A DNA stretch of 64,000 bases from Mantamonas sphyraenae STR306. Taxonomy: Eukaryota; Protista; CRuMs. How positions within the stretch are numbered: the first letter of the stretch is position 1; each line of letters opens with the position of its first letter. Of this stretch, positions 1 to 64,000 are shown piece after piece. The DNA is taken from assembly GCA_026936335.1 (NCBI GenBank), contig JAPMXV010000048.1, forward strand, positions 1 through 64,000, in the 5' to 3' direction. The notes beneath the pieces were generated by a model. It saw only the letters and a list, made by a program, of their open reading frames with translations, had not been told where the DNA came from and did no database searches. A program made the position numbers and the translations under genes.

Positions 1-621
1 CTCTCTACACCAGAAATCAGCATCAAGCACATCATGACATGCATGCCTGGAGTTATATGCAACTCCACGCGTTGCCGTTTCAATGATACACACATGTGGT
101 CGTTTTCAGCGTCCAACGAGGCGACCTGGCGAGCGCGCTTTCTTCCACGCCGCCCAGCGACACCCTTCTCTTTCTTTCCGGACGGTGCGCTAACACGCAA
201 CGGACCACTGCCAGCCTGTTCGTTCCGTTCACATGAAAGGGTCCTCGATTTCAGTATCTGAAGGTCCTGGAGCCGCGCGTGGAGAAGCAGCGAGGTTTCA
301 GCCACACACTCGTAGGCGTTCCTTATTTGCAGTCCAAGCTGTTTCATATCTTTGTGAATTTGCACAATGTCATGCATCAGTCGGCTCATCACGGAAAACA
401 GTTGTCGGCTGAACAGATACGGTTGTATTGTGTGCAACAAAGCAAAAGTTCCAACCGCGGAGACGGTAAGCGGGAATGAATCTGTTTCCATGCTGTAATC
501 TTCACCGTAGTGGGCCGCCCTTTGTCATGTCACGCACCGTTTCTTCTGCACAACTCCCCTCCTTCACTCTCCCACACGCTGCCGCTTCCCTCCCACTCTG
601 CCCTGGTCCTCCCGCTCCCCC

Positions 622-1851
622 TCACACCCCTGTGTGTCTTGTTCCGCCCCCACGTCCCTTTGCACGTCTCTCACAGCCCTCGACGAACTGTGCGACCCAA
701 CCGCACACGCGCTGCAGCACCTCCATCTCACCCACGCGCACCCACCCTGCTCCTCCTCCTCCTGCTCCTCCTCCCACTGCCTCCATGACCAACACCGTCT
801 CGACAGCGTCGTCCACGTCTTCACTCCACAACCAATGCCACGCTGGTCTCCACGCTCTGGCAGTGGCCATTGTCCGCGCCGAATATGCGTCCAGCCACCC
901 CTCTGCGGTCAAATCCGCGTCTGCCCCTAGTCTCCGCAGCATGTTGGCCATCCTGACGTCGCCTCGCTGCACCGCGCGCATCAACGGTGTGGTTCTGTCT
1001 TCAAAGAACGCGTTCACCGACACGTTCAGCTCGCTGACCGCCCAGGCCACCGCCACTGCGTCTCCTCTGTCCACCATTTCCAGCATTGTCTTGACCATCC
1101 ACCTGTTCTCCCTCACTCCGTCCACGTTGCACAGCTCCTGGCTGTGGCCCAGGTACCACACGTCTGTGTTGCCGCCTGACAGCGCCTTGCCCAGCCTGTC
1201 CAGTCCGTCGTCGCCCACGCCGTTGTTGCTCAGGTCCAGCCGCTGCACCGTGTGGTTGTGCACGAGTGCGTCGCCGAGTAGCATGGCGCCAAAGTCGCCC
1301 ATGTTGTTTCCGTCCAGGTTCACTGTGTGCAGCCGTGTGTTTTCCACAAGGACTGCCGCCAGCACAACAACGCCACGGTATCCGATGTCGTTGTCCTCCA
1401 GACCCAGCACCTGCACACCGCGGTTCCCAATCAGCCCTACACCCAGTTTTTCCATACCGCTGTCCCCCAAATCATTGTTGCCCAGATACAGGCATGCCAG
1501 CGTGTTGTTCTTTCCCAACATCCGTCCCAATGCGCGTGCACCGTCCACACCCAGCTCGTTTGCCTCCAGATGCAACACACGCAGGGTGGTGTTGACACAC
1601 AGGGCGCTGGCAATGGATATCACGCCGCCACGTCCCAGTTCGTTCTCGCCGAGCTCCAACGTGTGCAACTGTGTCGAGCGACGCAGCAAGCGAGCGACTG
1701 CGCGTGCGTCGTGTGCAGACAGCAGGTTGCGTGACACGTCCAGGTCGTACGCTTGCTCTCTCCCCTCCACCAGAGCCTCGGCCTGCGCCTCCCAGTCTCC
1801 CTGTTTGCTCATGTCGATGGCTACCATGCGTTTTGTCTGCCGCGCTGTCAT
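622..1851 (-). CDS. RNI-like leucine-rich-repeat protein with C-terminal ankyrin-like repeat (host-like gene)
   Basis: Repeated 28-aa LxxLxLxxNxLGxxGxxxLxxxL units (e.g. NTTLRVLHLEANELGVDGARALG). Ankyrin-like TTPLMRAVQRGDVRMANMLRRLGAD follows. Confidence 0.85.
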   Translation of the reverse strand: MTARQTKRMVAIDMSKQGDWEAQAEALVEGREQAYDLDVSRNLLSAHDARAVARLLRRSTQLHTLELGENELGRGGVISIASALCVNTTLRVLHLEANELGVDGARALGRMLGKNNTLACLYLGNNDLGDSGMEKLGVGLIGNRGVQVLGLEDNDIGYRGVVVLAAVLVENTRLHTVNLDGNNMGDFGAMLLGDALVHNHTVQRLDLSNNGVGDDGLDRLGKALSGGNTDVWYLGHSQELCNVDGVRENRWMVKTMLEMVDRGDAVAVAWAVSELNVSVNAFFEDRTTPLMRAVQRGDVRMANMLRRLGADADLTAEGWLDAYSARTMATARAWRPAWHWLWSEDVDDAVETVLVMEAVGGGAGGGGAGWVRVGEMEVLQRVCGWVAQFVEGCERRAKGRGGGTRHTGV

Positions 1852-2964
1852 CTTGACCGCGGTTCAGTGATGGTGTGGACGAGACTACGCGCACGAAAAG
1901 CCCACCATGGCCGATTGATGCCACCTGTGCGTGTGGGTGCACACGTCTTCGACCCCCCCTCCGTGTCCAGCTTCGAAAAAATGCACAGATTCTCTGGAGC
2001 TGCCGCAACTACACTGACCTCCCCCAGTGTGCTCACCCTCACTGGACACTCTATTACACCCTTTCCAACCCCTACATCCACATGGGAGTCCTGTAACGAC
2101 CTGGATCGACGATGGGAACACTCTTTCCGTTTGTGATGAGCACTATGGCACTGTTTGTACGAAATTGGTGCATTATGTCCAAACCGGGTATTCGCATTGC
2201 CACCGCATCTCCCTCACATCCCACCACACCATCACCCCAGAGCACAATTGCACCGTCGTGTGAGACATCACACGCATCGATGGCACCCCTCGAGACTTCA
2301 TCCACACCACCGTGGACACTCTGAAAATGATAGTCCACCACGCCCACATCCCACAATGAGTGGAGACACCACCCCCTCCCAGGCCCTTCCTCCACCAATG
2401 TACACTGTAAAACTTTGTCCTCCTCCCACATTGAACCCACAGGGAACAACCATCTGGTGTGCAACGATCGAAACAAGCGACTAGCGACACAAGCCACCCC
2501 AATCACCAGATACCTCCTGCTCGTTCACACCTCGAGTACATCCTGTTTCCAGCAAGGTGAGCCATGTACTGCAATAGACGCGACTCCCACGGGCCTACCA
2601 AGCACTTTCCCTTCTCTCCACCATCTTCCTACTTTTTCCGTTCCCACAAAGCAGCCAATCACCCCTCCCTCTTTGCAAACCGTACATGAATCCACACCCT
2701 TATCCTATACAGGAGACTGCGTCTTGCTCACAGCGCAACTCAACCATCTCGCCGAGACATCAATATCACAAATTTTTTCGTCACACTCACCTCAACGACG
2801 CCCGACACATCGATGATGAAACCACCACACAACACACACACACATATACACTTGTTCATTCTACGCGTTTTGTGGTCATTCCCATTTGGTGCACGTCTCG
2901 CGTGCAGGGGCGACGAAATCCGGACGTAGCATCATATACCCGTCCGTGCAGCATGGTCATTCTG

Positions 2965-5900
2965 TGAATGGTGTAGAGCACGTCGTCCATGTGCTTTCTG
3001 TGCCTGCTTCGGCCTCGCAATCGGTAGCTTTGAGCAAGAACGAGCTCGCTGAGAAGGTGGCTGCACTATCAGGCACGCTGTCACGCGGTGAACCCATGTG
3101 CTTGGCGGGGTTCCGCATGCAGACCAGCCCGTTCGAGTTTGGGTGTCTCTGCCTCCTCTGGACTGCATCTCAGCGAGCGTGTCTGCGCCTTTTTCTGTTG
3201 CGCGGGCCTCTCCTCTTGAAGGAGGTCTCAGAGGACACGAGCATCGTATGGGTCGTCTATGCTGCGATCTTGCAGCGGAGAGGGATGTCGCTTTGTCTGT
3301 TGCGGTGGAGATTTTGCTGACGAGGTGTTCTCGAGATCCATTGTGGTCTGTTGTTGCGCGCTGAAGGCAGGACTCGATGTCCATGTGCGAGGTGCAGGTG
3401 TGATGTAGGTGAGATCACCTGCGAGCTGGAGCCACCTGATAATCTCGACCAGGAGGGTCTGCATGTCAGGGGGTAACTGGGTTCTCCGCGTCATTTGTCG
3501 TTGTTGTTTTGGACCAGCCGGCGCAGTGCAGGGATTGCAATCCACGTCTCTATATCCGCAGCATGGAAACTTGACTGTGTGTGGATGGTGTGGTGTGCTG
3601 GCGACCGATGACCAGAGCGAGTGGTGCAGGGTGGTGCGGTGGATCGGAAAATCATCCTACTAGATATCGGCATAGTCATTCCAGGGGTCTGTCGGCATGG
3701 GCGGATGCCTGTTTGTGGCCAGCAGTCCTGTTCTGTTGGATGCGTCGTGTTTGTGGACACGGAGGCGCTCTTGTTGCGCAGAAAAAGCTGGATCATCGAC
3801 GGGAGGAGTTTGTCGGTGACCGTGTCCCAGCGCTCGCGGCAGTCAATCAAATCGTCGTCGTCGTCCGAATAGGAAGGAGGGACCCAAGGGAAGGGGAGAT
3901 CTTTCAGGCGGGAACGGAGGGCACGGTAGTCTGCGGTGCAGCGAGAGTACTCACGATCAAAGAGAACCGAGCCGAGCTCCACCACGTGGCCTCGTACGGA
4001 AACAGCTTGGTTGCGTCGATGGTGTCTTTGCCTTCCAAAACGGACAAGTACTTGACTTCTCTGGGCACGCGAGTTTTGGAACGCGAACGGTTTGCGTTGT
4101 TTGACGCGCGGCTCTTTGTGAGTGCTTTGAGAGTGCTGTGGTCGATGAGGTTTGCAAAAACGTGCGGGAGGTTGATGATCTCCCATTCGTGGAGCACTGT
4201 CCCTTGCACGCGTGTGGAGGGCCAGGAGTCCTTGCGGAGTTGCTGCAGGTGATCCAAGGGTCCATTGGATTCTGTGTTGCCAGCGGAGCCATGGCGGTCT
4301 TCCTCGTCGGACGAGTCCTCACTGACCTGCGGATGGGGGGAAAGATTCTGCAGCCGCCAGTGCAAGAGCCAGGCAAGTTTGAGTGCGAAGCGTGGGTACA
4401 CGTAGTGGTTGCGCACAGTCCAGGCCCTCTTCATACGAGCACGCCATTGTCGTGGTTCCATGATGAGGACAGATTCTTTGGCTGTGTCATAGGTGAGCAG
4501 GGAAAGGCGTTCTGAGCCATCAGGGCGGCGTCGAGATTGGCTGCAACAGGGCAGGTGGCCGGACAGAAGGGTTGTTGGCCATCCACGCAAAGGCGCAGGG
4601 TGCTCGCTGTTGTTCAAAGAGGAGCTTGAAGCGCGACCCGATGGCTTTGGATCCCACAGAAGAAGGCCGGCGTCGCTGTCGAAGCAGTGGATCCAAAGGA
4701 GTGGGGCGACAGATGCTTGTGTGTTCGGTTGCCGTCGATGTCTTGTGCATGTTGCTGCTGAGATAGGCACGTGGCGACATCCAGGCGGTCGCCGCAAAGC
4801 GGTACACGGCATGTGCAGCCAACTTGGCGACTTGCTTCTTCTGAGCGATGTGGTGGACCCATGAAACATGTGATAGCTCGGGCAATCGGCACGCCGTGGT
4901 GGGGGCTGCTCGGTCCGATCGAATCAGGCACTGTACACAATAGTCTGAGGTGACACTGTAGCCGTTCATGGCTTTGACATTGTGTTCCCACGCGTCGTGC
5001 TGTCGTTCGAGCAAGCCAACCAAGGAGTTCCGCCAGGCCTTGCGCAGCACTGTTCGCTCGCAGTCGTTCGTGTTGGCGGCTGCAGCGTCCTGATCTTGCT
5101 GAAAAGCGTGTGCATGAAGTTCATGGGCACGATGTAGCTCAGTTTCCAACAGAATTTGGAGCGGTAGGGGGTAATCGTGGAAGGGTTCGATGGACTCGAG
5201 CTTGTCGAAAACGGGCACGAGGACGTGTTCTTCCACGTCTTTGTACCAAGCGCCAAGTTTGCACAGCGGGACTACACCCACAAATGCCAAGCACGTGAGT
5301 ATGGCCAATTCGTCCTCAGACGCGCTGTCGCTCCTCGCCTGGGAACGAATTTCATCCGCAAACTGGCGAGCCTTTGTCAGGTTCTCCTGGTGCTCAGCAG
5401 TCACCCGCTGGGCAAGCAGAGCCGCCTTGCAGAGGGTCTGTGGATTGGTGGTGGCAATCAGACTCGAGCGCATCGACGGGAACTCGCGAAACCGTGTTGC
5501 GTTGGCACCGTGTTTGGGGTCCATCCAGAAGCAGATTAGTGTCTCCACAATATCGACCCTCTCCTGACTGTTGTTCTCAAGAAACGTTTGACAGTATTTG
5601 TTGATGACACTCTCTGGCTCAGAGGTGAGTTTGCAGCTCGAACCATGAACCCACAGCGGCTCCTTTTTGTTGCCTCCACGCTGGTGTAAAAGCTCTTCAA
5701 TGGACGACATCCAGTTCTCTGCGAGCGCTTCCAGTGTCTCTCTTTCCTGCTCATTCTCTTTGTCCAGCGAGAGCAGCTTGGCCTGAACAAGGGTGGCTGC
5801 CTCCAGCTCCACGCTCATCAAACGTCGCTCGTCAACTTCCAAAGCCGGTGTGCTGTCAATGCGAACATCCGTGAGGTGGAATGCAGGTCGAATGATATTG

Positions 5901-6762
5901 CGATTCATACCTCCATAGTAGGTCCAGGAGTGGCACCCAGTGTGTTCCCAGAGCACTGTGAGCGGGATCAGCCCCGAGAAACTTGCATAGACCACCAAAT
6001 CCCACTGGGCTGAAGACATGTTTGATGTACACACATATGCACTGTTGACAAATTGCCTCAATTTCTCGTAGGAGGTAAGCAGGGGCTCGGGAGGCGGGAG
6101 GTCCAGTGATGCTGAGGCGGCCGCCCACACGAGCGCTTTCACTTGACCAGGGGTTACCTCGCCGCCTTGATACTGTTGAAAAGCGGCAACTAGGTTGCTC
6201 TTGGGGTGCTTAGCATTGGGTCCTAGGTGTGTGAGCTCGTTCTTGTTGATATCTTCGATCAGCTCCAAGGTGATGCTCTCGTATGTGTGCTTGTCAGGCA
6301 GCTGGTGCTTTGAAGGTGAAGCAGGGGCCTGTTGGTCACCATTGGGCTGCAAGTAGTGGCGACGGGCACAGGATGTCCACACATGCGCGCATTCGGTACG
6401 TGTGAGTGCATGACCTGGGCCGGGATGGAGGTTGCAAGAGGGGAAACCCACCGTGCCGTTTGGGTCTCGGAGCTGGAGCTGGAGCTGGAGCTCGAAGATG
6501 CAGATGGGGTAGACTCTACCCGGGACCGCTTAGGTGCGTGGTCAGTTACAGGGTCAATGCTCTGCGGCTCCTCTTCTTGCTCTTGTTCTTGGTCCCCGAG
6601 CCGGATGGGCACTTGCTGCGCAGCCACCTGGACGCCAAATCGGCCACCCCCCTTGCGTCGCTGGTGCTTGGCGGACCTCTTGCGTTTACGTGATGCTGCA
6701 GGTCTATCTCTACGATGTGTGGCTCCCCAAACATTGCCCTCCTGTTGCTCACTGTTCTCCAT
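2965..6762 (-). CDS. Large orphan protein (>1000 aa when frames are joined); NLS-like N-terminus, CxxHx4Hx6C motif, duplicated internal helical domain; 3' end uncertain
   Basis: Fragments 6259-6870, 4520-6451 and 3904-4869 correspond to one 972-aa ORF in the other arm (60631-63549); 3491-4186 and 3228-3545 appear to continue it. Likely start MENSEQQ at 6762. Confidence 0.6.
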
Positions 6763-6904
6763 GGAGCAGAACAAAGGGCGGCTTTGGTGGGTTCTGCGCA
6801 ACTTGCTTGGCCCCTTTGTCCTCTTGCTCAACGTAATCAACGTATCGACGACGGAGCCCACAGCGCCCACGACTTGTGTGGTTCACAAGGAGGTGTACAC
6901 CTTT

Positions 6905-7262
6905 CACCCAATCAAGGTGGTGGGCCTGGTTGGACCTCGCCCGGGACCACTCTCATCGTCGGGTTCGTGTCGTTTCGCTCACCGCTTTCGATATCAGTGA
7001 GTCCTGGACCAAGTCCTGGGAGGACAGTTCCGCACATGTACCAACACACTCTTTGGTCACACACACTGTGGATTGTGATTGGTTTTGCGATGAAGCCTGG
7101 GCCCGGACCAGGTCCGGACCCACTGGTCATCGTAAAATCGGGTGTATTTTGATTTTTTGGCTTTTCATTTCACCTCATCAATTCGTGTGACTGGAGGTTT
7201 CGATGAAGGTCCAGTCCGGACCAAGTCCGGGACCACGAAACAAACCACAAACAGGGACCATA
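6905..7262. promoter_or_regulatory. Cluster of palindromic CGATGA...GGACC/GGTCC...TCATCG boxes between divergent genes
   Basis: 7083-7137 reads TTTTGCGATGA-agcctgggcccggaccaggtccggacccactgg-TCATCGTAAAA (11-bp inverted arms, 1 mismatch). Related boxes at ~6925-6960, ~7000-7022 and ~7198-7240. Confidence 0.6.
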
Positions 7263-7465
7263 CATGGACTACTGGTTGACAGATGGATGTGTCGACCTGT
7301 GTGGGCATGGAGGAAGCTCTGAGGGGCGTGGGAGCATCACTGTGGCCCTGTCGGTCCAACTTGGTCTGCAGCTCGTGGTTGCCCCGTCTGAGGCAACTCA
7401 ACGCGATTGCACTTTGCACGTCACAGTAATCCGCTCGATCACTCACAAGACGCAAACAAGCAATC

Positions 7466-10092
7466 ATGGACATCGATATCCCGGAAATCGACCCTGTCGA
7501 TGAGAGTGTTGGTGACATTGTCCTGGCAGACGAAACGAGCCAGCCCGATGCAGGTTCACAGCCCCACGACGAAGAAGGGCGCAAACGTGCACGTTCAGCA
7601 AGTATTGAGGAGTCGTACCAGGAGGACGAGTGGATTTCGACAGTTGCAGCGGCACTGCCCCAGCCAAAGAAACAGGCTCGCATTGACCTTGGTACGTGCC
7701 CCCCAAACGTCCACACACGGTTCCAAATTACGTGGTTGGTAAAACATAAAACACCTCTACAACAATAACTAACCCCCACGGGCATGGCGCATGGACGAAG
7801 TAGACGCGAGCGCCGTTTCAGACTCGACGCAGCACCTGGATCAGCCTTGCTCGTCATCCGCATCGGCTGGAGATGTTTGCAGAGCAACAGAGAGGCCATT
7901 GAGCAGGGATCAGAGGGAGCTTGTCGATTTGATAGTGGCCGCGACGCGAAAGAAGGACGCGGTGGGGCTTGTGATTGAGGCAGTGCCGGGTGCGGGCAAG
8001 TCGACTGTGATCAGGGTTATTGTGAAGGAAGTCCTCAGAGAAGAGGGTGGAGAGAATCGGTGGACGACCGACCGAGCTCTGTATGTGCTGGTGTTCAACC
8101 GCGCCAACGCGAACGATTTGAAGGAGGCACTCGAGCGAGCTGGAGTCAAGGTGGCGGCAAAGCGGAGTGACGATGGTGTGCACGTGTGCACTTTCCATTC
8201 CAAGGCCATGAGCGATTTGGGCAGTCATGCAAAGGGAGCGGTGACGTTTGATTCGAGCTCTTCGAGCTCGGTTCTTCCGAGATACTTTGTGCAGGTACTG
8301 TGCAGAGCGAGCGCTGACATGCAACAGGGCATGAAGATCGACGATGAGCGCATTGACTCGTACCTATGCGAAAACGTGACCAAGCTTACGAACGAATTTG
8401 TCAAACGAGCCGACGCGTCCAAGGCAAGCACCAACAACCAGGAAATTCGGGACATGTGTCAGAGACACTACCAAAACATTGTAAAGTTTGCCAAGCCTGT
8501 GTTGACACAGTGCTGTCAGCAGTATGCGCCGCTGGTCAGGAGCGTCGAGCAAAAGGTGCTGCGAACGCTGGTTGAGTTCTACAGCCAGGCTTGCATGCAG
8601 ATGAACATTGGCAACGACAAGAGTGAAGTATACCACATGATCAACACGGAACGCAATCTGCGCACTCACTCTGGACTGGAAAAAAAGGCGCTTGGGGCAG
8701 AGTTTGAGCGGGGCGTGCTGACCGAGCTCGTGTGCCTGGTGCTGAAGCCAGCCGAGCTGTTTGCCAACAACATGACAAGCATTGTGTCAATGCCAGATGC
8801 GGTGTACGTGGCAAACATCACAGGCGCAGATTCCTTGCCGCAGAAGCACATGGTGGCCCCTCTGCTCATTGTGGACGAAGCACAGGACTGCACTCCCGCC
8901 ATGATCGAATTTGCCCGCCGCATGACGGAAAAGAAGGGCAGCATACTTGCAGTGTTTGGCGACAAGCGCCAGGCCATCAACCTGTCACTAGGAGCGGCAC
9001 CAACGGCGCTTGCCACTCTGAAAGAGGAAGCCTCGAACCAGGGGATGCGAACGAACACCCTGGAGCTGAAACTCACACGTCGCGTGTTTTCCAAGATGGC
9101 ACCAGTGCTGGAGACGTTGGGCACCCCAATCGAGTTTGACAAGGACGTCGTTGCGCAAGGTACGTTTGGGCCGCGCGAGGAGCTGCCCCGAGCGACCACG
9201 GCAGAAAACGATGACCTATTGATCGTACGCAACAACCAGGAGCAGTGTGTGTTGCTGGCTGTGTACGACCAATTCTTCCTTGCAGACAATCGCGGCCACG
9301 AGTACGCCCAAGTTTGCACTGAGCTCCAGTGTCGGTGGAGCAAACACGGGGGCTCAGAAGAACATACGAATGTGGAAGAGTGGCGATCTACCGCGCAGGG
9401 GTTCGTCGAACGCGAGTTGCAGGTGATGCTCGACCCGAAGAAGTTGCCGACACGGAGGGCGTTGGCCGCACAGCCGTGGTCGGTCGCTTCGACACTCGCC
9501 AGGACGTCCAGCAGTTCTTCAGGAGCATCAGAGGTGCGAACCGCAGGGTGTCGATGATGTTGCGAACTGTGGCTCTTGTGCGAGGGTGGCGGTACTTGCA
9601 GCGGGATGATCTCGTTCATGAGCAGGGGGTACACGAACTCCAGCAGCGCTTCAACGACTTTATGCACGCTCCAGCAGACGCCATGGATGGCAACGGACTC
9701 TTCAAGATCCAGATCTCGACGGTACACAAAGCTAAGGGGCCGATCGCGGGAATGTGCACATCCTCGGACTCGTTGACCTGTTTGCCAGCACGCAAGGTAA
9801 CGCGGACGAGTCGTTGAACCTCGTTTACGTTGCTTTGACTCGCTGCAAGCGTGGGTTGTTTCTCTACCCGTTGCTGGATGTCGACGAAACTGACGATGAA
9901 GACAAGCTCTGCGAGACGCTGAGCAAACAGACCAACGTGAGAATGTTGAAGGCCCTGGATTTACTCATGCAAGGATCCAAGGCGGTTGAAAACGAAGGCT
10001 ATATTGGGCCCACCACAAAGACGTTTGTGGCTGCACTCCGCAAGGCCATCTCTCACAGAGAAAAACAAAGCGCGGAGATGATTGTCGAATGA
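7466..10092 (+). CDS. UvrD/FBH1-like superfamily 1 DNA helicase; two exons (7466-7691, then from 7801 or 7804); two 1-bp frameshifts near 9432 and 9739
   Basis: Motifs AVPGAGKST (I), LVFNRANA (Ia), CTFHS, LIVDEAQD (II), FGDKRQAI (III), STVHKAKG (V), LVYVALTRCK (VI). Intron with GTACGT donor at 7692, ACTAAC branch point and phase-1-compatible AG at 7800 or 7803. Confidence 0.88.
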
Positions 10093-10192
10093 ACGTGCCT
10101 CTGCTCTAGTGTATTGTAGACGATGCCAAACACCGCATTGTGGCTCCATGGCTTCAGACACTGTGAGCCAGCCCATGAGCGTTCGACCAACT

Positions 10193-10549
10193 GGTTTTCA
10201 CGATGAAGCTCAGGTCCGGACCCCGGGTCATCGTCAGGAACCACCCAAGGTCGTGTGGCGAAAAAAAAAAGTTGTATATATATACCATCCTATGAATTTT
10301 TTTTTTTTTGGAGAGGTGGGGTGGTCTTGCCTCGGCTGGGTGAGAAGTGTGGTTTTCACGATGAAGCTCAGGTCCGGACCCCGGGTCATCGTCAGGAACC
10401 ACCCAAGGTCGTGTGGCGAAAAAAAAAAGTTGTATATATATACCATCCTATGTTTTTTTTTTTTGAGAGGTGGGGTCGGCTGGGTGAGAAGTGTGGTTTT
10501 CACGATGAAGCTCGAGTCCGGACCCCGGGTCATCGTCAGGAACCACCCA
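10193..10549. repeat. Tandem repeat (units start 10193, 10351, 10495) of a palindromic box plus A10/TATATA/T12 tract; candidate replication origin
   Basis: Unit: GGTTTTC-ACGATGA-agctca-GGTCCGGACC-ccggg-TCATCGT-caggaaccacccaaggtcgtgtggcg-A10-gtt-GTATATATATAC-catcctatg-(aa)T12. Confidence 0.9.
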
Positions 10550-10710
10550 TCGGTGAAGATGTCCAAGGTCATGTGAACAAAAACTGTCTGTATCGTATTG
10601 TTGTGGTGTTGTATTGTACTTTGGTAACGTTAAACCAATTGGTAGTCTCGCGAGCAGATGTGCCTCGCAATGCTCCAGCTGTGCCAAGATAACGTTGTGT
10701 AGTTCGCCAA

Positions 10711-11319
10711 ATGACCCATCAGTCAATTAAAGGTGATTCTGAAAACAAGTGCTCTGGTTCGATGCCGAGTGGTGCAATCGGTTCGTTGAACACACCAACG
10801 ATGAACGATGGCGATGATGACCACAACATTGTTGTCGATGACAACGATGCAGACTACCGCAGCGGGTACGAACTGGAAGAAGGAATAGATGATGAGGCCG
10901 AGGAAGATAGGGGTGAAACCATCAGTGGAGTAGGGGGGTACGGGTTCCGTTTTATTGATGACGAATTTGAGGAGGAGGAGATTATGGACTCGGAGGAGGA
11001 GGAGGAGATGAGGCAGTTTATTGCGGATGACGACGAGTTTTTGGAGTGCATTGAGCTTACAAGCAGTGACGAGGAGGACGAGAACCGTTGGACGAGTGAG
11101 GAAGATGAGGACGATCAGTGGTACTACAACGAGGGGTCTGATGAGGAGGACAACTACGGCTATGCCAACTGGAGTGACTTGGATGTGGATGTTGACGATT
11201 TAAACAGCTCATGCTACTCCGGAAGCGATGTGGACGACTCTGGAGATGACGATGACGAGATAATTCTCCCCCGCCGGCGCAACCGACGTTCCATCCCAGA
11301 CGATGAAGCAGAAGCATAA
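10711..11319 (+). CDS. Small highly acidic (D/E-rich) protein with basic C-terminal patch; true start may be 10801
   Basis: Acidic ORF containing FIDDEFEEEE and FIADDDE, ending PRRRNRRSIPDDEAEA. Identical in both arms. Confidence 0.75.
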   Translation: MTHQSIKGDSENKCSGSMPSGAIGSLNTPTMNDGDDDHNIVVDDNDADYRSGYELEEGIDDEAEEDRGETISGVGGYGFRFIDDEFEEEEIMDSEEEEEMRQFIADDDEFLECIELTSSDEEDENRWTSEEDEDDQWYYNEGSDEEDNYGYANWSDLDVDVDDLNSSCYSGSDVDDSGDDDDEIILPRRRNRRSIPDDEAEA

Positions 11320-11442
11320 AAAGAAGGTGGGCTTTATAATTTCCTTGTTCTTGACACAGTGATGCTAAACAGTACGGGCACCAGCTCGCAAAAGTCAGCC
11401 TAGCTGGCGTATGTGTGTGTGTGATGAGTTGGTACCTCCTGG

Positions 11443-11490
11443 TTGATGAAGCAGCGTGCAGGACCAGGTCCGGACACCAGCGGCATCGGT
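11443..11490. promoter_or_regulatory. Degenerate copy of the palindromic box upstream of the UL9-like gene (mirror at ~56010-56058)
   Basis: TTGATGAAGC-agcgtgca-GGACCAGGTCCGGAC-accagcgg-CATCG. Confidence 0.5.
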
Positions 11491-11573
11491 TGGAGCACTC
11501 GATAGGCGAGTATGTTTTCCTGTTCGTGATGCGCCGTCACCCCCAACCAATCAAGATTTCGCTCAGTGGGGAT

Positions 11574-14500
11574 ATGCAGGGGTCTGACAGCCGGTCTGAA
11601 GCCAAGAATGAGGCTACAGTCGATGGCATGGAGCTGGAAACTGACACTGGACTGCCGTCGGCCGAGAGCACCCTCGCTGTGCACAACCATCCGGCCACAC
11701 AAGTGGAGCCTGTGAGGGGTAGCAACGAGCCTGTGAGGGGTAGCAACGAGGCTGTGAATGAGATTGTAGTCGATGTAGACAACACTACAGTCAAAGTTGG
11801 GATTGGGGAAGACGCTGAAGAGCCGTCGAGCACAGCGCAAAGAAAAGGCAAGGGTAAACTCGGCACGGGCTTTGGTATGTTCGAACGCAGGTACAGGAAA
11901 AGAGGTGGCCCCGTGTACGTACAAATCGGCGAAGAGACGGCGCGCATGGGTATTGGCAACATGGAGTACCCCGGGTACTGTGAGAAAATGCTGCGATGGT
12001 ACCAGGAGCATGCAGCGGAGAACGTCGTGCCTCTGGCTGAGGCCACGTATGCCCAAGACATGGATCACAAACTGGTAGTTCACTTCCGGTATGATGGCGA
12101 TGAAGAGAACGACGGCGTTTACGTGACGCATACCAAGAAAGTGGTGCTCGAGTTTCTCCAAAAGCTGGTCGGCGAATACGAGGACGAGGACATCGAGTTC
12201 ATGAGCGTTATGTACACCATCATGGTCCGTCGCTCTGCTGACAAAGACGATCCATCTGTGTGCGTCCAGCTGGTTGTGGATTTGCGTGTGGATCGGGACA
12301 CCGCAGAGCGCACGCTGGGGATCCTGAAGGAAATTGAGAAGAAGCTAGGTGGCGTCATGGTGTGCTCTGAAATGCTTCTTCCCGAACGACACTCACCTTC
12401 CATGTGTGGCTTGAACAGCGACCACCCTGTGACTGTCCTTCAGAGATTCAAGGGGACAGTGCAGCAAAAGGCTTGGAACAAGTCGGTGCGGAAATTGGTG
12501 ATGAGCGAGGATTACAGCAAGCTACTGACAGCGTACAGTTCCACCAGTGCTCTGTGGCCGTACACCATGCAAGCTGAACAAACGTGTCCTCCTGTGCTGG
12601 CAAACTGGCTGCTGCACAGGCTCGACACGTCCGACGAGCAGAGCACAATGTCCCTGGACAAGTACGTGTCCACGTTTCTCACCCAGCATGCTCAACACGA
12701 AGGTTTGCGCTATTTGGGGAGGATCTTGGAGGAGACTGCGCGTCTGATACCAACTCGCCTTCCGAGCGACTCTTGCAACACTCAGACAGCCACAGACACG
12801 ATGAACACAGACGAAAGCGGAGCTTTTGACAAGACCTGGGAGGAAGCAGATGTACAGGTGCGCCGCTCGGCGTTTGGCAACGGTGCGGTGCGGCTAATCA
12901 TCACCGACCAAGAGGAGCGGACACAAATCCGCGTCACCTCTCTCTCGTTTGCCAAAGGTGTACGTGTATGTACGGAAAGACGAAAACTGGGCTGTGTGTG
13001 GAGGGAATCCTCGGCACAAGGTGTCCCAGGTACCAAAGTCGCCCGATCTGTGCAACTTGGACCTGGACACGCTGCTTGTGCTCATGAGCGCCATCCTGTA
13101 CAACATACAATCACAGCCCGCCCGAACGATGGCGTCGGACTTGGAGAAAGAAAGGGCTGAGAAGGATTGGCTGGATGGTCTCAAGGAGAAGATCCATCAG
13201 CAGGATGTGTTTGTCCATGCCGGTCGCGCAGACGACAAGGAGGTGTGGGCCAAAATCTCGCAAGACATGGATCATCTGCGCCGTGACTACGAAGGGCAGG
13301 ACGATATCGAGATTGAGGATGCAGAAGGCAATTTGCCGATGCTTGTTTATTTTGTGTGCGCACCAACGGCTCTGGGTAAGTCGCTTCTCCTCGCCCGTCT
13401 GCACTCCGATTACCTTATGCATGCCACAGATGGAGACGACAAAGAATCGGCCTTTTTGCAGTCCTCGCTGAGCATCATCTACCGGACTGCCTTGCTGCCA
13501 AGCCTGATGGACAACCTCCCGGGCGTCGTCTCGTACGATGACATCCGCAACGGCAAGCGCAGAAAGGAAGATGTGCAACACGTCGTCTCAACAATGGAGA
13601 GCATGCTGCGCCATGTGTACCACGAAAACATGGAGCCTGAGTTTGTCAATCTCGACGAGATCGCGCGGCTACCGAGCAAGCTCCTGGAACAAACGTTGGC
13701 ACACAACGCACCGGTTAATGCGACCCTCGGCTGTATTTTGCGCACATTCATCACAGCCAAGATGCTGTACTTTGCCTCGGCGGAGTTGACGCCGGAGACG
13801 GTGTCGTTTGGGGTTTCCACCATCCGCAGGCTGGTTCCCAACCGCAATCTGCGTTTCCGTGTCATCGTAGTCGGACGAGAAAAAGCCACGTGGCATGGAC
13901 GTGGTCATCCACCGCTCACAGGAGACGTTTCTGCAGCGCATGATCGCCGAATGGCAGCACCGTCCACAGGCTGACCTGGAGTTTCTCCGCGACTACCGCA
14001 TCTTCTCTGCAGTGGATGACCTTGAACGCTGCTGCGAGCTCTACACCGAAAACCAAGCCGCTGTGACAGACCGCAAACCCACCGTGTACTTGGTAAAGGG
14101 CAAGGGAGTGGACAAAACGGAACAGGACCGGAGCGTCCGCAACCTGAACGCCATGAGCAAGAGTACATTCAAGCGGATTCCGCTGACCGATTTTCACAAG
14201 GCACAAAGCGAGAGAAAGCAAGGGCTTTTCCGCAATATGGCCAGGAGCCAATCGGCAAAAGGTTGCGCAGATCACGACGCGACGTTTGTGACGAGCAAAA
14301 TCGTTGAAGGAGTGAGCGTCGAGCCCACGGCGTTCGATTCATTCTCTTTTCTGCGGAAACCCGACTTAACATCACCCATGATGGTTGTGCAGATGGTAAA
14401 CCGTGTGCGAAACGTCCCGAACGATGTGAACGAGGCGTTCTTGCGCTCGCAGATGAACTTGGTCTCCGTCGGACGGCACAAAGATTACGTCGCGAATCTG

Positions 14501-15080
14501 GAGCTTCTTTTCAAGCACAAAAAGGACTTTGACCAGTACGCCAAGCGTCAGCATGCCAAGGATAGGTTGAGCAACAAGAGACTGTTTGGAAGTCCCCATA
14601 ACGCCCAGCGGGACATGCACATGGGATCCTCAGACCCGTGCGATGTAGCATTCATGGTAGAGTTGCTGGCGAAATGGAGCGCAGCAGAAAGCTCTTCGTT
14701 TGATGCTCAGCAACTTGAGCGAGGCCTAGCGCACAACGGGCAGAACGTGTACTATTTCGACGCCCCAATCCCCCTGAGGGACACAGATGTTGATGGTCAT
14801 GCTCGCATCGTCCTGGAACCATACGAAAGCAACGTCCATGTCTGGACTGTGGACGGTGAAGTCACCCTACCCCAGCTACCAGTGTACGACGTCAACGTGC
14901 CGTACGGGCCGTCAAACTCGCAGGACGAGTTGAACGCCACAGATCGACCTTCCAAGCGTGATCGAAGCGATGAAGACGCCCGAGGGGTGAGTTTGATGAC
15001 AACGAGAACCCCGTCGCAAAACACCAGCGGGTTGAGAAGGATCAGGGGGAGCCAGACAGCAGTGAGGAGTTCAATGACCT

Positions 15081-15116
<36 letters not shown>

Positions 15117-16449
15117 CAGTAGCAGTAGCAGCTCGGGACACAAGCTCGACACAACATCAGATCTGTGGCGCTTGTACGTATCCACCGTCAAGCTTCGGTG
15201 CCAACGATATACACCGCCCACTTCAAAAGCGGAAAACAATGTACGGTGGTACGAGAAAAGGCGCCGCGGGGTCCAGCGGTTGGAGAAGGTCAACGAGAAG
15301 CTCCTGCGCCAGGTCGCGCAAAAGGTGGAGGAGTATCGTACCAACGACAAGTCAGAGGAGAAGTACAAGGAAGAATTGCAAAAGAACATGAAAACAGCCG
15401 AAGAAGGGGATGATGAGTACAGCGGACCGCAACCGGACATGGTGGACTTGTACTGCGGGATGTCACCTGCAGAACAACTGGGTATCTGGGAAGCGATCCC
15501 CTACCGTGAGTTCGTGGCTTTGTTGGACTCTCCCAAGGAGCACTTATCATCCAGTGGCTGGTATTCAATCCAAGACAACCGTTGCAAACGCCTTCAGAAC
15601 CTTGCCCTTCTGACATGCTCACAGAAAACGCTTCAATCTGCAGAGAAACTGAGCAGGAGAACTGTCAGGGAGACCTCGAAGCACACAAATGCGCTCACGT
15701 CGCGCACAAACACGTCACCACCGCACTATAGCGACGACAAGGAAGTTCTGGACCGCATTCTGGGTTTTCTGGGAATACCAACAACCGACGAGCTCCGGCA
15801 ACTGGAGAAGGCGCCGGAAGACATTGTGTTATGTGCGTACAACACACCGAACACGAACGACGACGATCACGACGACGACGACGACGACGACGACGACTCG
15901 ACGGACAGGCAAGTGGTCTCGGCAGAAACCCTGGCCGAGATCCGTGACGTTGTCAACACACATGTTGACTCGGCCTCAGATGGCTGCTTGCTGGCCACCA
16001 AGAAGGTGGACAAAGAATTCACACTGTCTGCTGTGAAAACACTTCTATCGAAAGCTGGTGTGCCCATCATGAAGAGATCGAAGAAAGATGGTGACGGTGC
16101 ACAGCCAAAATACGCCACGTACATACTGGCAGGTAAGCAACTGTTCGGCTGGGCCCAAGCGGCCAAGAATCTGCGGCGCCACTGGAAATGCACGCAGCAG
16201 GACAATAGTCAGTATTCCTCTGGCCGGGGAGAGGCGAGCGCCCAAGGTCAATGTCCGTGTAGCTTCCACGAGCTGGACCTTGCCAAGAAGTTTCGCCGCG
16301 GTGCGCACAGGTCAAACGATATCTACCTGGAAAATCCAACCGCCGACGATGAAACACAAGTGTGGAGTGAGAAGCAGCAGGCACAACTGGATAGGCAGCA
16401 GCACATGAGTTCGAGCAACTTGACAGGCTTTGAAATGATAGAGACATGA
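11574..16449 (+). CDS. UL9-like origin-binding SF2 helicase protein (left copy; frameshifts near 12940, 13880 and 14985)
   Basis: Four ORF fragments (581, 341, 498, 425 aa) that correspond to the single 1678-aa ORF in the right arm. Confidence 0.75.
11706..11758 (+). repeat. 21-bp coding tandem repeat (EPVRGSN x2 plus partial)
   Basis: gagcctgtgaggggtagcaac repeated twice, then gaggctgtga. Confidence 0.85.
15081..15132 (+). repeat. (AGC/AGT)n microsatellite encoding poly-Ser in the UL9-like protein (mirror ~52368-52420)
   Basis: cagcagcagc...agtagcagtagc. Confidence 0.9.
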
Positions 16450-16593
16450 GCCCAGCGCCTTGATTGGAGCGCTCGACGAACCCGCACCGTAGTCAAGGAG
16501 CAGCAGCAACCACAATAACAAAACATAAAGAATCTTTCGCAACCGCTTGCTTTTTGTTGGATACCGTCAGGTGTGCAGTCGCTGTCCCACATC

Positions 16594-17961
16594 TCACTGC
16601 AGCAAATGAAGGAGACAGAGCCAAGTGAGGAGGAGCAGGATCAAATGAACATGGTTGTGAGTTGCGTCGCTGGAAGTGGGTGCTGCCGTTGGAGTTGGGG
16701 TTGGGGTCGAGCTGTCCGGTGTGGGCGACGACGGCTCACTCTTGCCAACCACCGAGAGCGAGCAGTACCGGGTCGACGTGCTCGCATCCATGGTAAAGCC
16801 AAACACCACGATGGAGTCACCTGCAAGTGTCATGCCAGACACGTAGTGGTCTGGAGCCCAGGTTTTCCACCACTGGAACGAGCCGGTCGCGTCGTACCGC
16901 AGCACGGCCGAGATGGGCGTGGTTGTCGTGCCCTGCAGATACCAGGTTGCGTAGTACACTCCCGTGGAATCTACATCGACCATTGCAGGTCGGGGGAACT
17001 GGTTGTCGATCGACGCATTGGTACGATGCCAGTTCAGTGTTCCAGCAAAATCTGTTTGGTACAGCGTGGCGCGCCACCCAGAGTTCTCGGCCTTGTAGGC
17101 GACAGTGTACAGCTTGCTAGACGCACTGTCTACAGCGATGCTCTGGGCGTCGTAGTCTACCATCGTTGCCCCTCCTGTGGGCGAAGACGAAGGGTAGGCC
17201 ACGCTCTGGAGCACACCTGCAGACGACACTCGTGCCACAAACATCCGCGTCGCAAATCCAGACGGTTTCGGGTACCCTGGTATGTTGGTGGATGCACCGC
17301 CCGCTGCAAAGATGTCTCCAGAGCTCGCATCGACGCCCACCTCGCGCACTTGGTCTTTGCTGTCGCCACTTCCAAACACCGTGGTCCACTTTACCGTGCC
17401 GTTCGACGCACGCCGTTGCACATACATCGTTACCGTGTTGGCTGTTGTGTTGGCGATGTGTCCAACCAGAACCAGGTCTGACGCTCCCCACGAAGCCATG
17501 CGCAGCCCACTCTGGCTCATGTCCGAATCCGCCATCTTCCACACCACCGTGCCGTTGGGCATGACGCGACTGAGTTCTGTCTGCCCGCTCGTCAGGGATG
17601 GGTTGGTGGAGATGCGACCAAGCACAAACACAGAGCCGTCCTGCAGCACCACGTCTGACCCGAATGACCGGAAGCGAACGCTCCACTCCGTCGTGCCGTT
17701 CAGGGCCATCTTGGCCAGGAAGCCGCGCGCAACTCCTGGTCCCGAGTATGAAAGCTGGTTGGCAAGCGTGGTGTATGCTGTGTCTACAACATACAGCGCC
17801 TGCGCACTGGCGTCCCAACGCACGCCCGAGCGTGTCACCGGAGACGAAGCAAGCCCAGAAAAGTGGTCGTTGCACCCGGGAAAGGTGTACGTCTGTACAG
17901 CCAGTGTGGGTGTCGCACACAGAAGCGTAATGGTCAAGATGAGAAGGAAGAAACGCGGCAT
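16594..17961 (-). CDS. Secreted beta-propeller (SBBP-like) surface protein with P/T/S stalk and hydrophobic C-terminus (GPI-like)
   Basis: Signal peptide MPRFFLLILTITLLCATPTLA. Repeats such as NGTVKWTTVFGSGDSKDQVREVGVDASSGDIFAAG. PTPTPT stalk and LILLLLTWLCLLHLLQ tail. Confidence 0.8.
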   Translation of the reverse strand: MPRFFLLILTITLLCATPTLAVQTYTFPGCNDHFSGLASSPVTRSGVRWDASAQALYVVDTAYTTLANQLSYSGPGVARGFLAKMALNGTTEWSVRFRSFGSDVVLQDGSVFVLGRISTNPSLTSGQTELSRVMPNGTVVWKMADSDMSQSGLRMASWGASDLVLVGHIANTTANTVTMYVQRRASNGTVKWTTVFGSGDSKDQVREVGVDASSGDIFAAGGASTNIPGYPKPSGFATRMFVARVSSAGVLQSVAYPSSSPTGGATMVDYDAQSIAVDSASSKLYTVAYKAENSGWRATLYQTDFAGTLNWHRTNASIDNQFPRPAMVDVDSTGVYYATWYLQGTTTTPISAVLRYDATGSFQWWKTWAPDHYVSGMTLAGDSIVVFGFTMDASTSTRYCSLSVVGKSEPSSPTPDSSTPTPTPTAAPTSSDATHNHVHLILLLLTWLCLLHLLQ

Positions 17962-19246
17962 CGCGGACGGGGTGGTTTTTTCGTGCTTGAAATTGCTGCG
18001 AGTTGCGCACGAGTCGTTCACGTCGCTTTCTACCCCTCTGACAGGGTGGCAATCGCCTCTTTGTTCCGTCCGTAGGTGCATGCTCTGCATGGTTGTGTTG
18101 GACATCCGTCTGTGGCCCTGTGTCCGGCTTGTCACGCAGTCGCAGGAGAAGCGGCTTGGTGTCAGGGCTTGCGCGGGTTTTGCCCTCCCAGGTCGCGTTG
18201 GAAGCCTGTTGCGCGGCGTTTCTGACCCGAAGATCGGTTAGAGGTTGGATCGAACACCTACAAGCAGCTTTCAGGTGTCACAGGTGTCTCTGATGGCCTA
18301 CGGTGGAGCTTGGCAAGGTAGGGTCAATCTCCGACCAGTGCGATCTGGATGTGCAGGGTGCATCAGGCAAGATCCGCTGTGGCCGACTCCTTGGCTGCTC
18401 TTCCATGCCTGGTGTGAACTCTATTGGAGCGCACAGTTGTTAGCATTGGGAGCAGAGTTGGAGTCGACCGATCGATTCACGGTAGACGTGGTCCAATCGA
18501 GCCATGCGCAGTCCGGGTCGCGTTTGCTCATCTCAGGTTTCTCGTTTCGCCACCACCTCAGCTGTGCGGTCTACTTCAAGAAATGGTATGGACAGCATTG
18601 GCTCCACAGGCGCCGGAGGTTGGTGCGTGAGGACCAACTTCGCCCAGTCGGCTCTTCTGGTGCAGGAGGCTCACCCATCCAAAGAACGATCCTTGGGATC
18701 TCCCAAACCCATGGGTTGCTTCATACAGACGGTGGTATGGACCGTGACCATTTGAGGGACAGGCTCGGTGGGCACGTTTGATTGCCGTTGTGCAAAAGGG
18801 AATCTGACCAGGCTGGGATGGTGTGAGGATGTCGCTTTGCTCTGCCCACCGAAAACCGTGCAATGCAGAAGCTACAACTGTCGTTGCACCCACAGCAAAG
18901 TGAGATCCATCTGGAGAGGGTATCCAAAGCAAGGGCACAGCCGACACACGATGACGAATCACTTGCCGAAACAACCCCTCCAAGGAGCCCAGACAGCACT
19001 TTGAGAGTCGCAGACAACGGCTGCACTGTGCTCACAATCATTCTATCACTCCAGTCACTCCTGGTGTTACTCCAGGTCACACATTCTGCGCACAGCTTGG
19101 AGGTGGATATTGTACGATATTGCGCGATTTTGTACAAACCCATCCTTCTTGGGATACTCTCGTTTTCTCGTTTTGCGTATACCGACTGGATATCTCAGAG
19201 GACGAGGGATCAAAGTGGACAGGGTAAGCAACGATTTTACGTGTCT

Positions 19247-20669
19247 TTACCACGTGCCTTGCATGTGGGCAAGCGCCGCAGAGGCCATCAGCATGACGAG
19301 CAGCGCACCGGCCGTTGGGCCACTCGCATTCTGGGACGAAGCGCTCGCACTGGGAGAGGTTGTGGCTGTGGGCGTCGGGGTCGGTGTGGCAGATGCACCA
19401 GGAGTCGGAGATGCGGACGGACTGGGACTGGGCGCATACTCAGTCGTAAACATGTCGCTTTTGCCAGCGCTCTGGAATCCAACTGCAATGAACTGATCCA
19501 CCTTGCCTGTCACCATCAGCGCCCCGTCGGACAGGAATCGAGTGTTGTAAGGAGTCGGTGTAGTGTCCCATCGGGATGCCAAGATCACGGTCCCGTTGGG
19601 ATCCATCTCGATCAGCGCGCGTTTGAAGGGAAGGTTGTTGTCTGGGATGGTTCCTGCATAGTACAGCTTGCCATGGTGGGCAACCAGGTTAGTGTCTGCT
19701 TGGATGACCCCGTTCACTTGAGTGGATGACACAAACGTGCCATTCGTGTGGTGGCGCATCAACAAGGGTTTGGACACGGGACTGCCCTGGTTGCCAATCG
19801 TGTACAACAGACCATCCGAGAGAAGCACCATGCCTCTGGGAAGTACAGGTGTCGTGTAGTTGCTCTGCCACACCCACTCGCGGTTGCCTTGCGGGTCAAG
19901 CTTCATCAGAAAGCCGTGGTTGGCGTTGCTGTACGTTCTGTTCTGGTTCGTGATGTCTCCGCTGGTGCGTCCGCCTACGTAGATTGCGTTGTTGATGATC
20001 TCCATCGTCCACACGCTCTCACTCTGGCTGTTGCCCATGTAGGGGGTGCTGTAGAACTGCCTGGACCACAGGATCTCCCCGTTCTGGTCCAGTTTTCACC
20101 ACCAACACGTCTTGCAGGTTAGGATTGCCACTTGTCATGTTCATGAACGAACCAAACACGCTGCCAGCAACGTAGATGTTGCCCGAGGCGTCCATCGCTG
20201 CGACGTCTGCGTAGTCCGTTGCTTCGACTCCGAACTGCTTGTTCCACAGAATGGTGCCCGTCGGAGAGAGCTTGCTCACCACCAAGTCTCGATCGCCTTT
20301 TAGCGTGAAGCCAGGCAAGGAGCCTCGTGTTTGGCCAAACACATACAGGTTGTCTTGCGAATCTACCACTGCACTGACGAGCTCATCTTCTCTGTCAGTG
20401 CCCCACTGCCTGCTCCACACACGTGTCCCGTTACGGAACATGCGTGTCACGTAAAAGTCGGCGTCGCCAGCATTTGTGTAGCCATCCAGGCTGCTTTTGG
20501 TCCAGCCCGAGATGAACACGCTTCCGTCGCTTGCTTCGTTCACACAACGAGCGTAGTCGTCCTCAGGTCCGCCCCATTGAGCGTTTGTCACTGTCTGACG
20601 GGATGGTCCAGCAAGTAGGATGAGAGTCGCTGCCAGAGACACGATAGAGAGTAGAGATGCCTTGGTCAT
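19247..20669 (-). CDS. SBBP-repeat beta-propeller surface protein 2 (left copy, 1-bp frameshift near 20093)
   Basis: Split ORFs 20019-20744 and 19247-20038 equal the intact 46830-48251. Confidence 0.8.
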
Positions 20670-21684
20670 CGTGCGCGGTGTGTTTTGAAAATTGCCCAAC
20701 CCGGCGCACTGAGGCCAATCAACATGCATGTGGATACATGGCATAGTATGCAGTGATCTGGTATTCTCTCACCGATAACCACGTTGGACCGTCGCTGTGG
20801 CCACAGCGCTGTGGTCTTTCGATCCCGTCAAGCTGGTTTTACCCTCTTTCCAGGTTGGCGTATGCTCGTTCTGCACTGTTAAACACGCTGGGAGTGGTTG
20901 ATATCTCCATTTGGTCTCCTAGCAGACGGTTCGAAGAGTCAGCCAGTACAGAGCGAGAGGTTGACCCGGTGTTGTTCACCAAATGCTCCCAAGCGGCGTT
21001 GCAACTTGGTGACGCATCCGAGACGGATATCCATCGGTGCAAACACTTCCAGCAACGTCGTTTCTGCACCTACACACTATTGAACCTGTGAGCTGGCTGG
21101 CTTCACAATTTCTGCTGCTGCGTGCATTCGAATCTCTGCCAGCGGGCTGGACACACTAAACACAGGCCGGAGTGAGGTGAGTGGTGAGTTTCCCATCACA
21201 ACACGCATCGGCCGAGTACATGTCAACGGAGAAGGTGCGGTTGCGGAACACCATGCAATGTGGTCCCAAAGTGTTGCTGGTGACGTGGGCGCTTCATTTT
21301 TTGAGGTCGGGAAATTGGTCACCCCAAAGGGTGACTGTCGCTACGGGTGGCTTCAACGCAGACATCTCGCCATATGTTTGGTGTTTGATGGCTCCGATGG
21401 AACCGGTGAGTTGTGCTGTAGTTCTTGTTGCGTTTCTCAGGTGTGTCGTTCCTCGCACACGATCAGCCCACTGTGCTCTCATGGCATGTGCTTTCTATGG
21501 ATTGAGAGGGTGAGCACAGCCCATACAAGGCAGAATCACCATCGAAAACGGGGTTTGGGTGTGGCCATTTCTTCCTCCAAATCAATGGGTGGGCAGACTC
21601 GTGCATTTGGATAAAATCGTAGAATTGTGTTCAAACACCACGAGGAACACCTTTCGAAAGAAACTTCGTCAGCCATGCTGCCGA

Positions 21685-22602
21685 TCATGGGTCCTTGGAC
21701 ACTGAGATGGATTCGTGCGCACTCTGTGTACACTCTTGGACCAGCTCATCCCACAGACTCATCACCAGGTTGATGTGCAGCGTGTACGCCGTTGACTTCT
21801 GCACAGCCTCCGTGTGCGTCAGCGCAATGTTTACCACTTCCTGCAGAACCTGTGTGTCCACAAACTCTATCTTGGCCAGATGTGTCGCCATCACACGACC
21901 CAGTTGATCCGAGGCGACCACAATTCCAACCGACACCACCTCCTGCAGAAGAGCACGCATCAGATCGATTGCCGACGTCCCTTCATGCACTGTGATCGCG
22001 GTAGACAGGGACACAGCCAGCCATCCTTGCAGCGTTTCATCCACCGTTGGCGTCACGACAACCTCCACATCCATCGTGTCGAGGCTGGACGTTTCGGCTG
22101 CCACGCAAAGTGTGTCCGATACACCTTCCCATGTGCACGGGCGCGGTGCGTTGCTTCGAGCAAAAGCCGCCATCTCCTGGAGAAGAAGCCCTGCGCCGTC
22201 TTGGTTGGCTTGCGTGATGGCGCCAAAATCGAGGATGCGTCTGACGAACGACTTTACGCGTTCACGCGGCTCTGTGTGGCTCCACACCATCTCTCGTTCA
22301 GGTGAGATAGTCCAAGTATGTCGTGAGCGAGACGCAAACGTGCAATGGAATGCAGGAGGGCGTGGTACCACGGTGTACATGTGGTTCATGAGCTCCTCCC
22401 GTGTTTCCTCATCCACTCCCGGATTGCTCAGGTACTCCACCAGGTGCTCCATCTGGTCATCCAGGATGAACTGAAAGATGGGTTCATCCTGCACACGCGA
22501 GCGCTTGAGAGGCTGTCTTTCCTGGGCGTGTGCGGACGGCTGATCTTGCGTTGCTTCTGCATCGTCCAGGTCGCGCTTGCCGTGTGAGCCTTGCCGCGAC
22601 AT
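21685..22602 (-). CDS. Orphan protein (~305 aa) with NLS-like PLKRSRVQ; possible further 3' exons
   Basis: Protein-like ORF identical in both arms; likely start MSRQGSHG. Confidence 0.6.
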   Translation of the reverse strand: MSRQGSHGKRDLDDAEATQDQPSAHAQERQPLKRSRVQDEPIFQFILDDQMEHLVEYLSNPGVDEETREELMNHMYTVVPRPPAFHCTFASRSRHTWTISPEREMVWSHTEPRERVKSFVRRILDFGAITQANQDGAGLLLQEMAAFARSNAPRPCTWEGVSDTLCVAAETSSLDTMDVEVVVTPTVDETLQGWLAVSLSTAITVHEGTSAIDLMRALLQEVVSVGIVVASDQLGRVMATHLAKIEFVDTQVLQEVVNIALTHTEAVQKSTAYTLHINLVMSLWDELVQECTQSAHESISVSKDP

Positions 22603-22651
22603 CTTGAAATACCACCGTTGTTGTGTTGCATGCACAAGCGCTGCTGGTCCC

Positions 22652-24266
22652 TCACCTGTCGCTCGTCATTGTGTGAAGATGTGCTGTGGTCCGTGTGGTC
22701 GAGTGAACTTCCAGTTCCCACACCCTGCGTGAGCCCACCGTGTCGTGTGGGGAGCCAAGATCCGAGTAAAAATGGCACTGTGGCGTGAGGCTGTGTACCA
22801 CCAGACACACAATCCCCTTGTACGTCAGGCCCATTGCTGCCGTGACGACTTGGGTGTAGTTGACACGTCCTTTGGGTGCGTGTGCACACACGAGGTACAT
22901 CGTTGGGGCGGCAATGGCGGTTGATGTCTCAGATTCCTTCAGAAGCTCGGCGGCGGTGGAGAGTACGCAGCAGTGCCCCTCATACCGCTTGGTGAGGAAG
23001 CAGGCCAGCGATTCAAACAAACGAACGTGTGTTTTGGAACTCACCACCAGCAATCGCTTGGCCATGCGGCTTTCGTACAATGCAGCCAGTTGAAGTGTCA
23101 CGTAGGATCCCAAGCGAGTCAGGTGGACCTGCTCCAGCCGTTGAGTGTGAGGGGCGTCCCCGATGTCCTGTTCGCCAGACGTGTCGCCCTCGCAGTAGTC
23201 CCAGGTCAACTCTTCGCCAGCAGCGATGTCGCGCTGTGTCACTAGCCACCCTTCGCCGTCCTGCTCGATCATCGCGCAGTTGGGGGCTGCGCTGCTGTTC
23301 AGGAACGGAGCCAAACCCGGAACTGGACGGACCACATCGCCGCTCTCTCTCAATGTGAGCAGCAGCAGCGGTTTGTCTTGGTTCTTTGATACTTGTTCAT
23401 CATCGTCCAGCGCAGCCACCTGCTCGTCGGACAACACGTGCCCTCGGTACGGCATCAGCGTTGTCCCTTGGACGAGTGCGTGTGCTGCCAACACATGCAG
23501 TCCCTTTGTTCGTGTGTAGGCCAGTGCCAGGTGTTTCCTCACCGACTGGCACACACCCAACCACGTCGTGTCGCTGTCGTCCTCACTGCACTGTGCGGTG
23601 CGGAGCGGGACAATTGTTGGCTCTTCCAGCAGGCCCAGCACCTGCGTCTGGCACGTAAACACATCCACCCCTTCTTCACGTAGAGCGTCATACACAATTC
23701 TGAGTCGGAGGGTGATTTGACGGGCACGGGCGGCTCCCACACGGTCTTGCAACCAGGCTAGAAACCAAGTCAACGCGGCAGGCGAGGCCAAGCAGGGAAA
23801 CGGAGCCAGTCTGACGCCTCCGTACACCCAACACGCCCACAAACATCTCTGCTGCAGACTTGCTGGATAGTAAAGGGATAGAGTGGGTCGCAGAGAGCCG
23901 AGCAAGGTCATCGTGGGTGTCGAGGAGGGTGGCAAGTGCTGCAGTTGTGTTGGACACGCGCGACCATGCGAAACGTGCAAGGTGGCTGCACACTGCGTCT
24001 ATGCTCAGGTGTCCATGCACAGCGAGGGTCACCAACGACGTCACAAGGTGTCCGACATACAAGGTGCCTGCCAAGAACTCGCGCTTTTGGTACGCGCGCG
24101 CGCGGAGTGAGTTCACACCACGCGTCAGCTCGGGTAGGTACTCGACACGCTGCCGTTTGATGGCAGGTGAGGTAGGAGTAGATGTCGACCCCCTGCGGCG
24201 TTTGGCATGGGACATGAGTTGGCGGATGAGGCGCACAGTGCTACTTGCTACTTGGGAGGGCGACAT
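22652..24266 (-). CDS. SET-domain protein (left copy, 1-bp frameshift near 23838)
   Basis: Split ORFs 23688-24368 and 22652-23980 equal the intact 571-aa ORF in the right arm. Confidence 0.75.
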
Positions 24267-24654
24267 GTCAGTGTTTGAGCGAAATGGGGGGTTTGCGTAC
24301 AAACGAAACCGTCTCTTGCACGGCTTGCTCAGACGAAACAGGCACCCTGGTTGGGGAGAAGTTTGCACAAATCCGGGTGAGTTCGGGACTGCCTGTTTGG
24401 ATGAAGTTGGCAGTGTTCATCGATCCACCCACGGACACAGAGATCTTGTTCACCGATCGCTCGAGCGAGGATGCCTGGATAGGAGGGTGTCCAGAAACAG
24501 TGCCAGATAGATGCAGAGTACTAAAACACTGGTCACTTGAACCAATGGGCCCAGGTTGTTGTCTCTTGGCTTGTTTGGGTGGGGTGGGATCTGGCGAACA
24601 AAATGGCGCAATTTTGGTGTTTTGCCAGGCCGCGAGCGTCCAAGCAAACCGACA

Positions 24655-27508
24655 ATGTCTGTGCGTGACACCGTGTCAACCATAGAGTCGTCAGAGAGTT
24701 TGGGCATGGACTCGTTCAACGGAGAGGTCACCGTCGCCTCACCTTTGCAAAGAGTCACGCGGCTCCAACGCAAGCGGACCCTCTCGACCAGCTCAGACGG
24801 CTCCAGTGCAAGCAGCGCAAGCAGCGAGACGCAGACGAGCTCGCGCACTCGCACATCGCATGAAACACATGCAGAGAAGCGGCAGCGTGTGGAGTCAACA
24901 ACGTTGGGGGGAGAGGGAGAGGAAGAGCAGGAAGAGCAGGAAGAAGTGGTCGAAAGTGGGTTGCGTTTTGTGCTGATCACCCTTTGTTTTCGGGCGTCGA
25001 CGCTGACACCTGGTCGCACAAAGGCACACCTACCGTTGCTGTGAGTCAGGACGATACCCAGACTGGTGCAACACATGATGCGCTCACCGAACAGGCAGTT
25101 GAGGAAGCAGGGGAAGAGGTGTCGGCGAGCACGATGGACGTTGAGGAGATGGCGAAGAGCGACGGCGGTGGAGACAAAGGGGGCGCCGTCCAGCACTCGT
25201 CGGTACAGACACCTTCTACAACTGGATCACAGGAGGAGGGTAGAGGTGTTACGTCTCCCACTGTGTTCACCGTAGAGGATGAGGAGGAGGAGGAAGGGGA
25301 CGTGACCCCCTCGCAAACAAGCGCAGGCTCCATGGCGGTCGGTAAGTTCTGCCCAAAAGGGGTAGGGGGCAGCGGTATAAAGGCCTGACGCGGATGCTTT
25401 TGGGTACAGAGCCAGCAAGCGAGCCAAACCTGAGCTCTGACGCTGCAGAGACTCTGGACGAGGTGAGCCCTTTGGACGCCTTGTCCGACGTTGATGAGGA
25501 CGACGGGGGCGACGAGGATGTGGAAGTGAGAGCACGGATTGCACACATCAGGCAAAGAAGAGCCACGGGAGAGGAATCTCCCTTTGAGCGAGTTCGTCAG
25601 CGGTTTGCCGAGATCAAAAAGGCGCTGAACGCAGATCGACAGCGTTGGAGGACAGCGGCCGGTCGTCAGGACAGCCAGGTCCACGCAGAGGCAACAAAAG
25701 GTACAGTGGACTTGCTCAAGCAACTGGCTCCAGTGTCCATTGACCGAGACGAAGTGTGGCGCTTCGCCATCGGACAAGAACAAGCGGTGGACATCTGGCA
25801 CTACGAATGGTACACCACGACAAACCCGTACGCTATGAGCAACCTAAAAGACCTCTGGTGCGTGTTTGTGCTGGGTGCAACCGAGGAGGAGCTGCAGGCA
25901 GTGCCCGAGGCTCAATGGCGCGACATGGTGGCCAAAACGGACAACCTGGATACAGTGTTGGGCCTGTACTTGCGCACAGAGTGTGTAGCTCCATCAGAAA
26001 CACCCCTGCGACGCGTAGCCACCAAAGCCCTGGGATTGAACACGACGTACAGCCTGGCCGAGTTTGTCATCAAGCAGAGGTTGGCGCGTGGTCAAGGGGT
26101 GGCGGGAGGAGGAGACGAGACACAGTACGATGATTCTGAGGGAGGTGGCAGACGAGGGAGTCGTCGATCGGGACAGGCATCGGAACGAGAACAACGTGGC
26201 GAAAGTTCCGAGTCACTCGAGTTTTCTGATTTGCACATGCGCTTCATCGACCAATGGGGCGCTGACGATATGGCACGGATGATTCGTCACATGTCGTTTA
26301 ATCATGTCTGTACGCACTACAAGGGAGACACTGCGAGGCACAACACCGTGGCGGGAAGTCCGGTCCAGATGATTCGGCGTTTCGTCTTGGGGTTCAAGAC
26401 ACCCCAGATCAAGCAGCTGTACGCCACTGGGTTTGGCAAGCGCACCAAGGGGTCGCCGTCCTTTGCCATGGTCTCATCGTCGTCGTCGTCGTCGTCGAGC
26501 TCAGCAGTCGATCGTCTGGACGCCCACATCTCTGCGGTGCAGTTGCTCATGGAGGCCATGTGGCACTGTATGGGTTTTTGGACAGAGCTGTGCAGCATGG
26601 TTCATTCTCTGGCTGCGCCCAATTCCAACCCACAGTCGCCTTTTCGTCTGCTGGCCCAGAACGTGGCCCGCGATATCGTTTACATGGACGAGGACAACCG
26701 CCGACACATCACAAACCACAAAGCCGTCATTTTGCAGTTTGTGCACCTGTGGCTGCCCGTGGAGGAGTACCCTCTTTTTCTCGAGTTTCACCGACTCGGT
26801 GCGCTGACGCTGATCCACGAGGGTGTTTCCTACCGCGCGTACGGTGATTTGCTCGAGCTGGCTCGAATCAACACCAAGGATGACTTTGCGGCAAAGATGG
26901 ACATGCTGGTGGGCAGAGTGACCGTCAAGCGCTGTGTCGGAGTGCAGTATGGAGGGGGTGAGTCAGACTTGGTCGAGCTGGGAGGTGACGATGACATCAA
27001 CCAGGCTATCAAAGACATCAAACAAGCCAAATCCTTTCCGGGGGCACAGGTCACTCACGAGGGTGCCATGGCGTTGCATCCCCTGGGCAACTGCGTGTTC
27101 AATCGGGCAGTCAAGACGGATCTGTGGGCGGTCGAGGAGAACGGGCTCAGCTGGGAGCAAAAGGTCGTGTTTGGGTATGTGCGCAATAGGCTTCGTGCTG
27201 CTGGGTTTCCGGTGGAGGAGCTGAGGAACGAGGAGAACGATGAAGAAGACCTCAAGGACTATGCGTGGTGGCTGGAACGAGCGGGGGAACCAAAGTGGGC
27301 AGACCTGCCGAATGGGTGCAAGAGAACGCTCAAGGGGTGGTTGATGGCATGCAATCGGCTGGTGGAGGGTGATATGGTCCATAGGGAGGCGGGTGAGGTG
27401 GTTCAGAGGATCGGGTGGGACGCCGTGCACCAAACCTACGCCCCACTGCTCTGGTTCGTTGTCAATGCGGTGGGGTGTCAGCAAGCGCGCGCGTGGGTAG
27501 CAGGGTGA
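24655..27508 (+). CDS. Orphan ~905-aa protein, three exons (24655-24955, 25024-25341, 25410-27508); acidic/Ser-rich N-terminus with NLS-like motif; terminal gene of the arm
   Basis: Two 68-nt phase-1 introns (GTGGGT...CTGAC...AAAG; GTAAGT...CTGAC...ACAG) join the 162-, 134- and 704-aa ORFs in frame. Confidence 0.75.
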
Positions 27509-28340
27509 GGGGGTGCTATTTGTGTGACATCATCAAGGAAAGAGCACAAACCAGGACGACTGTTTACACACCGCCTTGCTCTTGTCGTGTACCCAGGTGC
27601 CGCTCTTGGCTGCAGTATGCAGTGCACATGTGCTTGCACCACACCCGCCCCATTCTGGGTCGCTGCCAACACCCACCATCCAGCAGTATTACCCATATGC
27701 TCAAAACTGTCCATTCTCAGCACCATCGCACTCCGTCGCACCGCCACCGCTTCTTCGACTAGCCTTTGCGCACAACGTTATCCTGCTTGTAATTTGGCCT
27801 TCGTCACGCGCGACTACGACGACCACCTCACCACCACCACGATGGACACGTGCTGGAGCAGCAACTCTCCCAGTGACGAGCGTGGCAGCTGCACGGCGCG
27901 GGAGTTCCAGACGCTGCTGGCACTCATCAAAGCACGCACCCTGGCCGTCACCATGCACACGAACACCAAGCAATGCGTGAGCTGATCAACAACAGTGACC
28001 TGATGTCCCTGCTGGGGAAGACACGAAAGAGCAGAGGCAGTCATACACAACACATTGGCAGCGGCAGATGCAACACACGACCACGGAAGAGCACAAGCAG
28101 GCATGAACAAAAGCATGGGTGGTGGGGGTGGCAAGGAGCGCATTGGCCCTGGCATCACCCTGTGGTTTGCATTGTGCAATGAACGGGATTTTCGATGCTT
28201 GACGAGTCCATGGTTGCGGGTGGCAACTAGCCACACACACACGGGTGCCCAGTAAACAACCCAACGCCTTCGCCTGACACTAGGGAAGCATGTTGTCGCA
28301 TCCCGTTTTGAAAAGACGACACACTCTACACTCTTCACCT

Positions 28341-31300
28341 CTAAAAGCGTTTGAAACGCTTGGCAATCCGCTCGAGATGCCTCTTCGCCGCTGACATGTT
28401 TTCCTTCCACTGTGGATTATTGCCCTCTTGCGCGTTTGCGTACTCACAGCACGTGTAGTGGTCGATGCTACGCAGGTCCCGGTTCCAGCCCCGTTCTTGT
28501 GGAGACCTTGAATGGCCAGGCCTGGAGGGCATCTCCACGTGCCATGCACGCCCCACAGGGCACGCACGTTGATGCATCGCGTCTTGGACAGTCCTGCAGT
28601 GCACTTGACGTTCACAATACACGTCAGGTGGTTGCACCCGCTTCGCTCCAAACCCGAAATGCCGTGACCACTGGGGCAGTTGACCCAGCCGCCAGCGTGC
28701 AGAGCGTGATTCCACTTGAACCACTTGCTCGGCGGCAAGCCTTGCACATAGTTGGACTTTCCGCACCTAGCATCCTTGATGCAATTGAGCCCAGTGCATC
28801 CATACGTGGTCACGCCGCTAGCAATCGTCGACGTCGGGCACTCGGCCTTGCCAGCCTTGCTCATGTGGTGGTGCCAGTGGACGGTACTTGCCACTACCAG
28901 TGCCTTTGGATCTTCAGGCTTCTCCGTGTACTTGCAGCACTTGTAGTGGTCCACCATGCCCAGGTTGCCCGTGGACACGGGTCCCGCACGATGGATGGCT
29001 TGCAGACCCCATCCCACCGGACACCCGTGTTCGCCCTTCTTCTTCAGGTCCACACGCACAAGCTTGCACTCCTCCGACAGGCCGTACGTGCACCGTGCCT
29101 TCTGAATGCAATCCAACGTATGGCAGTGGTAGCGCTGGAACCCAGACACGCCATAGCCCTTGGGACAGGTTGCCCATCCACCAGCACGCAGGTACTCCCA
29201 CCACCACAACCACACCTGCTTCGGGTTCTGTTGCCTGCGGTTCTTCTCACACACAGCTCCCTTGATCTCCCGCAGGTTCGTGCCACCAGACGTTGTCAGA
29301 GACTGGACAATGTACCCGCTCTTGCACTTGGCTTGCGTACTGATCGTCTTGCCCATTGTGTTGCCCCAGTCTGCCCTGCTTGTCGCAAATGCTTCTTGAT
29401 GTTTCGCCTCGGCTGCGAAATCCTTGGCTTCTTGCGCGTTTGCGTACTCACAGCACGAGTAATGGTCGATGCTACGCAGGTCCCCGGTTCCAGCCCCGTT
29501 CTTGTGGAGACCTTGAATGGCCAGGCCTGGAGGGCATCTCCACGTGCCATGCACGCCCCACAGGGCACGCACGTTGATGCATCGCGTCTTGGACAGTCCT
29601 GCAGTGCATTTAACGTTCGTAATGCATGTCAGGTGGTTGCACCCGCTTCGCTCCAAACCCGAAATGCCGTGACCACTGGGGCAGTTGACCCAGCCGCCAG
29701 CGTGCAGAGCGTGATTCCACTGGAACCACTTGCTCTTCGGCAACTCCTTTGCGTAGTTGGACTTTCCGCACCTAGCATCCACGATGCAATTGAGTCCCTT
29801 GCATCCATGCGTGGTCACGCCGCTAGCAATCGTCGACGTCGGGCACTCGGCCTTGCCAGCCTTGCTCATGTGGTGGTGCCAGTGGACGGTACTTGCCACT
29901 ACCAGTGCCTTTGGATCTTCAGGCTTCTCCGTGTACTTGCAGCACTTGTAGTGGTCCACCATGCCCAGGTTGCCCGTGGACACGGGTCCCGCACGATGGA
30001 TGGCTTGCAGACCCCATCCCACCGGACACCCGTGTTCGCCCTTCTTCTTCAGGTCCACACGCACAAGCTTGCACTCCTCCGACAGGCCGTACGTGCACCG
30101 TGCCTTCTGAATGCAATCCAACGTATGGCAGTGGTAGCGCTGGAACCCAGACACGCCATAGCCCTTGGGACAGGTTGCCCATCCACCAGCACGCAGGTAC
30201 TCCCACCACCACAACCACACCTGCTTCGGGTTCTGTTGCCTGCGGTTCTTCTCACACACAGCTCCCTTGATCTCCCGCAGGTTCGTGCCACCAGACGTTG
30301 TCAGAGACTGGACAATGTACCCGCTCTTGCACTTGGCTTGCGTACTGATCGTCTTGCCCATTGTGTTGCCCCAGTCTGCTGCGAACGAAAGGGTCGTGGG
30401 TTTTTCCACAGTTTCGGCAATATACCTACAGCACTTCAATTTCGTGAGGTCACCCAGATGACCATCCGCTCCGTCGTTGTGCCTGTAGAAGCCATTGATA
30501 CCGAAACCGGCGGGACAACTGTGCGTACCGCGCTTCCCCAAGCCGTGCTCGAGGTTGACAACTTCACAATCGTCCTTGTACGTGTTCAGTGTGCACTTTA
30601 GCATCTCAATCCCGGTCAGCGAGTGGCTGTTGCCGCGCTGCAAGCCGGACACACTGTAGCCTGCTGGGCAGCTCTTCCATCCCTTGACGCTCATCTTGCT
30701 GTGGACTTCCACAAATGCGTCCAGGTCGTTCTTGATGTTGCGCGTGCAACAATTGGCCCGTTCCAGGTTGACCAAGGCGCCTCCTGTCGTCTCCAACGAG
30801 TGCACAGACGTGCCTGCGGGACAGGATGACATGCCGGCGCGATCGAAAGAGCTGTACCAGTTGCCCACTTGGCACGACACGGCGCCCTCAGGCGGACCGA
30901 CGTCACGGAGCTCGCAGCACTTGATGTGATCCACAGTGTCCAACTCTCCATGGTGCGAGCGGTTGGTGCGATGCAGCGCCTGCAACCCGTAGCCAAACGG
31001 GCACGAAACGCTGCGGCTTGCCTGGCCAATCCTCAACTTGATGACGATGCACTTGCCTATGTCAAGTCCGTCTACACACTGCAGTCCCTCCAGACACATC
31101 ACGCCGTGGCAGCCGCCTTGTTTGCGCAGAAAGCCTGCAATGCCGTACCCGACGCGATGGCAGTGGAACCAGTGCTCATTGAATGATCCACGGAAAGTAA
31201 TCTCCCTGCTGGCATGTGCGTGAGTGCAGCAATCAGCGCCGTTCAGAGTTCCCAGGCCCATGCCGTGGCCCTTCAACAGGCCGGTGATGATCGCTCCACG

Positions 31301-34300
31301 CGGGCATCGCACATGGGCTCCAGCAGCAAGATGCCACTTGTGCTCACTGCATCGCTTCAGTGATTTGACTGTGAGTTCGCGCTCGGCGTCGAGCCGCTGT
31401 GTGGGGCTGTGCACCTTGAGCACACCGTCAACGGGCGCCTGGACGTTCTTCTCTTGCGCTTTCCTCACCACCTTTTGCAGTTCCTCCCAATACTCGTCCA
31501 AAATCACACGTGTCTTGATCAGAATTGATCTCACGAGGCCGAGCATTTGCTGTCGGCGAGCCTTGCTCACGTGCAGGTCTTTCAGACGGCGCAGATCAGC
31601 AATGGCCAATCCTCGGTCACGGAGTGCCTTGCGTGCTTCCTTGCGCAGGTTGCGCATCTCAGGCGTGTTGAACATACCCACCATGGCCTTCTTGATGTCC
31701 GACTTACCCTTCAACTTACCGCGCTCGTCGGCGATGGTCGTGCACAGCTGCAGCTGTAAGCGATCGTCGTTCTCCTTCATCATCGTTTCGGTCATCCGTC
31801 TGCCACTCTCTGCAGCTTTTTTCTCTGCAGCCTGGGCCTTTTCGGTCTTTCTCTTCAGAATCGGTGAAGCCATTTCGATGAAATGTGGTATCAGCTTGGG
31901 ATCCTGTTTCAGAAGCTCCTTGCGGTGATAGTCGACCGATGCAAACGTCCGTATGCTCAAATCAGTGTACTCCTTGACTTCGTAACCCAACACCGCCACC
32001 GCCTGAGAGTAGCCCTTCATTCGGCTCTGCGTGGTTTTGCGCATGTGCTCAAACGCCGCCACGGGCATCATCTTCAGATCCAGCAGACGTACTGCTTCGG
32101 CGGCGCCCAGAGCACTGATACGATGGTTCATCATCGAGACGAAGCGAGACTTCAGAACGCCATCGGGCTCAGTGGTCAATGCATGGTCCATCAGCTTGCG
32201 CGAGATGATCAGGCGCAAACGCTTTTGGAACAGCTCTTTGCGCTTCGTGATACGTTCGTTCTTCATGTGCGCAGACCCAATGGCCTTCGTGATCACGGGC
32301 TCGCCCTCTTCTGTGAACGCGTTGTACCTGATACCTTTCCTCTCAGCCTCATCAAAATTGGCGTCAACGCCTTTTTGATGCGTGAACACATGTTTCAGCG
32401 CATGCTCGATCACCTTCTCGTCCACTTCTACACCGGTGTCTTTCTCCAATTGAGCCCATCGGTAATGCATTCCACCCTTGACACTCTTCCGATACTCCTT
32501 GGCGTTTTCGAACGAATGGAACACAAAGGGGTTAACGTGAACGAGTGCCTCTGGTACAATCAGCTTGGAGGGATCATATGGATTGACCAATCGATTCGTC
32601 GTTGCTTGTCGTCGATGTAATAATACACTCATAGCAAGGTCCTCGACGAGCTGCTCGTCTTCTTTGTCCGCTTGATGCATGCTTCGTTGCGCCATCGCGG
32701 ACATTGGTTCGGCTGAAGCCCACCCGAGCACGTCGGACGAGTCTCGGGTGGAAGGCAGCATGGCCAAAATGTCCGTCGGGATCTGTTGGACGAGCGAGAA
32801 ACGCTTTTTGGCCTCATCGCCATAGCTGTCCCTGTCCGCCACGTTCTTCGCGTTTACCATAGCGCTTATCTGGTCCCCGGAGGGCAGCTTCCACTCAAAG
32901 TTAGCCAGCTCCTTCTTGAACTCGGTGATCTGAATTGTTTTGTCGACCAAATCGATGCCGAAAATCGAGATTTTAGCGCCGACCAAAGGTCGCAGGCCAG
33001 CGCTCAATGTCAGCGTGTTCCTGTTGGCCACACCTTGGTTGTGTACCTTCTCCGCTTCTGTAGGCTCTTTCAGCTCATACTTGCTGTTGTCGACCGCAAT
33101 ACACTTCGCAGCGCCCTGCGGCTCAAATTCGGCCAGTGCGAAGATTTGGAGCGCAAACGAAGGTCCCGAAACGGAGTACAGAAGGGCACTGATCTTTGGC
33201 GTCAGGGTAATTTCCAGCGAAATCGTAGCGCACGGTCGGAATCCATGGGGGCCTTTTCGCGTTACCTCGATCGACTTTTCGAAGATAGGGCTCAAGTCCA
33301 GCTTGCCGTTCACAAACTTGGCTTCCAGACCCAGCCTCAGTGTAGCCGTAAGGGTTGCCTCGAAGTTGAATTGGAATCCTGCCTGTAGAGCAAGGGATGC
33401 ACCCAAGTTCAGTTCTCCCTCGACCAGAATGACCACCGGCACCGGGCCAATCTGAAAGTTGAACGTCACGATGGGCTTCTTCAACACCTCCTTTTCCTTT
33501 GACCAATCGAGCCTGCCAGACACCTGGGCAAACAGGTCGACCTTGGTTGTGAGTTGGGCACCCAGAGCAAACTTGATGCGCTTTGGCTTGTACTTGTCAA
33601 TCCTGATTGCCAGTGTGAACGTCGGCGCCACCTGCGCCTTGGCCTCCAGAATACGAAGTACGATGTCCAGAGAAACGGAGACTTTGGTCTTACTGCCATT
33701 CCTCTCTTTCTCCCTTTCATGTCCAATTTTGGCGTTCAGATCAACCTCTTTGACCTGGAACCCCACACCGGGAAACTGCTCGTCGATGTTCAGCTCGGCT
33801 GTTCCACCGTTGAGCATGTCCCATGCAAACTTGGCCATTTGGCCCACCATCTTTCCCACCTGCACCAATGCAGCGCCGATGCTTTGGGCCACGTTTGCGA
33901 CAACAGAGGCGACCGCCGTGGCCACCTGGATGGCTGTGGCAGCGATTGCCTTTGCCTTTGCAATCATATTGTTGGCAAACGTGGTCAGTTTGGTCAGCAG
34001 CTTCTTCGTGAGGGCAGTCGCTGCTGCCACGAGTGAGTGCAGAGCATTCTTGAGGTCGTTCAGTTTCTCTGTGATGAAGGTTACGAGGTTGTTGAACGTC
34101 TCTGTCATTCTGTCCCACGCTTGCCTCAAATGTGCGTCGAGAGATGTGAACGCGCGGCCGATCTCACCGGCTAGTTGACCGAGGACACCTCCGACCGAAA
34201 GAGCATCTTCCACCTCCTCATCTGCCTCGTCACCCTCCTCGTCATCGTCGGCAATGTCAAGCGCCAAACTCTCACCGTCGATTGGGAACTCTTCATGCAG

Positions 34301-35973
34301 CTCATCATCAAGCCCAGCGTCGGCAAGCTCCTCAACTGAGGAGTCCACGTCCTCGCTCTCGGAAGTGAACCCAAACTCGGCGTCATCGATGTCTGTGCCC
34401 GCTGCTTTGGCCTCCGCCAGACCATGGGCAACCAAACGTGCTGCCTCCACAACGTACTCGCGGTGCTTGTCAAAGTACTCGCGGGCAGCTCCGGAAAGCT
34501 TTTCGCCGTACTCATGGCTCAGGGCCTGCAGTTGCGTCGAGGACGGGTCCTGGTCAGAGATGCGACGCACAGCCTCCGAGACCTTTTGCAAGGCTTCGTG
34601 TGCGGCTTCGTCGTGCTTGTTTGCTGTTGCAACAGCCGCATGATCCTTGACCATGTCGCGCAGGATCTGCACCTGCTCGTTGCGGCGAGCGGCCACACTT
34701 CGGTCCTGGACTTTGCCGGTTTCCACGTCCTTGATCAGGTCAGACACGTCGGTGACCTCCACGTGAACGGTGGCATCCTTCACTGCGTCTTCAAGGTCTG
34801 CGTTTTTCACACGCAAGTGGTACGGCAAGGAATCCTTGTTGCACTGCGGCAGTTGGCCAGGCGACCAAGCTTTGGCTCCGCTCGGGCTGTTGATGGCCGT
34901 GATCTTGTACAGACCTGTGGCAATGCCAAACACGGAGCCGACCTTGATCGACTTGCTGTGGCGGTGCATAAACACGCAGGTGGCGGTGAAAACACCGTCA
35001 CGCGCATCTCCACCCTCTGGAATTAGGCCTTGCTTGGCAAGGTCTTGCATGCTCCCAGAGTGCTTCAGAAATGTGTACTCGTCGACATCGCTGAGAAGGC
35101 CGTGGGACTCATGAAAGGGCAGATCGGCATCGTCCACGTCTTCAACATCCTCAGCCGAAGACTGCACCGAATCAACATCGAACGTGTACTCTCCGTTTGC
35201 TGCTTGAGCACGGTGAAAGTTCTCGCTCATGTGCTTGGAGATCAGGGTCAACGCACCGGTGCGAGACAATGCGTTCAAGGGCTTGGCCACGTGGCTCAGG
35301 TGCGAGTCCAACCCCGCTTCGATCTCGAAAAAGTCCGGGTGCGTGTTCACCTCTCCACGAAGAAAGGTCCGCACGAGCGATTTGCCACGCAGGGATGCGT
35401 TCAAAGGGTACTGCTTGTAGACACGGTGCGTGGCATCCGAGATGGATTCGTCGCTCAGCCCCAAGTCTTTCTTGTACAGCTCCAAGGAGAAAAAGTCGTC
35501 CTCGGAAATGTCTTTTTCGTTCACCACGTGTGCGGCATCACCGTACACCGTGGTTCCTTTGTCGAACCGTTCATGAAGCTCCCCCTGGGACAGCCCAGCA
35601 TCTGTTTGCCGACGATGGGTAGTGATGTTCAAGCGTTGGTGAACATGTGTCAGTCGGAAAAGTTGAGCTTCAACAACGAGAGGGAAAAAGGAACGCGGAC
35701 CGAACCCTCCAGAAAAGACAACGTGTCCCACAGCAAGAACTCACACCGAGAACCGGCTCCACGCTCGCCTAAAGTCGGGGAAAGTGCACGTGCCACATCT
35801 GTGGATGTAGGGTGGGCCCAGTTTTGCCCCAGAGTGAGTACAGACGCGCGGAAAGGATGAAAGAATGCATGAAGACCACCCATCCTTCCATTCGGGAAAA
35901 ACTCACCGGAGATGCAGGCGAACACAAGGACAATTGCTAAAAATTTGGCCCATCCATGGCGTTGCATCATCAT
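28341..35973 (-). CDS. Giant secreted protein (~2440 aa): signal-peptide exon, acidic and amphipathic-helical region, beta-rich domain, coiled region, 18 Cys-rich repeats
   Basis: Exon 1 (35973-35907, MMMQRHGWAKFLAIVLVFACIS) splices in phase 1 (GTGAGT...ACAG) to 35601. A CCC vs CCCC slip near 28479, seen by comparing the internal duplicate, implies the true C-terminus ...RIAKRFKRF* at 28341. Confidence 0.8.
28426..30379. repeat. Near-identical ~1005-bp-period intragenic tandem duplication (28426-29374 and 29430-30379)
   Basis: Identical shadow ORFs offset by 1005 (28888/29893; 28914/29919). A few clustered substitutions (e.g. YGCTG vs HGCKG). Confidence 0.92.
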
Positions 35974-36622
35974 CGGATGGGGATTGACTGCTGATAACAT
36001 CGAGTGAGTTTGTTCCAGCAGAATTGAAATGCATCAGCTACAGCGATCACTCCGCGGAATTCTCCTCTACGTAGTTGGACGACCCTTCTCCCATTCTCGT
36101 TCGTTCGTCGGCCTGGTTACAGTAGTCGAGGCCACTCAAACCGCCTCTCTTTCCTCTCATGCAGCTCCCTTGCGCCGTCACACTCCAATGATGCTGTAAC
36201 TTGCAACTTCTCTTTCTCGGCTTCTGCAACCTTTTCCTTCTCTCTTCTCTTCTTCCCTTCATGTCACCGATTTCGATCTTGCCTGCATCGGCGTCCTCCA
36301 CTGGCTGACGGCTGTGACACATGCGCTGAACTCAATGGATGACGTCGAACTGAGGCTTCGGTGCATCTGGCATGGGCGGTGCACTCCATGCAATGCCAAT
36401 TTCCTTGCAGTTCGCCCTGCGTTCTTCCTGTCACGGCCCTAGCGTTCCCACTGCCCCCCAATGCGACTTCCACTCGACCTTCATTCAGATTGGAGGATTT
36501 GGTCGTGACTGTTGGCATCATCCTTGCTCTTCTCGCCTTGTCCGCTCTGGTTTGGAGGGCACGCATGCGGTCAAGGTGGCGGATGAACGTAGTCAACACA
36601 CCATGTTGATGAGAGTTCAGAC

Positions 36623-37762
36623 TCACACCACCTGCACCTGCACCAGTGCTTGCCTTGTGGGCATCAAGTGGATTTCATAGACCCATTTCTGCGAGAAATA
36701 ATGAAAACAACGCGGCTGAGCCACTGGCACCTCGCTGCACACATCTTCGAGTGCGGTGCGGTACTGGTTGCACCAATGTTTTCGGCGAAAGAAGATGCCC
36801 CAGAGAGTCGGCACAAACACAACCACAGCACCCACGATTAGAACACCCATTCCTGTGTCTAAAAGCGCCAACACCCACCATTCCGTCAGAGAGGCGAACA
36901 GGATGAGGAGCACAGCGAGCACAGCAGCTGCCCCCATCATCCACAATCCAACTCGTGCCACCCGAAGAACACGATTAAGCTCCCCCGTGTGCTCTTCAAC
37001 CACCTCGTTGAACCGTCTGGTTCCATTGTCGATCAGCTCGTCCAGTTCTCGCTTGTCCAGTTCCAGATCGGACGGTGCGTCTGCGAAGATGTCAAATCGT
37101 GACTCTCGATCTTCACCCGCAAACGCGTGCCACAAGCTCACCCACACACCGTCCACCTGCTGGCGAGGTGCATTTGGATGCAGAGGGGTGGGCGTGGATC
37201 CGTCCGAAGTGTGGTGAAAGACAAACGACTGCACATTGTCGGTGCGCTTGGCATCAATGTCCTCAAAGTCCACGCGTAGGTGAGCCCTTGCATATGAGGG
37301 ATTGGCGTTGTGCCGAACGCACAGCTCTCTTGCTGCCTCCACCCAGGCTGACTGGATAAACGACGAAACTACGATAGAGGTAATCAGCAGCAAAATCCCC
37401 AGTCCATACAGACTACCCATCACAACAAACACGGTGGCGTTGCAATCGTCATCCACGAAGAACAAAGGCAAGATGGAGAGCATCCCCAGACACAAGGGAA
37501 CGTACGAAGCTGACACCAAGCGGAGCTGGACACCCCTAAGGTGATGTGTGCGCTGAAAAGCCACCATGGCGTCGTCTATGGGAGCATTGAGATCGTGCAG
37601 ATCAAGGAACTGTGGTTGTGGTTTGTCCAAAAGCGGAAATGAGCAAACTCTGGCAACTGCCGCCAAACTCCATCGCGCCCAAACTCCACCTGCGATGCAC
37701 ACCCCGCTCACTCGCACCAACCGCAAGAGAGTGTGGTCTCTGAGTTCCTGGTCGTTTTGCAT
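36623..37762 (-). CDS. Membrane protein with two similar TM-hairpin halves; 5' structure probably spliced
   Basis: Four hydrophobic segments in two pairs, each pair followed by W..(A/L)..(L/V)C. Confidence 0.55.
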   Translation of the reverse strand: MQNDQELRDHTLLRLVRVSGVCIAGGVWARWSLAAVARVCSFPLLDKPQPQFLDLHDLNAPIDDAMVAFQRTHHLRGVQLRLVSASYVPLCLGMLSILPLFFVDDDCNATVFVVMGSLYGLGILLLITSIVVSSFIQSAWVEAARELCVRHNANPSYARAHLRVDFEDIDAKRTDNVQSFVFHHTSDGSTPTPLHPNAPRQQVDGVWVSLWHAFAGEDRESRFDIFADAPSDLELDKRELDELIDNGTRRFNEVVEEHTGELNRVLRVARVGLWMMGAAAVLAVLLILFASLTEWWVLALLDTGMGVLIVGAVVVFVPTLWGIFFRRKHWCNQYRTALEDVCSEVPVAQPRCFHYFSQKWVYEIHLMPTRQALVQVQVV

Positions 37763-38168
37763 GTGTGTGCTCTCCCTTGCAAAGGCCCATCACAGAGCAA
37801 GAGCGGGTGAAAGTGCTGGTGCAGAAATTGGCTGGAACTCACTTGCGCAAGCTCTGCAGGCACATCGTTCCAGCGCTGGAAGGATGCAAAGCGATCGTTG
37901 GGAGTGCTATGGTGTCTGCTGAACCATGATTTCTGGAACGACATGCAGATTGGAGTGAATTAGTTGGAGCGGCCCGGGGGGGTTCTGGAAGACACTGAGC
38001 CAACAATCAGCACGGCCACTGCATTTGAGGACTTGCGTGTGTTGGATATCCATTTCATGGATGCTGTTACCCGCTGAGTGCCTGTGCCCCTTCAGTGTTC
38101 ATCGCACCGGCACCTGGTTCTCGACGGTTGCTTTTCTACCTCAAAGCACGCATGTGTTGACAATCAGG

Positions 38169-38883
38169 TCAATTACAGCTTGGTTGACAATATTCACAAG
38201 CACATTTGCCCTTGCAGCTCTCTGGACTGGCACACATGGCGGTGGGCTCGGTGCTGAAGCGAAAGTTGATCTGGAAGGGGCTGAAGGGGCCACGTTCGCC
38301 CATGAAGGACAGGAAAGCCATGGCATCGGGCCACTCCTTTTCTACAACGACTCCCCCACCGAATGGTACCAGTGTGCAGGAATCATATAGGCCGTTGGCA
38401 AAGTCTGGGCAGACGGTGAACTCGACGACCTGGACTTGGCCGTCGGCTGCGTGTTGAGTGACCTTGACAAAGTCTTGTTGGAGCGGGTTGCACGTAAAGG
38501 AGCACCAGAGGGTGTGGATGTTGTTAATGCACGATTGGCAGTCGGCAAAGACGTTGTCCACAACGTTTTTGAACTGGTTGTAGATGACTTTGGTCTGGTT
38601 CACGGTGCAGCAGTGGGATTGGTTGAAGGCTCCGCAGTCGACGAGGTTAGAAGTCTGGAAGAGGGTGAGCAGCGTGGAGGCCGGGATAAGGTGAAAAAGA
38701 GGCAGAGAGGGTGAGCATGAGCAGAGGGCGAAGCGTACACGCCGGTAAGACAACAGCAGCAGGACATACATTCAAAGGTGCAGAGTTAGGATACGTGTAG
38801 GGCGGGTTGCCGTGCATGACACAGTTTGCATGGACCATGGTGACAGCGGCCACGAGAAGGACAAAGGGAATGGTCCAGCGCAT
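38169..38883 (-). CDS. Stand-alone secreted Niemann-Pick C1 N-terminal-domain protein (199 aa; exons 38883-38770 and 38654-38169)
   Basis: Signal peptide MRWTIPFVLLVAAVTMVHA. Phase-0 intron GTATGT...TTCCAG. NPC1-NTD-like motifs CQSCINNIHTLWCSFTCNPLQQDF, FANGLYDSC, FLSFMG...SPFQINF, CACEYCQPSC. Confidence 0.85.
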
Positions 38884-39440
38884 GGTTTTGGTTGCGCGGA
38901 GAGGAGCGAGGGTGTTGGGAGCAGTCATGCAAGGTGGATCGTTGGAGGGAGTGAGAGGTAGGGAGATGTGATACGTACAAGATTCGGATTGGAGCTTGCG
39001 GAACAGGCCACACTTTGGTGTATTCGTAGTGACCGAGCATAGTTCGTTTGATGAGACGCTGCAAGGAGACAGAAACCATTCTACCAATGCCCAAGTGATA
39101 GGATAAACACCCGTCAGATGCTCCCGAACGTGCAACAGGCCATTGTCGTGGACGCGTTTCCCACCGTTGCAACTATTTGAATGTTTGGTCTTTTTGAACA
39201 TTTCTGGAATCTCTGGGGAAGTGACGTGGAAAGCAGGGTGCGGCGTGCACGGTTTTTTATGAAGGAACAAGTGGTAGGTGCACAAGGCAGTGGGCTTGGT
39301 TGAGAATTTGGAAGCGCAAACTCATTCCCACGCCACGCGTCACACTGTCCGACTCAACAGCTGGTTGAATTTGTGGCCCTCGTCGTTGATATATGGGCTT
39401 TTGGGAACTGGTTGTATGGTGCTACGGCCCTGGGTAAGCA

Positions 39441-39821
39441 GTGTGTCTAACTACAACCCTCTTGTTCGAAGCTGACACTTCACATCGACTTGTTGCAGCG
39501 AATGCACTCTGTGTCGTCCTGTGCAGTGCTTGTGCTTGTAGTTGCTGTACCAGAGACCCTCGCCAACTATATCGTGCATACCAGCTGAGTGAGTCTGCTG
39601 TATGCGTTTCTGTTCTTTCCAACCTCATCCTCGCTCTGGCGACGATGTTCGAGACCGAGTTTCCGATGCGCCTTCTTATGGCGAGCATCTTCAGTCTGTT
39701 TCGTATCGCTGTCATGGTTCCTATTCTCTCTGGGATGCGTGGGCTGAAGACGCAGATGGAGCTGGAGGAGCAGTTGGATACTGCAGAGCTCGCAGTGCCT
39801 GAGGATGCAGCCAAACTGTGA
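39441..39821 (+). CDS. Small putative membrane protein or last exon of one
   Basis: Hydrophobic segments followed by an acidic tail; start uncertain. Confidence 0.35.
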   Translation: MCLTTTLLFEADTSHRLVAANALCVVLCSACACSCCTRDPRQLYRAYQLSESAVCVSVLSNLILALATMFETEFPMRLLMASIFSLFRIAVMVPILSGMRGLKTQMELEEQLDTAELAVPEDAAKL

Positions 39822-39993
39822 CGACTCGACCCGGAAGACACCTTCAATGAACAATCCGAGACATACCAAAAGTGTACAGCCAACACCTCAGGTGCACAGC
39901 GACGGTAGTCCAGACCCATGGCACAACCACATCCTCCAGGCGCTGGACGACGATGCATAAGAATAGACAGGCATGTCTGCAAAATCATATTCC

Positions 39994-42847
39994 TTACCTC
40001 GCTACCCACGCGCGCGCTTGCTGACACCCCACCGCATTGACAACGAACCAGAGCAGTGGGGCGTAGGTTTGGTGCACGGCGTCCCACCCGATCCTCTGAA
40101 CCACCTCACCCGCCTCCCTATGGACCATATCACCCTCCACCAGCCGATTGCATGCCATCAACCACCCCTTGAGCGTTCTCTTGCACCCATTCGGCAGGTC
40201 TGCCCACTTTGGTTCCCCCGCTCGTTCCAGCCACCACGCATAGTCCTTGAGGTCTTCTTCATCGTTCTCCTCGTTCCTCAGCTCCTCCACCGGAAACCCA
40301 GCAGCACGAAGCCTATTGCGCACATACCCAAACACGACCTTTTGCTCCCAGCTGAGCCCGTTCTCCTCGACCGCCCACAGATCCGTCTTGACTGCCCGAT
40401 TGAACACGCAGTTGCCCAGGGGATGCAACGCCATGGCACCCTCGTGAGTGACCTGTGCCCCCGGAAAGGATTTGGCTTGTTTGATGTCTTTGATAGCCTG
40501 GTTGATGTCATCGTCACCTCCCAGCTCGACCAAGTCTGACTCACCCCCTCCATACTGCACTCCGACACAGCGCTTGACGGTCACTCTGCCCACCAGCATG
40601 TCCATCTTTGCCGCAAAGTCATCCTTGGTGTTGATTCGAGCCAGCTCGAGCAAATCACCGTACGCGCGGTAGGAAACACCCTCGTGGATCAGCGTCAGCG
40701 CACCGAGTCGGTGAAACTCGAGAAAAAGAGGGTACTCCTCCACGGGCAGCCACAGGTGCACAAACTGCAAAATGACGGCTTTGTGGTTTGTGATGTGTCG
40801 GCGGTTGTCCTCGTCCATGTAAACGATATCGCGGGCCACGTTCTGGGCCAGCAGACGAAAAGGCGACTGTGGGTTGGAATTGGGCGCAGCCAGAGAATGA
40901 ACCATGCTGCACAGCTCTGTCCAAAAACCCATACAGTGCCACATGGCCTCCATGAGCAACTGCACCGCAGAGATGTGGGCGTCCAGACGATCGACTGCTG
41001 AGCTCGACGACGACGACGACGACGATGAGACCATGGCAAAGGACGGCGACCCCTTGGTGCGCTTGCCAAACCCAGTGGCGTACAGCTGCTTGATCTGGGG
41101 TGTCTTGAACCCCAAGACGAAACGCCGAATCATCTGGACCGGACTTCCCGCCACGGTGTTGTGCCTCGCAGTGTCTCCCTTGTAGTGCGTACAGACATGA
41201 TTAAACGACATGTGACGAATCATCCGTGCCATATCGTCAGCGCCCCATTGGTCGATGAAGCGCATGTGCAAATCAGAAAACTCGAGTGACTCGGAACTTT
41301 CGCCACGTTGTTCTCGTTCCGATGCCTGTCCCGATCGACGACTCCCTCGTCTGCCACCTCCCTCAGAATCATCGTACTGTGTCTCGTCTCCTCCTCCCGC
41401 CACCCCTTGACCACGCGCCAACCTCTGCTTGATGACAAACTCGGCCAGGCTGTACGTCGTGTTCAATCCCAGGGCTTTGGTGGCTACGCGTCGCAGGGGT
41501 GTTTCTGATGGAGCTACACACTCTGTGCGCAAGTACAGGCCCAACACTGTATCCAGGTTGTCCGTTTTGGCCACCATGTCGCGCCATTGAGCCTCGGGCA
41601 CTGCCTGCAGCTCCTCCTCGGTTGCACCCAGCACAAACACGCACCAGAGGTCTTTTAGGTTGCTCATAGCGTACGGGTTTGTCGTGGTGTACCATTCGTA
41701 GTGCCAGATGTCCACCGCTTGTTCTTGTCCGATGGCGAAGCGCCACACTTCGTCTCGGTCAATGGACACTGGAGCCAGTTGCTTGAGCAAGTCCACTGTA
41801 CCTTTTGTTGCCTCTGCGTGGACCTGGCTGTCCTGACGACCGGCCGCTGTCCTCCAACGCTGTCGATCTGCGTTCAGCGCCTTTTTGATCTCGGCAAACC
41901 GCTGACGAACTCGCTCAAAGGGAGATTCCTCTCCCGTGGCTCTTCTTTGCCTGATGTGTGCAATCCGTGCTCTCACTTCCACATCCTCGTCGCCCCCGTC
42001 GTCCTCATCAACGTCGGACAAGGCGTCCAAAGGGCTCACCTCGTCCAGAGTCTCTGCAGCGTCAGAGCTCAGGTTTGGCTCGCTTGCTGGCTCTGTACCC
42101 AAAAGCATCCGCGTCAGGCCTTTATACCGCTGCCCCCTACCCCTTTTGGGCAGAACTTACCGACCGCCATGGAGCCTGCGCTTGTTTGCGAGGGGGTCAC
42201 GTCCCCTTCCTCCTCCTCCTCATCCTCTACGGTGAACACAGTGGGAGACGTAACACCTCTACCCTCCTCCTGTGATCCAGTTGTAGAAGGTGTCTGTACC
42301 GACGAGTGCTGGACGGCGCCCCCTTTGTCTCCACCGCCGTCGCTCTTCGCCATCTCCTCAACGTCCATCGTGCTCGCCGACACCTCTTCCCCTGCTTCCT
42401 CAACTGCCTGTTCGGTGAGCGCATCATGTGTTGCACCAGTCTGGGTATCGTCCTGACTCACAGCAACGGTAGGTGTGCCTTTGTGCGACCAGGTGTCAGC
42501 GTCGACGCCCGAAAACAAAGGGTGATCAGCACAAAACGCAACCCACTTTCGACCACTTCTTCCTGCTCTTCCTGCTCTTCCTCTCCCTCTCCCCCCAACG
42601 TTGTTGACTCCACACGCTGCCGCTTCTCTGCATGTGTTTCATGCGATGTGCGAGTGCGCGAGCTCGTCTGCGTCTCGCTGCTTGCGCTGCTTGCACTGGA
42701 GCCGTCTGAGCTGGTCGAGAGGGTCCGCTTGCGTTGGAGCCGCGTGACTCTTTGCAAAGGTGAGGCGACGGTGACCTCTCCGTTGAACGAGTCCATGCCC
42801 AAACTCTCTGACGACTCTATGGTTGACACGGTGTCACGCACAGACAT
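39994..42847 (-). CDS. Second copy of the three-exon orphan protein (ends VAR* instead of VAG*)
   Basis: Mirror of 24655-27508; the last codons lie outside the identical arm. Confidence 0.75.
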
Positions 42848-43235
42848 TGTCGGTTTGCTTGGACGCTCGCGGCCTGGCAAAACACCAAAATTGCGCCATT
42901 TTGTTCGCCAGATCCCACCCCACCCAAACAAGCCAAGAGACAACAACCTGGGCCCATTGGTTCAAGTGACCAGTGTTTTAGTACTCTGCATCTATCTGGC
43001 ACTGTTTCTGGACACCCTCCTATCCAGGCATCCTCGCTCGAGCGATCGGTGAACAAGATCTCTGTGTCCGTGGGTGGATCGATGAACACTGCCAACTTCA
43101 TCCAAACAGGCAGTCCCGAACTCACCCGGATTTGTGCAAACTTCTCCCCAACCAGGGTGCCTGTTTCGTCTGAGCAAGCCGTGCAAGAGACGGTTTCGTT
43201 TGTACGCAAACCCCCCATTTCGCTCAAACACTGAC

Positions 43236-44849
43236 ATGTCGCCCTCCCAAGTAGCAAGTAGCACTGTGCGCCTCATCCGCCAACTCATGTCCCATGCCAA
43301 ACGCCGCAGGGGGTCGACATCTACTCCTACCTCACCTGCCATCAAACGGCAGCGTGTCGAGTACCTACCCGAGCTGACGCGTGGTGTGAACTCACTCCGC
43401 GCGCGCGCGTACCAAAAGCGCGAGTTCTTGGCAGGCACCTTGTATGTCGGACACCTTGTGACGTCGTTGGTGACCCTCGCTGTGCATGGACACCTGAGCA
43501 TAGACGCAGTGTGCAGCCACCTTGCACGTTTCGCATGGTCGCGCGTGTCCAACACAACTGCAGCACTTGCCACCCTCCTCGACACCCACGATGACCTTGC
43601 TCGGCTCTCTGCGACCCACTCTATCCCTTTACTATCCAGCAAGTCTGCAGCAGAGATGTTTGTGGCGTGTTGGGTGTACGGAGGCGTCAGACTGGCTCCG
43701 TTTCCCTGCTTGGCCTCGCCTGCCGCGTTGACTTGGTTTCTAGCCTGGTTGCAAGACCGTGTGGGAGCCGCCCGTGCCCGTCAAATCACCCTCCGACTCA
43801 GAATTGTGTATGACGCTCTACGTGAAGAAGGGGTGGATGTGTTTACGTGCCAGACGCAGGTGCTGGGCCTGCTGGAAGAGCCAACAATTGTCCCGCTCCG
43901 CACCGCACAGTGCAGTGAGGACGACAGCGACACGACGTGGTTGGGTGTGTGCCAGTCGGTGAGGAAACACCTGGCACTGGCCTACACACGAACAAAGGGA
44001 CTGCATGTGTTGGCAGCACACGCACTCGTCCAAGGGACAACGCTGATGCCGTACCGAGGGCACGTGTTGTCCGACGAGCAGGTGGCTGCGCTGGACGATG
44101 ATGAACAAGTATCAAAGAACCAAGACAAACCGCTGCTGCTGCTCACATTGAGAGAGAGCGGCGATGTGGTCCGTCCAGTTCCGGGTTTGGCTCCGTTCCT
44201 GAACAGCAGCGCAGCCCCCAACTGCGCGATGATCGAGCAGGACGGCGAAGGGTGGCTAGTGACACAGCGCGACATCGCTGCTGGCGAAGAGTTGACCTGG
44301 GACTACTGCGAGGGCGACACGTCTGGCGAACAGGACATCGGGGACGCCCCTCACACTCAACGGCTGGAGCAGGTCCACCTGACTCGCTTGGGATCCTACG
44401 TGACACTTCAACTGGCTGCATTGTACGAAAGCCGCATGGCCAAGCGATTGCTGGTGGTGAGTTCCAAAACACACGTTCGTTTGTTTGAATCGCTGGCCTG
44501 CTTCCTCACCAAGCGGTATGAGGGGCACTGCTGCGTACTCTCCACCGCCGCCGAGCTTCTGAAGGAATCTGAGACATCAACCGCCATTGCCGCCCCAACG
44601 ATGTACCTCGTGTGTGCACACGCACCCAAAGGACGTGTCAACTACACCCAAGTCGTCACGGCAGCAATGGGCCTGACGTACAAGGGGATTGTGTGTCTGG
44701 TGGTACACAGCCTCACGCCACAGTGCCATTTTTACTCGGATCTTGGCTCCCCACACGACACGGTGGGCTCACGCAGGGTGTGGGAACTGGAAGTTCACTC
44801 GACCACACGGACCACAGCACATCTTCACACAATGACGAGCGACAGGTGA
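43236..44849 (+). CDS. SET-domain (lysine methyltransferase fold) protein, intact
   Basis: KGLHVLAAHALVQGTTLMPYRG ... APFLNSSAAPNC ... LVTQRDIAAGEELTWDY match the SET motifs GxG..A...I..G, RFxNHSCxPN and RDIxxGEELxxDY. Confidence 0.82.
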   Translation: MSPSQVASSTVRLIRQLMSHAKRRRGSTSTPTSPAIKRQRVEYLPELTRGVNSLRARAYQKREFLAGTLYVGHLVTSLVTLAVHGHLSIDAVCSHLARFAWSRVSNTTAALATLLDTHDDLARLSATHSIPLLSSKSAAEMFVACWVYGGVRLAPFPCLASPAALTWFLAWLQDRVGAARARQITLRLRIVYDALREEGVDVFTCQTQVLGLLEEPTIVPLRTAQCSEDDSDTTWLGVCQSVRKHLALAYTRTKGLHVLAAHALVQGTTLMPYRGHVLSDEQVAALDDDEQVSKNQDKPLLLLTLRESGDVVRPVPGLAPFLNSSAAPNCAMIEQDGEGWLVTQRDIAAGEELTWDYCEGDTSGEQDIGDAPHTQRLEQVHLTRLGSYVTLQLAALYESRMAKRLLVVSSKTHVRLFESLACFLTKRYEGHCCVLSTAAELLKESETSTAIAAPTMYLVCAHAPKGRVNYTQVVTAAMGLTYKGIVCLVVHSLTPQCHFYSDLGSPHDTVGSRRVWELEVHSTTRTTAHLHTMTSDR

Positions 44850-44898
44850 GGGACCAGCAGCGCTTGTGCATGCAACACAACAACGGTGGTATTTCAAG

Positions 44899-45816
44899 AT
44901 GTCGCGGCAAGGCTCACACGGCAAGCGCGACCTGGACGATGCAGAAGCAACGCAAGATCAGCCGTCCGCACACGCCCAGGAAAGACAGCCTCTCAAGCGC
45001 TCGCGTGTGCAGGATGAACCCATCTTTCAGTTCATCCTGGATGACCAGATGGAGCACCTGGTGGAGTACCTGAGCAATCCGGGAGTGGATGAGGAAACAC
45101 GGGAGGAGCTCATGAACCACATGTACACCGTGGTACCACGCCCTCCTGCATTCCATTGCACGTTTGCGTCTCGCTCACGACATACTTGGACTATCTCACC
45201 TGAACGAGAGATGGTGTGGAGCCACACAGAGCCGCGTGAACGCGTAAAGTCGTTCGTCAGACGCATCCTCGATTTTGGCGCCATCACGCAAGCCAACCAA
45301 GACGGCGCAGGGCTTCTTCTCCAGGAGATGGCGGCTTTTGCTCGAAGCAACGCACCGCGCCCGTGCACATGGGAAGGTGTATCGGACACACTTTGCGTGG
45401 CAGCCGAAACGTCCAGCCTCGACACGATGGATGTGGAGGTTGTCGTGACGCCAACGGTGGATGAAACGCTGCAAGGATGGCTGGCTGTGTCCCTGTCTAC
45501 CGCGATCACAGTGCATGAAGGGACGTCGGCAATCGATCTGATGCGTGCTCTTCTGCAGGAGGTGGTGTCGGTTGGAATTGTGGTCGCCTCGGATCAACTG
45601 GGTCGTGTGATGGCGACACATCTGGCCAAGATAGAGTTTGTGGACACACAGGTTCTGCAGGAAGTGGTAAACATTGCGCTGACGCACACGGAGGCTGTGC
45701 AGAAGTCAACGGCGTACACGCTGCACATCAACCTGGTGATGAGTCTGTGGGATGAGCTGGTCCAAGAGTGTACACAGAGTGCGCACGAATCCATCTCAGT
45801 GTCCAAGGACCCATGA
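44899..45816 (+). CDS. Second copy of the ~305-aa orphan protein
   Basis: Mirror of 21685-22602. Confidence 0.6.
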   Translation: MSRQGSHGKRDLDDAEATQDQPSAHAQERQPLKRSRVQDEPIFQFILDDQMEHLVEYLSNPGVDEETREELMNHMYTVVPRPPAFHCTFASRSRHTWTISPEREMVWSHTEPRERVKSFVRRILDFGAITQANQDGAGLLLQEMAAFARSNAPRPCTWEGVSDTLCVAAETSSLDTMDVEVVVTPTVDETLQGWLAVSLSTAITVHEGTSAIDLMRALLQEVVSVGIVVASDQLGRVMATHLAKIEFVDTQVLQEVVNIALTHTEAVQKSTAYTLHINLVMSLWDELVQECTQSAHESISVSKDP

Positions 45817-46829
45817 TCGGCAGCATGGCTGACGAAGTTTCTTTCGAAAGGTGTTCCTCGTGGTGTTTGAACACAATTCTACGATTTTATCCAAATGCAC
45901 GAGTCTGCCCACCCATTGATTTGGAGGAAGAAATGGCCACACCCAAACCCCGTTTTCGATGGTGATTCTGCCTTGTATGGGCTGTGCTCACCCTCTCAAT
46001 CCATAGAAAGCACATGCCATGAGAGCACAGTGGGCTGATCGTGTGCGAGGAACGACACACCTGAGAAACGCAACAAGAACTACAGCACAACTCACCGGTT
46101 CCATCGGAGCCATCAAACACCAAACATATGGCGAGATGTCTGCGTTGAAGCCACCCGTAGCGACAGTCACCCTTTGGGGTGACCAATTTCCCGACCTCAA
46201 AAAATGAAGCGCCCACGTCACCAGCAACACTTTGGGACCACATTGCATGGTGTTCCGCAACCGCACCTTCTCCGTTGACATGTACTCGGCCGATGCGTGT
46301 TGTGATGGGAAACTCACCACTCACCTCACTCCGGCCTGTGTTTAGTGTGTCCAGCCCGCTGGCAGAGATTCGAATGCACGCAGCAGCAGAAATTGTGAAG
46401 CCAGCCAGCTCACAGGTTCAATAGTGTGTAGGTGCAGAAACGACGTTGCTGGAAGTGTTTGCACCGATGGATATCCGTCTCGGATGCGTCACCAAGTTGC
46501 AACGCCGCTTGGGAGCATTTGGTGAACAACACCGGGTCAACCTCTCGCTCTGTACTGGCTGACTCTTCGAACCGTCTGCTAGGAGACCAAATGGAGATAT
46601 CAACCACTCCCAGCGTGTTTAACAGTGCAGAACGAGCATACGCCAACCTGGAAAGAGGGTAAAACCAGCTTGACGGGATCGAAAGACCACAGCGCTGTGG
46701 CCACAGCGACGGTCCAACGTGGTTATCGGTGAGAGAATACCAGATCACTGCATACTATGCCATGTATCCACATGCATGTTGATTGGCCTCAGTGCGCCGG
46801 GTTGGGCAATTTTCAAAACACCGCGCACG

Positions 46830-48251
46830 ATGACCAAGGCATCTCTACTCTCTATCGTGTCTCTGGCAGCGACTCTCATCCTACTTGCTGGACCATCCCG
46901 TCAGACAGTGACAAACGCTCAATGGGGCGGACCTGAGGACGACTACGCTCGTTGTGTGAACGAAGCAAGCGACGGAAGCGTGTTCATCTCGGGCTGGACC
47001 AAAAGCAGCCTGGATGGCTACACAAATGCTGGCGACGCCGACTTTTACGTGACACGCATGTTCCGTAACGGGACACGTGTGTGGAGCAGGCAGTGGGGCA
47101 CTGACAGAGAAGATGAGCTCGTCAGTGCAGTGGTAGATTCGCAAGACAACCTGTATGTGTTTGGCCAAACACGAGGCTCCTTGCCTGGCTTCACGCTAAA
47201 AGGCGATCGAGACTTGGTGGTGAGCAAGCTCTCTCCGACGGGCACCATTCTGTGGAACAAGCAGTTCGGAGTCGAAGCAACGGACTACGCAGACGTCGCA
47301 GCGATGGACGCCTCGGGCAACATCTACGTTGCTGGCAGCGTGTTTGGTTCGTTCATGAACATGACAAGTGGCAATCCTAACCTGCAAGACGTGTTGGTGG
47401 TGAAACTGGACCAGAACGGGGAGATCCTGTGGTCCAGGCAGTTCTACAGCACCCCCTACATGGGCAACAGCCAGAGTGAGAGCGTGTGGACGATGGAGAT
47501 CATCAACAACGCAATCTACGTAGGCGGACGCACCAGCGGAGACATCACGAACCAGAACAGAACGTACAGCAACGCCAACCACGGCTTTCTGATGAAGCTT
47601 GACCCGCAAGGCAACCGCGAGTGGGTGTGGCAGAGCAACTACACGACACCTGTACTTCCCAGAGGCATGGTGCTTCTCTCGGATGGTCTGTTGTACACGA
47701 TTGGCAACCAGGGCAGTCCCGTGTCCAAACCCTTGTTGATGCGCCACCACACGAATGGCACGTTTGTGTCATCCACTCAAGTGAACGGGGTCATCCAAGC
47801 AGACACTAACCTGGTTGCCCACCATGGCAAGCTGTACTATGCAGGAACCATCCCAGACAACAACCTTCCCTTCAAACGCGCGCTGATCGAGATGGATCCC
47901 AACGGGACCGTGATCTTGGCATCCCGATGGGACACTACACCGACTCCTTACAACACTCGATTCCTGTCCGACGGGGCGCTGATGGTGACAGGCAAGGTGG
48001 ATCAGTTCATTGCAGTTGGATTCCAGAGCGCTGGCAAAAGCGACATGTTTACGACTGAGTATGCGCCCAGTCCCAGTCCGTCCGCATCTCCGACTCCTGG
48101 TGCATCTGCCACACCGACCCCGACGCCCACAGCCACAACCTCTCCCAGTGCGAGCGCTTCGTCCCAGAATGCGAGTGGCCCAACGGCCGGTGCGCTGCTC
48201 GTCATGCTGATGGCCTCTGCGGCGCTTGCCCACATGCAAGGCACGTGGTAA
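46830..48251 (+). CDS. SBBP-repeat beta-propeller surface protein 2, intact; signal peptide, PS/PT stalk, GPI-like tail
   Basis: MTKASLLSIVSLAATLILLAG signal. Repeats WSRQWGTDREDELVSAVVDSQDNLYVFGQT and WNKQFGVEATDYADVAAMDASGNIYVAG. Tail NASGPTAGALLVMLMASAALA. Confidence 0.85.
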   Translation: MTKASLLSIVSLAATLILLAGPSRQTVTNAQWGGPEDDYARCVNEASDGSVFISGWTKSSLDGYTNAGDADFYVTRMFRNGTRVWSRQWGTDREDELVSAVVDSQDNLYVFGQTRGSLPGFTLKGDRDLVVSKLSPTGTILWNKQFGVEATDYADVAAMDASGNIYVAGSVFGSFMNMTSGNPNLQDVLVVKLDQNGEILWSRQFYSTPYMGNSQSESVWTMEIINNAIYVGGRTSGDITNQNRTYSNANHGFLMKLDPQGNREWVWQSNYTTPVLPRGMVLLSDGLLYTIGNQGSPVSKPLLMRHHTNGTFVSSTQVNGVIQADTNLVAHHGKLYYAGTIPDNNLPFKRALIEMDPNGTVILASRWDTTPTPYNTRFLSDGALMVTGKVDQFIAVGFQSAGKSDMFTTEYAPSPSPSASPTPGASATPTPTPTATTSPSASASSQNASGPTAGALLVMLMASAALAHMQGTW

Positions 48252-49536
48252 AGACACGTAAAATCGTTGCTTACCCTGTCCACTTTGATCCCTCGTCCTC
48301 TGAGATATCCAGTCGGTATACGCAAAACGAGAAAACGAGAGTATCCCAAGAAGGATGGGTTTGTACAAAATCGCGCAATATCGTACAATATCCACCTCCA
48401 AGCTGTGCGCAGAATGTGTGACCTGGAGTAACACCAGGAGTGACTGGAGTGATAGAATGATTGTGAGCACAGTGCAGCCGTTGTCTGCGACTCTCAAAGT
48501 GCTGTCTGGGCTCCTTGGAGGGGTTGTTTCGGCAAGTGATTCGTCATCGTGTGTCGGCTGTGCCCTTGCTTTGGATACCCTCTCCAGATGGATCTCACTT
48601 TGCTGTGGGTGCAACGACAGTTGTAGCTTCTGCATTGCACGGTTTTCGGTGGGCAGAGCAAAGCGACATCCTCACACCATCCCAGCCTGGTCAGATTCCC
48701 TTTTGCACAACGGCAATCAAACGTGCCCACCGAGCCTGTCCCTCAAATGGTCACGGTCCATACCACCGTCTGTATGAAGCAACCCATGGGTTTGGGAGAT
48801 CCCAAGGATCGTTCTTTGGATGGGTGAGCCTCCTGCACCAGAAGAGCCGACTGGGCGAAGTTGGTCCTCACGCACCAACCTCCGGCGCCTGTGGAGCCAA
48901 TGCTGTCCATACCATTTCTTGAAGTAGACCGCACAGCTGAGGTGGTGGCGAAACGAGAAACCTGAGATGAGCAAACGCGACCCGGACTGCGCATGGCTCG
49001 ATTGGACCACGTCTACCGTGAATCGATCGGTCGACTCCAACTCTGCTCCCAATGCTAACAACTGTGCGCTCCAATAGAGTTCACACCAGGCATGGAAGAG
49101 CAGCCAAGGAGTCGGCCACAGCGGATCTTGCCTGATGCACCCTGCACATCCAGATCGCACTGGTCGGAGATTGACCCTACCTTGCCAAGCTCCACCGTAG
49201 GCCATCAGAGACACCTGTGACACCTGAAAGCTGCTTGTAGGTGTTCGATCCAACCTCTAACCGATCTTCGGGTCAGAAACGCCGCGCAACAGGCTTCCAA
49301 CGCGACCTGGGAGGGCAAAACCCGCGCAAGCCCTGACACCAAGCCGCTTCTCCTGCGACTGCGTGACAAGCCGGACACAGGGCCACAGACGGATGTCCAA
49401 CACAACCATGCAGAGCATGCACCTACGGACGGAACAAAGAGGCGATTGCCACCCTGTCAGAGGGGTAGAAAGCGACGTGAACGACTCGTGCGCAACTCGC
49501 AGCAATTTCAAGCACGAAAAAACCACCCCGTCCGCG

Positions 49537-50904
49537 ATGCCGCGTTTCTTCCTTCTCATCTTGACCATTACGCTTCTGTGTGCGACACCCACACTGGCTG
49601 TACAGACGTACACCTTTCCCGGGTGCAACGACCACTTTTCTGGGCTTGCTTCGTCTCCGGTGACACGCTCGGGCGTGCGTTGGGACGCCAGTGCGCAGGC
49701 GCTGTATGTTGTAGACACAGCATACACCACGCTTGCCAACCAGCTTTCATACTCGGGACCAGGAGTTGCGCGCGGCTTCCTGGCCAAGATGGCCCTGAAC
49801 GGCACGACGGAGTGGAGCGTTCGCTTCCGGTCATTCGGGTCAGACGTGGTGCTGCAGGACGGCTCTGTGTTTGTGCTTGGTCGCATCTCCACCAACCCAT
49901 CCCTGACGAGCGGGCAGACAGAACTCAGTCGCGTCATGCCCAACGGCACGGTGGTGTGGAAGATGGCGGATTCGGACATGAGCCAGAGTGGGCTGCGCAT
50001 GGCTTCGTGGGGAGCGTCAGACCTGGTTCTGGTTGGACACATCGCCAACACAACAGCCAACACGGTAACGATGTATGTGCAACGGCGTGCGTCGAACGGC
50101 ACGGTAAAGTGGACCACGGTGTTTGGAAGTGGCGACAGCAAAGACCAAGTGCGCGAGGTGGGCGTCGATGCGAGCTCTGGAGACATCTTTGCAGCGGGCG
50201 GTGCATCCACCAACATACCAGGGTACCCGAAACCGTCTGGATTTGCGACGCGGATGTTTGTGGCACGAGTGTCGTCTGCAGGTGTGCTCCAGAGCGTGGC
50301 CTACCCTTCGTCTTCGCCCACAGGAGGGGCAACGATGGTAGACTACGACGCCCAGAGCATCGCTGTAGACAGTGCGTCTAGCAAGCTGTACACTGTCGCC
50401 TACAAGGCCGAGAACTCTGGGTGGCGCGCCACGCTGTACCAAACAGATTTTGCTGGAACACTGAACTGGCATCGTACCAATGCGTCGATCGACAACCAGT
50501 TCCCCCGACCTGCAATGGTCGATGTAGATTCCACGGGAGTGTACTACGCAACCTGGTATCTGCAGGGCACGACAACCACGCCCATCTCGGCCGTGCTGCG
50601 GTACGACGCGACCGGCTCGTTCCAGTGGTGGAAAACCTGGGCTCCAGACCACTACGTGTCTGGCATGACACTTGCAGGTGACTCCATCGTGGTGTTTGGC
50701 TTTACCATGGATGCGAGCACGTCGACCCGGTACTGCTCGCTCTCGGTGGTTGGCAAGAGTGAGCCGTCGTCGCCCACACCGGACAGCTCGACCCCAACCC
50801 CAACTCCAACGGCAGCACCCACTTCCAGCGACGCAACTCACAACCATGTTCATTTGATCCTGCTCCTCCTCACTTGGCTCTGTCTCCTTCATTTGCTGCA
50901 GTGA
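49537..50904 (+). CDS. Second copy of beta-propeller surface protein 1
   Basis: Identical translation to 16594-17961. Confidence 0.8.
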   Translation: MPRFFLLILTITLLCATPTLAVQTYTFPGCNDHFSGLASSPVTRSGVRWDASAQALYVVDTAYTTLANQLSYSGPGVARGFLAKMALNGTTEWSVRFRSFGSDVVLQDGSVFVLGRISTNPSLTSGQTELSRVMPNGTVVWKMADSDMSQSGLRMASWGASDLVLVGHIANTTANTVTMYVQRRASNGTVKWTTVFGSGDSKDQVREVGVDASSGDIFAAGGASTNIPGYPKPSGFATRMFVARVSSAGVLQSVAYPSSSPTGGATMVDYDAQSIAVDSASSKLYTVAYKAENSGWRATLYQTDFAGTLNWHRTNASIDNQFPRPAMVDVDSTGVYYATWYLQGTTTTPISAVLRYDATGSFQWWKTWAPDHYVSGMTLAGDSIVVFGFTMDASTSTRYCSLSVVGKSEPSSPTPDSSTPTPTPTAAPTSSDATHNHVHLILLLLTWLCLLHLLQ

Positions 50905-51048
50905 GATGTGGGACAGCGACTGCACACCTGACGGTATCCAACAAAAAGCAAGCGGTTGCGAAAGATTCTTTATGTTTTGTTATTGTGGTTGCTGCTGCTC
51001 CTTGACTACGGTGCGGGTTCGTCGAGCGCTCCAATCAAGGCGCTGGGC

Positions 51049-51600
51049 TCATGTCTCTATCATTTCAAAGCCTGTCAAGTTGCTCGAACTCATGTGCTGC
51101 TGCCTATCCAGTTGTGCCTGCTGCTTCTCACTCCACACTTGTGTTTCATCGTCGGCGGTTGGATTTTCCAGGTAGATATCGTTTGACCTGTGCGCACCGC
51201 GGCGAAACTTCTTGGCAAGGTCCAGCTCGTGGAAGCTACACGGACATTGACCTTGGGCGCTCGCCTCTCCCCGGCCAGAGGAATACTGACTATTGTCCTG
51301 CTGCGTGCATTTCCAGTGGCGCCGCAGATTCTTGGCCGCTTGGGCCCAGCCGAACAGTTGCTTACCTGCCAGTATGTACGTGGCGTATTTTGGCTGTGCA
51401 CCGTCACCATCTTTCTTCGATCTCTTCATGATGGGCACACCAGCTTTCGATAGAAGTGTTTTCACAGCAGACAGTGTGAATTCTTTGTCCACCTTCTTGG
51501 TGGCCAGCAAGCAGCCATCTGAGGCCGAGTCAACATGTGTGTTGACAACGTCACGGATCTCGGCCAGGGTTTCTGCCGAGACCACTTGCCTGTCCGTCGA

Positions 51601-51632
<32 letters not shown>

Positions 51633-52384
51633 GATCGTCGTCGTTCGTGTTCGGTGTGTTGTACGCACATAACACAATGTCTTCCGGCGCCTTCTCCAGT
51701 TGCCGGAGCTCGTCGGTTGTTGGTATTCCCAGAAAACCCAGAATGCGGTCCAGAACTTCCTTGTCGTCGCTATAGTGCGGTGGTGACGTGTTTGTGCGCG
51801 ACGTGAGCGCATTTGTGTGCTTCGAGGTCTCCCTGACAGTTCTCCTGCTCAGTTTCTCTGCAGATTGAAGCGTTTTCTGTGAGCATGTCAGAAGGGCAAG
51901 GTTCTGAAGGCGTTTGCAACGGTTGTCTTGGATTGAATACCAGCCACTGGATGATAAGTGCTCCTTGGGAGAGTCCAACAAAGCCACGAACTCACGGTAG
52001 GGGATCGCTTCCCAGATACCCAGTTGTTCTGCAGGTGACATCCCGCAGTACAAGTCCACCATGTCCGGTTGCGGTCCGCTGTACTCATCATCCCCTTCTT
52101 CGGCTGTTTTCATGTTCTTTTGCAATTCTTCCTTGTACTTCTCCTCTGACTTGTCGTTGGTACGATACTCCTCCACCTTTTGCGCGACCTGGCGCAGGAG
52201 CTTCTCGTTGACCTTCTCCAACCGCTGGACCCCGCGGCGCCTTTTCTCGTACCACCGTACATTGTTTTCCGCTTTTGAAGTGGGCGGTGTATATCGTTGG
52301 CACCGAAGCTTGACGGTGGATACGTACAAGCGCCACAGATCTGATGTTGTGTCGAGCTTGTGTCCCGAGCTGCTACTGCTACTG

Positions 52385-52420
<36 letters not shown>

Positions 52421-55400
52421 AGGTCATTGAACTCCTCACTGCTGTCTGGCTCCCCCTGATCCTTCTCAACCCGCTGGTGTTTTGCGACGGGGTTCTCGTT
52501 GTCATCAAACTCACCCCCTCGGGCGTCTTCATCGCTTCGATCACGCTTGGAAGGTCGATCTGTGGCGTTCAACTCGTCCTGCGAGTTTGACGGCCCGTAC
52601 GGCACGTTGACGTCGTACACTGGTAGCTGGGGTAGGGTGACTTCACCGTCCACAGTCCAGACATGGACGTTGCTTTCGTATGGTTCCAGGACGATGCGAG
52701 CATGACCATCAACATCTGTGTCCCTCAGGGGGATTGGGGCGTCGAAATAGTACACGTTCTGCCCGTTGTGCGCTAGGCCTCGCTCAAGTTGCTGAGCATC
52801 AAACGAAGAGCTTTCTGCTGCGCTCCATTTCGCCAGCAACTCTACCATGAATGCTACATCGCACGGGTCTGAGGATCCCATGTGCATGTCCCGCTGGGCG
52901 TTATGGGGACTTCCAAACAGTCTCTTGTTGCTCAACCTATCCTTGGCATGCTGACGCTTGGCGTACTGGTCAAAGTCCTTTTTGTGCTTGAAAAGAAGCT
53001 CCAGATTCGCGACGTAATCTTTGTGCCGTCCGACGGAGACCAAGTTCATCTGCGAGCGCAAGAACGCCTCGTTCACATCGTTCGGGACGTTTCGCACACG
53101 GTTTACCATCTGCACAACCATCATGGGTGATGTTAAGTCGGGTTTCCGCAGAAAAGAGAATGAATCGAACGCCGTGGGCTCGACGCTCACTCCTTCAACG
53201 ATTTTGCTCGTCACAAACGTCGCGTCGTGATCTGCGCAACCTTTTGCCGATTGGCTCCTGGCCATATTGCGGAAAAGCCCTTGCTTTCTCTCGCTTTGTG
53301 CCTTGTGAAAATCGGTCAGCGGAATCCGCTTGAATGTACTCTTGCTCATGGCGTTCAGGTTGCGGACGCTCCGGTCCTGTTCCGTTTTGTCCACTCCCTT
53401 GCCCTTTACCAAGTACACGGTGGGTTTGCGGTCTGTCACAGCGGCTTGGTTTTCGGTGTAGAGCTCGCAGCAGCGTTCAAGGTCATCCACTGCAGAGAAG
53501 ATGCGGTAGTCGCGGAGAAACTCCAGGTCAGCCTGTGGACGGTGCTGCCATTCGGCGATCATGCGCTGCAGAAACGTCTCCTGTGAGCGGTGGATGACCA
53601 CGTCCATGCCACGTGGCTTTTCTCGTCCGACTACGATGACACGGAAACGCAGATTGCGGTTGGGAACCAGCCTGCGGATGGTGGAAACCCAAAACGACAC
53701 CGTCTCCGGCGTCAACTCCGCCGAGGCAAAGTACAGCATCTTGGCTGTGATGAATGTGCGCAAAATACAGCCGAGGGTCGCATTAACCGGTGCGTTGTGT
53801 GCCAACGTTTGTTCCAGGAGCTTGCTCGGTAGCCGCGCGATCTCGTCGAGATTGACAAACTCAGGCTCCATGTTTTCGTGGTACACATGGCGCAGCATGC
53901 TCTCCATTGTTGAGACGACGTGTTGCACATCTTCCTTTCTGCGCTTGCCGTTGCGGATGTCATCGTACGAGACGACGCCCGGGAGGTTGTCCATCAGGCT
54001 TGGCAGCAAGGCAGTCCGGTAGATGATGCTCAGCGAGGACTGCAAAAAGGCCGATTCTTTGTCGTCTCCATCTGTGGCATGCATAAGGTAATCGGAGTGC
54101 AGACGGGCGAGGAGAAGCGACTTACCCAGAGCCGTTGGTGCGCACACAAAATAAACAAGCATCGGCAAATTGCCTTCTGCATCCTCAATCTCGATATCGT
54201 CCTGCCCTTCGTAGTCACGGCGCAGATGATCCATGTCTTGCGAGATTTTGGCCCACACCTCCTTGTCGTCTGCGCGACCGGCATGGACAAACACATCCTG
54301 CTGATGGATCTTCTCCTTGAGACCATCCAGCCAATCCTTCTCAGCCCTTTCTTTCTCCAAGTCCGACGCCATCGTTCGGGCGGGCTGTGATTGTATGTTG
54401 TACAGGATGGCGCTCATGAGCACAAGCAGCGTGTCCAGGTCCAAGTTGCACAGATCGGGCGACTTTGGTACCTGGGACACCTTGTGCCGAGGATTCCCTC
54501 CACACACAGCCCAGTTTTCGTCTTTCCGTACATACACGTACACCTTTGGCAAACGAGAGAGGGTGACGCGGATTTGTGTCCGCTCCTCTTGGTCGGTGAT
54601 GATTAGCCGCACCGCACCGTTGCCAAACGCCGAGCGGCGCACCTGTACATCTGCTTCCTCCCAGGTCTTGTCAAAAGCTCCGCTTTCGTCTGTGTTCATC
54701 GTGTCTGTGGCTGTCTGAGTGTTGCAAGAGTCGCTCGGAAGGCGAGTTGGTATCAGACGCGCAGTCTCCTCCAAGATCCTCCCCAAATAGCGCAAACCTT
54801 CGTGTTGAGCATGCTGGGTGAGAAACGTGGACACGTACTTGTCCAGGGACATTGTGCTCTGCTCGTCGGACGTGTCGAGCCTGTGCAGCAGCCAGTTTGC
54901 CAGCACAGGAGGACACGTTTGTTCAGCTTGCATGGTGTACGGCCACAGAGCACTGGTGGAACTGTACGCTGTCAGTAGCTTGCTGTAATCCTCGCTCATC
55001 ACCAATTTCCGCACCGACTTGTTCCAAGCCTTTTGCTGCACTGTCCCCTTGAATCTCTGAAGGACAGTCACAGGGTGGTCGCTGTTCAAGCCACACATGG
55101 AAGGTGAGTGTCGTTCGGGAAGAAGCATTTCAGAGCACACCATGACGCCACCTAGCTTCTTCTCAATTTCCTTCAGGATCCCCAGCGTGCGCTCTGCGGT
55201 GTCCCGATCCACACGCAAATCCACAACCAGCTGGACGCACACAGATGGATCGTCTTTGTCAGCAGAGCGACGGACCATGATGGTGTACATAACGCTCATG
55301 AACTCGATGTCCTCGTCCTCGTATTCGCCGACCAGCTTTTGGAGAAACTCGAGCACCACTTTCTTGGTATGCGTCACGTAAACGCCGTCGTTCTCTTCAT

Positions 55401-55926
55401 CGCCATCATACCGGAAGTGAACTACCAGTTTGTGATCCATGTCTTGGGCATACGTGGCCTCAGCCAGAGGCACGACGTTCTCCGCTGCATGCTCCTGGTA
55501 CCATCGCAGCATTTTCTCACAGTACCCGGGGTACTCCATGTTGCCAATACCCATGCGCGCCGTCTCTTCGCCGATTTGTACGTACACGGGGCCACCTCTT
55601 TTCCTGTACCTGCGTTCGAACATACCAAAGCCCGTGCCGAGTTTACCCTTGCCTTTTCTTTGCGCTGTGCTCGACGGCTCTTCAGCGTCTTCCCCAATCC
55701 CAACTTTGACTGTAGTGTTGTCTACATCGACTACAATCTCATTCACAGCCTCGTTGCTACCCCTCACAGGCTCGTTGCTACCCCTCACAGGCTCCACTTG
55801 TGTGGCCGGATGGTTGTGCACAGCGAGGGTGCTCTCGGCCGACGGCAGTCCAGTGTCAGTTTCCAGCTCCATGCCATCGACTGTAGCCTCATTCTTGGCT
55901 TCAGACCGGCTGTCAGACCCCTGCAT
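51049..55926 (-). CDS. ~1625-aa replication protein: possible degenerate AEP-primase-like N-terminus plus herpes UL9/NCLDV origin-binding-type SF2 helicase
   Basis: CAPTALGKS (I), SIIYRTAL (Ia), VVSTMESMLRH, NLDEIARL (II), FASAEL (III), IFSAV (IV), VTSKIVEGVSVE (V), VVQMVNRVRNV (VI). These follow the order of recalled UL9 motifs APMGSGKT / VQVESLHR / LDEV / TTVVTVGLSF / QSLGRVR. Likely start MQGSD. Confidence 0.78.
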
Positions 55927-56180
55927 ATCCCCACTGAGCGAAATCTTGATTGGTTGGGGGTGACGGCGCATCACGAACAGGAAAACATACTCGCCTATCG
56001 AGTGCTCCAACCGATGCCGCTGGTGTCCGGACCTGGTCCTGCACGCTGCTTCATCAACCAGGAGGTACCAACTCATCACACACACACATACGCCAGCTAG
56101 GCTGACTTTTGCGAGCTGGTGCCCGTACTGTTTAGCATCACTGTGTCAAGAACAAGGAAATTATAAAGCCCACCTTCTTT

Positions 56181-56789
56181 TTATGCTTCTGCTTCATCGT
56201 CTGGGATGGAACGTCGGTTGCGCCGGCGGGGGAGAATTATCTCGTCATCGTCATCTCCAGAGTCGTCCACATCGCTTCCGGAGTAGCATGAGCTGTTTAA
56301 ATCGTCAACATCCACATCCAAGTCACTCCAGTTGGCATAGCCGTAGTTGTCCTCCTCATCAGACCCCTCGTTGTAGTACCACTGATCGTCCTCATCTTCC
56401 TCACTCGTCCAACGGTTCTCGTCCTCCTCGTCACTGCTTGTAAGCTCAATGCACTCCAAAAACTCGTCGTCATCCGCAATAAACTGCCTCATCTCCTCCT
56501 CCTCCTCCGAGTCCATAATCTCCTCCTCCTCAAATTCGTCATCAATAAAACGGAACCCGTACCCCCCTACTCCACTGATGGTTTCACCCCTATCTTCCTC
56601 GGCCTCATCATCTATTCCTTCTTCCAGTTCGTACCCGCTGCGGTAGTCTGCATCGTTGTCATCGACAACAATGTTGTGGTCATCATCGCCATCGTTCATC
56701 GTTGGTGTGTTCAACGAACCGATTGCACCACTCGGCATCGAACCAGAGCACTTGTTTTCAGAATCACCTTTAATTGACTGATGGGTCAT
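56181..56789 (-). CDS. Second copy of the small acidic protein
   Basis: Identical translation to 10711-11319. Confidence 0.75.
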   Translation of the reverse strand: MTHQSIKGDSENKCSGSMPSGAIGSLNTPTMNDGDDDHNIVVDDNDADYRSGYELEEGIDDEAEEDRGETISGVGGYGFRFIDDEFEEEEIMDSEEEEEMRQFIADDDEFLECIELTSSDEEDENRWTSEEDEDDQWYYNEGSDEEDNYGYANWSDLDVDVDDLNSSCYSGSDVDDSGDDDDEIILPRRRNRRSIPDDEAEA

Positions 56790-56951
56790 TTGGCGAACTA
56801 CACAACGTTATCTTGGCACAGCTGGAGCATTGCGAGGCACATCTGCTCGCGAGACTACCAATTGGTTTAACGTTACCAAAGTACAATACAACACCACAAC
56901 AATACGATACAGACAGTTTTTGTTCACATGACCTTGGACATCTTCACCGAT

Positions 56952-57306
56952 GGGTGGTTCCTGACGATGACCCGGGGTCCGGACTCGAGCTTCATCGTGA
57001 AAACCACACTTCTCACCCAGCCGACCCCACCTCTCAAAAAAAAAAATCATAGGATGGTATATATATACAACTTTTTTTTTTCGCCACACGACCTTGGGTG
57101 GTTCCTGACGATGACCCGGGGTCCGGACCTGAGCTTCATCGTGAAAACCACACTTCTCACCCAGCCGAGGCAAGACCACCCCACCTCTCCAAAAAAAAAA
57201 AATTCATAGGATGGTATATATATACAACTTTTTTTTTTCGCCACACGACCTTGGGTGGTTCCTGACGATGACCCGGGGTCCGGACCTGAGCTTCATCGTG
57301 AAAACC
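56952..57306. repeat. Mirror copy of the tandem palindrome/AT-tract array
   Basis: Reverse complement of 10193-10549, with small differences in the homopolymer tracts. Confidence 0.9.
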
Positions 57307-57406
57307 AGTTGGTCGAACGCTCATGGGCTGGCTCACAGTGTCTGAAGCCATGGAGCCACAATGCGGTGTTTGGCATCGTCTACAATACACTAGAGCAGAG
57401 GCACGT

Positions 57407-60034
57407 TCATTCGACAATCATCTCCGCGCTTTGTTTTTCTCTGTGAGAGATGGCCTTGCGGAGTGCAGCCACAAACGTCTTTGTGGTGGGCCCAATATAG
57501 CCTTCGTTTTCAACCGCCTTGGATCCTTGCATGAGTAAATCCAGGGCCTTCAACATTCTCACGTTGGTCTGTTTGCTCAGCGTCTCGCAGAGCTTGTCTT
57601 CATCGTCAGTTTCGTCGACATCCAGCAACGGGTAGAGAAACAACCCACGCTTGCAGCGAGTCAAAGCAACGTAAACGAGGTTCAACGACTCGTCCGCGTT
57701 ACCTTGCGTGCTGGCAAACAGGTCAACGAGTCCGAGGATGTGCACATTCCCGCGATCGGCCCCCTTAGCTTTGTGTACCGTCGAGATCTGGATCTTGAAG
57801 AGTCCGTTGCCATCCATGGCGTCTGCTGGAGCGTGCATAAAGTCGTTGAAGCGCTGCTGGAGTTCGTGTACCCCCTGCTCATGAACGAGATCATCCCGCT
57901 GCAAGTACCGCCACCCTCGCACAAGAGCCACAGTTCGCAACATCATCGACACCCTGCGGTTCGCACCTCTGATGCTCCTGAAGAACTGCTGGACGTCCTG
58001 GCGAGTGTCGAAGCGACCGACCACGGCTGTGCGGCCAACGCCCTCCGTGTCGGCAACTTCTTCGGGTCCGAGCATCACCTGCAACTCGCGTTCGACGAAC
58101 CCCTGCGCGGTAGATCGCCACTCTTCCACATTCGTATGTTCTTCTGAGCCCCCGTGTTTGCTCCACCGACACTGGAGCTCAGTGCAAACTTGGGCGTACT
58201 CGTGGCCGCGATTGTCTGCAAGGAAGAATTGGTCGTACACAGCCAGCAACACACACTGCTCCTGGTTGTTGCGTACGATCAATAGGTCATCGTTTTCTGC
58301 CGTGGTCGCTCGGGGCAGCTCCTCGCGCGGCCCAAACGTACCTTGCGCAACGACGTCCTTGTCAAACTCGATTGGGGTGCCCAACGTCTCCAGCACTGGT
58401 GCCATCTTGGAAAACACGCGACGTGTGAGTTTCAGCTCCAGGGTGTTCGTTCGCATCCCCTGGTTCGAGGCTTCCTCTTTCAGAGTGGCAAGCGCCGTTG
58501 GTGCCGCTCCTAGTGACAGGTTGATGGCCTGGCGCTTGTCGCCAAACACTGCAAGTATGCTGCCCTTCTTTTCCGTCATGCGGCGGGCAAATTCGATCAT
58601 GGCGGGAGTGCAGTCCTGTGCTTCGTCCACAATGAGCAGAGGGGCCACCATGTGCTTCTGCGGCAAGGAATCTGCGCCTGTGATGTTTGCCACGTACACC
58701 GCATCTGGCATTGACACAATGCTTGTCATGTTGTTGGCAAACAGCTCGGCTGGCTTCAGCACCAGGCACACGAGCTCGGTCAGCACGCCCCGCTCAAACT
58801 CTGCCCCAAGCGCCTTTTTTTCCAGTCCAGAGTGAGTGCGCAGATTGCGTTCCGTGTTGATCATGTGGTATACTTCACTCTTGTCGTTGCCAATGTTCAT
58901 CTGCATGCAAGCCTGGCTGTAGAACTCAACCAGCGTTCGCAGCACCTTTTGCTCGACGCTCCTGACCAGCGGCGCATACTGCTGACAGCACTGTGTCAAC
59001 ACAGGCTTGGCAAACTTTACAATGTTTTGGTAGTGTCTCTGACACATGTCCCGAATTTCCTGGTTGTTGGTGCTTGCCTTGGACGCGTCGGCTCGTTTGA
59101 CAAATTCGTTCGTAAGCTTGGTCACGTTTTCGCATAGGTACGAGTCAATGCGCTCATCGTCGATCTTCATGCCCTGTTGCATGTCAGCGCTCGCTCTGCA
59201 CAGTACCTGCACAAAGTATCTCGGAAGAACCGAGCTCGAAGAGCTCGAATCAAACGTCACCGCTCCCTTTGCATGACTGCCCAAATCGCTCATGGCCTTG
59301 GAATGGAAAGTGCACACGTGCACACCATCGTCACTCCGCTTTGCCGCCACCTTGACTCCAGCTCGCTCGAGTGCCTCCTTCAAATCGTTCGCGTTGGCGC
59401 GGTTGAACACCAGCACATACAGAGCTCGGTCGGTCGTCCACCGATTCTCTCCACCCTCTTCTCTGAGGACTTCCTTCACAATAACCCTGATCACAGTCGA
59501 CTTGCCCGCACCCGGCACTGCCTCAATCACAAGCCCCACCGCGTCCTTCTTTCGCGTCGCGGCCACTATCAAATCGACAAGCTCCCTCTGATCCCTGCTC
59601 AATGGCCTCTCTGTTGCTCTGCAAACATCTCCAGCCGATGCGGATGACGAGCAAGGCTGATCCAGGTGCTGCGTCGAGTCTGAAACGGCGCTCGCGTCTA
59701 CTTCGTCCATGCGCCATGCCCGTGGGGGTTAGTTATTGTTGTAGAGGTGTTTATGTTTTACCAACCACGTAATTTGGAACCGTGTGTGGACGTTTGGGGG
59801 GCACGTACCAAGGTCAATGCGAGCCTGTTTCTTTGGCTGGGGCAGTGCCGCTGCAACTGTCGAAATCCACTCGTCCTCCTGGTACGACTCCTCAATACTT
59901 GCTGAACGTGCACGTTTGCGCCCTTCTTCGTCGTGGGGCTGTGAACCTGCATCGGGCTGGCTCGTTTCGTCTGCCAGGACAATGTCACCAACACTCTCAT
60001 CGACAGGGTCGATTTCCGGGATATCGATGTCCAT
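57407..60034 (-). CDS. UvrD/FBH1-like SF1 helicase, intact copy (767-aa main exon plus acidic/NLS first exon)
   Basis: All SF1 motifs lie in one ORF, 57407-59710. Upstream exon MDIDIPEID...KKQARIDL. Confidence 0.9.
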
Positions 60035-60239
60035 GATTGCTTGTTTGCGTCTTGTGAGTGATCGAGCGGATTACTGTGACGTGCAAAGTGCAATCGCGTT
60101 GAGTTGCCTCAGACGGGGCAACCACGAGCTGCAGACCAAGTTGGACCGACAGGGCCACAGTGATGCTCCCACGCCCCTCAGAGCTTCCTCCATGCCCACA
60201 CAGGTCGACACATCCATCTGTCAACCAGTAGTCCATGTA

Positions 60240-60596
60240 TGGTCCCTGTTTGTGGTTTGTTTCGTGGTCCCGGACTTGGTCCGGACTGGACCTTCATCGA
60301 AACCTCCAGTCACACGAATTGATGAGGTGAAATGAAAAGCCAAAAAAATCAAAATACACCCGATTTTACGATGACCAGTGGGTCCGGACCTGGTCCGGGC
60401 CCAGGCTTCATCGCAAAACCAATCACAATCCACAGTGTGTGTGACCAAAGAGTGTGTTGGTACATGTGCGGAACTGTCCTCCCAGGACTTGGTCCAGGAC
60501 TCACTGATATCGAAAGCGGTGAGCGAAACGACACGAACCCGACGATGAGAGTGGTCCCGGGCGAGGTCCAACCAGGCCCACCACCTTGATTGGGTG
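60240..60596. promoter_or_regulatory. Mirror copy of the palindromic box cluster
   Basis: Reverse complement of 6905-7262. Confidence 0.6.
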
Positions 60597-60738
60597 AAAG
60601 GTGTACACCTCCTTGTGAACCACACAAGTCGTGGGCGCTGTGGGCTCCGTCGTCGATACGTTGATTACGTTGAGCAAGAGGACAAAGGGGCCAAGCAAGT
60701 TGCGCAGAACCCACCAAAGCCGCCCTTTGTTCTGCTCC

Positions 60739-63700
60739 ATGGAGAACAGTGAGCAACAGGAGGGCAATGTTTGGGGAGCCACACATCGTAGAGATAGACC
60801 TGCAGCATCACGTAAACGCAAGAGGTCCGCCAAGCACCAGCGACGCAAGGGGGGTGGCCGATTTGGCGTCCAGGTGGCTGCGCAGCAAGTGCCCATCCGG
60901 CTCGGGGACCAAGAACAAGAGCAAGAAGAGGAGCCGCAGAGCATTGACCCTGTAACTGACCACGCACCTAAGCGGTCCCGGGTAGAGTCTACCCCATCTG
61001 CATCTTCGAGCTCCAGCTCCAGCTCCAGCTCCGAGACCCCAAACGGCACGGTGGGTTTCCCCTCTTGCAACCTCCATCCCGGCCCAGGTCATGCACTCAC
61101 ACGTACCGAATGCGCGCATGTGTGGACATCCTGTGCCCGTCGCCACTACTTGCAGCCCAATGGTGACCAACAGGCCCCTGCTTCACCTTCAAAGCACCAG
61201 CTGCCTGACAAGCACACATACGAGAGCATCACCTTGGAGCTGATCGAAGATATCAACAAGAACGAGCTCACACACCTAGGACCCAATGCTAAGCACCCCA
61301 AGAGCAACCTAGTTGCCGCTTTTCAACAGTATCAAGGCGGCGAGGTAACCCCTGGTCAAGTGAAAGCGCTCGTGTGGGCGGCCGCCTCAGCATCACTGGA
61401 CCTCCCGCCTCCCGAGCCCCTGCTTACCTCCTACGAGAAATTGAGGCAATTTGTCAACAGTGCATATGTGTGTACATCAAACATGTCTTCAGCCCAGTGG
61501 GATTTGGTGGTCTATGCAAGTTTCTCGGGGCTGATCCCGCTCACAGTGCTCTGGGAACACACTGGGTGCCACTCCTGGACCTACTATGGAGGTATGAATC
61601 GCAATATCATTCGACCTGCATTCCACCTCACGGATGTTCGCATTGACAGCACACCGGCTTTGGAAGTTGACGAGCGACGTTTGATGAGCGTGGAGCTGGA
61701 GGCAGCCACCCTTGTTCAGGCCAAGCTGCTCTCGCTGGACAAAGAGAATGAGCAGGAAAGAGAGACACTGGAAGCGCTCGCAGAGAACTGGATGTCGTCC
61801 ATTGAAGAGCTTTTACACCAGCGTGGAGGCAACAAAAAGGAGCCGCTGTGGGTTCATGGTTCGAGCTGCAAACTCACCTCTGAGCCAGAGAGTGTCATCA
61901 ACAAATACTGTCAAACGTTTCTTGAGAACAACAGTCAGGAGAGGGTCGATATTGTGGAGACACTAATCTGCTTCTGGATGGACCCCAAACACGGTGCCAA
62001 CGCAACACGGTTTCGCGAGTTCCCGTCGATGCGCTCGAGTCTGATTGCCACCACCAATCCACAGACCCTCTGCAAGGCGGCTCTGCTTGCCCAGCGGGTG
62101 ACTGCTGAGCACCAGGAGAACCTGACAAAGGCTCGCCAGTTTGCGGATGAAATTCGTTCCCAGGCGAGGAGCGACAGCGCGTCTGAGGACGAATTGGCCA
62201 TACTCACGTGCTTGGCATTTGTGGGTGTAGTCCCGCTGTGCAAACTTGGCGCTTGGTACAAAGACGTGGAAGAACACGTCCTCGTGCCCGTTTTCGACAA
62301 GCTCGAGTCCATCGAACCCTTCCACGATTACCCCCTACCGCTCCAAATTCTGTTGGAAACTGAGCTACATCGTGCCCATGAACTTCATGCACACGCTTTT
62401 CAGCAAGATCAGGACGCTGCAGCCGCCAACACGAACGACTGCGAGCGAACAGTGCTGCGCAAGGCCTGGCGGAACTCCTTGGTTGGCTTGCTCGAACGAC
62501 AGCACGACGCGTGGGAACACAATGTCAAAGCCATGAACGGCTACAGTGTCACCTCAGACTATTGTGTACAGTGCCTGATTCGATCGGACCGAGCAGCCCC
62601 CCACCACGGCGTGCCGATTGCCCGAGCTATCACATGTTCATGGGTCCACCACATCGCTCAGAAGAAGCAAGTCGCCAAGTTGGCTGCACATGCCGTGTAC
62701 CGCTTTGCGGCGACCGCCTGGATGTCGCCACGTGCCTATCTCAGCAGCAACATGCACAAGACATCGACGGCAACCGAACACACAAGCATCTGTCGCCCAC
62801 TCCTTTGGATCCACTGCTTCGACAGCGACGCCGGCCTTCTTCTGTGGGATCCAAAGCCATCGGGTCGCGCTTCAAGCTCCTCTTTGAACAACAGCGAGCA
62901 CCCTGGCGCCTTTGCGTGGATGGCCAAACAACCCTTCTGTCCGGCCACCTGCCCTGTTGCAGCCAATCTCGACGCCGCCCTGATGGCTCAGAACGCCTTT
63001 CCCTGCCTCACCTATGACACAGCCAAAGAATCTGTCCCTCTCATGGAACCACGACAATGGCGTGCTCGTATGAAGAGGGCCTGGACTGTGCGCAACCACT
63101 ACGTGTACCCACGCTTCGCACTCAAACTTGCCTGGCTCTTGCACTGGCGGCTGCAGAATCTTTCCCCCCATCCGCAGGTCAGTGAGGACTCGTCCGACGA
63201 GGAAGACCGCCATGGCTCCGCTGGCAACACAGAATCCAATGGACCCTTGGATCACCTGCAGCAACTCCGCAAGGACTCCTGGCCCTCCACACGCGTGCAA
63301 GGGACAGTGCTCCACGAATGGGAGATCATCAACCTCCCGCACGTTTTTGCAAACCTCATCGACCACAGCACTCTCAAAGCACTCACAAAGAGCCGCGCGT
63401 CAAACAACGCAAACCGTTCGCGTTCCAAAACTCGCGTGCCCAGAGAAGTCAAGTACTTGTCCGTTTTGGAAGGCAAAGACACCATCGACGCAAACCAAGC
63501 TGTTTCCGTACGAGGCCACGTGGTGGGAGCTCGGCTCGGTTCTCTTTGATCGTGAGTACTCTCGCTGCACCGCAGACTACCGTGCCCTCCGTTCCCGCCT
63601 GAAAGATCTCCCCTTCCCTTGGGTCCCTCCTTCCTATTCGGACGACGACGACGATTTGATTGACTGCCGCGAGCGCTGGGACACGGTCACCGACAAACTC

Positions 63701-64000
63701 CTCCCGTCGATGATCCAGCTTTTTCTGCGCAACAAGAGCGCCTCCGTGTCCACAAACACGACGCATCCAACAGAACAGGACTGCTGGCCACAAACAGGCA
63801 TCCGGCCCATGCCGACAGACCCCTGGAATGACTATGCCGATATCTAGTAGGGATGATTTTCCGATCCACCGCAACCAACCCTGCACCACTGCGCCTCTGG
63901 TCATCGGTCGCCAGCAACCCACACCCATCCACACACAGTCAAGGTTTTCCATGCTGGCGGGATATAGAGACGTGGATTGCAATCCTGCACTGCGCCGGCT
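60739..64000 (+). CDS. Second copy of the large orphan protein (frameshifted after ~62600, truncated by window)
   Basis: 972-aa ORF 60631-63549 continued by 63128-63847; mirror of 2965-6762. Confidence 0.6.

Follow-up and report, generated by a model that had tools for sequence, protein, structure and literature searches.

Eukaryotic chromosomes initiate replication via ORC and MCM. If a protist chromosome really carries an intact initiator of viral type together with its likely binding sites, this would be a second and sequence-specific route to origin firing in the nucleus. A contig of Mantamonas sphyraenae STR306 (JAPMXV010000048.1) raises this question: in the 64,000 nucleotides that we analyzed (the window), two helicase genes lie on either side of a palindromic, AT-rich array. 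A first-pass annotation of the same DNA proposed a new class of giant mobile or self-replicating element. Here we ask what the block is and how it came to be present twice.

Two inverted arms and a single-copy spacer

Self-comparison of the window showed that ~3516–27510 and ~39992–64000 form an inverted repeat of 24,020 nt with 99.8% identity (Table 1). The match ends at 3516 because the window stops at 64000, so the arm length of 24 kb is a minimum. The first-pass annotation had described a unit of at least 24 kb that is present twice, and read depth, which it had suggested comparing between arm and spacer, bears this out. The long arm contig had depths of 264, 190, and 10–11 in runs X1, X2, and X3, versus means of 130, 99, and 6.5 for the spacer contigs, for ratios of 2.03, 1.93, and 1.67. 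(All runs are from one study, X1 and X2 may themselves be the source of the assembly, and the regions covered for depth and junctions were 40001–50400 and 26600–28400.) This suggests that the arm exists in two copies only, with no sign of further ones or of amplification above 2:1. The spacer encodes a secreted-type protein of over 2,400 amino acids, a membrane protein, and an NPC1-N protein, and it contains a short repeat that is very high-copy in the genome.

Table 1. Features of the window, numbered from its first letter.
Feature	Positions	Strand	Copy and remarks
Arm A	3516..27501	.	inverted-duplication copy carrying likely assembly indels
Orphan, ~1,030 aa, NLS-like motifs	3660..6762	-	copy 60739-63847 plus; 3' end frameshifted in both copies
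Two diverged palindrome copies, 5' of 101-aa ORF and UvrD	7081..7231	.	copies 60367-60420, 60269-60303
Small orphan ORF, 101 aa	7466..7772	+	copy 59729-60034 minus; codon-likelihood score, no family
UvrD/REP-type SF1 helicase, 767 aa	7791..10092	+	intact copy 57407-59710 minus; helicase motifs present
158-nt tandem array, candidate origin	10192..10549	.	copy 56951-57307; three ~55-nt imperfect palindromes between A/T tracts
Acidic protein, 172 aa, 41% D+E	10801..11319	+	copy 56181-56699 minus
Weak palindrome copy, ~40 nt upstream of UL9-like start	11445..11487	.	copy 56013-56055; nhmmer E 0.24
Likely UL9-like SF2 helicase, 1,640 aa	11529..16449	+	intact copy 51049-55971 minus; ESM Atlas, own profile, motifs
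SBBP-type beta-propeller 1	16594..17961	-	copy 49537-50904; upstream intron 18128-18261
SBBP-type beta-propeller 2	19247..20669	-	copy 46830-48251
Orphan, 305 aa	21685..22602	-	copy 44899-45816
SET-domain protein, 537 aa	22652..24266	-	copy 43236-44849
Orphan, 905 aa	24655..27508	+	copy 39994-42847 minus; introns 24956-25023, 25342-25409; breakpoint in last codons
Spacer, single-copy, 12.5 kb	27502..40000	.	spliced host-like genes and high-copy short repeat
Arm B	40001..64000	.	cleaner copy, continues past window edge

The contig end of the arm branches to both ends of the spacer. The first inner junction is spanned by 48 letters in X3; at the second, the arm side is covered by just 30 letters (X1 and X2), one below the 31-letter rule. 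It is very improbable that faulty assembly created the second arm: differences between the arms are almost solely homopolymer indels, and the runs share one study, but three runs give depth ratios close to 2, and run contigs contain each of the junction paths.

The shared sequence stops two codons before the stop codon of the 905-aa orphan gene. Past this point, the two continuations agree at 6 of 7 letters (offsets allowed), which 198 of 12,448 spacer positions also reach (~1.6% by chance). In the self-comparison, this inner end, which lies within coding sequence, had no matching terminal repeat, and no target duplication was seen in the window. (The GT at the junction was ruled out as a splice donor: no joint was seen, and a contig of X4 runs through the end of arm A as far as 27511.) The layout resembles the fold-back inverted duplications of human chromosomes, with two inverted copies, a single-copy spacer of under 15 kb, and short similarity at the junction. 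In one survey, the human spacers are single-copy, 20 of 21 are under 15 kb, and the inverted microhomology is 2–8 bp (PMC3907307). Our depth ratios likewise show a single-copy spacer flanked by double-copy inverted arms. The human cases differ in usually lying beside terminal deletions, and the similarity in our arm pair is imperfect.

When aligned, the arms disagree at 43 columns, of which 39 are gaps. Indels in arm A break the frames of the UL9-like protein, UvrD, the SET protein, one propeller, and two orphans; each is a single open frame in arm B, although the ~1,030-aa orphan has a shifted 3' end in the two arms alike. Because arm B is intact and the short-read contigs match it (0 differences across 40001–50400), the frame breaks in arm A are likely to be assembly errors, not introns. 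So most of the splicing first proposed for arm A probably falls away. What survives are three introns backed by GT-AG joints in run X4 (a pair in the gene for the 905-aa protein and a single one ahead of a propeller start) and NLS-like KRxRV motifs in several arm proteins. We take X4 to be RNA-like from its splice joints; it contains 0.75 of the words of 51000–60900, and we did not interpret regions without X4 cover as silent. The codon use of the arm genes correlates with that of the large spacer gene at 0.68–0.86 (the acidic gene is an exception, at 0.40), and the GC content of the arm matches that of the spacer genes. As both codon use and splicing are host-like, the module has probably been resident for a long time. 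There was no Rfam match and no tRNA in 27500–64000, and GC skew was uninformative.

The helicases and the candidate origin

Its sequence indicates that the 1,640-aa protein is likely a very divergent UL9-like SF2 helicase, with origin binding and unwinding as its putative function. Its top matches in the ESM Atlas had a score of 0.97 (the calibration of this score does not extend to parts of proteins). Among the matches listed, PF02399 is present in 7 of 10 Atlas clusters; viral members predominate in 7 of the 10, one is mostly eukaryotic (61%), and two are unrecorded. Preplasmiviricota is the commonest phylum in the top clusters, with the phylum recorded for few members. One of our three home-built profiles, from 25 bacterial and phage origin-binding Reps, ranked the protein first of 609 targets (E = 1.7e-4, versus 0.22 for the best of 200 shuffles), while the other two (N15 only and cyanobacterial phylum only) missed it. 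These results agree with the first-pass annotation, which had called a UL9-like helicase and considered it typical of viruses and plasmids instead of core replication.

The helicase motifs are collinear with those of the 25-Rep profile. In the 1,698-aa frame, the Walker A motif (APTALGKS at 669) and the DEx-type motif II (LDEIA at 766) are intact, and later motifs follow in order at 806, 979, and 1012; we take these to be motifs III–VI. Motif II reads DEIA, versus DEVM or DEIM in herpesvirus UL9. HSV-1 UL9 is also an SF2 helicase with a DEI-type motif II (PMC13483431). However, our protein is twice as long and has no direct PF02399 match, any homology of its C-terminal part to the origin-binding domain would be putative, and the arm has no other herpesvirus gene. 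CyRepA1 and phage N15 RepA share the collinear motifs and a weak C-terminal match, but they are from bacterial hosts, N15 has a TOPRIM-type primase, and the similarity is near the detection limit.

Closer relatives did not turn up. The protein had no match in Pfam (PF02399 included), PHROGs, NCBIfam, or PDB; phmmer with residues 182–1182 found nothing at E ≤ 0.001 in 1.84 billion proteins; a word search was empty; tblastn of phages, plasmids, and viral, metagenome, and genome contigs found none; and pairwise comparison to N15 RepA found no relationship. The N-terminal region has no Pfam match and no recognizable intact primase motif, and fold searches with single-sequence models of low pLDDT (33.6 and 40.0) had no match at E ≤ 0.001. 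A helicase without a detectable relative among so many proteins would therefore represent an unsampled branch of the UL9-like family. Since the searches of proteins and contigs brought up neither a close relative nor a related locus, they point to no donor and to no conserved neighborhood, which the first-pass annotation had suggested looking for in other protists.

The second helicase is clearer, with family scores of 6e-15 (Pfam) and 2e-30 (PHROG). It had no match in phages or PDB, and searches for relatives gave three weak matches to unnamed or generic proteins and one viral stretch that yielded no locus.

The array between the helicases has 2.4 copies of its 158-nt unit and includes the four lowest-GC 60-mers of 27511–64000 (27–30% GC), much as first noticed. 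Palindromes alternating with the AT-richest DNA make an origin-like layout, and we consider the array to be a candidate origin. A profile built from its three palindromes also found (by nhmmer) the diverged pair, with E = 2e-5 and 2e-4 and folding z of −4.4 and −1.8, and the weak copy. The profile-found palindromes share one strand and all lie inside 56013–60420, upstream of module genes. No other match was below E = 0.4 in the spacer, the remaining arm, or the left flank, and no palindrome was found in front of any further gene in the window. Because the array palindromes fold modestly (z of −1.3 to −1.8) and lie upstream of genes, they may instead be promoter elements. (Scans for the palindrome pattern gave 121 loci, which we attribute to chance because none of them gave a tblastn hit with the arm proteins or with the origin-binding profile.) The helicase gene adjoins its candidate target, so both binding and origin activity are directly testable.

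Other genes of the arm

We count ten ORFs in the arm, including the acidic protein and four orphans, instead of the nine proteins and three orphans first reported. The UvrD, SET, propeller, and acidic-protein calls held up. The acidic gene separates the array from the UL9-like gene. The SET domain matched at 8e-9, but its activity is uncertain because the NHS motif reads NSS. The two propellers matched SBBP-type families of NCBIfam at 7e-29 and 7e-5, each below the family cut-off; both have a signal-like start and a hydrophobic tail, and their GPI anchors were called by eye. The orphans had no meaningful match in PDB or Pfam; for the 905-aa protein, which has no Pfam match and occupies the boundary, where a tyrosine recombinase captain of a Starship or a KDZ transposase would be expected, there was a weak Atlas lead (0.90) to unnamed fungal clusters.

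Searches of Pfam, PHROGs, and NCBIfam found no integrase, transposase, capsid, or polymerase in the arm and no HUH endonuclease or MCP in the window. Neither the main arm ORFs nor 65 further frames matched capsid, A32 ATPase, VLTF3, YqaJ, or PolB. The SF1 helicase is of the UvrD type and stands alone, with no match to a Helitron or HUH family. So, as the first-pass annotation had concluded, nothing in the arm is recognizable as a hallmark gene of the Polinton, Helitron, Starship, or KDZ elements.

Where the module came from

We tentatively propose, with somewhat less than even confidence, that this is a replication-initiation module that derives from a DNA virus or plasmid-like element with replication in the nucleus. 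It would have been resident for a long time, and its second copy would have arisen by local fold-back inverted duplication, not transposition. A dimer of the UL9-like protein would bind the palindrome arms and melt the adjoining A/T tracts, using ATP, and UvrD would extend the unwinding. Because we found no polymerase and no intact primase motif, we assign synthesis to the host's polymerase and primase. The nuclear-targeted orphans, the SET protein, and the surface propellers would be cargo or host neighbors. Such an initiator-origin module could also account for local amplification.

It is rather unlikely that the arm is one piece of a larger nuclear DNA virus, endogenous or episomal, that belongs to a known group (skiavirus/Ariadnavirales, mriyavirus, polinton-like virus, or mirusvirus) and has its hallmark genes outside the window or hidden among the orphans. 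This would be a more ordinary result: a new intron-bearing endogenous virus segment. UL9-like replicases are already described in nuclear viruses of protists, in one of them beside an SF1 helicase. The core genes of skiaviruses, which are circular episomes in thraustochytrids, include a UL9-like AEP primase-helicase, and SmDNAV adds an SF1 helicase, lacks a DNA polymerase, and is predicted to replicate in the nucleus. As in our protein, the UL9-like SF2 helicase follows a long N-terminal region in SmDNAV and skiaviruses, mimivirus R8, ASFV pF1055L, and some mriyaviruses. Polinton-like viruses and polisuviruses, with AEP-SF2 or PolA-SF2 replicases, integrate in protist genomes and have a similar size range, and their phylum is the one that is commonest in the top, viral Atlas clusters. 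The orphan-rich arm continues past the window, and intron-rich nuclear mirusviruses exist. Unlike SmDNAV-type viruses, however, the arm lacks matches to capsid, A32, VLTF3, and YqaJ, its primase motifs are not recognizable, and its helicase has no relative at the threshold above. Unlike in polinton-like viruses, no major or minor capsid protein, packaging ATPase, integrase, or terminal inverted repeat was detected in it, and it has two local copies only. Its host-like GC, codons, and introns and its loose gene spacing also fit poorly, and skiaviruses are described as having no intron invasion.

Host-like composition, splice joints, and apparent transcription could instead mean that these are fully domesticated host genes: the helicases would act in host repair or replication, the palindromes would be shared promoters, and the duplication would be an ordinary segmental one. 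There are exactly two local copies, every palindrome group is 5' of a gene, and one Atlas cluster of the UL9-like family is mostly eukaryotic. We consider this unlikely, as an origin-binding-type helicase, a second helicase, and a private palindrome and AT-rich array would hardly fall in this order by chance, and the palindrome was not found upstream of other genes in the window.

None of our findings so far demonstrates a new type of mobile element, and we consider the first proposal improbable, in which the arm would be an autonomous nuclear replicon or giant mobile element of a new, capsid-less class. An intact initiator-like helicase with a second helicase, an origin-like array, NLS-like motifs, extreme divergence, and no known hallmark gene would suit it. 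In HSV, long inverted repeats surround a unique region and oriS is inside the repeats; the palindromes and A/T-rich tract near our helicase gene, within long inverted repeats, resemble this layout of HSV-1 oriS. Long inverted repeats also flank a unique region in Teratorn. In a herpes-like repeat-unique-repeat variant, origins would lie inside the repeats. The fullest version is equally doubtful: a spliced, expressed nuclear replicon without capsid or transposase, with a herpes-type initiator and oriS-like origins in inverted repeats of at least 24 kb around a unique segment, that would start its own replication and whose origin firing would have caused the duplication. But we saw neither a mobility gene nor a terminal repeat or target duplication, the inner end falls inside a gene, depth gives no sign of more than two copies, and the spacer holds host-like genes along with a repeat of very high copy number in the genome. 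Our search of the literature, with incomplete coverage, brought up no nuclear element that lacks a capsid and combines UL9-like and UvrD helicases.

We also noticed that the arm assembled into an unbroken contig of 11.6 kb, versus 0.3–2.3 kb for the spacer contigs, which hints that the entire arm, beyond the helicase module, differs from host DNA.

Two inverted copies

The unit of at least 24 kb that the first-pass annotation described as present twice is indeed an inverted repeat: by self-comparison of the window, 3516-27510 matches 39992-64000 over 24,020 nt with 99.8% identity. A spacer of 12.5 kb separates the two arms. The size is a lower bound because the match stops at 3516 where the partner arm hits the window edge. 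In their alignment, 43 columns distinguish the arms; 39 of these are gaps, mostly in homopolymers. These differences break most of the long genes in arm A, the copy first annotated; in arm B, the UL9-like (1,640 aa), UvrD (767 aa), SET (537 aa), and propeller frames are each single and open. We noticed that 24 of the 43 differences are packed into 1.4 kb (3516-4900), which reflects either poorer assembly or older divergence toward the outer end.

We matched the DNA in four sequencing runs (X1-X4), all from a single study; the assembly may itself derive from X1 and X2. Across 40001-50400, a single long contig equals arm B with no differences. The arm A indels within these inner 10.4 kb are absent from the reads, so they are likely errors. 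The arm contig's depth there was 264 in X1, 190 in X2, and 10-11 in X3, versus means of 130, 99, and 6.5 for the spacer contigs. This comparison, which the first-pass annotation had proposed, gives ratios of 2.03, 1.93, and 1.67 for the inner 10.4 kb, with contig depth being a rough measure. The arm contig stops at 27501/40001 and then forks into both spacer ends; one inner junction is spanned by 48 letters and the other by just 30. Given the depth ratios, the fork, and the bridged junctions, two inverted copies exist. Contig depth over the inner 10.4 kb gave no sign of further near-identical copies.

Features of the window and its flank
Feature	Coordinates	Strand	Remarks
Arm A	3516-27501
Spacer	27502-40000
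Arm B	40001-64000
LRR and ankyrin protein	622-1863	minus	left flank
UvrD gene	7791-10092		arm A
158-nt tandem array	10192-10549		arm B copy 56951-57307
UL9-like gene	11529-16449		arm A
905-aa gene	24655-27508		arm B copy 39994-42847, minus
~60-nt high-copy repeat	27865-27927		summed contig depth ~46,000-52,000 in X1, X2
Large protein, >2,400 aa	28280-35973	minus	signal-like start, two supported introns
Stand-alone short NPC1 N-terminal (sterol-binding) domain gene	37900-38883	minus	Pfam 2.5e-23, supported intron

A probable replication module

The UL9-like protein had no match in curated libraries or the PDB, and phmmer found no relative among 1.84 billion proteins. In the ESM Atlas, it scores 0.97 to Herpes_ori_bp clusters; of the 10 matches listed, 7 have PF02399 and 7 are mostly viral. 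As an independent test, we collected origin-binding Reps from phages and bacteria and built three profiles. The N15-only and cyanobacterial-phylum-only profiles did not detect the protein. The third, a hand-picked mix (n = 25), ranked it first of 609 targets (E = 1.7e-4, motifs collinear; the best of 200 shuffles reached E = 0.22). So the Atlas and one of three profiles support the UL9-like assignment. Walker A and motif II (DEIA) are both intact; motif II of herpesvirus UL9 is DEVM or DEIM (PMC13483431). The N-terminal region may be a primase; both predicted folds of it are low-confidence. By eye, the N-terminus of one cyanobacterial-phylum origin-binding Rep (L035:334-3360) resembles a primase-polymerase, not TOPRIM.

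Several other annotations of the arm hold up: the UvrD helicase (Pfam 6e-15, PHROG 2e-30), the SET protein (8e-9, with NSS for the NHS motif), two SBBP-type propellers, and the acidic protein (41% D+E). Orphans are present too, but there are four, not three. Several arm proteins have KRxRV-type NLS-like motifs. By eye, the SET protein's N-terminal region (43236-43950, plus strand) faintly resembles what we take to be a degenerate RNase III motif; Pfam gave no match there.

Within the array, copies of a ~55-nt imperfect palindrome are separated by A/T tracts, which are the lowest-GC 60-mers in 27511-64000. A profile of the three array palindromes matches two more copies, diverged and lying 3 kb from the array (E = 2e-5 and 2e-4), and, weakly, a copy ~40 nt upstream of the UL9-like start (E = 0.24). 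The palindromes are on a single strand, all inside a 4.4-kb stretch that takes in the UvrD and acidic genes. A palindrome-derived pattern has 8 matches in the window versus 0 in 100 shuffles, a partly circular comparison. Folding is strong for the far copy (z = -4.4) and modest for the array copies. The putative origin proposed earlier keeps its palindromes, its A/T tracts, and a layout that would suit an origin, but every palindrome group also sits 5' of a gene, so the palindromes may instead have a promoter role.

GT-AG ends occur in 9 of 12 listed joints, all in X4, which also shows adapter tails and uneven depth. From these features we infer that X4 is RNA-derived, while none of the four runs is recorded as RNA. 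Of the nine joints, the arm has three: a pair within the 905-aa gene and a single one 5' of a propeller start. The introns claimed earlier are supported at these joints; the breaks at the arm A indels are likely errors instead. X4 also contains a fraction of 0.75 of sampled words from 51000-60900 (arm B's helicase module), which is consistent with its transcription. The replication module is intact and probably expressed.

Origin of the locus

We regard the locus as real and unusual: a very divergent viral- or plasmid-type replication module, locally doubled, in the chromosome of a eukaryotic microbe. Our tentative preference is for a resident module that underwent fold-back duplication. PMC3907307 gives a single-copy spacer under 15 kb and short inverted similarity as the signature of such events. 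Here, the two continuations past the breakpoint agree at 6 of 7 letters, as do 198 of 12,448 control positions. The spacer looks chromosomal because of its NPC1 N-terminal gene, spliced genes, and very high-copy short repeat. An artefact is highly improbable: the depth ratio is near 2 in three runs, and the arm contig forks into both spacer ends.

A new class of mobile or self-replicating element, as first proposed, is not supported, and a new autonomous element seems quite unlikely. As that annotation said, no hallmark gene is recognisable: the main frames and 65 further frames of at least 130 aa had no match to polymerase, capsid, packaging ATPase, integrase, transposase, HUH, or recombinase. 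Depth over the inner 10.4 kb shows no sign of extra near-identical copies. And the shared sequence breaks off two codons short of the 905-aa gene's stop, which each spacer end supplies; a transposon end within coding sequence is unlikely. Teratorn also has long inverted repeats flanking a unique region, but it has a transposase and herpesvirus genes (PMC6431247). Our literature searches turned up no capsid-less nuclear element of such make-up.

A segment of a larger virus of known type is somewhat unlikely. Earlier work (10.64898/2026.08.29.747986, 10.1101/2024.02.29.582850, 10.64898/2026.07.28.741200, 10.64898/2026.10.13.758929) describes a UL9-like primase-helicase as a core gene of skiaviruses, which persist in thraustochytrids as circular episomes; SmDNAV also has an SF1 helicase, without a polymerase, and UL9-like primase-helicases occur in mimiviruses, ASFV, some mriyaviruses, and polisuviruses. 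The unit would work like an initiator-origin module of these viruses, which does not make it a member of any of them. Full domestication of the genes is unlikely, though codon use and GC of the arm genes are similar to those of the spacer genes.

The high-copy repeat occurs once in the window. Depth beside it is only 110-130 (X1, X2), and its depth in the RNA-like X4 is ~30,000. It is a dispersed repeat of very high copy number, apparently transcribed. The middle of the large spacer protein is coiled, and it also has repeats rich in cysteine, among them a 956-nt tandem duplication; no family matched convincingly. A loose end at 28301 suggests related sequence elsewhere. At 30450-39750 the spacer is split into contigs of 0.3-2.3 kb, and X1 and X2 share roughly the same break points; the arm at 40001-51629 is one unbroken 11.6-kb contig, free of the repeats or variants that split the spacer contigs.

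Follow-up and report, generated by a model that had tools for sequence, protein, structure and literature searches.

The 64,000-nucleotide stretch of DNA analysed here (the window) contains two very long, nearly identical sequences that face each other across a single-copy spacer. This arrangement raises the question of whether the palindrome is carried by the genome of the cell, and how it could then have been formed, or whether a single genomic locus has been assembled twice.

When the window is compared to itself by blastn, positions 3516-27504 (the left arm, plus orientation) align with positions 64000-39997 (the right arm, minus orientation) over 24,016 columns, with 99.821% identity, 4 mismatch columns, 36 gap openings and an E value of 0. 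The near-identical inverted arms described in an earlier note, in which 27501 is paired with 40001 and 3516 with 64000, are thus recovered, the left arm being the copy of lower quality and the right arm a clean copy, whose long ORFs are all intact. Ungapped, perfect pairing stops at 27501/40001, and BLAST adds 3 nt with one gap. The outer pairing limit, 3516/64000, is the window edge and not the true end of the repeat. As the right arm is truncated by this edge, the arms are at least 24 kb long, in agreement with the note, and the length given is a lower bound. The register of the alignment (i + j = 67516) puts the partner of the left flank (1-3515) at 64001-67515, outside the window. This flank is probably the continuation of the left arm, with its partner beyond base 64000. 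It carries an intact RNI-type LRR gene (622-1851, minus strand), detected by Pfam scan, whose codon usage is that of the arms.

The spacer, or hinge (27505-39996, 12,492 bp), has no inverted copy and no inverted self-similarity, not even a residue of it at the ends, which bears out the unique 12.5-kb spacer proposed earlier. Decayed inverted similarity, which would be the mark of an old inverted repeat, is not found inside the spacer either. The similarity of the arms ends abruptly at both inner boundaries, the local alignment scores beyond them (12-24) being those of shuffled sequences (11.7-25). Beyond 27501/40001, 8 of 11 nt match without gaps or, in another reading, 3-4 bases (AGG/GAGG) are shared, which may not equal the true microhomology. 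No coding sequence is found in any of the six frames at the edges of the spacer (27509-28279 and 38884-39993), and neither of the two breakpoints cuts a gene. A third, direct copy of the segment, as in an ODIRA inverted triplication, is absent from the self-comparison of the window, which gives one inverted pair only.

Both breakpoints lie next to the two complete copies of an ORFan gene encoding a 704-aa protein, the hinge gene. The left copy (25394-27508, plus strand) ends with TGG GTA GCA GGG TGA, its TGA stop lying 4 nt beyond the arm boundary, within a splice-donor-like GTGAGG at 27505-27510. The right copy (39994-42108, minus strand) ends with TGG GTA GCG AGG TAA, its TAA stop lying just beyond the arm boundary, within a splice-donor-like GTAAGG. 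An alternative genetic code, suggested by the open frame past the TGA at 27506, was considered and rejected, as TGA, TAA and TAG all terminate confident ORFs. The right arm contains eight intact ORFs (704, 537, 305, 491, 1675, 202, 767 and 936 aa), together 16,875 bp of open frame. The 704-aa hinge protein has no relatives by word search, in IMG/VR or in JGI metagenomes, and the arm helicase has none by word search or in IMG/VR and JGI scans; an exhaustive HMMER search with the latter yields distant SF1 helicases only (best E = 2.8e-11). Apart from these distant matches, the arm genes are without relatives in IMG/VR, JGI metagenomes, and protein sets of 1.84 billion representatives and 5.8 billion clusters. 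The large ORFans have no sequence relatives in the PDB, and exact 34- and 37-nt words of the window are absent from IMG/VR, JGI metagenomes and GTDB genomes.

The genes of the spacer indicate the origin of the DNA. They comprise a 2483-aa ORFan (28280-35731, minus strand), a 379-aa membrane ORF (36623-37762, minus strand) and a spliced gene (38169-38883, minus strand) encoding a stand-alone NPC1 N-terminal-domain protein (NPC1_N, Pfam E = 2.5e-23). This last gene consists of exon 1 (38883-38770), a canonical 115-nt GT-AG intron (38769-38655; GTATGT, pyrimidine tract, CAG) and exon 2 (38654-38169). Its product is 58% identical to a transcript-derived protein of Mantamonas plastica (EukProt P0177), the sole relative found, and tblastn against the locus aligns residues 17-45 in one frame and 48-208 in another, with 121 nt between them. 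Codon usage is common to the genes of the arm, the spacer and the flank (RSCU r = 0.93 for arm versus spacer), and a codon model trained on the arm selects the correct frame for every spacer and flank gene. GC content is 56% over the window (range 51-59%), and Pfam scans of 39 ORFs return only UvrD helicase, SET, NPC1_N and LRR_6 domains, besides weak matches. The published M. sphyraenae genome has 59% GC and mostly mono-exonic genes (PMC10492846). The whole window is thus eukaryotic nuclear DNA, probably of a Mantamonas-like (CRuMs) protist, this assignment being drawn from the 58%-identical protein and the style of the genome rather than from a match. A giant-virus origin, suggested by the density of ORFans, is ruled out, as the NPC1_N gene is spliced, codon usage is uniform and viral hallmarks are absent.

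The 39 differences between the arms are not those of diverging sequences. Small indels, most often in homopolymers, account for 36 and substitution-type events for the other 3; with the right arm as reference, the indels of the left one are 25 deletions and 11 insertions. Over 24 kb, none of the differences is a credible substitution. An internal control for real divergence is provided by a tandem duplication that preserves the frame of the 2483-aa ORF in the spacer (28420-30379, minus strand; 97.3% identity, 299 aa at 97% identity), which contains 23 substitutions (12 transitions, 11 transversions) and 3 gap columns. The balance of indels and substitutions in the arms (36 versus 3) is clearly distinct from that of this control (3 versus 23; Fisher p = 1e-10). 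As the differences are indels of the sequencing type, it is likely that the arms do not differ at all in the real DNA, and that the 0.18% reflects consensus error of a long-read assembly in the left arm. In two places the arms differ by whole microsatellite units, (ACG) at 15869 and (GT) at 20678; such changes are rarer as read errors and commoner as real variation, and were counted in favour of a real palindrome.

These errors are unevenly distributed. All 20 frame-shifting differences within ORFs that are open in the right arm break the left-arm copy. Five left-arm genes (the 936-aa, helicase, 1675-aa, 491-aa and SET ORFs) are broken by the approximately 36 indel errors; the 936-aa ORF, open in the right arm (60739-63549), is disrupted 11 times in its left copy. 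An error-rich patch (3516-4901) at the outermost visible part of the left arm holds 23 of the 39 differences. Their density is 28.9 per kb at 3516-4000, 9 per kb at 4000-5000 and 0-1.5 per kb in the rest of the arm, so that the left-arm error climbs with distance from the hinge, reaching 1.7-2.9% in the patch. (Homopolymer run-length statistics are too insensitive to assess the quality of the flank, 1-3515, as the known bad bin has a z of only -0.06.) The left arm, being systematically worse, has thus been assembled or polished with less read support than the right arm and the spacer. We nevertheless dropped this asymmetry as proof of an artefact: mappers and polishers favour the better of two copies when placing reads, be the other one real or not, which makes the asymmetry non-diagnostic.

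The two alternatives mentioned in the earlier note, an inverted duplication by fork or template switching and an amplification or long-read chimera, are the two readings left standing. We prefer the former, to which we give an even chance: the locus could be a real large palindrome, very young or continuously homogenised, formed in nuclear DNA by a fold-back or template-switch inverted duplication. Both the mechanism and the existence of the junction in cells are inferred. A 3' end, broken or stalled at an edge of the present spacer, could have paired, by a few bases of inverted microhomology (around AGG/GGTRAGG), with a site located 12.5 kb back on the same molecule, and everything proximal to this pairing site would then have been copied in reverse. 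The product would be an arm, a single-copy loop (the spacer) and an inverted arm, and the arms may reach far past the window. The observed anatomy counts for a real palindrome: the inverted arms span at least 24 kb each, the 12.5-kb spacer is present once, and the boundaries are sharp and devoid of decayed similarity. The DNA is moreover native, as indicated by the spliced NPC1_N gene with its M. plastica orthologue and by the uniform codon usage. Selection on a real rearrangement would favour breakpoints that spare genes, as random in-vitro breakpoints would less often do, and a random ligation chimera would not link points 12.5 kb apart in inverted order. On the other hand, substitution-free arms of 24 kb are also expected from one locus assembled twice, and the systematically lower quality of the left arm was counted against the palindrome as well. 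In a real palindrome, the spacer could flip-flop and the arms could be kept homogeneous.

This architecture is reminiscent of fold-back inverted duplications described in other eukaryotes. In human, all 21 sequenced constitutional cases have a spacer (766-70,466 bp), which is shorter than 15 kb in 20 of them, and 13 of 18 junctions show 2-8 bp of microhomology (Hermetz et al., 2014; PMC3907307); fold-back rearrangements can also be induced in yeast (PMC10622511). Long inverted copies, a single-copy spacer at the axis (12.5 kb here, 0.8-70 kb in known cases) and abrupt junctions are found in both, known fold-backs having a few bases of inverted microhomology and arms that are identical when new. 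Unlike the human and yeast events, the present one would have occurred in a free-living protist and, if real, has not been observed arising. The usual companions of fold-backs (loss of the distal segment, telomere healing, a dicentric intermediate) lie beyond the reach of a 64-kb window.

A likeness also exists to the palindromes of mammalian sex chromosomes, such as P1-P8 of the human Y, with arms of tens of kb or more, over 99.9% identity, a unique spacer and intact coding genes (PMC6790999). The arms analysed here are 99.82% identical as assembled and effectively 100% identical once read-type indels are set aside, with the eight ORFs of the right arm intact, and arm-to-arm gene conversion and spacer inversion would be the consequences expected by analogy (PMC6790999). 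Sex-chromosome palindromes are however old, conserved across species and maintained by conversion, whereas zero substitutions would here equally fit a brand-new event.

The strongest rival to a real palindrome, which we regard as a serious possibility although somewhat short of an even one, is an assembly or library artefact. The spacer and the right arm would then be a single genomic locus, the left arm having been added by the assembler from the same reads after a chimeric join at 27504/27505. The join could stem from a small number of chimeric molecules or reads, perhaps a single one, produced by MDA (an inverted chimera) or by template switching of another kind, or from a mis-threading of the assembly graph. 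The arms differ by read-type errors only, contrary to the control duplication, as such an artefact predicts, but this is also expected of a young real palindrome. Likewise, the confinement of frame shifts to the left arm and the rise of its error away from the hinge resemble a thinly covered extension, and fit a real second copy too. The few bases of microhomology at the join are equally compatible with in-vitro template switching. MDA inverted chimeras and palindromic long reads share with this locus the inverted join of nearby points, the unique loop and copies that differ by read error (Lasken and Stockwell, 2007, as cited in bioRxiv 10.64898/2026.06.11.730069; PMC6218980). Of MDA long reads, 60-70% are chimeric, with inverted chimeras accounting for up to 91% of those (bioRxiv 10.64898/2026.06.11.730069), and palindromic reads from whole-genome amplification map back within one read length and yield inverted duplications in assemblies (Pacasus, PMC6218980).

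An MDA inverted chimera nevertheless requires an amplified library. The MDA-HiFi assemblies of Diphylleia and Collodictyon are an unlikely source of the window, as HiFi data should be free of some 3% of indels and Mantamonas gives the sole protein match. The only published Mantamonas genome, that of M. sphyraenae, was obtained from approximately 90 ug of bulk, unamplified DNA, sequenced at 106-112x with PacBio and processed with FALCON, Racon and Pilon (PMC10492846). If the window comes from this assembly, amplification is ruled out and the MDA route is removed. Palindromic reads represent only about 0.5% of unamplified PacBio reads and result from missed adapters, hence without a 12.5-kb loop (PMC6218980). 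Furthermore, assemblers usually drop or split single chimeric reads when coverage is approximately 100x, the sequence that truly adjoins the spacer on its left would have competed at full depth, and both breakpoints lie outside coding sequence.

Should the real palindrome also span the whole replicon, it would constitute a stable fold-back isochromosome, either a mini-chromosome or a chromosome arm of this deep-branching CRuMs protist, with a 12.5-kb hinge that arm-to-arm recombination could flip. We hold this extension to be unlikely. If true, it would measure approximately 67.5 kb, provided that the register i + j = 67516 marks the contig ends, and dozens of lineage-specific genes would be doubled.

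An inverted-repeat centromere of the fission-yeast or Candida tropicalis style, with a core and homogenised inverted arms on a tiny chromosome, seems still less probable, and indeed very doubtful. The geometry would suit it, and approximately 66 small chromosomes have been reported in M. sphyraenae, whose centromeres are unknown (PMC10492846). Nevertheless, the putative core is mostly coding, with the 7.4-kb ORF, the membrane ORF and the NPC1_N gene, and has a normal codon bias and 53-58% GC. The arms are dense with long intact ORFs, and neither an AT-rich nor a gene-free stretch is found; long ORFs with normal codon bias occupy roughly three quarters of the spacer length and the greater part of the arms.

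Finally, an inverted-repeat system that is old and functional (plastid IR-SSC-IR or herpesvirus IRs-Us-TRs, as the earlier note had evoked) or a composite mobile element carrying captured host genes is extremely improbable: the geometry alone, with the 10-25 kb arms and 12-20 kb flippable spacer (approximately) of the former, speaks for it. The DNA is not AT-rich (51-59% GC), ARAGORN finds no tRNA gene in the window, Rfam at gathering threshold gives no match on either strand, rRNA included, and IMG/VR holds nothing related. None of the scanned ORFs has a domain of plastid origin or one typical of a capsid, terminase, polymerase, transposase or integrase, by Pfam or by sequence against the PDB. 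Pfam scans of the ORFs reveal neither genes for plastid proteins (such as ndh, ycf1 and psaC; 39 ORFs) nor herpesvirus glycoprotein or Herpes_* families, and the spacer holds a spliced nuclear gene with a protist orthologue. The related proposal that host-like spacer genes could be mobilised as a composite unit fails because arms, spacer and flank share one codon dialect and the arm ORFs are devoid of transposase, integrase or recombinase domains.

Whether the palindrome is real or an artefact, the frame breaks of the left arm should not be annotated as pseudogenes. If it is an artefact, the reference assembly of a phylogenetically important protist would contain a false duplication of at least approximately 24 kb, and local gene counts, copy-number calls and synteny would need correction. 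If it is real, the dose of about a dozen lineage-specific genes would be doubled and the spacer would be able to invert. The locus would then represent a clean, gene-bearing palindrome, fresh or actively homogenised, in CRuMs, a supergroup whose chromosome biology is almost unknown.

The self-comparison of the window yields a single large inverted pair, 3516-27504 with 64000-39997. Over 24,016 alignment columns, 4 of them mismatched, the identity is 99.82%, and 36 gaps are opened. The inverted repeat around a unique spacer proposed in the earlier note is thus confirmed, and the inner coordinates that it gave, 27501/40001, are exactly those where perfect ungapped identity stops. As the outer limit of the repeat is set by the window edge, each arm measures 24 kb or more, and the pairing partner of 1-3515 would fall past 64000. 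Beyond either inner boundary, arm-to-arm similarity is at shuffle level; no inverted self-similarity was found within the 12,492-bp spacer (27505-39996), and no ODIRA-type triplication is seen in the self-comparison, with its one inverted pair.

The arms show 39 differences in total, nearly all of them in or next to short homopolymers: 25 are a base or bases missing from the left arm, 11 are additional bases in it, and 3 are of substitution type, including two homopolymer-edge shifts. An internal control is provided by a tandem duplication in a spacer ORF, whose copies (28420-29374 and 29424-30379) differ by 23 substitutions (12 transitions and 11 transversions) and 3 gap columns. The substitution/gap contrast between the arms (4/36) and this control (23/3; Fisher p = 1e-10) indicates that true divergence in this genome takes the form of substitutions and that the arms differ for technical reasons. 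One-sidedness is a further feature of the arm differences, since the frame-shifting differences inside ORFs break the left-arm copy in 20 of 20 cases, ORFs of 704, 537, 491, 1675, 767 and 936 aa being open in the right arm and shifted in the left. Finally, their density in the left arm climbs with distance from the hinge, i.e., the spacer, from 0.3 per kb at 24000-27505 and 0-1.5 per kb in the bins of 5000-24000 to 9 per kb at 4000-5000 and 29 per kb at 3516-4000. Differences of this type, sidedness and distribution point to arms that would be identical in the real DNA, the left one being a poorer consensus of the long-read assembly. The only indels longer than 1 nt, at 15869 and 20678 (mirror 51632 and 46821), are whole-unit microsatellite changes, (ACG)2 versus (ACG)3 and one additional GT, and could reflect real copy-to-copy or allelic variation instead of read error. 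A (CAG)17 microsatellite (15081-15132 and 52369-52420), coding for a 19-serine run in the 1675-aa ORFan, is of equal length in both arms.

At each inner arm end lies a copy of the hinge gene, a 704-aa ORFan (25394-27508, plus strand; 39994-42108, minus strand), and both copies end one codon beyond the arm boundary, as ...GTA GCA GGG TGA on the left and ...GTA GCG AGG TAA on the right. These stops are contained in splice-donor-like motifs, GTGAGG (within 27501-27510) and GTAAGG (within 39991-40001), which could be due to chance, to rearrangement microhomology, or to real donors joining the copies to different downstream exons. Eight of the 11 bases beyond 27501/40001 agree ungapped, after which similarity disappears. 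At either edge of the spacer (27509-28279 and 38884-39993), none of the six frames is coding, so that no gene is cut by either boundary. Anatomically, the structure matches inverted duplications formed by fold-back or template switching. In 21 sequenced human cases, a single-copy spacer was present in all 21 (766-70,466 bp, below 15 kb in 20), with a junction microhomology of 2-8 bp in 13 of 18 (Hermetz et al.; PMC3907307).

We give an even chance to the palindrome being real in the DNA, as a fold-back inverted duplication: a broken or stalled end would fold back at a microhomology 12.5 kb away, and the identity of the arms would come from a young event or from homogenisation. The breakpoints sparing genes and the match to known fold-back anatomy argue for it. 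A serious possibility, if somewhat short of even, is an assembly or library artefact, i.e., a chimeric join, to which point what we read as a complete absence of substitutions between the arms, the thin and error-rich left arm, and a join lacking independent support. In vitro, strand displacement by phi29 yields the same anatomy: 60-70% of long reads in MDA libraries are chimeric, mostly inverted, against 0.8% of bulk HiFi reads (bioRxiv 10.64898/2026.06.11.730069), and whole-genome-amplification palindromes lead to inverted duplications in assemblies (PMC6218980). In unamplified PacBio data, only 0.5% of reads are palindromic, mostly through missed adapters, and palindromes of that origin have no loop (PMC6218980). 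The M. sphyraenae genome was obtained from bulk, unamplified DNA by PacBio RS II (106-112x) and Illumina sequencing, with FALCON assembly followed by Racon and Pilon polishing (PMC10492846), and such an unamplified, high-coverage library, as the probable source of the window, counts in favour of a real palindrome. The error asymmetry was rejected as proof of an artefact, as mappers and polishers prefer the better copy whether or not a second one exists.

The window has a GC content of 51-59%, and neither tRNA genes nor Rfam families were found in it. Its ORFs are mostly long and without family match, apart from a 767-aa UvrD-like SF1 helicase (minus strand, 57407-59710; its plus-strand copy at 7791-9817 is broken), a SET-domain protein, a spacer ORF with an NPC1 N-terminal domain and an RNI-type LRR gene in the left flank (622-1851, minus strand; LRR_6, E = 3e-18). 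The latter is intact and scores highest in the window for codon bias, which indicates good sequence quality in the flank directly beyond the error-rich patch. In a set of 1.84 billion representative proteins, no helicase relative was better than E = 2.8e-11; the 704-aa hinge gene had no relatives in the word search, IMG/VR or JGI metagenomes, and nothing related to the arm genes was found in any collection searched. A helicase without close relative, together with the 1675-, 936- and 704-aa ORFans, makes the neighbourhood lineage-specific. A codon model trained on right-arm ORFs alone chose the correct frame for every spacer and flank gene, and the RSCU of the arm genes correlates with that of the spacer genes (r = 0.93) and that of the flank gene (r = 0.75); this common codon usage indicates a single genome as the origin of arms, spacer and flank. 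The window is of non-human origin and fits the style of the sole published Mantamonas genome, which has 25 Mb, 59% GC, about 66 small chromosomes and 'mostly mono-exonic' genes (PMC10492846). An inverted-repeat centromere is very improbable, the core and arms being filled with genes. The plastid-like, herpesvirus-like and composite-transposon readings of the earlier note have next to no chance, as gene content, the results for RNA genes, base composition and codon usage all speak against them.

The single relative of the NPC1 N-terminal-domain ORF is a Mantamonas plastica protein, complete at 273 aa (EukProt transcriptome; 58% identity). Mapping this protein back and reading the DNA showed two exons on the minus strand (38883-38770 and 38654-38169), separated by a 115-nt GT-AG intron that runs from GTATGT through a pyrimidine tract to CAG. 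The gene is thus predicted to be a spliced nuclear one encoding a stand-alone, sterol-binding-type domain. Its model ends directly after ...SCN, without the membrane tail of the M. plastica relative, and there may be an additional 3' exon. The approximately 1-kb in-frame tandem duplication (28420-30379, minus strand; 299 aa, 97% identical) lies inside a 2483-aa ORFan (28280-35731) that also holds older, about 39% identical copies of the unit; the protein, for which no Pfam or PDB sequence relative was found, is made of a repeating module. A tandem repeat with a 157/158-bp unit, in about 2.3 copies, lies between genes (10192-10549, mirror 56951-57307); TRF counts 2.4 copies at 10192-10549 and 1.8 copies at 57024-57307. 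The core of this repeat reads A10 - GTTGTATATATATAC - T12 and adjoins a GC-rich inverted motif.

The two live readings are a real fold-back palindrome and a chimeric join. Animals, fungi and cancer genomes offer well-known examples of large gene-bearing palindromes and of fold-back inverted duplications. The palindrome would extend this known class into an unexplored lineage, rather than represent a new kind.

Follow-up and report, generated by a model that had tools for sequence, protein, structure and literature searches.

Why does one palindromic motif recur at three places among the replication genes of a protist contig? The window, a 64,000-nucleotide stretch of Mantamonas sphyraenae STR306 (contig JAPMXV010000048.1), had been read once from its letters, and that sequence-only reading proposed an element-specific operator or, alternatively, recombination or resolution sites. 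We asked whether the motif is real, what surrounds it, and which function fits it best.

Architecture and distribution of the motif

The motif is built from 22-bp half-sites, CGATGAAG-N4-RGTCCGGACC, in which the spacing is constant while the middle varies, and which stand as inverted pairs at three sites. In the 39,991-bp non-redundant part of the window the composite motif occurs five times, against none in 200 dinucleotide shuffles, and all six exact occurrences of GTCCGGAC fall within the three sites (shuffle mean 0.87, maximum 4). Half-sites scoring at least 14/18 in these 40 kb likewise all lie there (8/8; background maximum 13/18), a gap that is partly circular because the consensus was built from the very copies later scored. 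Leave-one-site-out PWMs recovered sites 1 and 2 above background; copy E, the third site, scored 13.1–14.6 bits with its own site excluded from training, against a best background score of 14.9. Across six independent half-sites, the per-column majority is shared by 4–6 of the six in the blocks and by 2–4 in the 4-nt middle. We conclude that the motif is real. The copies lie at the three intergenic places where they were first reported, and the motif, which the sequence-only reading did not notice near cargo or spacer genes, is indeed absent near the other genes (no half-site of at least 14/18 near them within the window). Half-sites of this quality precede four genes, which encode an orphan protein, a UvrD helicase, an acidic protein and a UL9-like helicase, and every site lies about 90–500 bp 5' of an ATG. 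Distances between copies, 7.0–15.05 helical turns, follow no consistent phasing.

Site 1 lies where the orphan and UvrD genes diverge. Copy A (7088..7132) is a full 45-bp site in which inverted 22-bp half-sites (17/18 and 16/18) flank a single A; the 11-bp inverted arms first ascribed to this best copy are present, with a match of 10/11. Copy B (7201..7235, plus strand) has a perfect left half-site (18/18) and a degenerate right half (9/18) whose arm is lost, and a T-rich 60-bp stretch (7124..7183, GC 0.33) separates the two. Copies D (6915..6958; 10/18 and 9/18, TCATCG right arm kept) and F (6989..7025; 11/18) are only suggestive because they score below the background maximum.

Site 2 is a tandem array (10192..10549, plus strand) of 158 bp, 144 bp and a partial unit, with one compact site per unit. 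In copies C1, C2 and C3 (10201, 10359 and 10503) the paired half-sites share one GGTCCGGACC core, and A10, TATATATATA and T12–13 tracts lie between them. The three copies reported for 10193–10549 are thus present, but the 158/144-bp repeat takes in their flanks too, and they therefore count as one independent site. The depth of a 56-bp array contig (605.8, against 264 for the arm) fits 2–3 copies rather than a collapsed long array.

Site 3, copy E (11444..11488), retains the complete 45-bp geometry with degenerate half-sites (14/18 and 15/18) and is an operator candidate. It had been placed upstream of the UL9-like gene, and it lies 86 bp 5' of that gene's ATG 11574; however, it falls inside the longest open frame, in codons that follow the ATG at 11424, and would be upstream only with a translation start at ATG 11529 or 11574.

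Base composition sets site 2 apart. The tandem array holds the two most AT-rich 60-bp intervals of the 40 kb and all four A/T homopolymers of at least 8 nt; the intervals ranked third to fifth abut motif copies, the fifth tied with the UvrD intron. Over 40-bp intervals the minimum GC is 0.175 at site 2, 0.275 at site 1 and 0.325 at site 3, and control intergenic regions match sites 1 and 3 but are clearly less AT-rich than site 2. Third-position skew across the region shows no clear switch. The array at 10192..10549 is the best candidate for a replication origin.

Elsewhere, three viral and seven metagenome loci matched the motif pattern. We treated them as chance because each is a single match in DNA of 55–70% GC, inside an open frame of 88–862 codons, and tblastn detected no resemblance to the module proteins.

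The gene module and its inverted duplication

The orphan gene (3956..6762, minus strand, ATG at 6762) has its left end inferred from the intact right-arm copy (60631–63549, plus strand, a 972-codon frame), and its protein returned no family and no homologue in Pfam, ESM Atlas and homologue searches. The UvrD/Rep-like SF1 helicase gene (7466..10092, plus strand) matches PF00580 (E 6e-15), UvrD_C and phrog_1967 (E 1.8e-30). Its 5' exon (7466–7691) joins in frame across a GT..AG intron, a joint present in contigs of run X4, and its main frame is intact in the right arm (57407–59710, minus strand); a homologue search found no related locus. A D/E-rich ORF of 202 aa (10711..11319, plus strand) with a basic C-terminal patch has no family match. 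The UL9-like SF2 helicase gene (11424..16449, plus strand) is frameshifted in the left-arm assembly and intact as a 1678-codon frame at 51049–56085 (minus strand).

We predict that this 1678-codon protein is a UL9-like SF2 helicase and a candidate initiator. The call is drawn from language-model features: Herpes_ori_bp occurs in 53% of the members of the best ESM Atlas cluster (0.98). Helicase-like motifs were read by eye at aa 649–998. The protein has no Herpes_ori_bp match in Pfam, no PDB match at E<=10 and no phmmer match among 1.84 billion representatives, and a homologue search with aa 600–1130 was empty. Single-sequence AF2 models (pLDDT 34 and 39) were too low to use, and a fold search gave a best Z of 4.0, so that an AEP domain is possible at most. 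The UL9 system has an RVKNL recognition motif in a C-terminal DNA-binding domain; the RVKNL-like RLQNL at aa 1392 is a weak candidate for it because the orphan protein has the word too (2 matches in 7,384 aa). A tblastn search detected no relatives of the module among phages and plasmids; one candidate among viral contigs passed tblastn, and no related locus was found there. Pfam detected no capsid, polymerase or ICP8 family in the 38 ORFs of the visible 40 kb, several of which are unassigned, and the outer ends of the element lie beyond the window.

The module sits in an inverted duplication of at least 24 kb that the sequence-only reading had overlooked. The left arm (3516..27510, plus strand) is 99.8% identical to 39992–64000 and probably reaches farther left than 3516, since contig depth stays level as far as position 1. 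The unique centre (27511..39991) carries host-type genes at half the arm depth. The right arm (39992..64000, minus strand) holds mirror copies of every motif site (56025; 56977–57285; 60279–60389), with cores at 56025, 56977, 57121, 57278, 60279 and 60382. Contig depth confirms the duplication, the arms having about twice the depth of the centre (2.04 and 1.92 in runs X1 and X2). The centre in turn exceeds other contigs 2.40- and 2.46-fold in the same runs, relative to a baseline of few partly matching contigs that are possibly haplotigs or another organism. All four runs come from one study and possibly from the window's own source.

Run X4, recorded as 'DNA?', is the only one with GT..AG joints. 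Its deep contigs end short of the motif sites, at 6776, 7412, 10106 and 11590, which hints, weakly, that the main transcripts do not include the motifs.

Candidate functions of the three sites

We see an even chance that the motif represents iterated sites for the element's UL9-like initiator, with putative binding and firing, that form a candidate origin and autoregulatory operators. A dimeric protein would read the two blocks, CGATGA and GTCCGGACC, in every half-site. Inverted boxes flanking the A/T tracts at C1–C3, and perhaps at A/B, would permit melting, as at herpesvirus oriS; the UvrD-like helicase would extend the unwinding and host polymerases would copy the DNA. Occupancy of A, B and E would repress the module promoters and set a low copy number, and autonomous replication would account for the roughly 2.4-fold excess of the arm–centre–arm unit. 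The sequence-only reading is partly supported: its element-specific operator, or a protein-binding site, fits the fixed two-block spacing, the variable middle, the inverted pairing and the restriction to the four-gene module. An origin, which that reading lacked, is favoured by the tandem site, rich in A and T, and by the UL9-like gene next to it.

A wider and more tentative proposal is that the arm–centre–arm unit could be a palindromic nuclear episome of the protist (at least 70 kb) that has no capsid and replicates itself, carrying host-type genes and using herpes-style origins that its UL9-like initiator recognises. The depth excess of about 2.4-fold comes from two runs of one study, and integrated tandem amplification may explain it too.

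The sites could instead be purely transcriptional cis-elements, which we regard as possible if rather doubtful: a shared upstream site would co-regulate the four module genes without any origin function, bound by an element-encoded protein (e.g. the orphan protein) or by a host transcription factor. All four genes have motif copies 5' of an ATG, and a plain promoter element explains this placement equally well. Poly(dA:dT) and TATA tracts are usual in promoters, and the A/T tracts would then be nucleosome-free promoter DNA. However, the richest site, with three copies and the A/T tracts, precedes only the small acidic ORF; at 45 bp, a palindrome of two blocks exceeds the typical transcription-factor site; and the unit is over-represented and codes for a predicted origin-binding helicase. 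Even as promoter elements only, the sites would make up a regulon motif of unusual clarity, in an element without known relatives.

It is unlikely that the copies lack a function and are left over from a small hairpin repeat or MITE-like element that was copied within the locality. C1–C3 are a plain tandem duplication and copies D, F and B have decayed, as such an origin would predict, but the three sites have the same blocks at exact spacing and share neither middle nor flanks. Among the matches listed, the only further X1 contigs at the motif sites were pieces of the array itself, a comparison that short degenerate copies would escape.

Structured RNA or single-stranded DNA hairpins (an ncRNA, a terminator or a nicking hairpin) are similarly improbable. 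Copy A does form a plus-strand hairpin with a 3-nt loop (z -5.4), and outer-arm mismatches are mostly G–T compatible on that strand, a bias we ascribe to the T-rich left flank. However, C1 and E fold like shuffles (z -0.64 and -0.14), B and C3 reach z -2.1 and -1.7, and only copy A is far better than shuffles, so the copies do not share a conserved RNA fold. Rfam gave four weak matches, all far below the gathering score, and ARAGORN no tRNA. Hammerhead, hairpin-ribozyme, SECIS, C/D-box and tRNA-like candidates, judged by eye against their consensus, were dropped without support from Rfam or ARAGORN. A bacterial promoter/terminator scan stayed at chance level, its model being irrelevant to a eukaryote.

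Site-specific recombination or resolution, the other half of the original proposal, is the least probable reading: the 45-bp palindromic geometry and the rearranged, inverted-duplication context suit it, but tyrosine and serine recombinases have crossover spacers of 6–8 bp and 2 bp and protelomerases leave a hairpin end at the axis, whereas the centre is 1 bp long in the full sites A and E and missing in C; Pfam and PHROGs detected no recombinase or protelomerase family in the 38 ORFs, several of which encode orphan proteins; no joint among those listed in four runs falls at a motif, and contigs run through site 1; and the duplication breakpoints are without motif (best 10–11/18).

Comparison with known systems

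In the literature searched, no UL9-like helicase from outside the herpesviruses has a defined target sequence, and none underlies a protist episome. The 22-bp half-site beside the UL9-like gene is a directly testable candidate initiator–origin pair; if true, no origin of a non-herpes UL9-like protein would have been defined in sequence before it, as far as the literature searched shows. The episome, if true, would found a nuclear plasmid family new to eukaryotes, and an autonomous palindromic unit with host genes would widen the nuclear plasmid list and offer a natural protist vector.

Plasmid iterons, SV40 T-antigen sites, EBV oriP/Qp and baculovirus hrs are iterated initiator sites that act as origin and operator. 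The element resembles them in its dispersed imperfect palindromes, adjacent AT-rich DNA and a copy before the initiator gene; the initiator class and sequence differ, and function here is predicted. Junction spacers in ODIRA are short, and the 12.5-kb unique centre far exceeds them; the putative origin would, moreover, be element-specific. What is alike between the element and origin-dependent inverted-repeat amplification (PMC4689423, PMC10766183) is an inverted duplication holding a candidate origin.

Yeast 2-micron and Dictyostelium Ddp are named, in PMC11962162, as the only two characterised families of eukaryotic nuclear plasmids. The element is like them in being possibly extrachromosomal, multicopy and capsid-less, with inverted repeats; it differs in its far larger size (at least 64 kb seen), its roughly 2.4-fold excess, host-type genes and helicases, and its episomal state is putative.

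UL9-like helicases occur well beyond herpesviruses, and SmDNAV codes for a UL9-like primase-helicase as well as an SF1 helicase, according to bioRxiv 10.64898/2026.08.29.747986. As in SmDNAV, mimivirus R8, ASFV F1055L and mriyaviruses, the protein here is large, with its predicted SF2 helicase after a long N-terminal region, and the element that encodes it has an SF1 helicase as well. Unlike in those elements, the SF1 helicase is UvrD-type, not Pif1-like, no virion genes were detected, and an AEP domain is hypothetical here.

The last comparison is with alphaherpesvirus oriS/oriL and UL9. The element differs in its intron-bearing genes and host-type cargo, and its visible 40 kb gave no match to a capsid, polymerase or ICP8 family. 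The 8-bp herpes box GTTCGCAC is unrelated in sequence to the 22-bp two-block half-site, and HSV Boxes 1, 2 and 3 have no exact match at the three sites (47–50 one-mismatch matches over the 40 kb). In HSV oriS the boxes are inverted about an AT-rich spacer, and a box hairpin closes with a 3-nt loop (PMC12543377); here the C1–C2–C3 palindromes flank the A10/TATATATATA/T12–13 tracts and copy A matches the hairpin. Both systems also have several redundant sites, origin copies (here candidates) in inverted repeats and a gene for an SF2 UL9-like initiator, predicted in this element.

A half-site repeated at three places

The palindromic motif copies described in the sequence-only reading are present at the places named, and their repeat unit is a 22-bp half-site, CGATGAAG-N4-RGTCCGGACC. 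In copies A (7088-7132) and E (11444-11488), two half-sites are inverted about a single A (22+1+22). Copy A shares the first site with copy B (7201-7235), which has a perfect left half and no intact right half, and with two decayed copies, D (6915-6958) and F (6989-7025), indistinguishable from background level. At the second site (10192-10549), the halves of copies C1-C3 overlap on a shared GGTCCGGACC core, with a spacer of 4 nt on the left and 3 nt on the right; E is the third site. C1-C3 form a single tandem repeat (158/144 bp) whose spacers contain A10, TATATATATA and T12-13, along with the two most AT-rich 60-bp windows of the 40 kb and all four of its A/T homopolymers of at least 8 nt. 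With 40-bp windows, this site alone stands clear of control intergenic regions in AT-richness.

The composite GATGAAG..GTCCGGAC..[T/G]CATCG occurs five times in the non-redundant 39,991 bp and in none of 200 dinucleotide shuffles, and a looser two-part pattern six times against at most one per shuffle, figures that overstate significance because the pattern was picked after viewing the copies. Among perfect 8-bp palindromes, GTCCGGAC is the commonest, and its six copies all lie at the three sites, as do all eight half-sites matching at least 14 of 18 positions (background tops out at 13). Leave-one-site-out PWMs retrieved the first and second sites above all background; the third was not retrieved (13.1-14.6 bits vs. 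14.9 for background).

Across six independent halves, both blocks are conserved in 4-6 of six and the four middle positions in just 2-4. Measured against shuffles, a markedly stronger fold is seen in copy A alone (z -5.4; C1 -0.64, E -0.14), and an Rfam search gave no match near threshold. What is conserved is sequence and spacing, not fold; we therefore infer a putative duplex-DNA protein site.

Genes bracketed by the motif sites

The sites bracket four genes: an orphan on the minus strand (3956-6762, ATG at 6762), a UvrD/Rep-like helicase (7466-10092, +; 5' exon at 7466, in-frame joint; PF00580, E 6e-15), a 202-aa acidic ORF (10711-11319, +) and a 1678-codon protein (11424-16449, +, frameshifted in this arm; intact frame at 51049-56085, -). 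For residues 600-1130 of the last, the best Atlas hits were Herpes_ori_bp clusters (0.98; family on 53% of members), and SF2-like motifs were spotted by eye. This makes a predicted UL9-like protein a strong lead, short of membership because alignment-based searches found no relative of it (nor of the orphan) and structure prediction gave no usable result. Its RLQNL word is not unique to it. Searches with the UvrD/Rep-like protein found no close relative. The orphan's coding-strand GC skew is negative at fourfold sites (-0.27, n=476) and positive in 11 of 12 other frames tested.

Elsewhere, a SET-domain protein (43134-44849, +; 22652-24368, -) has an N-terminal region matching no family. Short words of the hhxxGhh type, present both in this protein and in the orphan, bear by eye a faint likeness to tyrosine-recombinase box I, for which Pfam gave no hit. 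Two secreted-looking, beta-propeller-like arm cargo genes (16594-18135 and 19247-20744, -) show an SBBP match in one and a weak M11 match in the other. A 2483-codon gene with Cys-rich C-terminal repeats (28280-35731, -) contains a recent 956-bp internal duplication (97%); the gene has the highest depth in one public run, X4. In X4, two 68-nt GT..AG introns precede a 704-codon orphan ORF (24654-27508, +), so its protein exceeds the ORF length.

Inverted duplication and depth

The window is eukaryotic in look (NPC1, SET and LRR domains; GT..AG joints). Within it, 3516-27510 and 39992-64000 form an inverted duplication of 24 kb or more (99.8% identical) on either side of a 12.5-kb unique centre. 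The arms differ for the most part by single-base indels, and intact reading frames lie in the right arm. Depth values come from the contigs of four public runs, all belonging to a single study and possibly the window's own source. Arm depth was 264 in run X1 and 190 in run X2; the centre lies at about half of this (arm/centre ratio 2.04 and 1.92), which shows that the duplication did not arise in assembly. Partly matching contigs of other loci had depths near 46-56 (X1) and 37-41 (X2). Relative to this baseline, which may include haplotigs or other organisms, the centre is 2.40-fold (X1) and 2.46-fold (X2) deeper, and the unit as a whole exceeds other contigs ~2.4x. This baseline was built from six X1 and five X2 values and omits 33.6, 34.5, 69.2 and 91.1 (X1), 43.1 and 50.3 (X2), summed multi-contig values and a doubled internal repeat at 28.8-29.4 kb. 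Since one arm-depth contig reaches 2,158 bp beyond the window's left edge, the arm-centre-arm unit is probably at least 70 kb.

The inner breakpoint (27501-27510, 39992-40000) falls among the final codons of the 704-codon orphan ORF, whose 3' end differs between arms; in one of them the frame runs on into what may be a GTAAG splice donor. At ~27852-28014 lies a short repeat of very high copy number, with a bin depth of 8,335 in X1 and numerous divergent loose ends; it is probably a host SINE/MITE-like element. An error-rich assembly stretch (2760-4100), with many indels against all four runs, may hide a gene.

Candidate origins, operators and known systems

By analogy with HSV OBP and other UL9-like helicases, we propose that the element's own predicted UL9-like protein would read the half-site and that a replication origin would lie at the AT-rich tandem site. 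Copies preceding module genes would act as autoregulatory operators, most of all E, in front of the candidate initiator's own gene. Iteron plasmids, SV40 and EBV are known to combine origin and operator roles in this way, and such a combination would suit a copy excess that is low and alike in X1 and X2. The main rival, a purely transcriptional role, accounts for the motif positions equally well; we consider it rather unlikely. Recombination sites, also suggested by the sequence-only reading, are disfavoured: the full sites have a centre of only 1 bp, Pfam and PHROGs searches found no recognisable recombinase family, the duplication breakpoints lack the motif, and no joint falls at the boxes among the contig joints listed.

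A bolder interpretation of the initiator-origin proposal, that the element is a palindromic nuclear episome which replicates itself from herpes-style origins, is tentative and on balance doubtful. The accessible part of one source names 2-micron and Ddp alone as characterised eukaryotic nuclear plasmids (PMC11962162). We found no description of the element or motif in the literature covered, which mostly excluded subscription journals. Ten motif matches in viral and metagenome contigs, each single, were treated as chance.

As far as the accessible part of PMC12543377 describes it, HSV OBP is an SF2 helicase binding inverted boxes that flank an AT-rich spacer, the box hairpin has a 3-nt loop, and origins are redundant, two sitting in inverted repeats. 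The HSV box sequences have no exact match at the motif sites. A UL9-like primase-helicase and an SF1 helicase are encoded by SmDNAV, and UL9-like primase-helicases occur in other nucleocytoviricots too, according to the part available of bioRxiv 10.64898/2026.08.29.747986. We would rate the motif as comparable to known iterated initiator sites, in an element without known relatives.

Follow-up and report, generated by a model that had tools for sequence, protein, structure and literature searches.

In the herpesviruses, it is established how UL9-type helicases recognize origins, as set out in the available text of three papers (PMC12543377, PMC13458718, PMC13483431). Primase-helicases that combine an AEP domain with a UL9-like SF2 helicase are described for mimivirus (R8), ASFV (pF1055L), OsHV-1, some mriyaviruses and SmDNAV in the accessible parts of two further reports (10.1101/2024.02.29.582850, 10.64898/2026.08.29.747986), and those parts name no origin sequence for proteins of the R8/F1055L type. 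CyRepA1, according to the portion available of PMC10899382, supports autonomous plasmid replication.

Here we analyzed a stretch of 64,000 nucleotides (the window), for which a preliminary description had proposed a replication origin made of three palindrome copies and A/T-rich tracts between two helicase genes. On a modest balance of probability, the tandem array at this place combines initiator boxes with an unwinding element and serves as an oriS-like origin for a nuclear replicon that is amplified and probably extrachromosomal. No intron-bearing, amplified inverted-repeat protist DNA with a UL9-type initiator was found in the openly accessible literature, bioRxiv supplements apart.

Table 1. 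Features of the window bearing on the candidate origin.
Feature	Positions	Strand	Remarks
Tandem array, candidate origin	10192-10549	+	158-bp unit x 2.4; three box modules, two A/T tracts
Module 1 of array	10201-10233	+	left box CGATGA(AG), 6 nt, core GGTCCGGACC, 5 nt, right box (GG)TCATCG
Modules 2 and 3 of array	10359-10391 and 10503-10535	+	
A/T tract 1, candidate unwinding element	10261-10309		A10, (TA)5 palindrome, T13 (10297-10309)
A/T tract 2	10419-10464		A10, (TA)5 palindrome, T12 (10453-10464)
Mirror copy of array, right arm	56951-57307	-	two differences from left copy, both at T runs
Two degenerate partial modules	6915-7025	+	read by eye; missed by the pattern scans
Diverged module, two cores	7083-7137	+	geometry 6-6-10-1-10-6-6
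T-rich tract between 7088 and 7201 modules	7133-7182		GC 0.30; second, degenerate box/AT/box
Diverged module	7195-7240	+	left box and two cores, no right box
Diverged module	11444-11488	+	geometry as at 7088; 5' of likely start of UL9-like gene (11574 or 11628, inferred)
UvrD/Rep-like SF1 helicase gene	7466-10093	+	intron 7692-7803; Pfam UvrD-helicase, E 6e-15; joint in X4
Very acidic 202-codon ORF	10711-11319	+	no known family; between array and UL9-like gene
1675-codon ORF, UL9-like	51049-56076	-	possible AEP primase-like domain, ~aa 215-400; UL9/OBP-type SF2 helicase, ~aa 640-1000; C-terminal part unassigned
Left-arm copy of 1675-codon ORF	11424-16449	+	split by indels missing from short-read contigs
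Left arm	3516-27504	+	99.8% identical to 39997-64000; continues beyond window end
Spacer, unique, 12.5 kb	27505-39996		host-like, intron-bearing genes (NPC1 N-terminal domain, 2316-codon ORF)
Right arm	39997-64000	-	large inverted repeat

Results

The tandem array and its A/T tracts

Tandem Repeats Finder reported the array with a period of 158, 2.4 copies and a score of 576, and the start-to-start distances of its units are 158 and 144. The word ACGATGA occurs at 10200, 10358 and 10502, TCATCGT at 10228, 10386 and 10530, and the core GGTCCGGACC at 10213 and 10371. When 10192-10549 was re-read, the three modules and the A/T tracts that separate them were exactly as first described, including the altered core of the third module, which is AGTCCGGACC instead of GGTCCGGACC. 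After the box module, each unit continues with A10, GTATATATATAC and 12-13 consecutive T. The modules had been called nested palindromes; this is true of the outer boxes and the central core, which pair, but not of the 5-6 nt spacers, where just 1-2 of 5 positions form Watson-Crick pairs. Because units 1 and 2 share 98% identity across 115 nt, the triplication is recent. The three copies were also not the whole set: because the window is a large inverted repeat, the array has a twin in the right arm, which was missed together with the diverged modules at 7088, 7201 and 11444. Array-type runs and (TA)5 tracts occur elsewhere in the window in this mirror copy alone. A 164-codon ORF across the left array (10082-10576) was rejected as a gene because it is not kept in the right arm. 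The word GTGAGAAG at 10339-10346 and 10483-10490 agrees in 7 of 8 letters with HSV Box 3 (PMC12543377, in the text available), probably by chance.

The A/T tracts of the array are the lowest-GC 50-mers in the window, with GC contents of 0.16 and 0.18 against a window mean of 0.56. Duplex stability was ranked over 1-39996, the non-redundant ~40 kb of the window, and the two least stable 50-bp duplexes were the same tracts (z 5.8 and 5.4). Next in A/T content within the arm comes a 50-mer between the modules at 7088 and 7201, with a GC content of 0.30. No switch in GC skew was seen at the array.

The neighboring helicase genes

The proposed location between two helicase genes is correct on the side of the UvrD-like gene, but on the other side the acidic ORF comes before the UL9-like gene and, because it intervenes, the array lies ~1 kb away from that gene. 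The left copy of the UvrD-like gene has frame breaks, and its right-arm ORF (57407-59710, -) is open. The left-arm frame breaks are absent from the short-read contigs, among the 12 of 60 indels listed, and the right-arm ORFs are open.

Sequence comparisons support the identification of the 1675-aa protein as a remote UL9/OBP-type SF2 helicase, and the description of this neighbor as UL9-like was borne out by our own profile, by CyRepA1 and by Atlas. The profile, built from 19 diverse phage-OBP/CyRepA1 cores, gave 33.2 bits, compared with 9.0 for the best of 500 shuffles, and SF2 motifs I-III and V-VI were collinear in it. Residues 620-1120 matched the NCBIfam CyRepA1 plasmid Rep with E 1.8e-6, at 27 bits against a cut-off of 200. 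In the top Atlas cluster for the helicase (score 0.98), 53% of members carry PF02399, a family also carried by 3 of 120 CyRepA1 relatives. A close CyRepA1 profile of 120 sequences missed the protein, though it found T5 OBP; pairwise BLAST to T5 OBP was not significant, and searches of Pfam (PF02399 Herpes_ori_bp, E 1), PHROGs and PDB sequences gave no match. A pattern search of the protein found no motif like the C-terminal RVKNL of herpes UL9, the Walker B sequence is DEIA versus DEVM/DEIM in UL9, and no DNA-binding domain was identified in the 1675 residues. Residues 165-600 are nearest to viral AEP clusters (Atlas 0.86-0.88); by eye, DxD is present and the second and third catalytic motifs look changed. 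An N-terminal AEP primase-like domain is possible and serves as a lead only. Single-sequence AlphaFold models were unusable (pLDDT 35 and 38), and a fold search with the second returned nothing.

Relatives were absent among 7991 scored candidates for the helicase region, among 1.84 billion representatives for aa 170-1190 of the 1675-aa protein and among 7996 candidates at E 1e-5 for the UvrD-like protein, as well as in viral or metagenome contigs, phages or plasmids (tblastn) and PDB sequences.

Box modules in the replication-gene cluster

Exact GTCCGGAC words occur six times in 1-39996 (7112, 7214, 10214, 10372, 10516 and 11468), and every one of these cores is closely preceded, on its own strand, by a YGATGAAG box; no such pair arose in 4 Mb of sequence simulated with a third-order Markov model. 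The cores represent three loci (four sites with tandem copies collapsed), all within 7088-11488, and allowing one mismatch per word added a single weak site at 22563. The modules at 7088 and 11444 have a common geometry (Table 1), 12 bp longer than that of the array modules, or about one helical turn. The spacers of the diverged modules differ and pair poorly (0-3 of 5-6 pairs). Because the spacing of boxes and cores is kept while the spacers lose pairing, the modules have the look of a sequence read by a protein rather than of a selected hairpin. The asymmetry of the module is also kept, since AG always follows the left box and GG or CG precedes the right box where present in full modules.

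All module copies lie within 4.5 kb, inside the replication-gene cluster, in one orientation and each 5' of a cluster gene: the modules at 7088 and 7201 precede the spliced start of the UvrD-like gene (7466), those at 10201-10535 precede 10711 and that at 11444 precedes 11574. This arrangement, in which every module precedes a plus-strand gene, is also what would be expected if the modules were operators or enhancers and A10-(TA)5-T13 a TATA box in nucleosome-free poly(dA:dT), so that the array would play no part as an origin and be a locally triplicated promoter serving the helicase gene and the acidic ORF. The homologous regions (hrs) of baculoviruses, which are both origin and enhancer in the available part of PMC4535591, favor such a function and at the same time indicate that promoter and origin roles can coexist. 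However, none of the other promoters in 40 kb comes near to having so extreme an A/T tract, the module at 11444 has no such tract, and a helicase of the origin-binding type would be left without a target; we regard a purely regulatory array as rather unlikely, though it is the foremost alternative to an origin.

A 936-codon ORF at 60739-63549 (+; mirror ~3950-6760), which gave no match, is divergent from the UvrD gene across the module cluster at 6915-7240. Its product is an alternative candidate for the module binder.

The large inverted repeat and its probable nuclear setting

Depth was taken from short-read contigs of four runs of one study, which may be the source of the assembly. Arm contigs had depths of 264-281 in run X1 and 189-194 in run X2, and spacer contigs 115-146 and 93-107 (seven listed contigs in each), a ratio of 2:1. 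A contig loose end at 40001 matches the opposite junction. Because of the 2:1 depth and the contigs that cover both junctions, the inverted repeat is real, and misassembly was rejected as its source. Positions 1-3515 are at arm-level depth (264 in X1) and their contig extends another 2158 nt to the left, which makes an arm length of at least 29 kb likely. Of the contigs touched by short matches alone, seven of nine in X1 had depths of 46-56 and the remaining two 25 and 34, and six of seven in X2 had depths of 37-41 and the remaining one 20; three joints to such contigs are also present in X4. If these contigs represent host chromosomes, the molecule would stand at ~2.5 times the chromosomal level, with the reservation that contig depth is no copy number. 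The molecule is probably extrachromosomal and may be a free circular or linear replicon at raised copy number; its ends lie beyond the window.

All nine joints checked have GT..AG ends, in run X4 alone (labelled DNA by guess), and four of them belong to arm genes, as spliced introns. From these joints and from the LRR, SET and NPC1 domains, we infer that the genes of arms and spacer are nuclear genes of a eukaryote, in all likelihood a protist. The contig depth of X4 over the array bin was low (10.7), although contig depth says nothing of RNA level.

Several further genes were recorded. The spacer contains an ORF of 2316 codons (28280-35230, -), which has cysteine-rich repeats and an internal direct repeat of 957 nt (97%), belongs to no clear family and shows by far the greatest depth in run X4, and a stand-alone NPC1 N-terminal domain gene with an intron (38169-38771, -; Pfam E 2.5e-23). 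The arms encode a SET-domain protein (43236-44849, +; mirror 22652-24265; Pfam E 7e-9), which could alter the chromatin of the molecule or of the host, and two predicted secreted beta-propeller proteins with SBBP-type repeats, Pro/Thr/Ser stalks and hydrophobic ends (46776-48251 and 49393-50904, +). An LRR/ankyrin gene lies at 622-1851. The ends of the inverted repeat, 27504 and 39997, fall within the last codons of a 704-codon ORF of no known family with two upstream introns, and the sequence at both borders resembles a splice donor (GG-GTGAG at the left one, AG-GTAAG at the right one). Possible explanations are that the gene runs on into the spacer in a different way from each arm, or that the border is a site of action of its product. 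At 35891-36006, a variant contig with seven listed substitutions and several indels relative to the spacer had about one sixth of the local depth (25 of 153 in X1, 20 of 119 in X2) and is possibly the diverged chromosomal parent of the spacer.

Pfam, PHROGs and NCBIfam scans of the window detected no capsid, packaging ATPase, polymerase or other viral core gene such as would point to a DNA virus or endogenous virus (Nucleocytoviricota, mirusvirus, Polinton-like); these scans covered the window only, several of its ORFs gave no match, and the molecule extends past it. No rRNA gene is present in the window. The same scans found no recombinase or partition family, which argues against the modules being sites of recombination, resolution or partition, that is, direct-repeat imperfect palindromes serving as cassette borders, or a plasmid stability locus. 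Copies in the same orientation do bracket single genes (UvrD, acidic), and the presence of such an array on a multi-copy molecule with an inverted repeat resembles the STB/FRT layout of the yeast 2-micron plasmid. However, none of the four joints listed for 1-20000 skips a module-bounded gene, and the module copies are too diverged for simple crossover. Such a function is improbable.

Dispersal of the array

In X1, nine contigs fell on 1-20000, of which only one listed lies inside the array, at depth 605.8. Array depth (605.8 in X1, 380 in X2) compares with 569-605 and 378-388, respectively, expected from the window's own 31-mer copies, and the short-read contigs gave no sign of additional near-identical copies (at least 90% identity). 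This comparison sees copies of ~90% identity or more and skips low-complexity parts. In this range, contig depth and count thus give the array no near-identical extra copies, as a dispersed host MITE or satellite would have. A loose module pattern matched at least 120 viral stretches, once each; none of the 120 matched the full two-box module or was among the tblastn matches to four window proteins, and the strict pattern gave no match in metagenomes and one isolated viral match that looks like chance. It is very doubtful that the array is a host minisatellite, a tiny transposon or a neutral local triplication unconnected with the genes: the near-identity of units 1 and 2 would suit a recent neutral event, but depth, which registers copies of ~90% identity or more, is accounted for by the window copies, and the diverged modules keep their box spacing and stay in the replication cluster.

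Folding of the modules

Single-strand DNA folds of the array modules reached z scores of only -0.4 to -1.75, and the strongest ssDNA hairpin of the family is that of the copy at 7080 (module 7083-7137; z -4.0). RNA folds of all six modules were not clearly better than those of shuffled sequences (z +0.2 to -1.6), no compensatory pairing was found among the module copies, and no part of the window matched Rfam at the gathering score. A hammerhead reading of minus-strand CTGACGA and GAAA words was dropped, as the stems misfit by eye and Rfam gave no match. That the array encodes small RNAs, whether as Pol III units with the T runs as their ends or as hairpin precursors, is barely credible, since the TATA-like tract, the T runs and the ability of each module to form a hairpin are set against the Rfam and folding results, which, as far as they go, also speak against the small-RNA array that the preliminary description named as a refutation.

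Discussion

Several lines of evidence lead us to favor the array as an oriS-like origin. The two 50-bp stretches with the lowest duplex stability in 40 kb are each flanked by inverted boxes, which is the layout of HSV oriS; the neighboring gene encodes what appears from its sequence to be an origin-binding-type helicase; and the six cores all have their box and are confined to 7088-11488. In addition, the array is present twice, once in each arm of an inverted repeat around a unique segment, like oriS, the depth of the arms is raised, and that of the array is as expected from the window copies. The interpretation as binding sites with an unwinding element, made in the preliminary description, is thus partly supported and consistent with layout, duplex instability and position in the inverted repeat, but an operator or promoter role explains part of the evidence equally, because every gene of the replication cluster has the same module on its 5' side.

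If the array is an origin, initiator dimers would occupy the GTCCGGAC cores and the inverted CGATGA boxes that flank a tract. The predicted binder is the UL9-like helicase, encoded ~1 kb from the array. Once bound, it would destabilize the A/T tract, which would open, and the SF2 domain, followed by the UvrD-like helicase, would extend the unwinding. Priming could be performed by the N-terminal AEP-like domain if it is active, or otherwise by the host, and the polymerase would come from the host, none having been found in the window. The triplication would provide two tracts, each between a pair of boxes. Single modules before the replication genes may be extra sites through which the initiator regulates its own cluster, and the pair at 7088-7240 may be a second, weaker origin. 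Plasmid iterons likewise regulate their own gene cluster. As a possible variant, the initiator might tether the two arms for recombination-linked replication, because UL9 was poor at looping oriS in single-molecule experiments and was found to tether DNA in trans (available text of PMC13458718).

Some observations count against an origin. The box-to-box spacings across the two tracts differ by 14 bp, which is not a whole helical turn, and box phasing matters in oriS (PMC13458718, in the text available). Moreover, CGATGA and GTCCGGAC do not match the HSV box GTTCGCAC (table of PMC12543377, as available).

A wider proposal, which we hold tentatively and think less probable than not, is that the whole molecule is a capsid-less, self-replicating nuclear plasmid or minichromosome with the IR-unique-IR layout of herpesviruses, its own UL9-type initiator, an SF1 helicase and iteron-like origins, which has gained spliceosomal introns and whose central part holds captured host genes that it amplifies. 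Within 6 kb, a candidate for the initiator is found together with a simple box motif, of which natural variants exist, and a candidate tract for unwinding; because of this, and because the organism is deeply sequenced, initiator binding and initiation are directly testable. If it is a free multi-copy replicon, the molecule would represent a nuclear plasmid of a kind unusual in eukaryotes, on which an episomal vector for its host could possibly be based.

Comparison with known systems

Long inverted repeats around a unique centre are known in multi-copy nuclear DNA from the rDNA palindromes of Dictyostelium, Physarum and Tetrahymena, the yeast 2-micron plasmid and the inverted amplicons of Leishmania. 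In contrast to the extrachromosomal rDNA palindromes, the molecule described here has no rRNA gene in the window and brings its own viral-type initiator. As a probable episome, it would resemble the mirusvirus episomes, which persist in the nuclei of protists according to the accessible text of PMC10827195.

Compared with CyRepA1 (PMC10899382, available part) and the T5-like phage origin-binding proteins, the 1675-aa protein has the same helicase core. However, the similarity is remote, and CyRepA1 is prokaryotic and controlled by upstream sense and antisense RNAs. With its possible AEP domain, the protein likely has the domain order of the R8/F1055L-type primase-helicases, and SmDNAV likewise pairs a primase-helicase with an SF1 helicase and has no polymerase of its own, according to the available portions of 10.1101/2024.02.29.582850 and 10.64898/2026.08.29.747986. 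Unlike the giant- and protist-virus molecules that carry such proteins, the window has no detected capsid, packaging ATPase or viral core gene, and its genes have spliceosomal introns, whereas none were found in ariadnaviruses in the same portions of these reports.

The closest resemblance in layout is to HSV-1 oriS and oriL with UL9 (PMC12543377, PMC13458718, PMC13483431, in the text available). In both cases, inverted boxes flank a (TA)n-rich spacer, two copies lie in inverted repeats around a unique segment, and an SF2 helicase of the same clade is encoded on the molecule. In oriS an adjoining inverted box forms a stable single-strand hairpin (oriS*); the array modules can fold as well, with z scores of only -0.4 to -1.75. 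The array differs from oriS in its box sequence, in its additional GTCCGGAC core, in its tandem triplication and in tract length, which is 46-49 bp as compared with 18. The 1675-aa protein is twice as long as UL9, lacks RVKNL, differs in Walker B and belongs to a protist-like host, and no herpes genes were found in the window. The baculovirus hrs (PMC4535591, available part) are similar in being clusters of repeats with imperfect palindromes, present at several places and acting as origin and enhancer, but share no sequence or protein with the array, whose copies are confined to a 4.5-kb cluster. Although it is a member of neither group, since box, recognition motif and host differ, the array together with the UL9-like gene may function in the manner of herpes oriS/UL9 or of a baculovirus hr.
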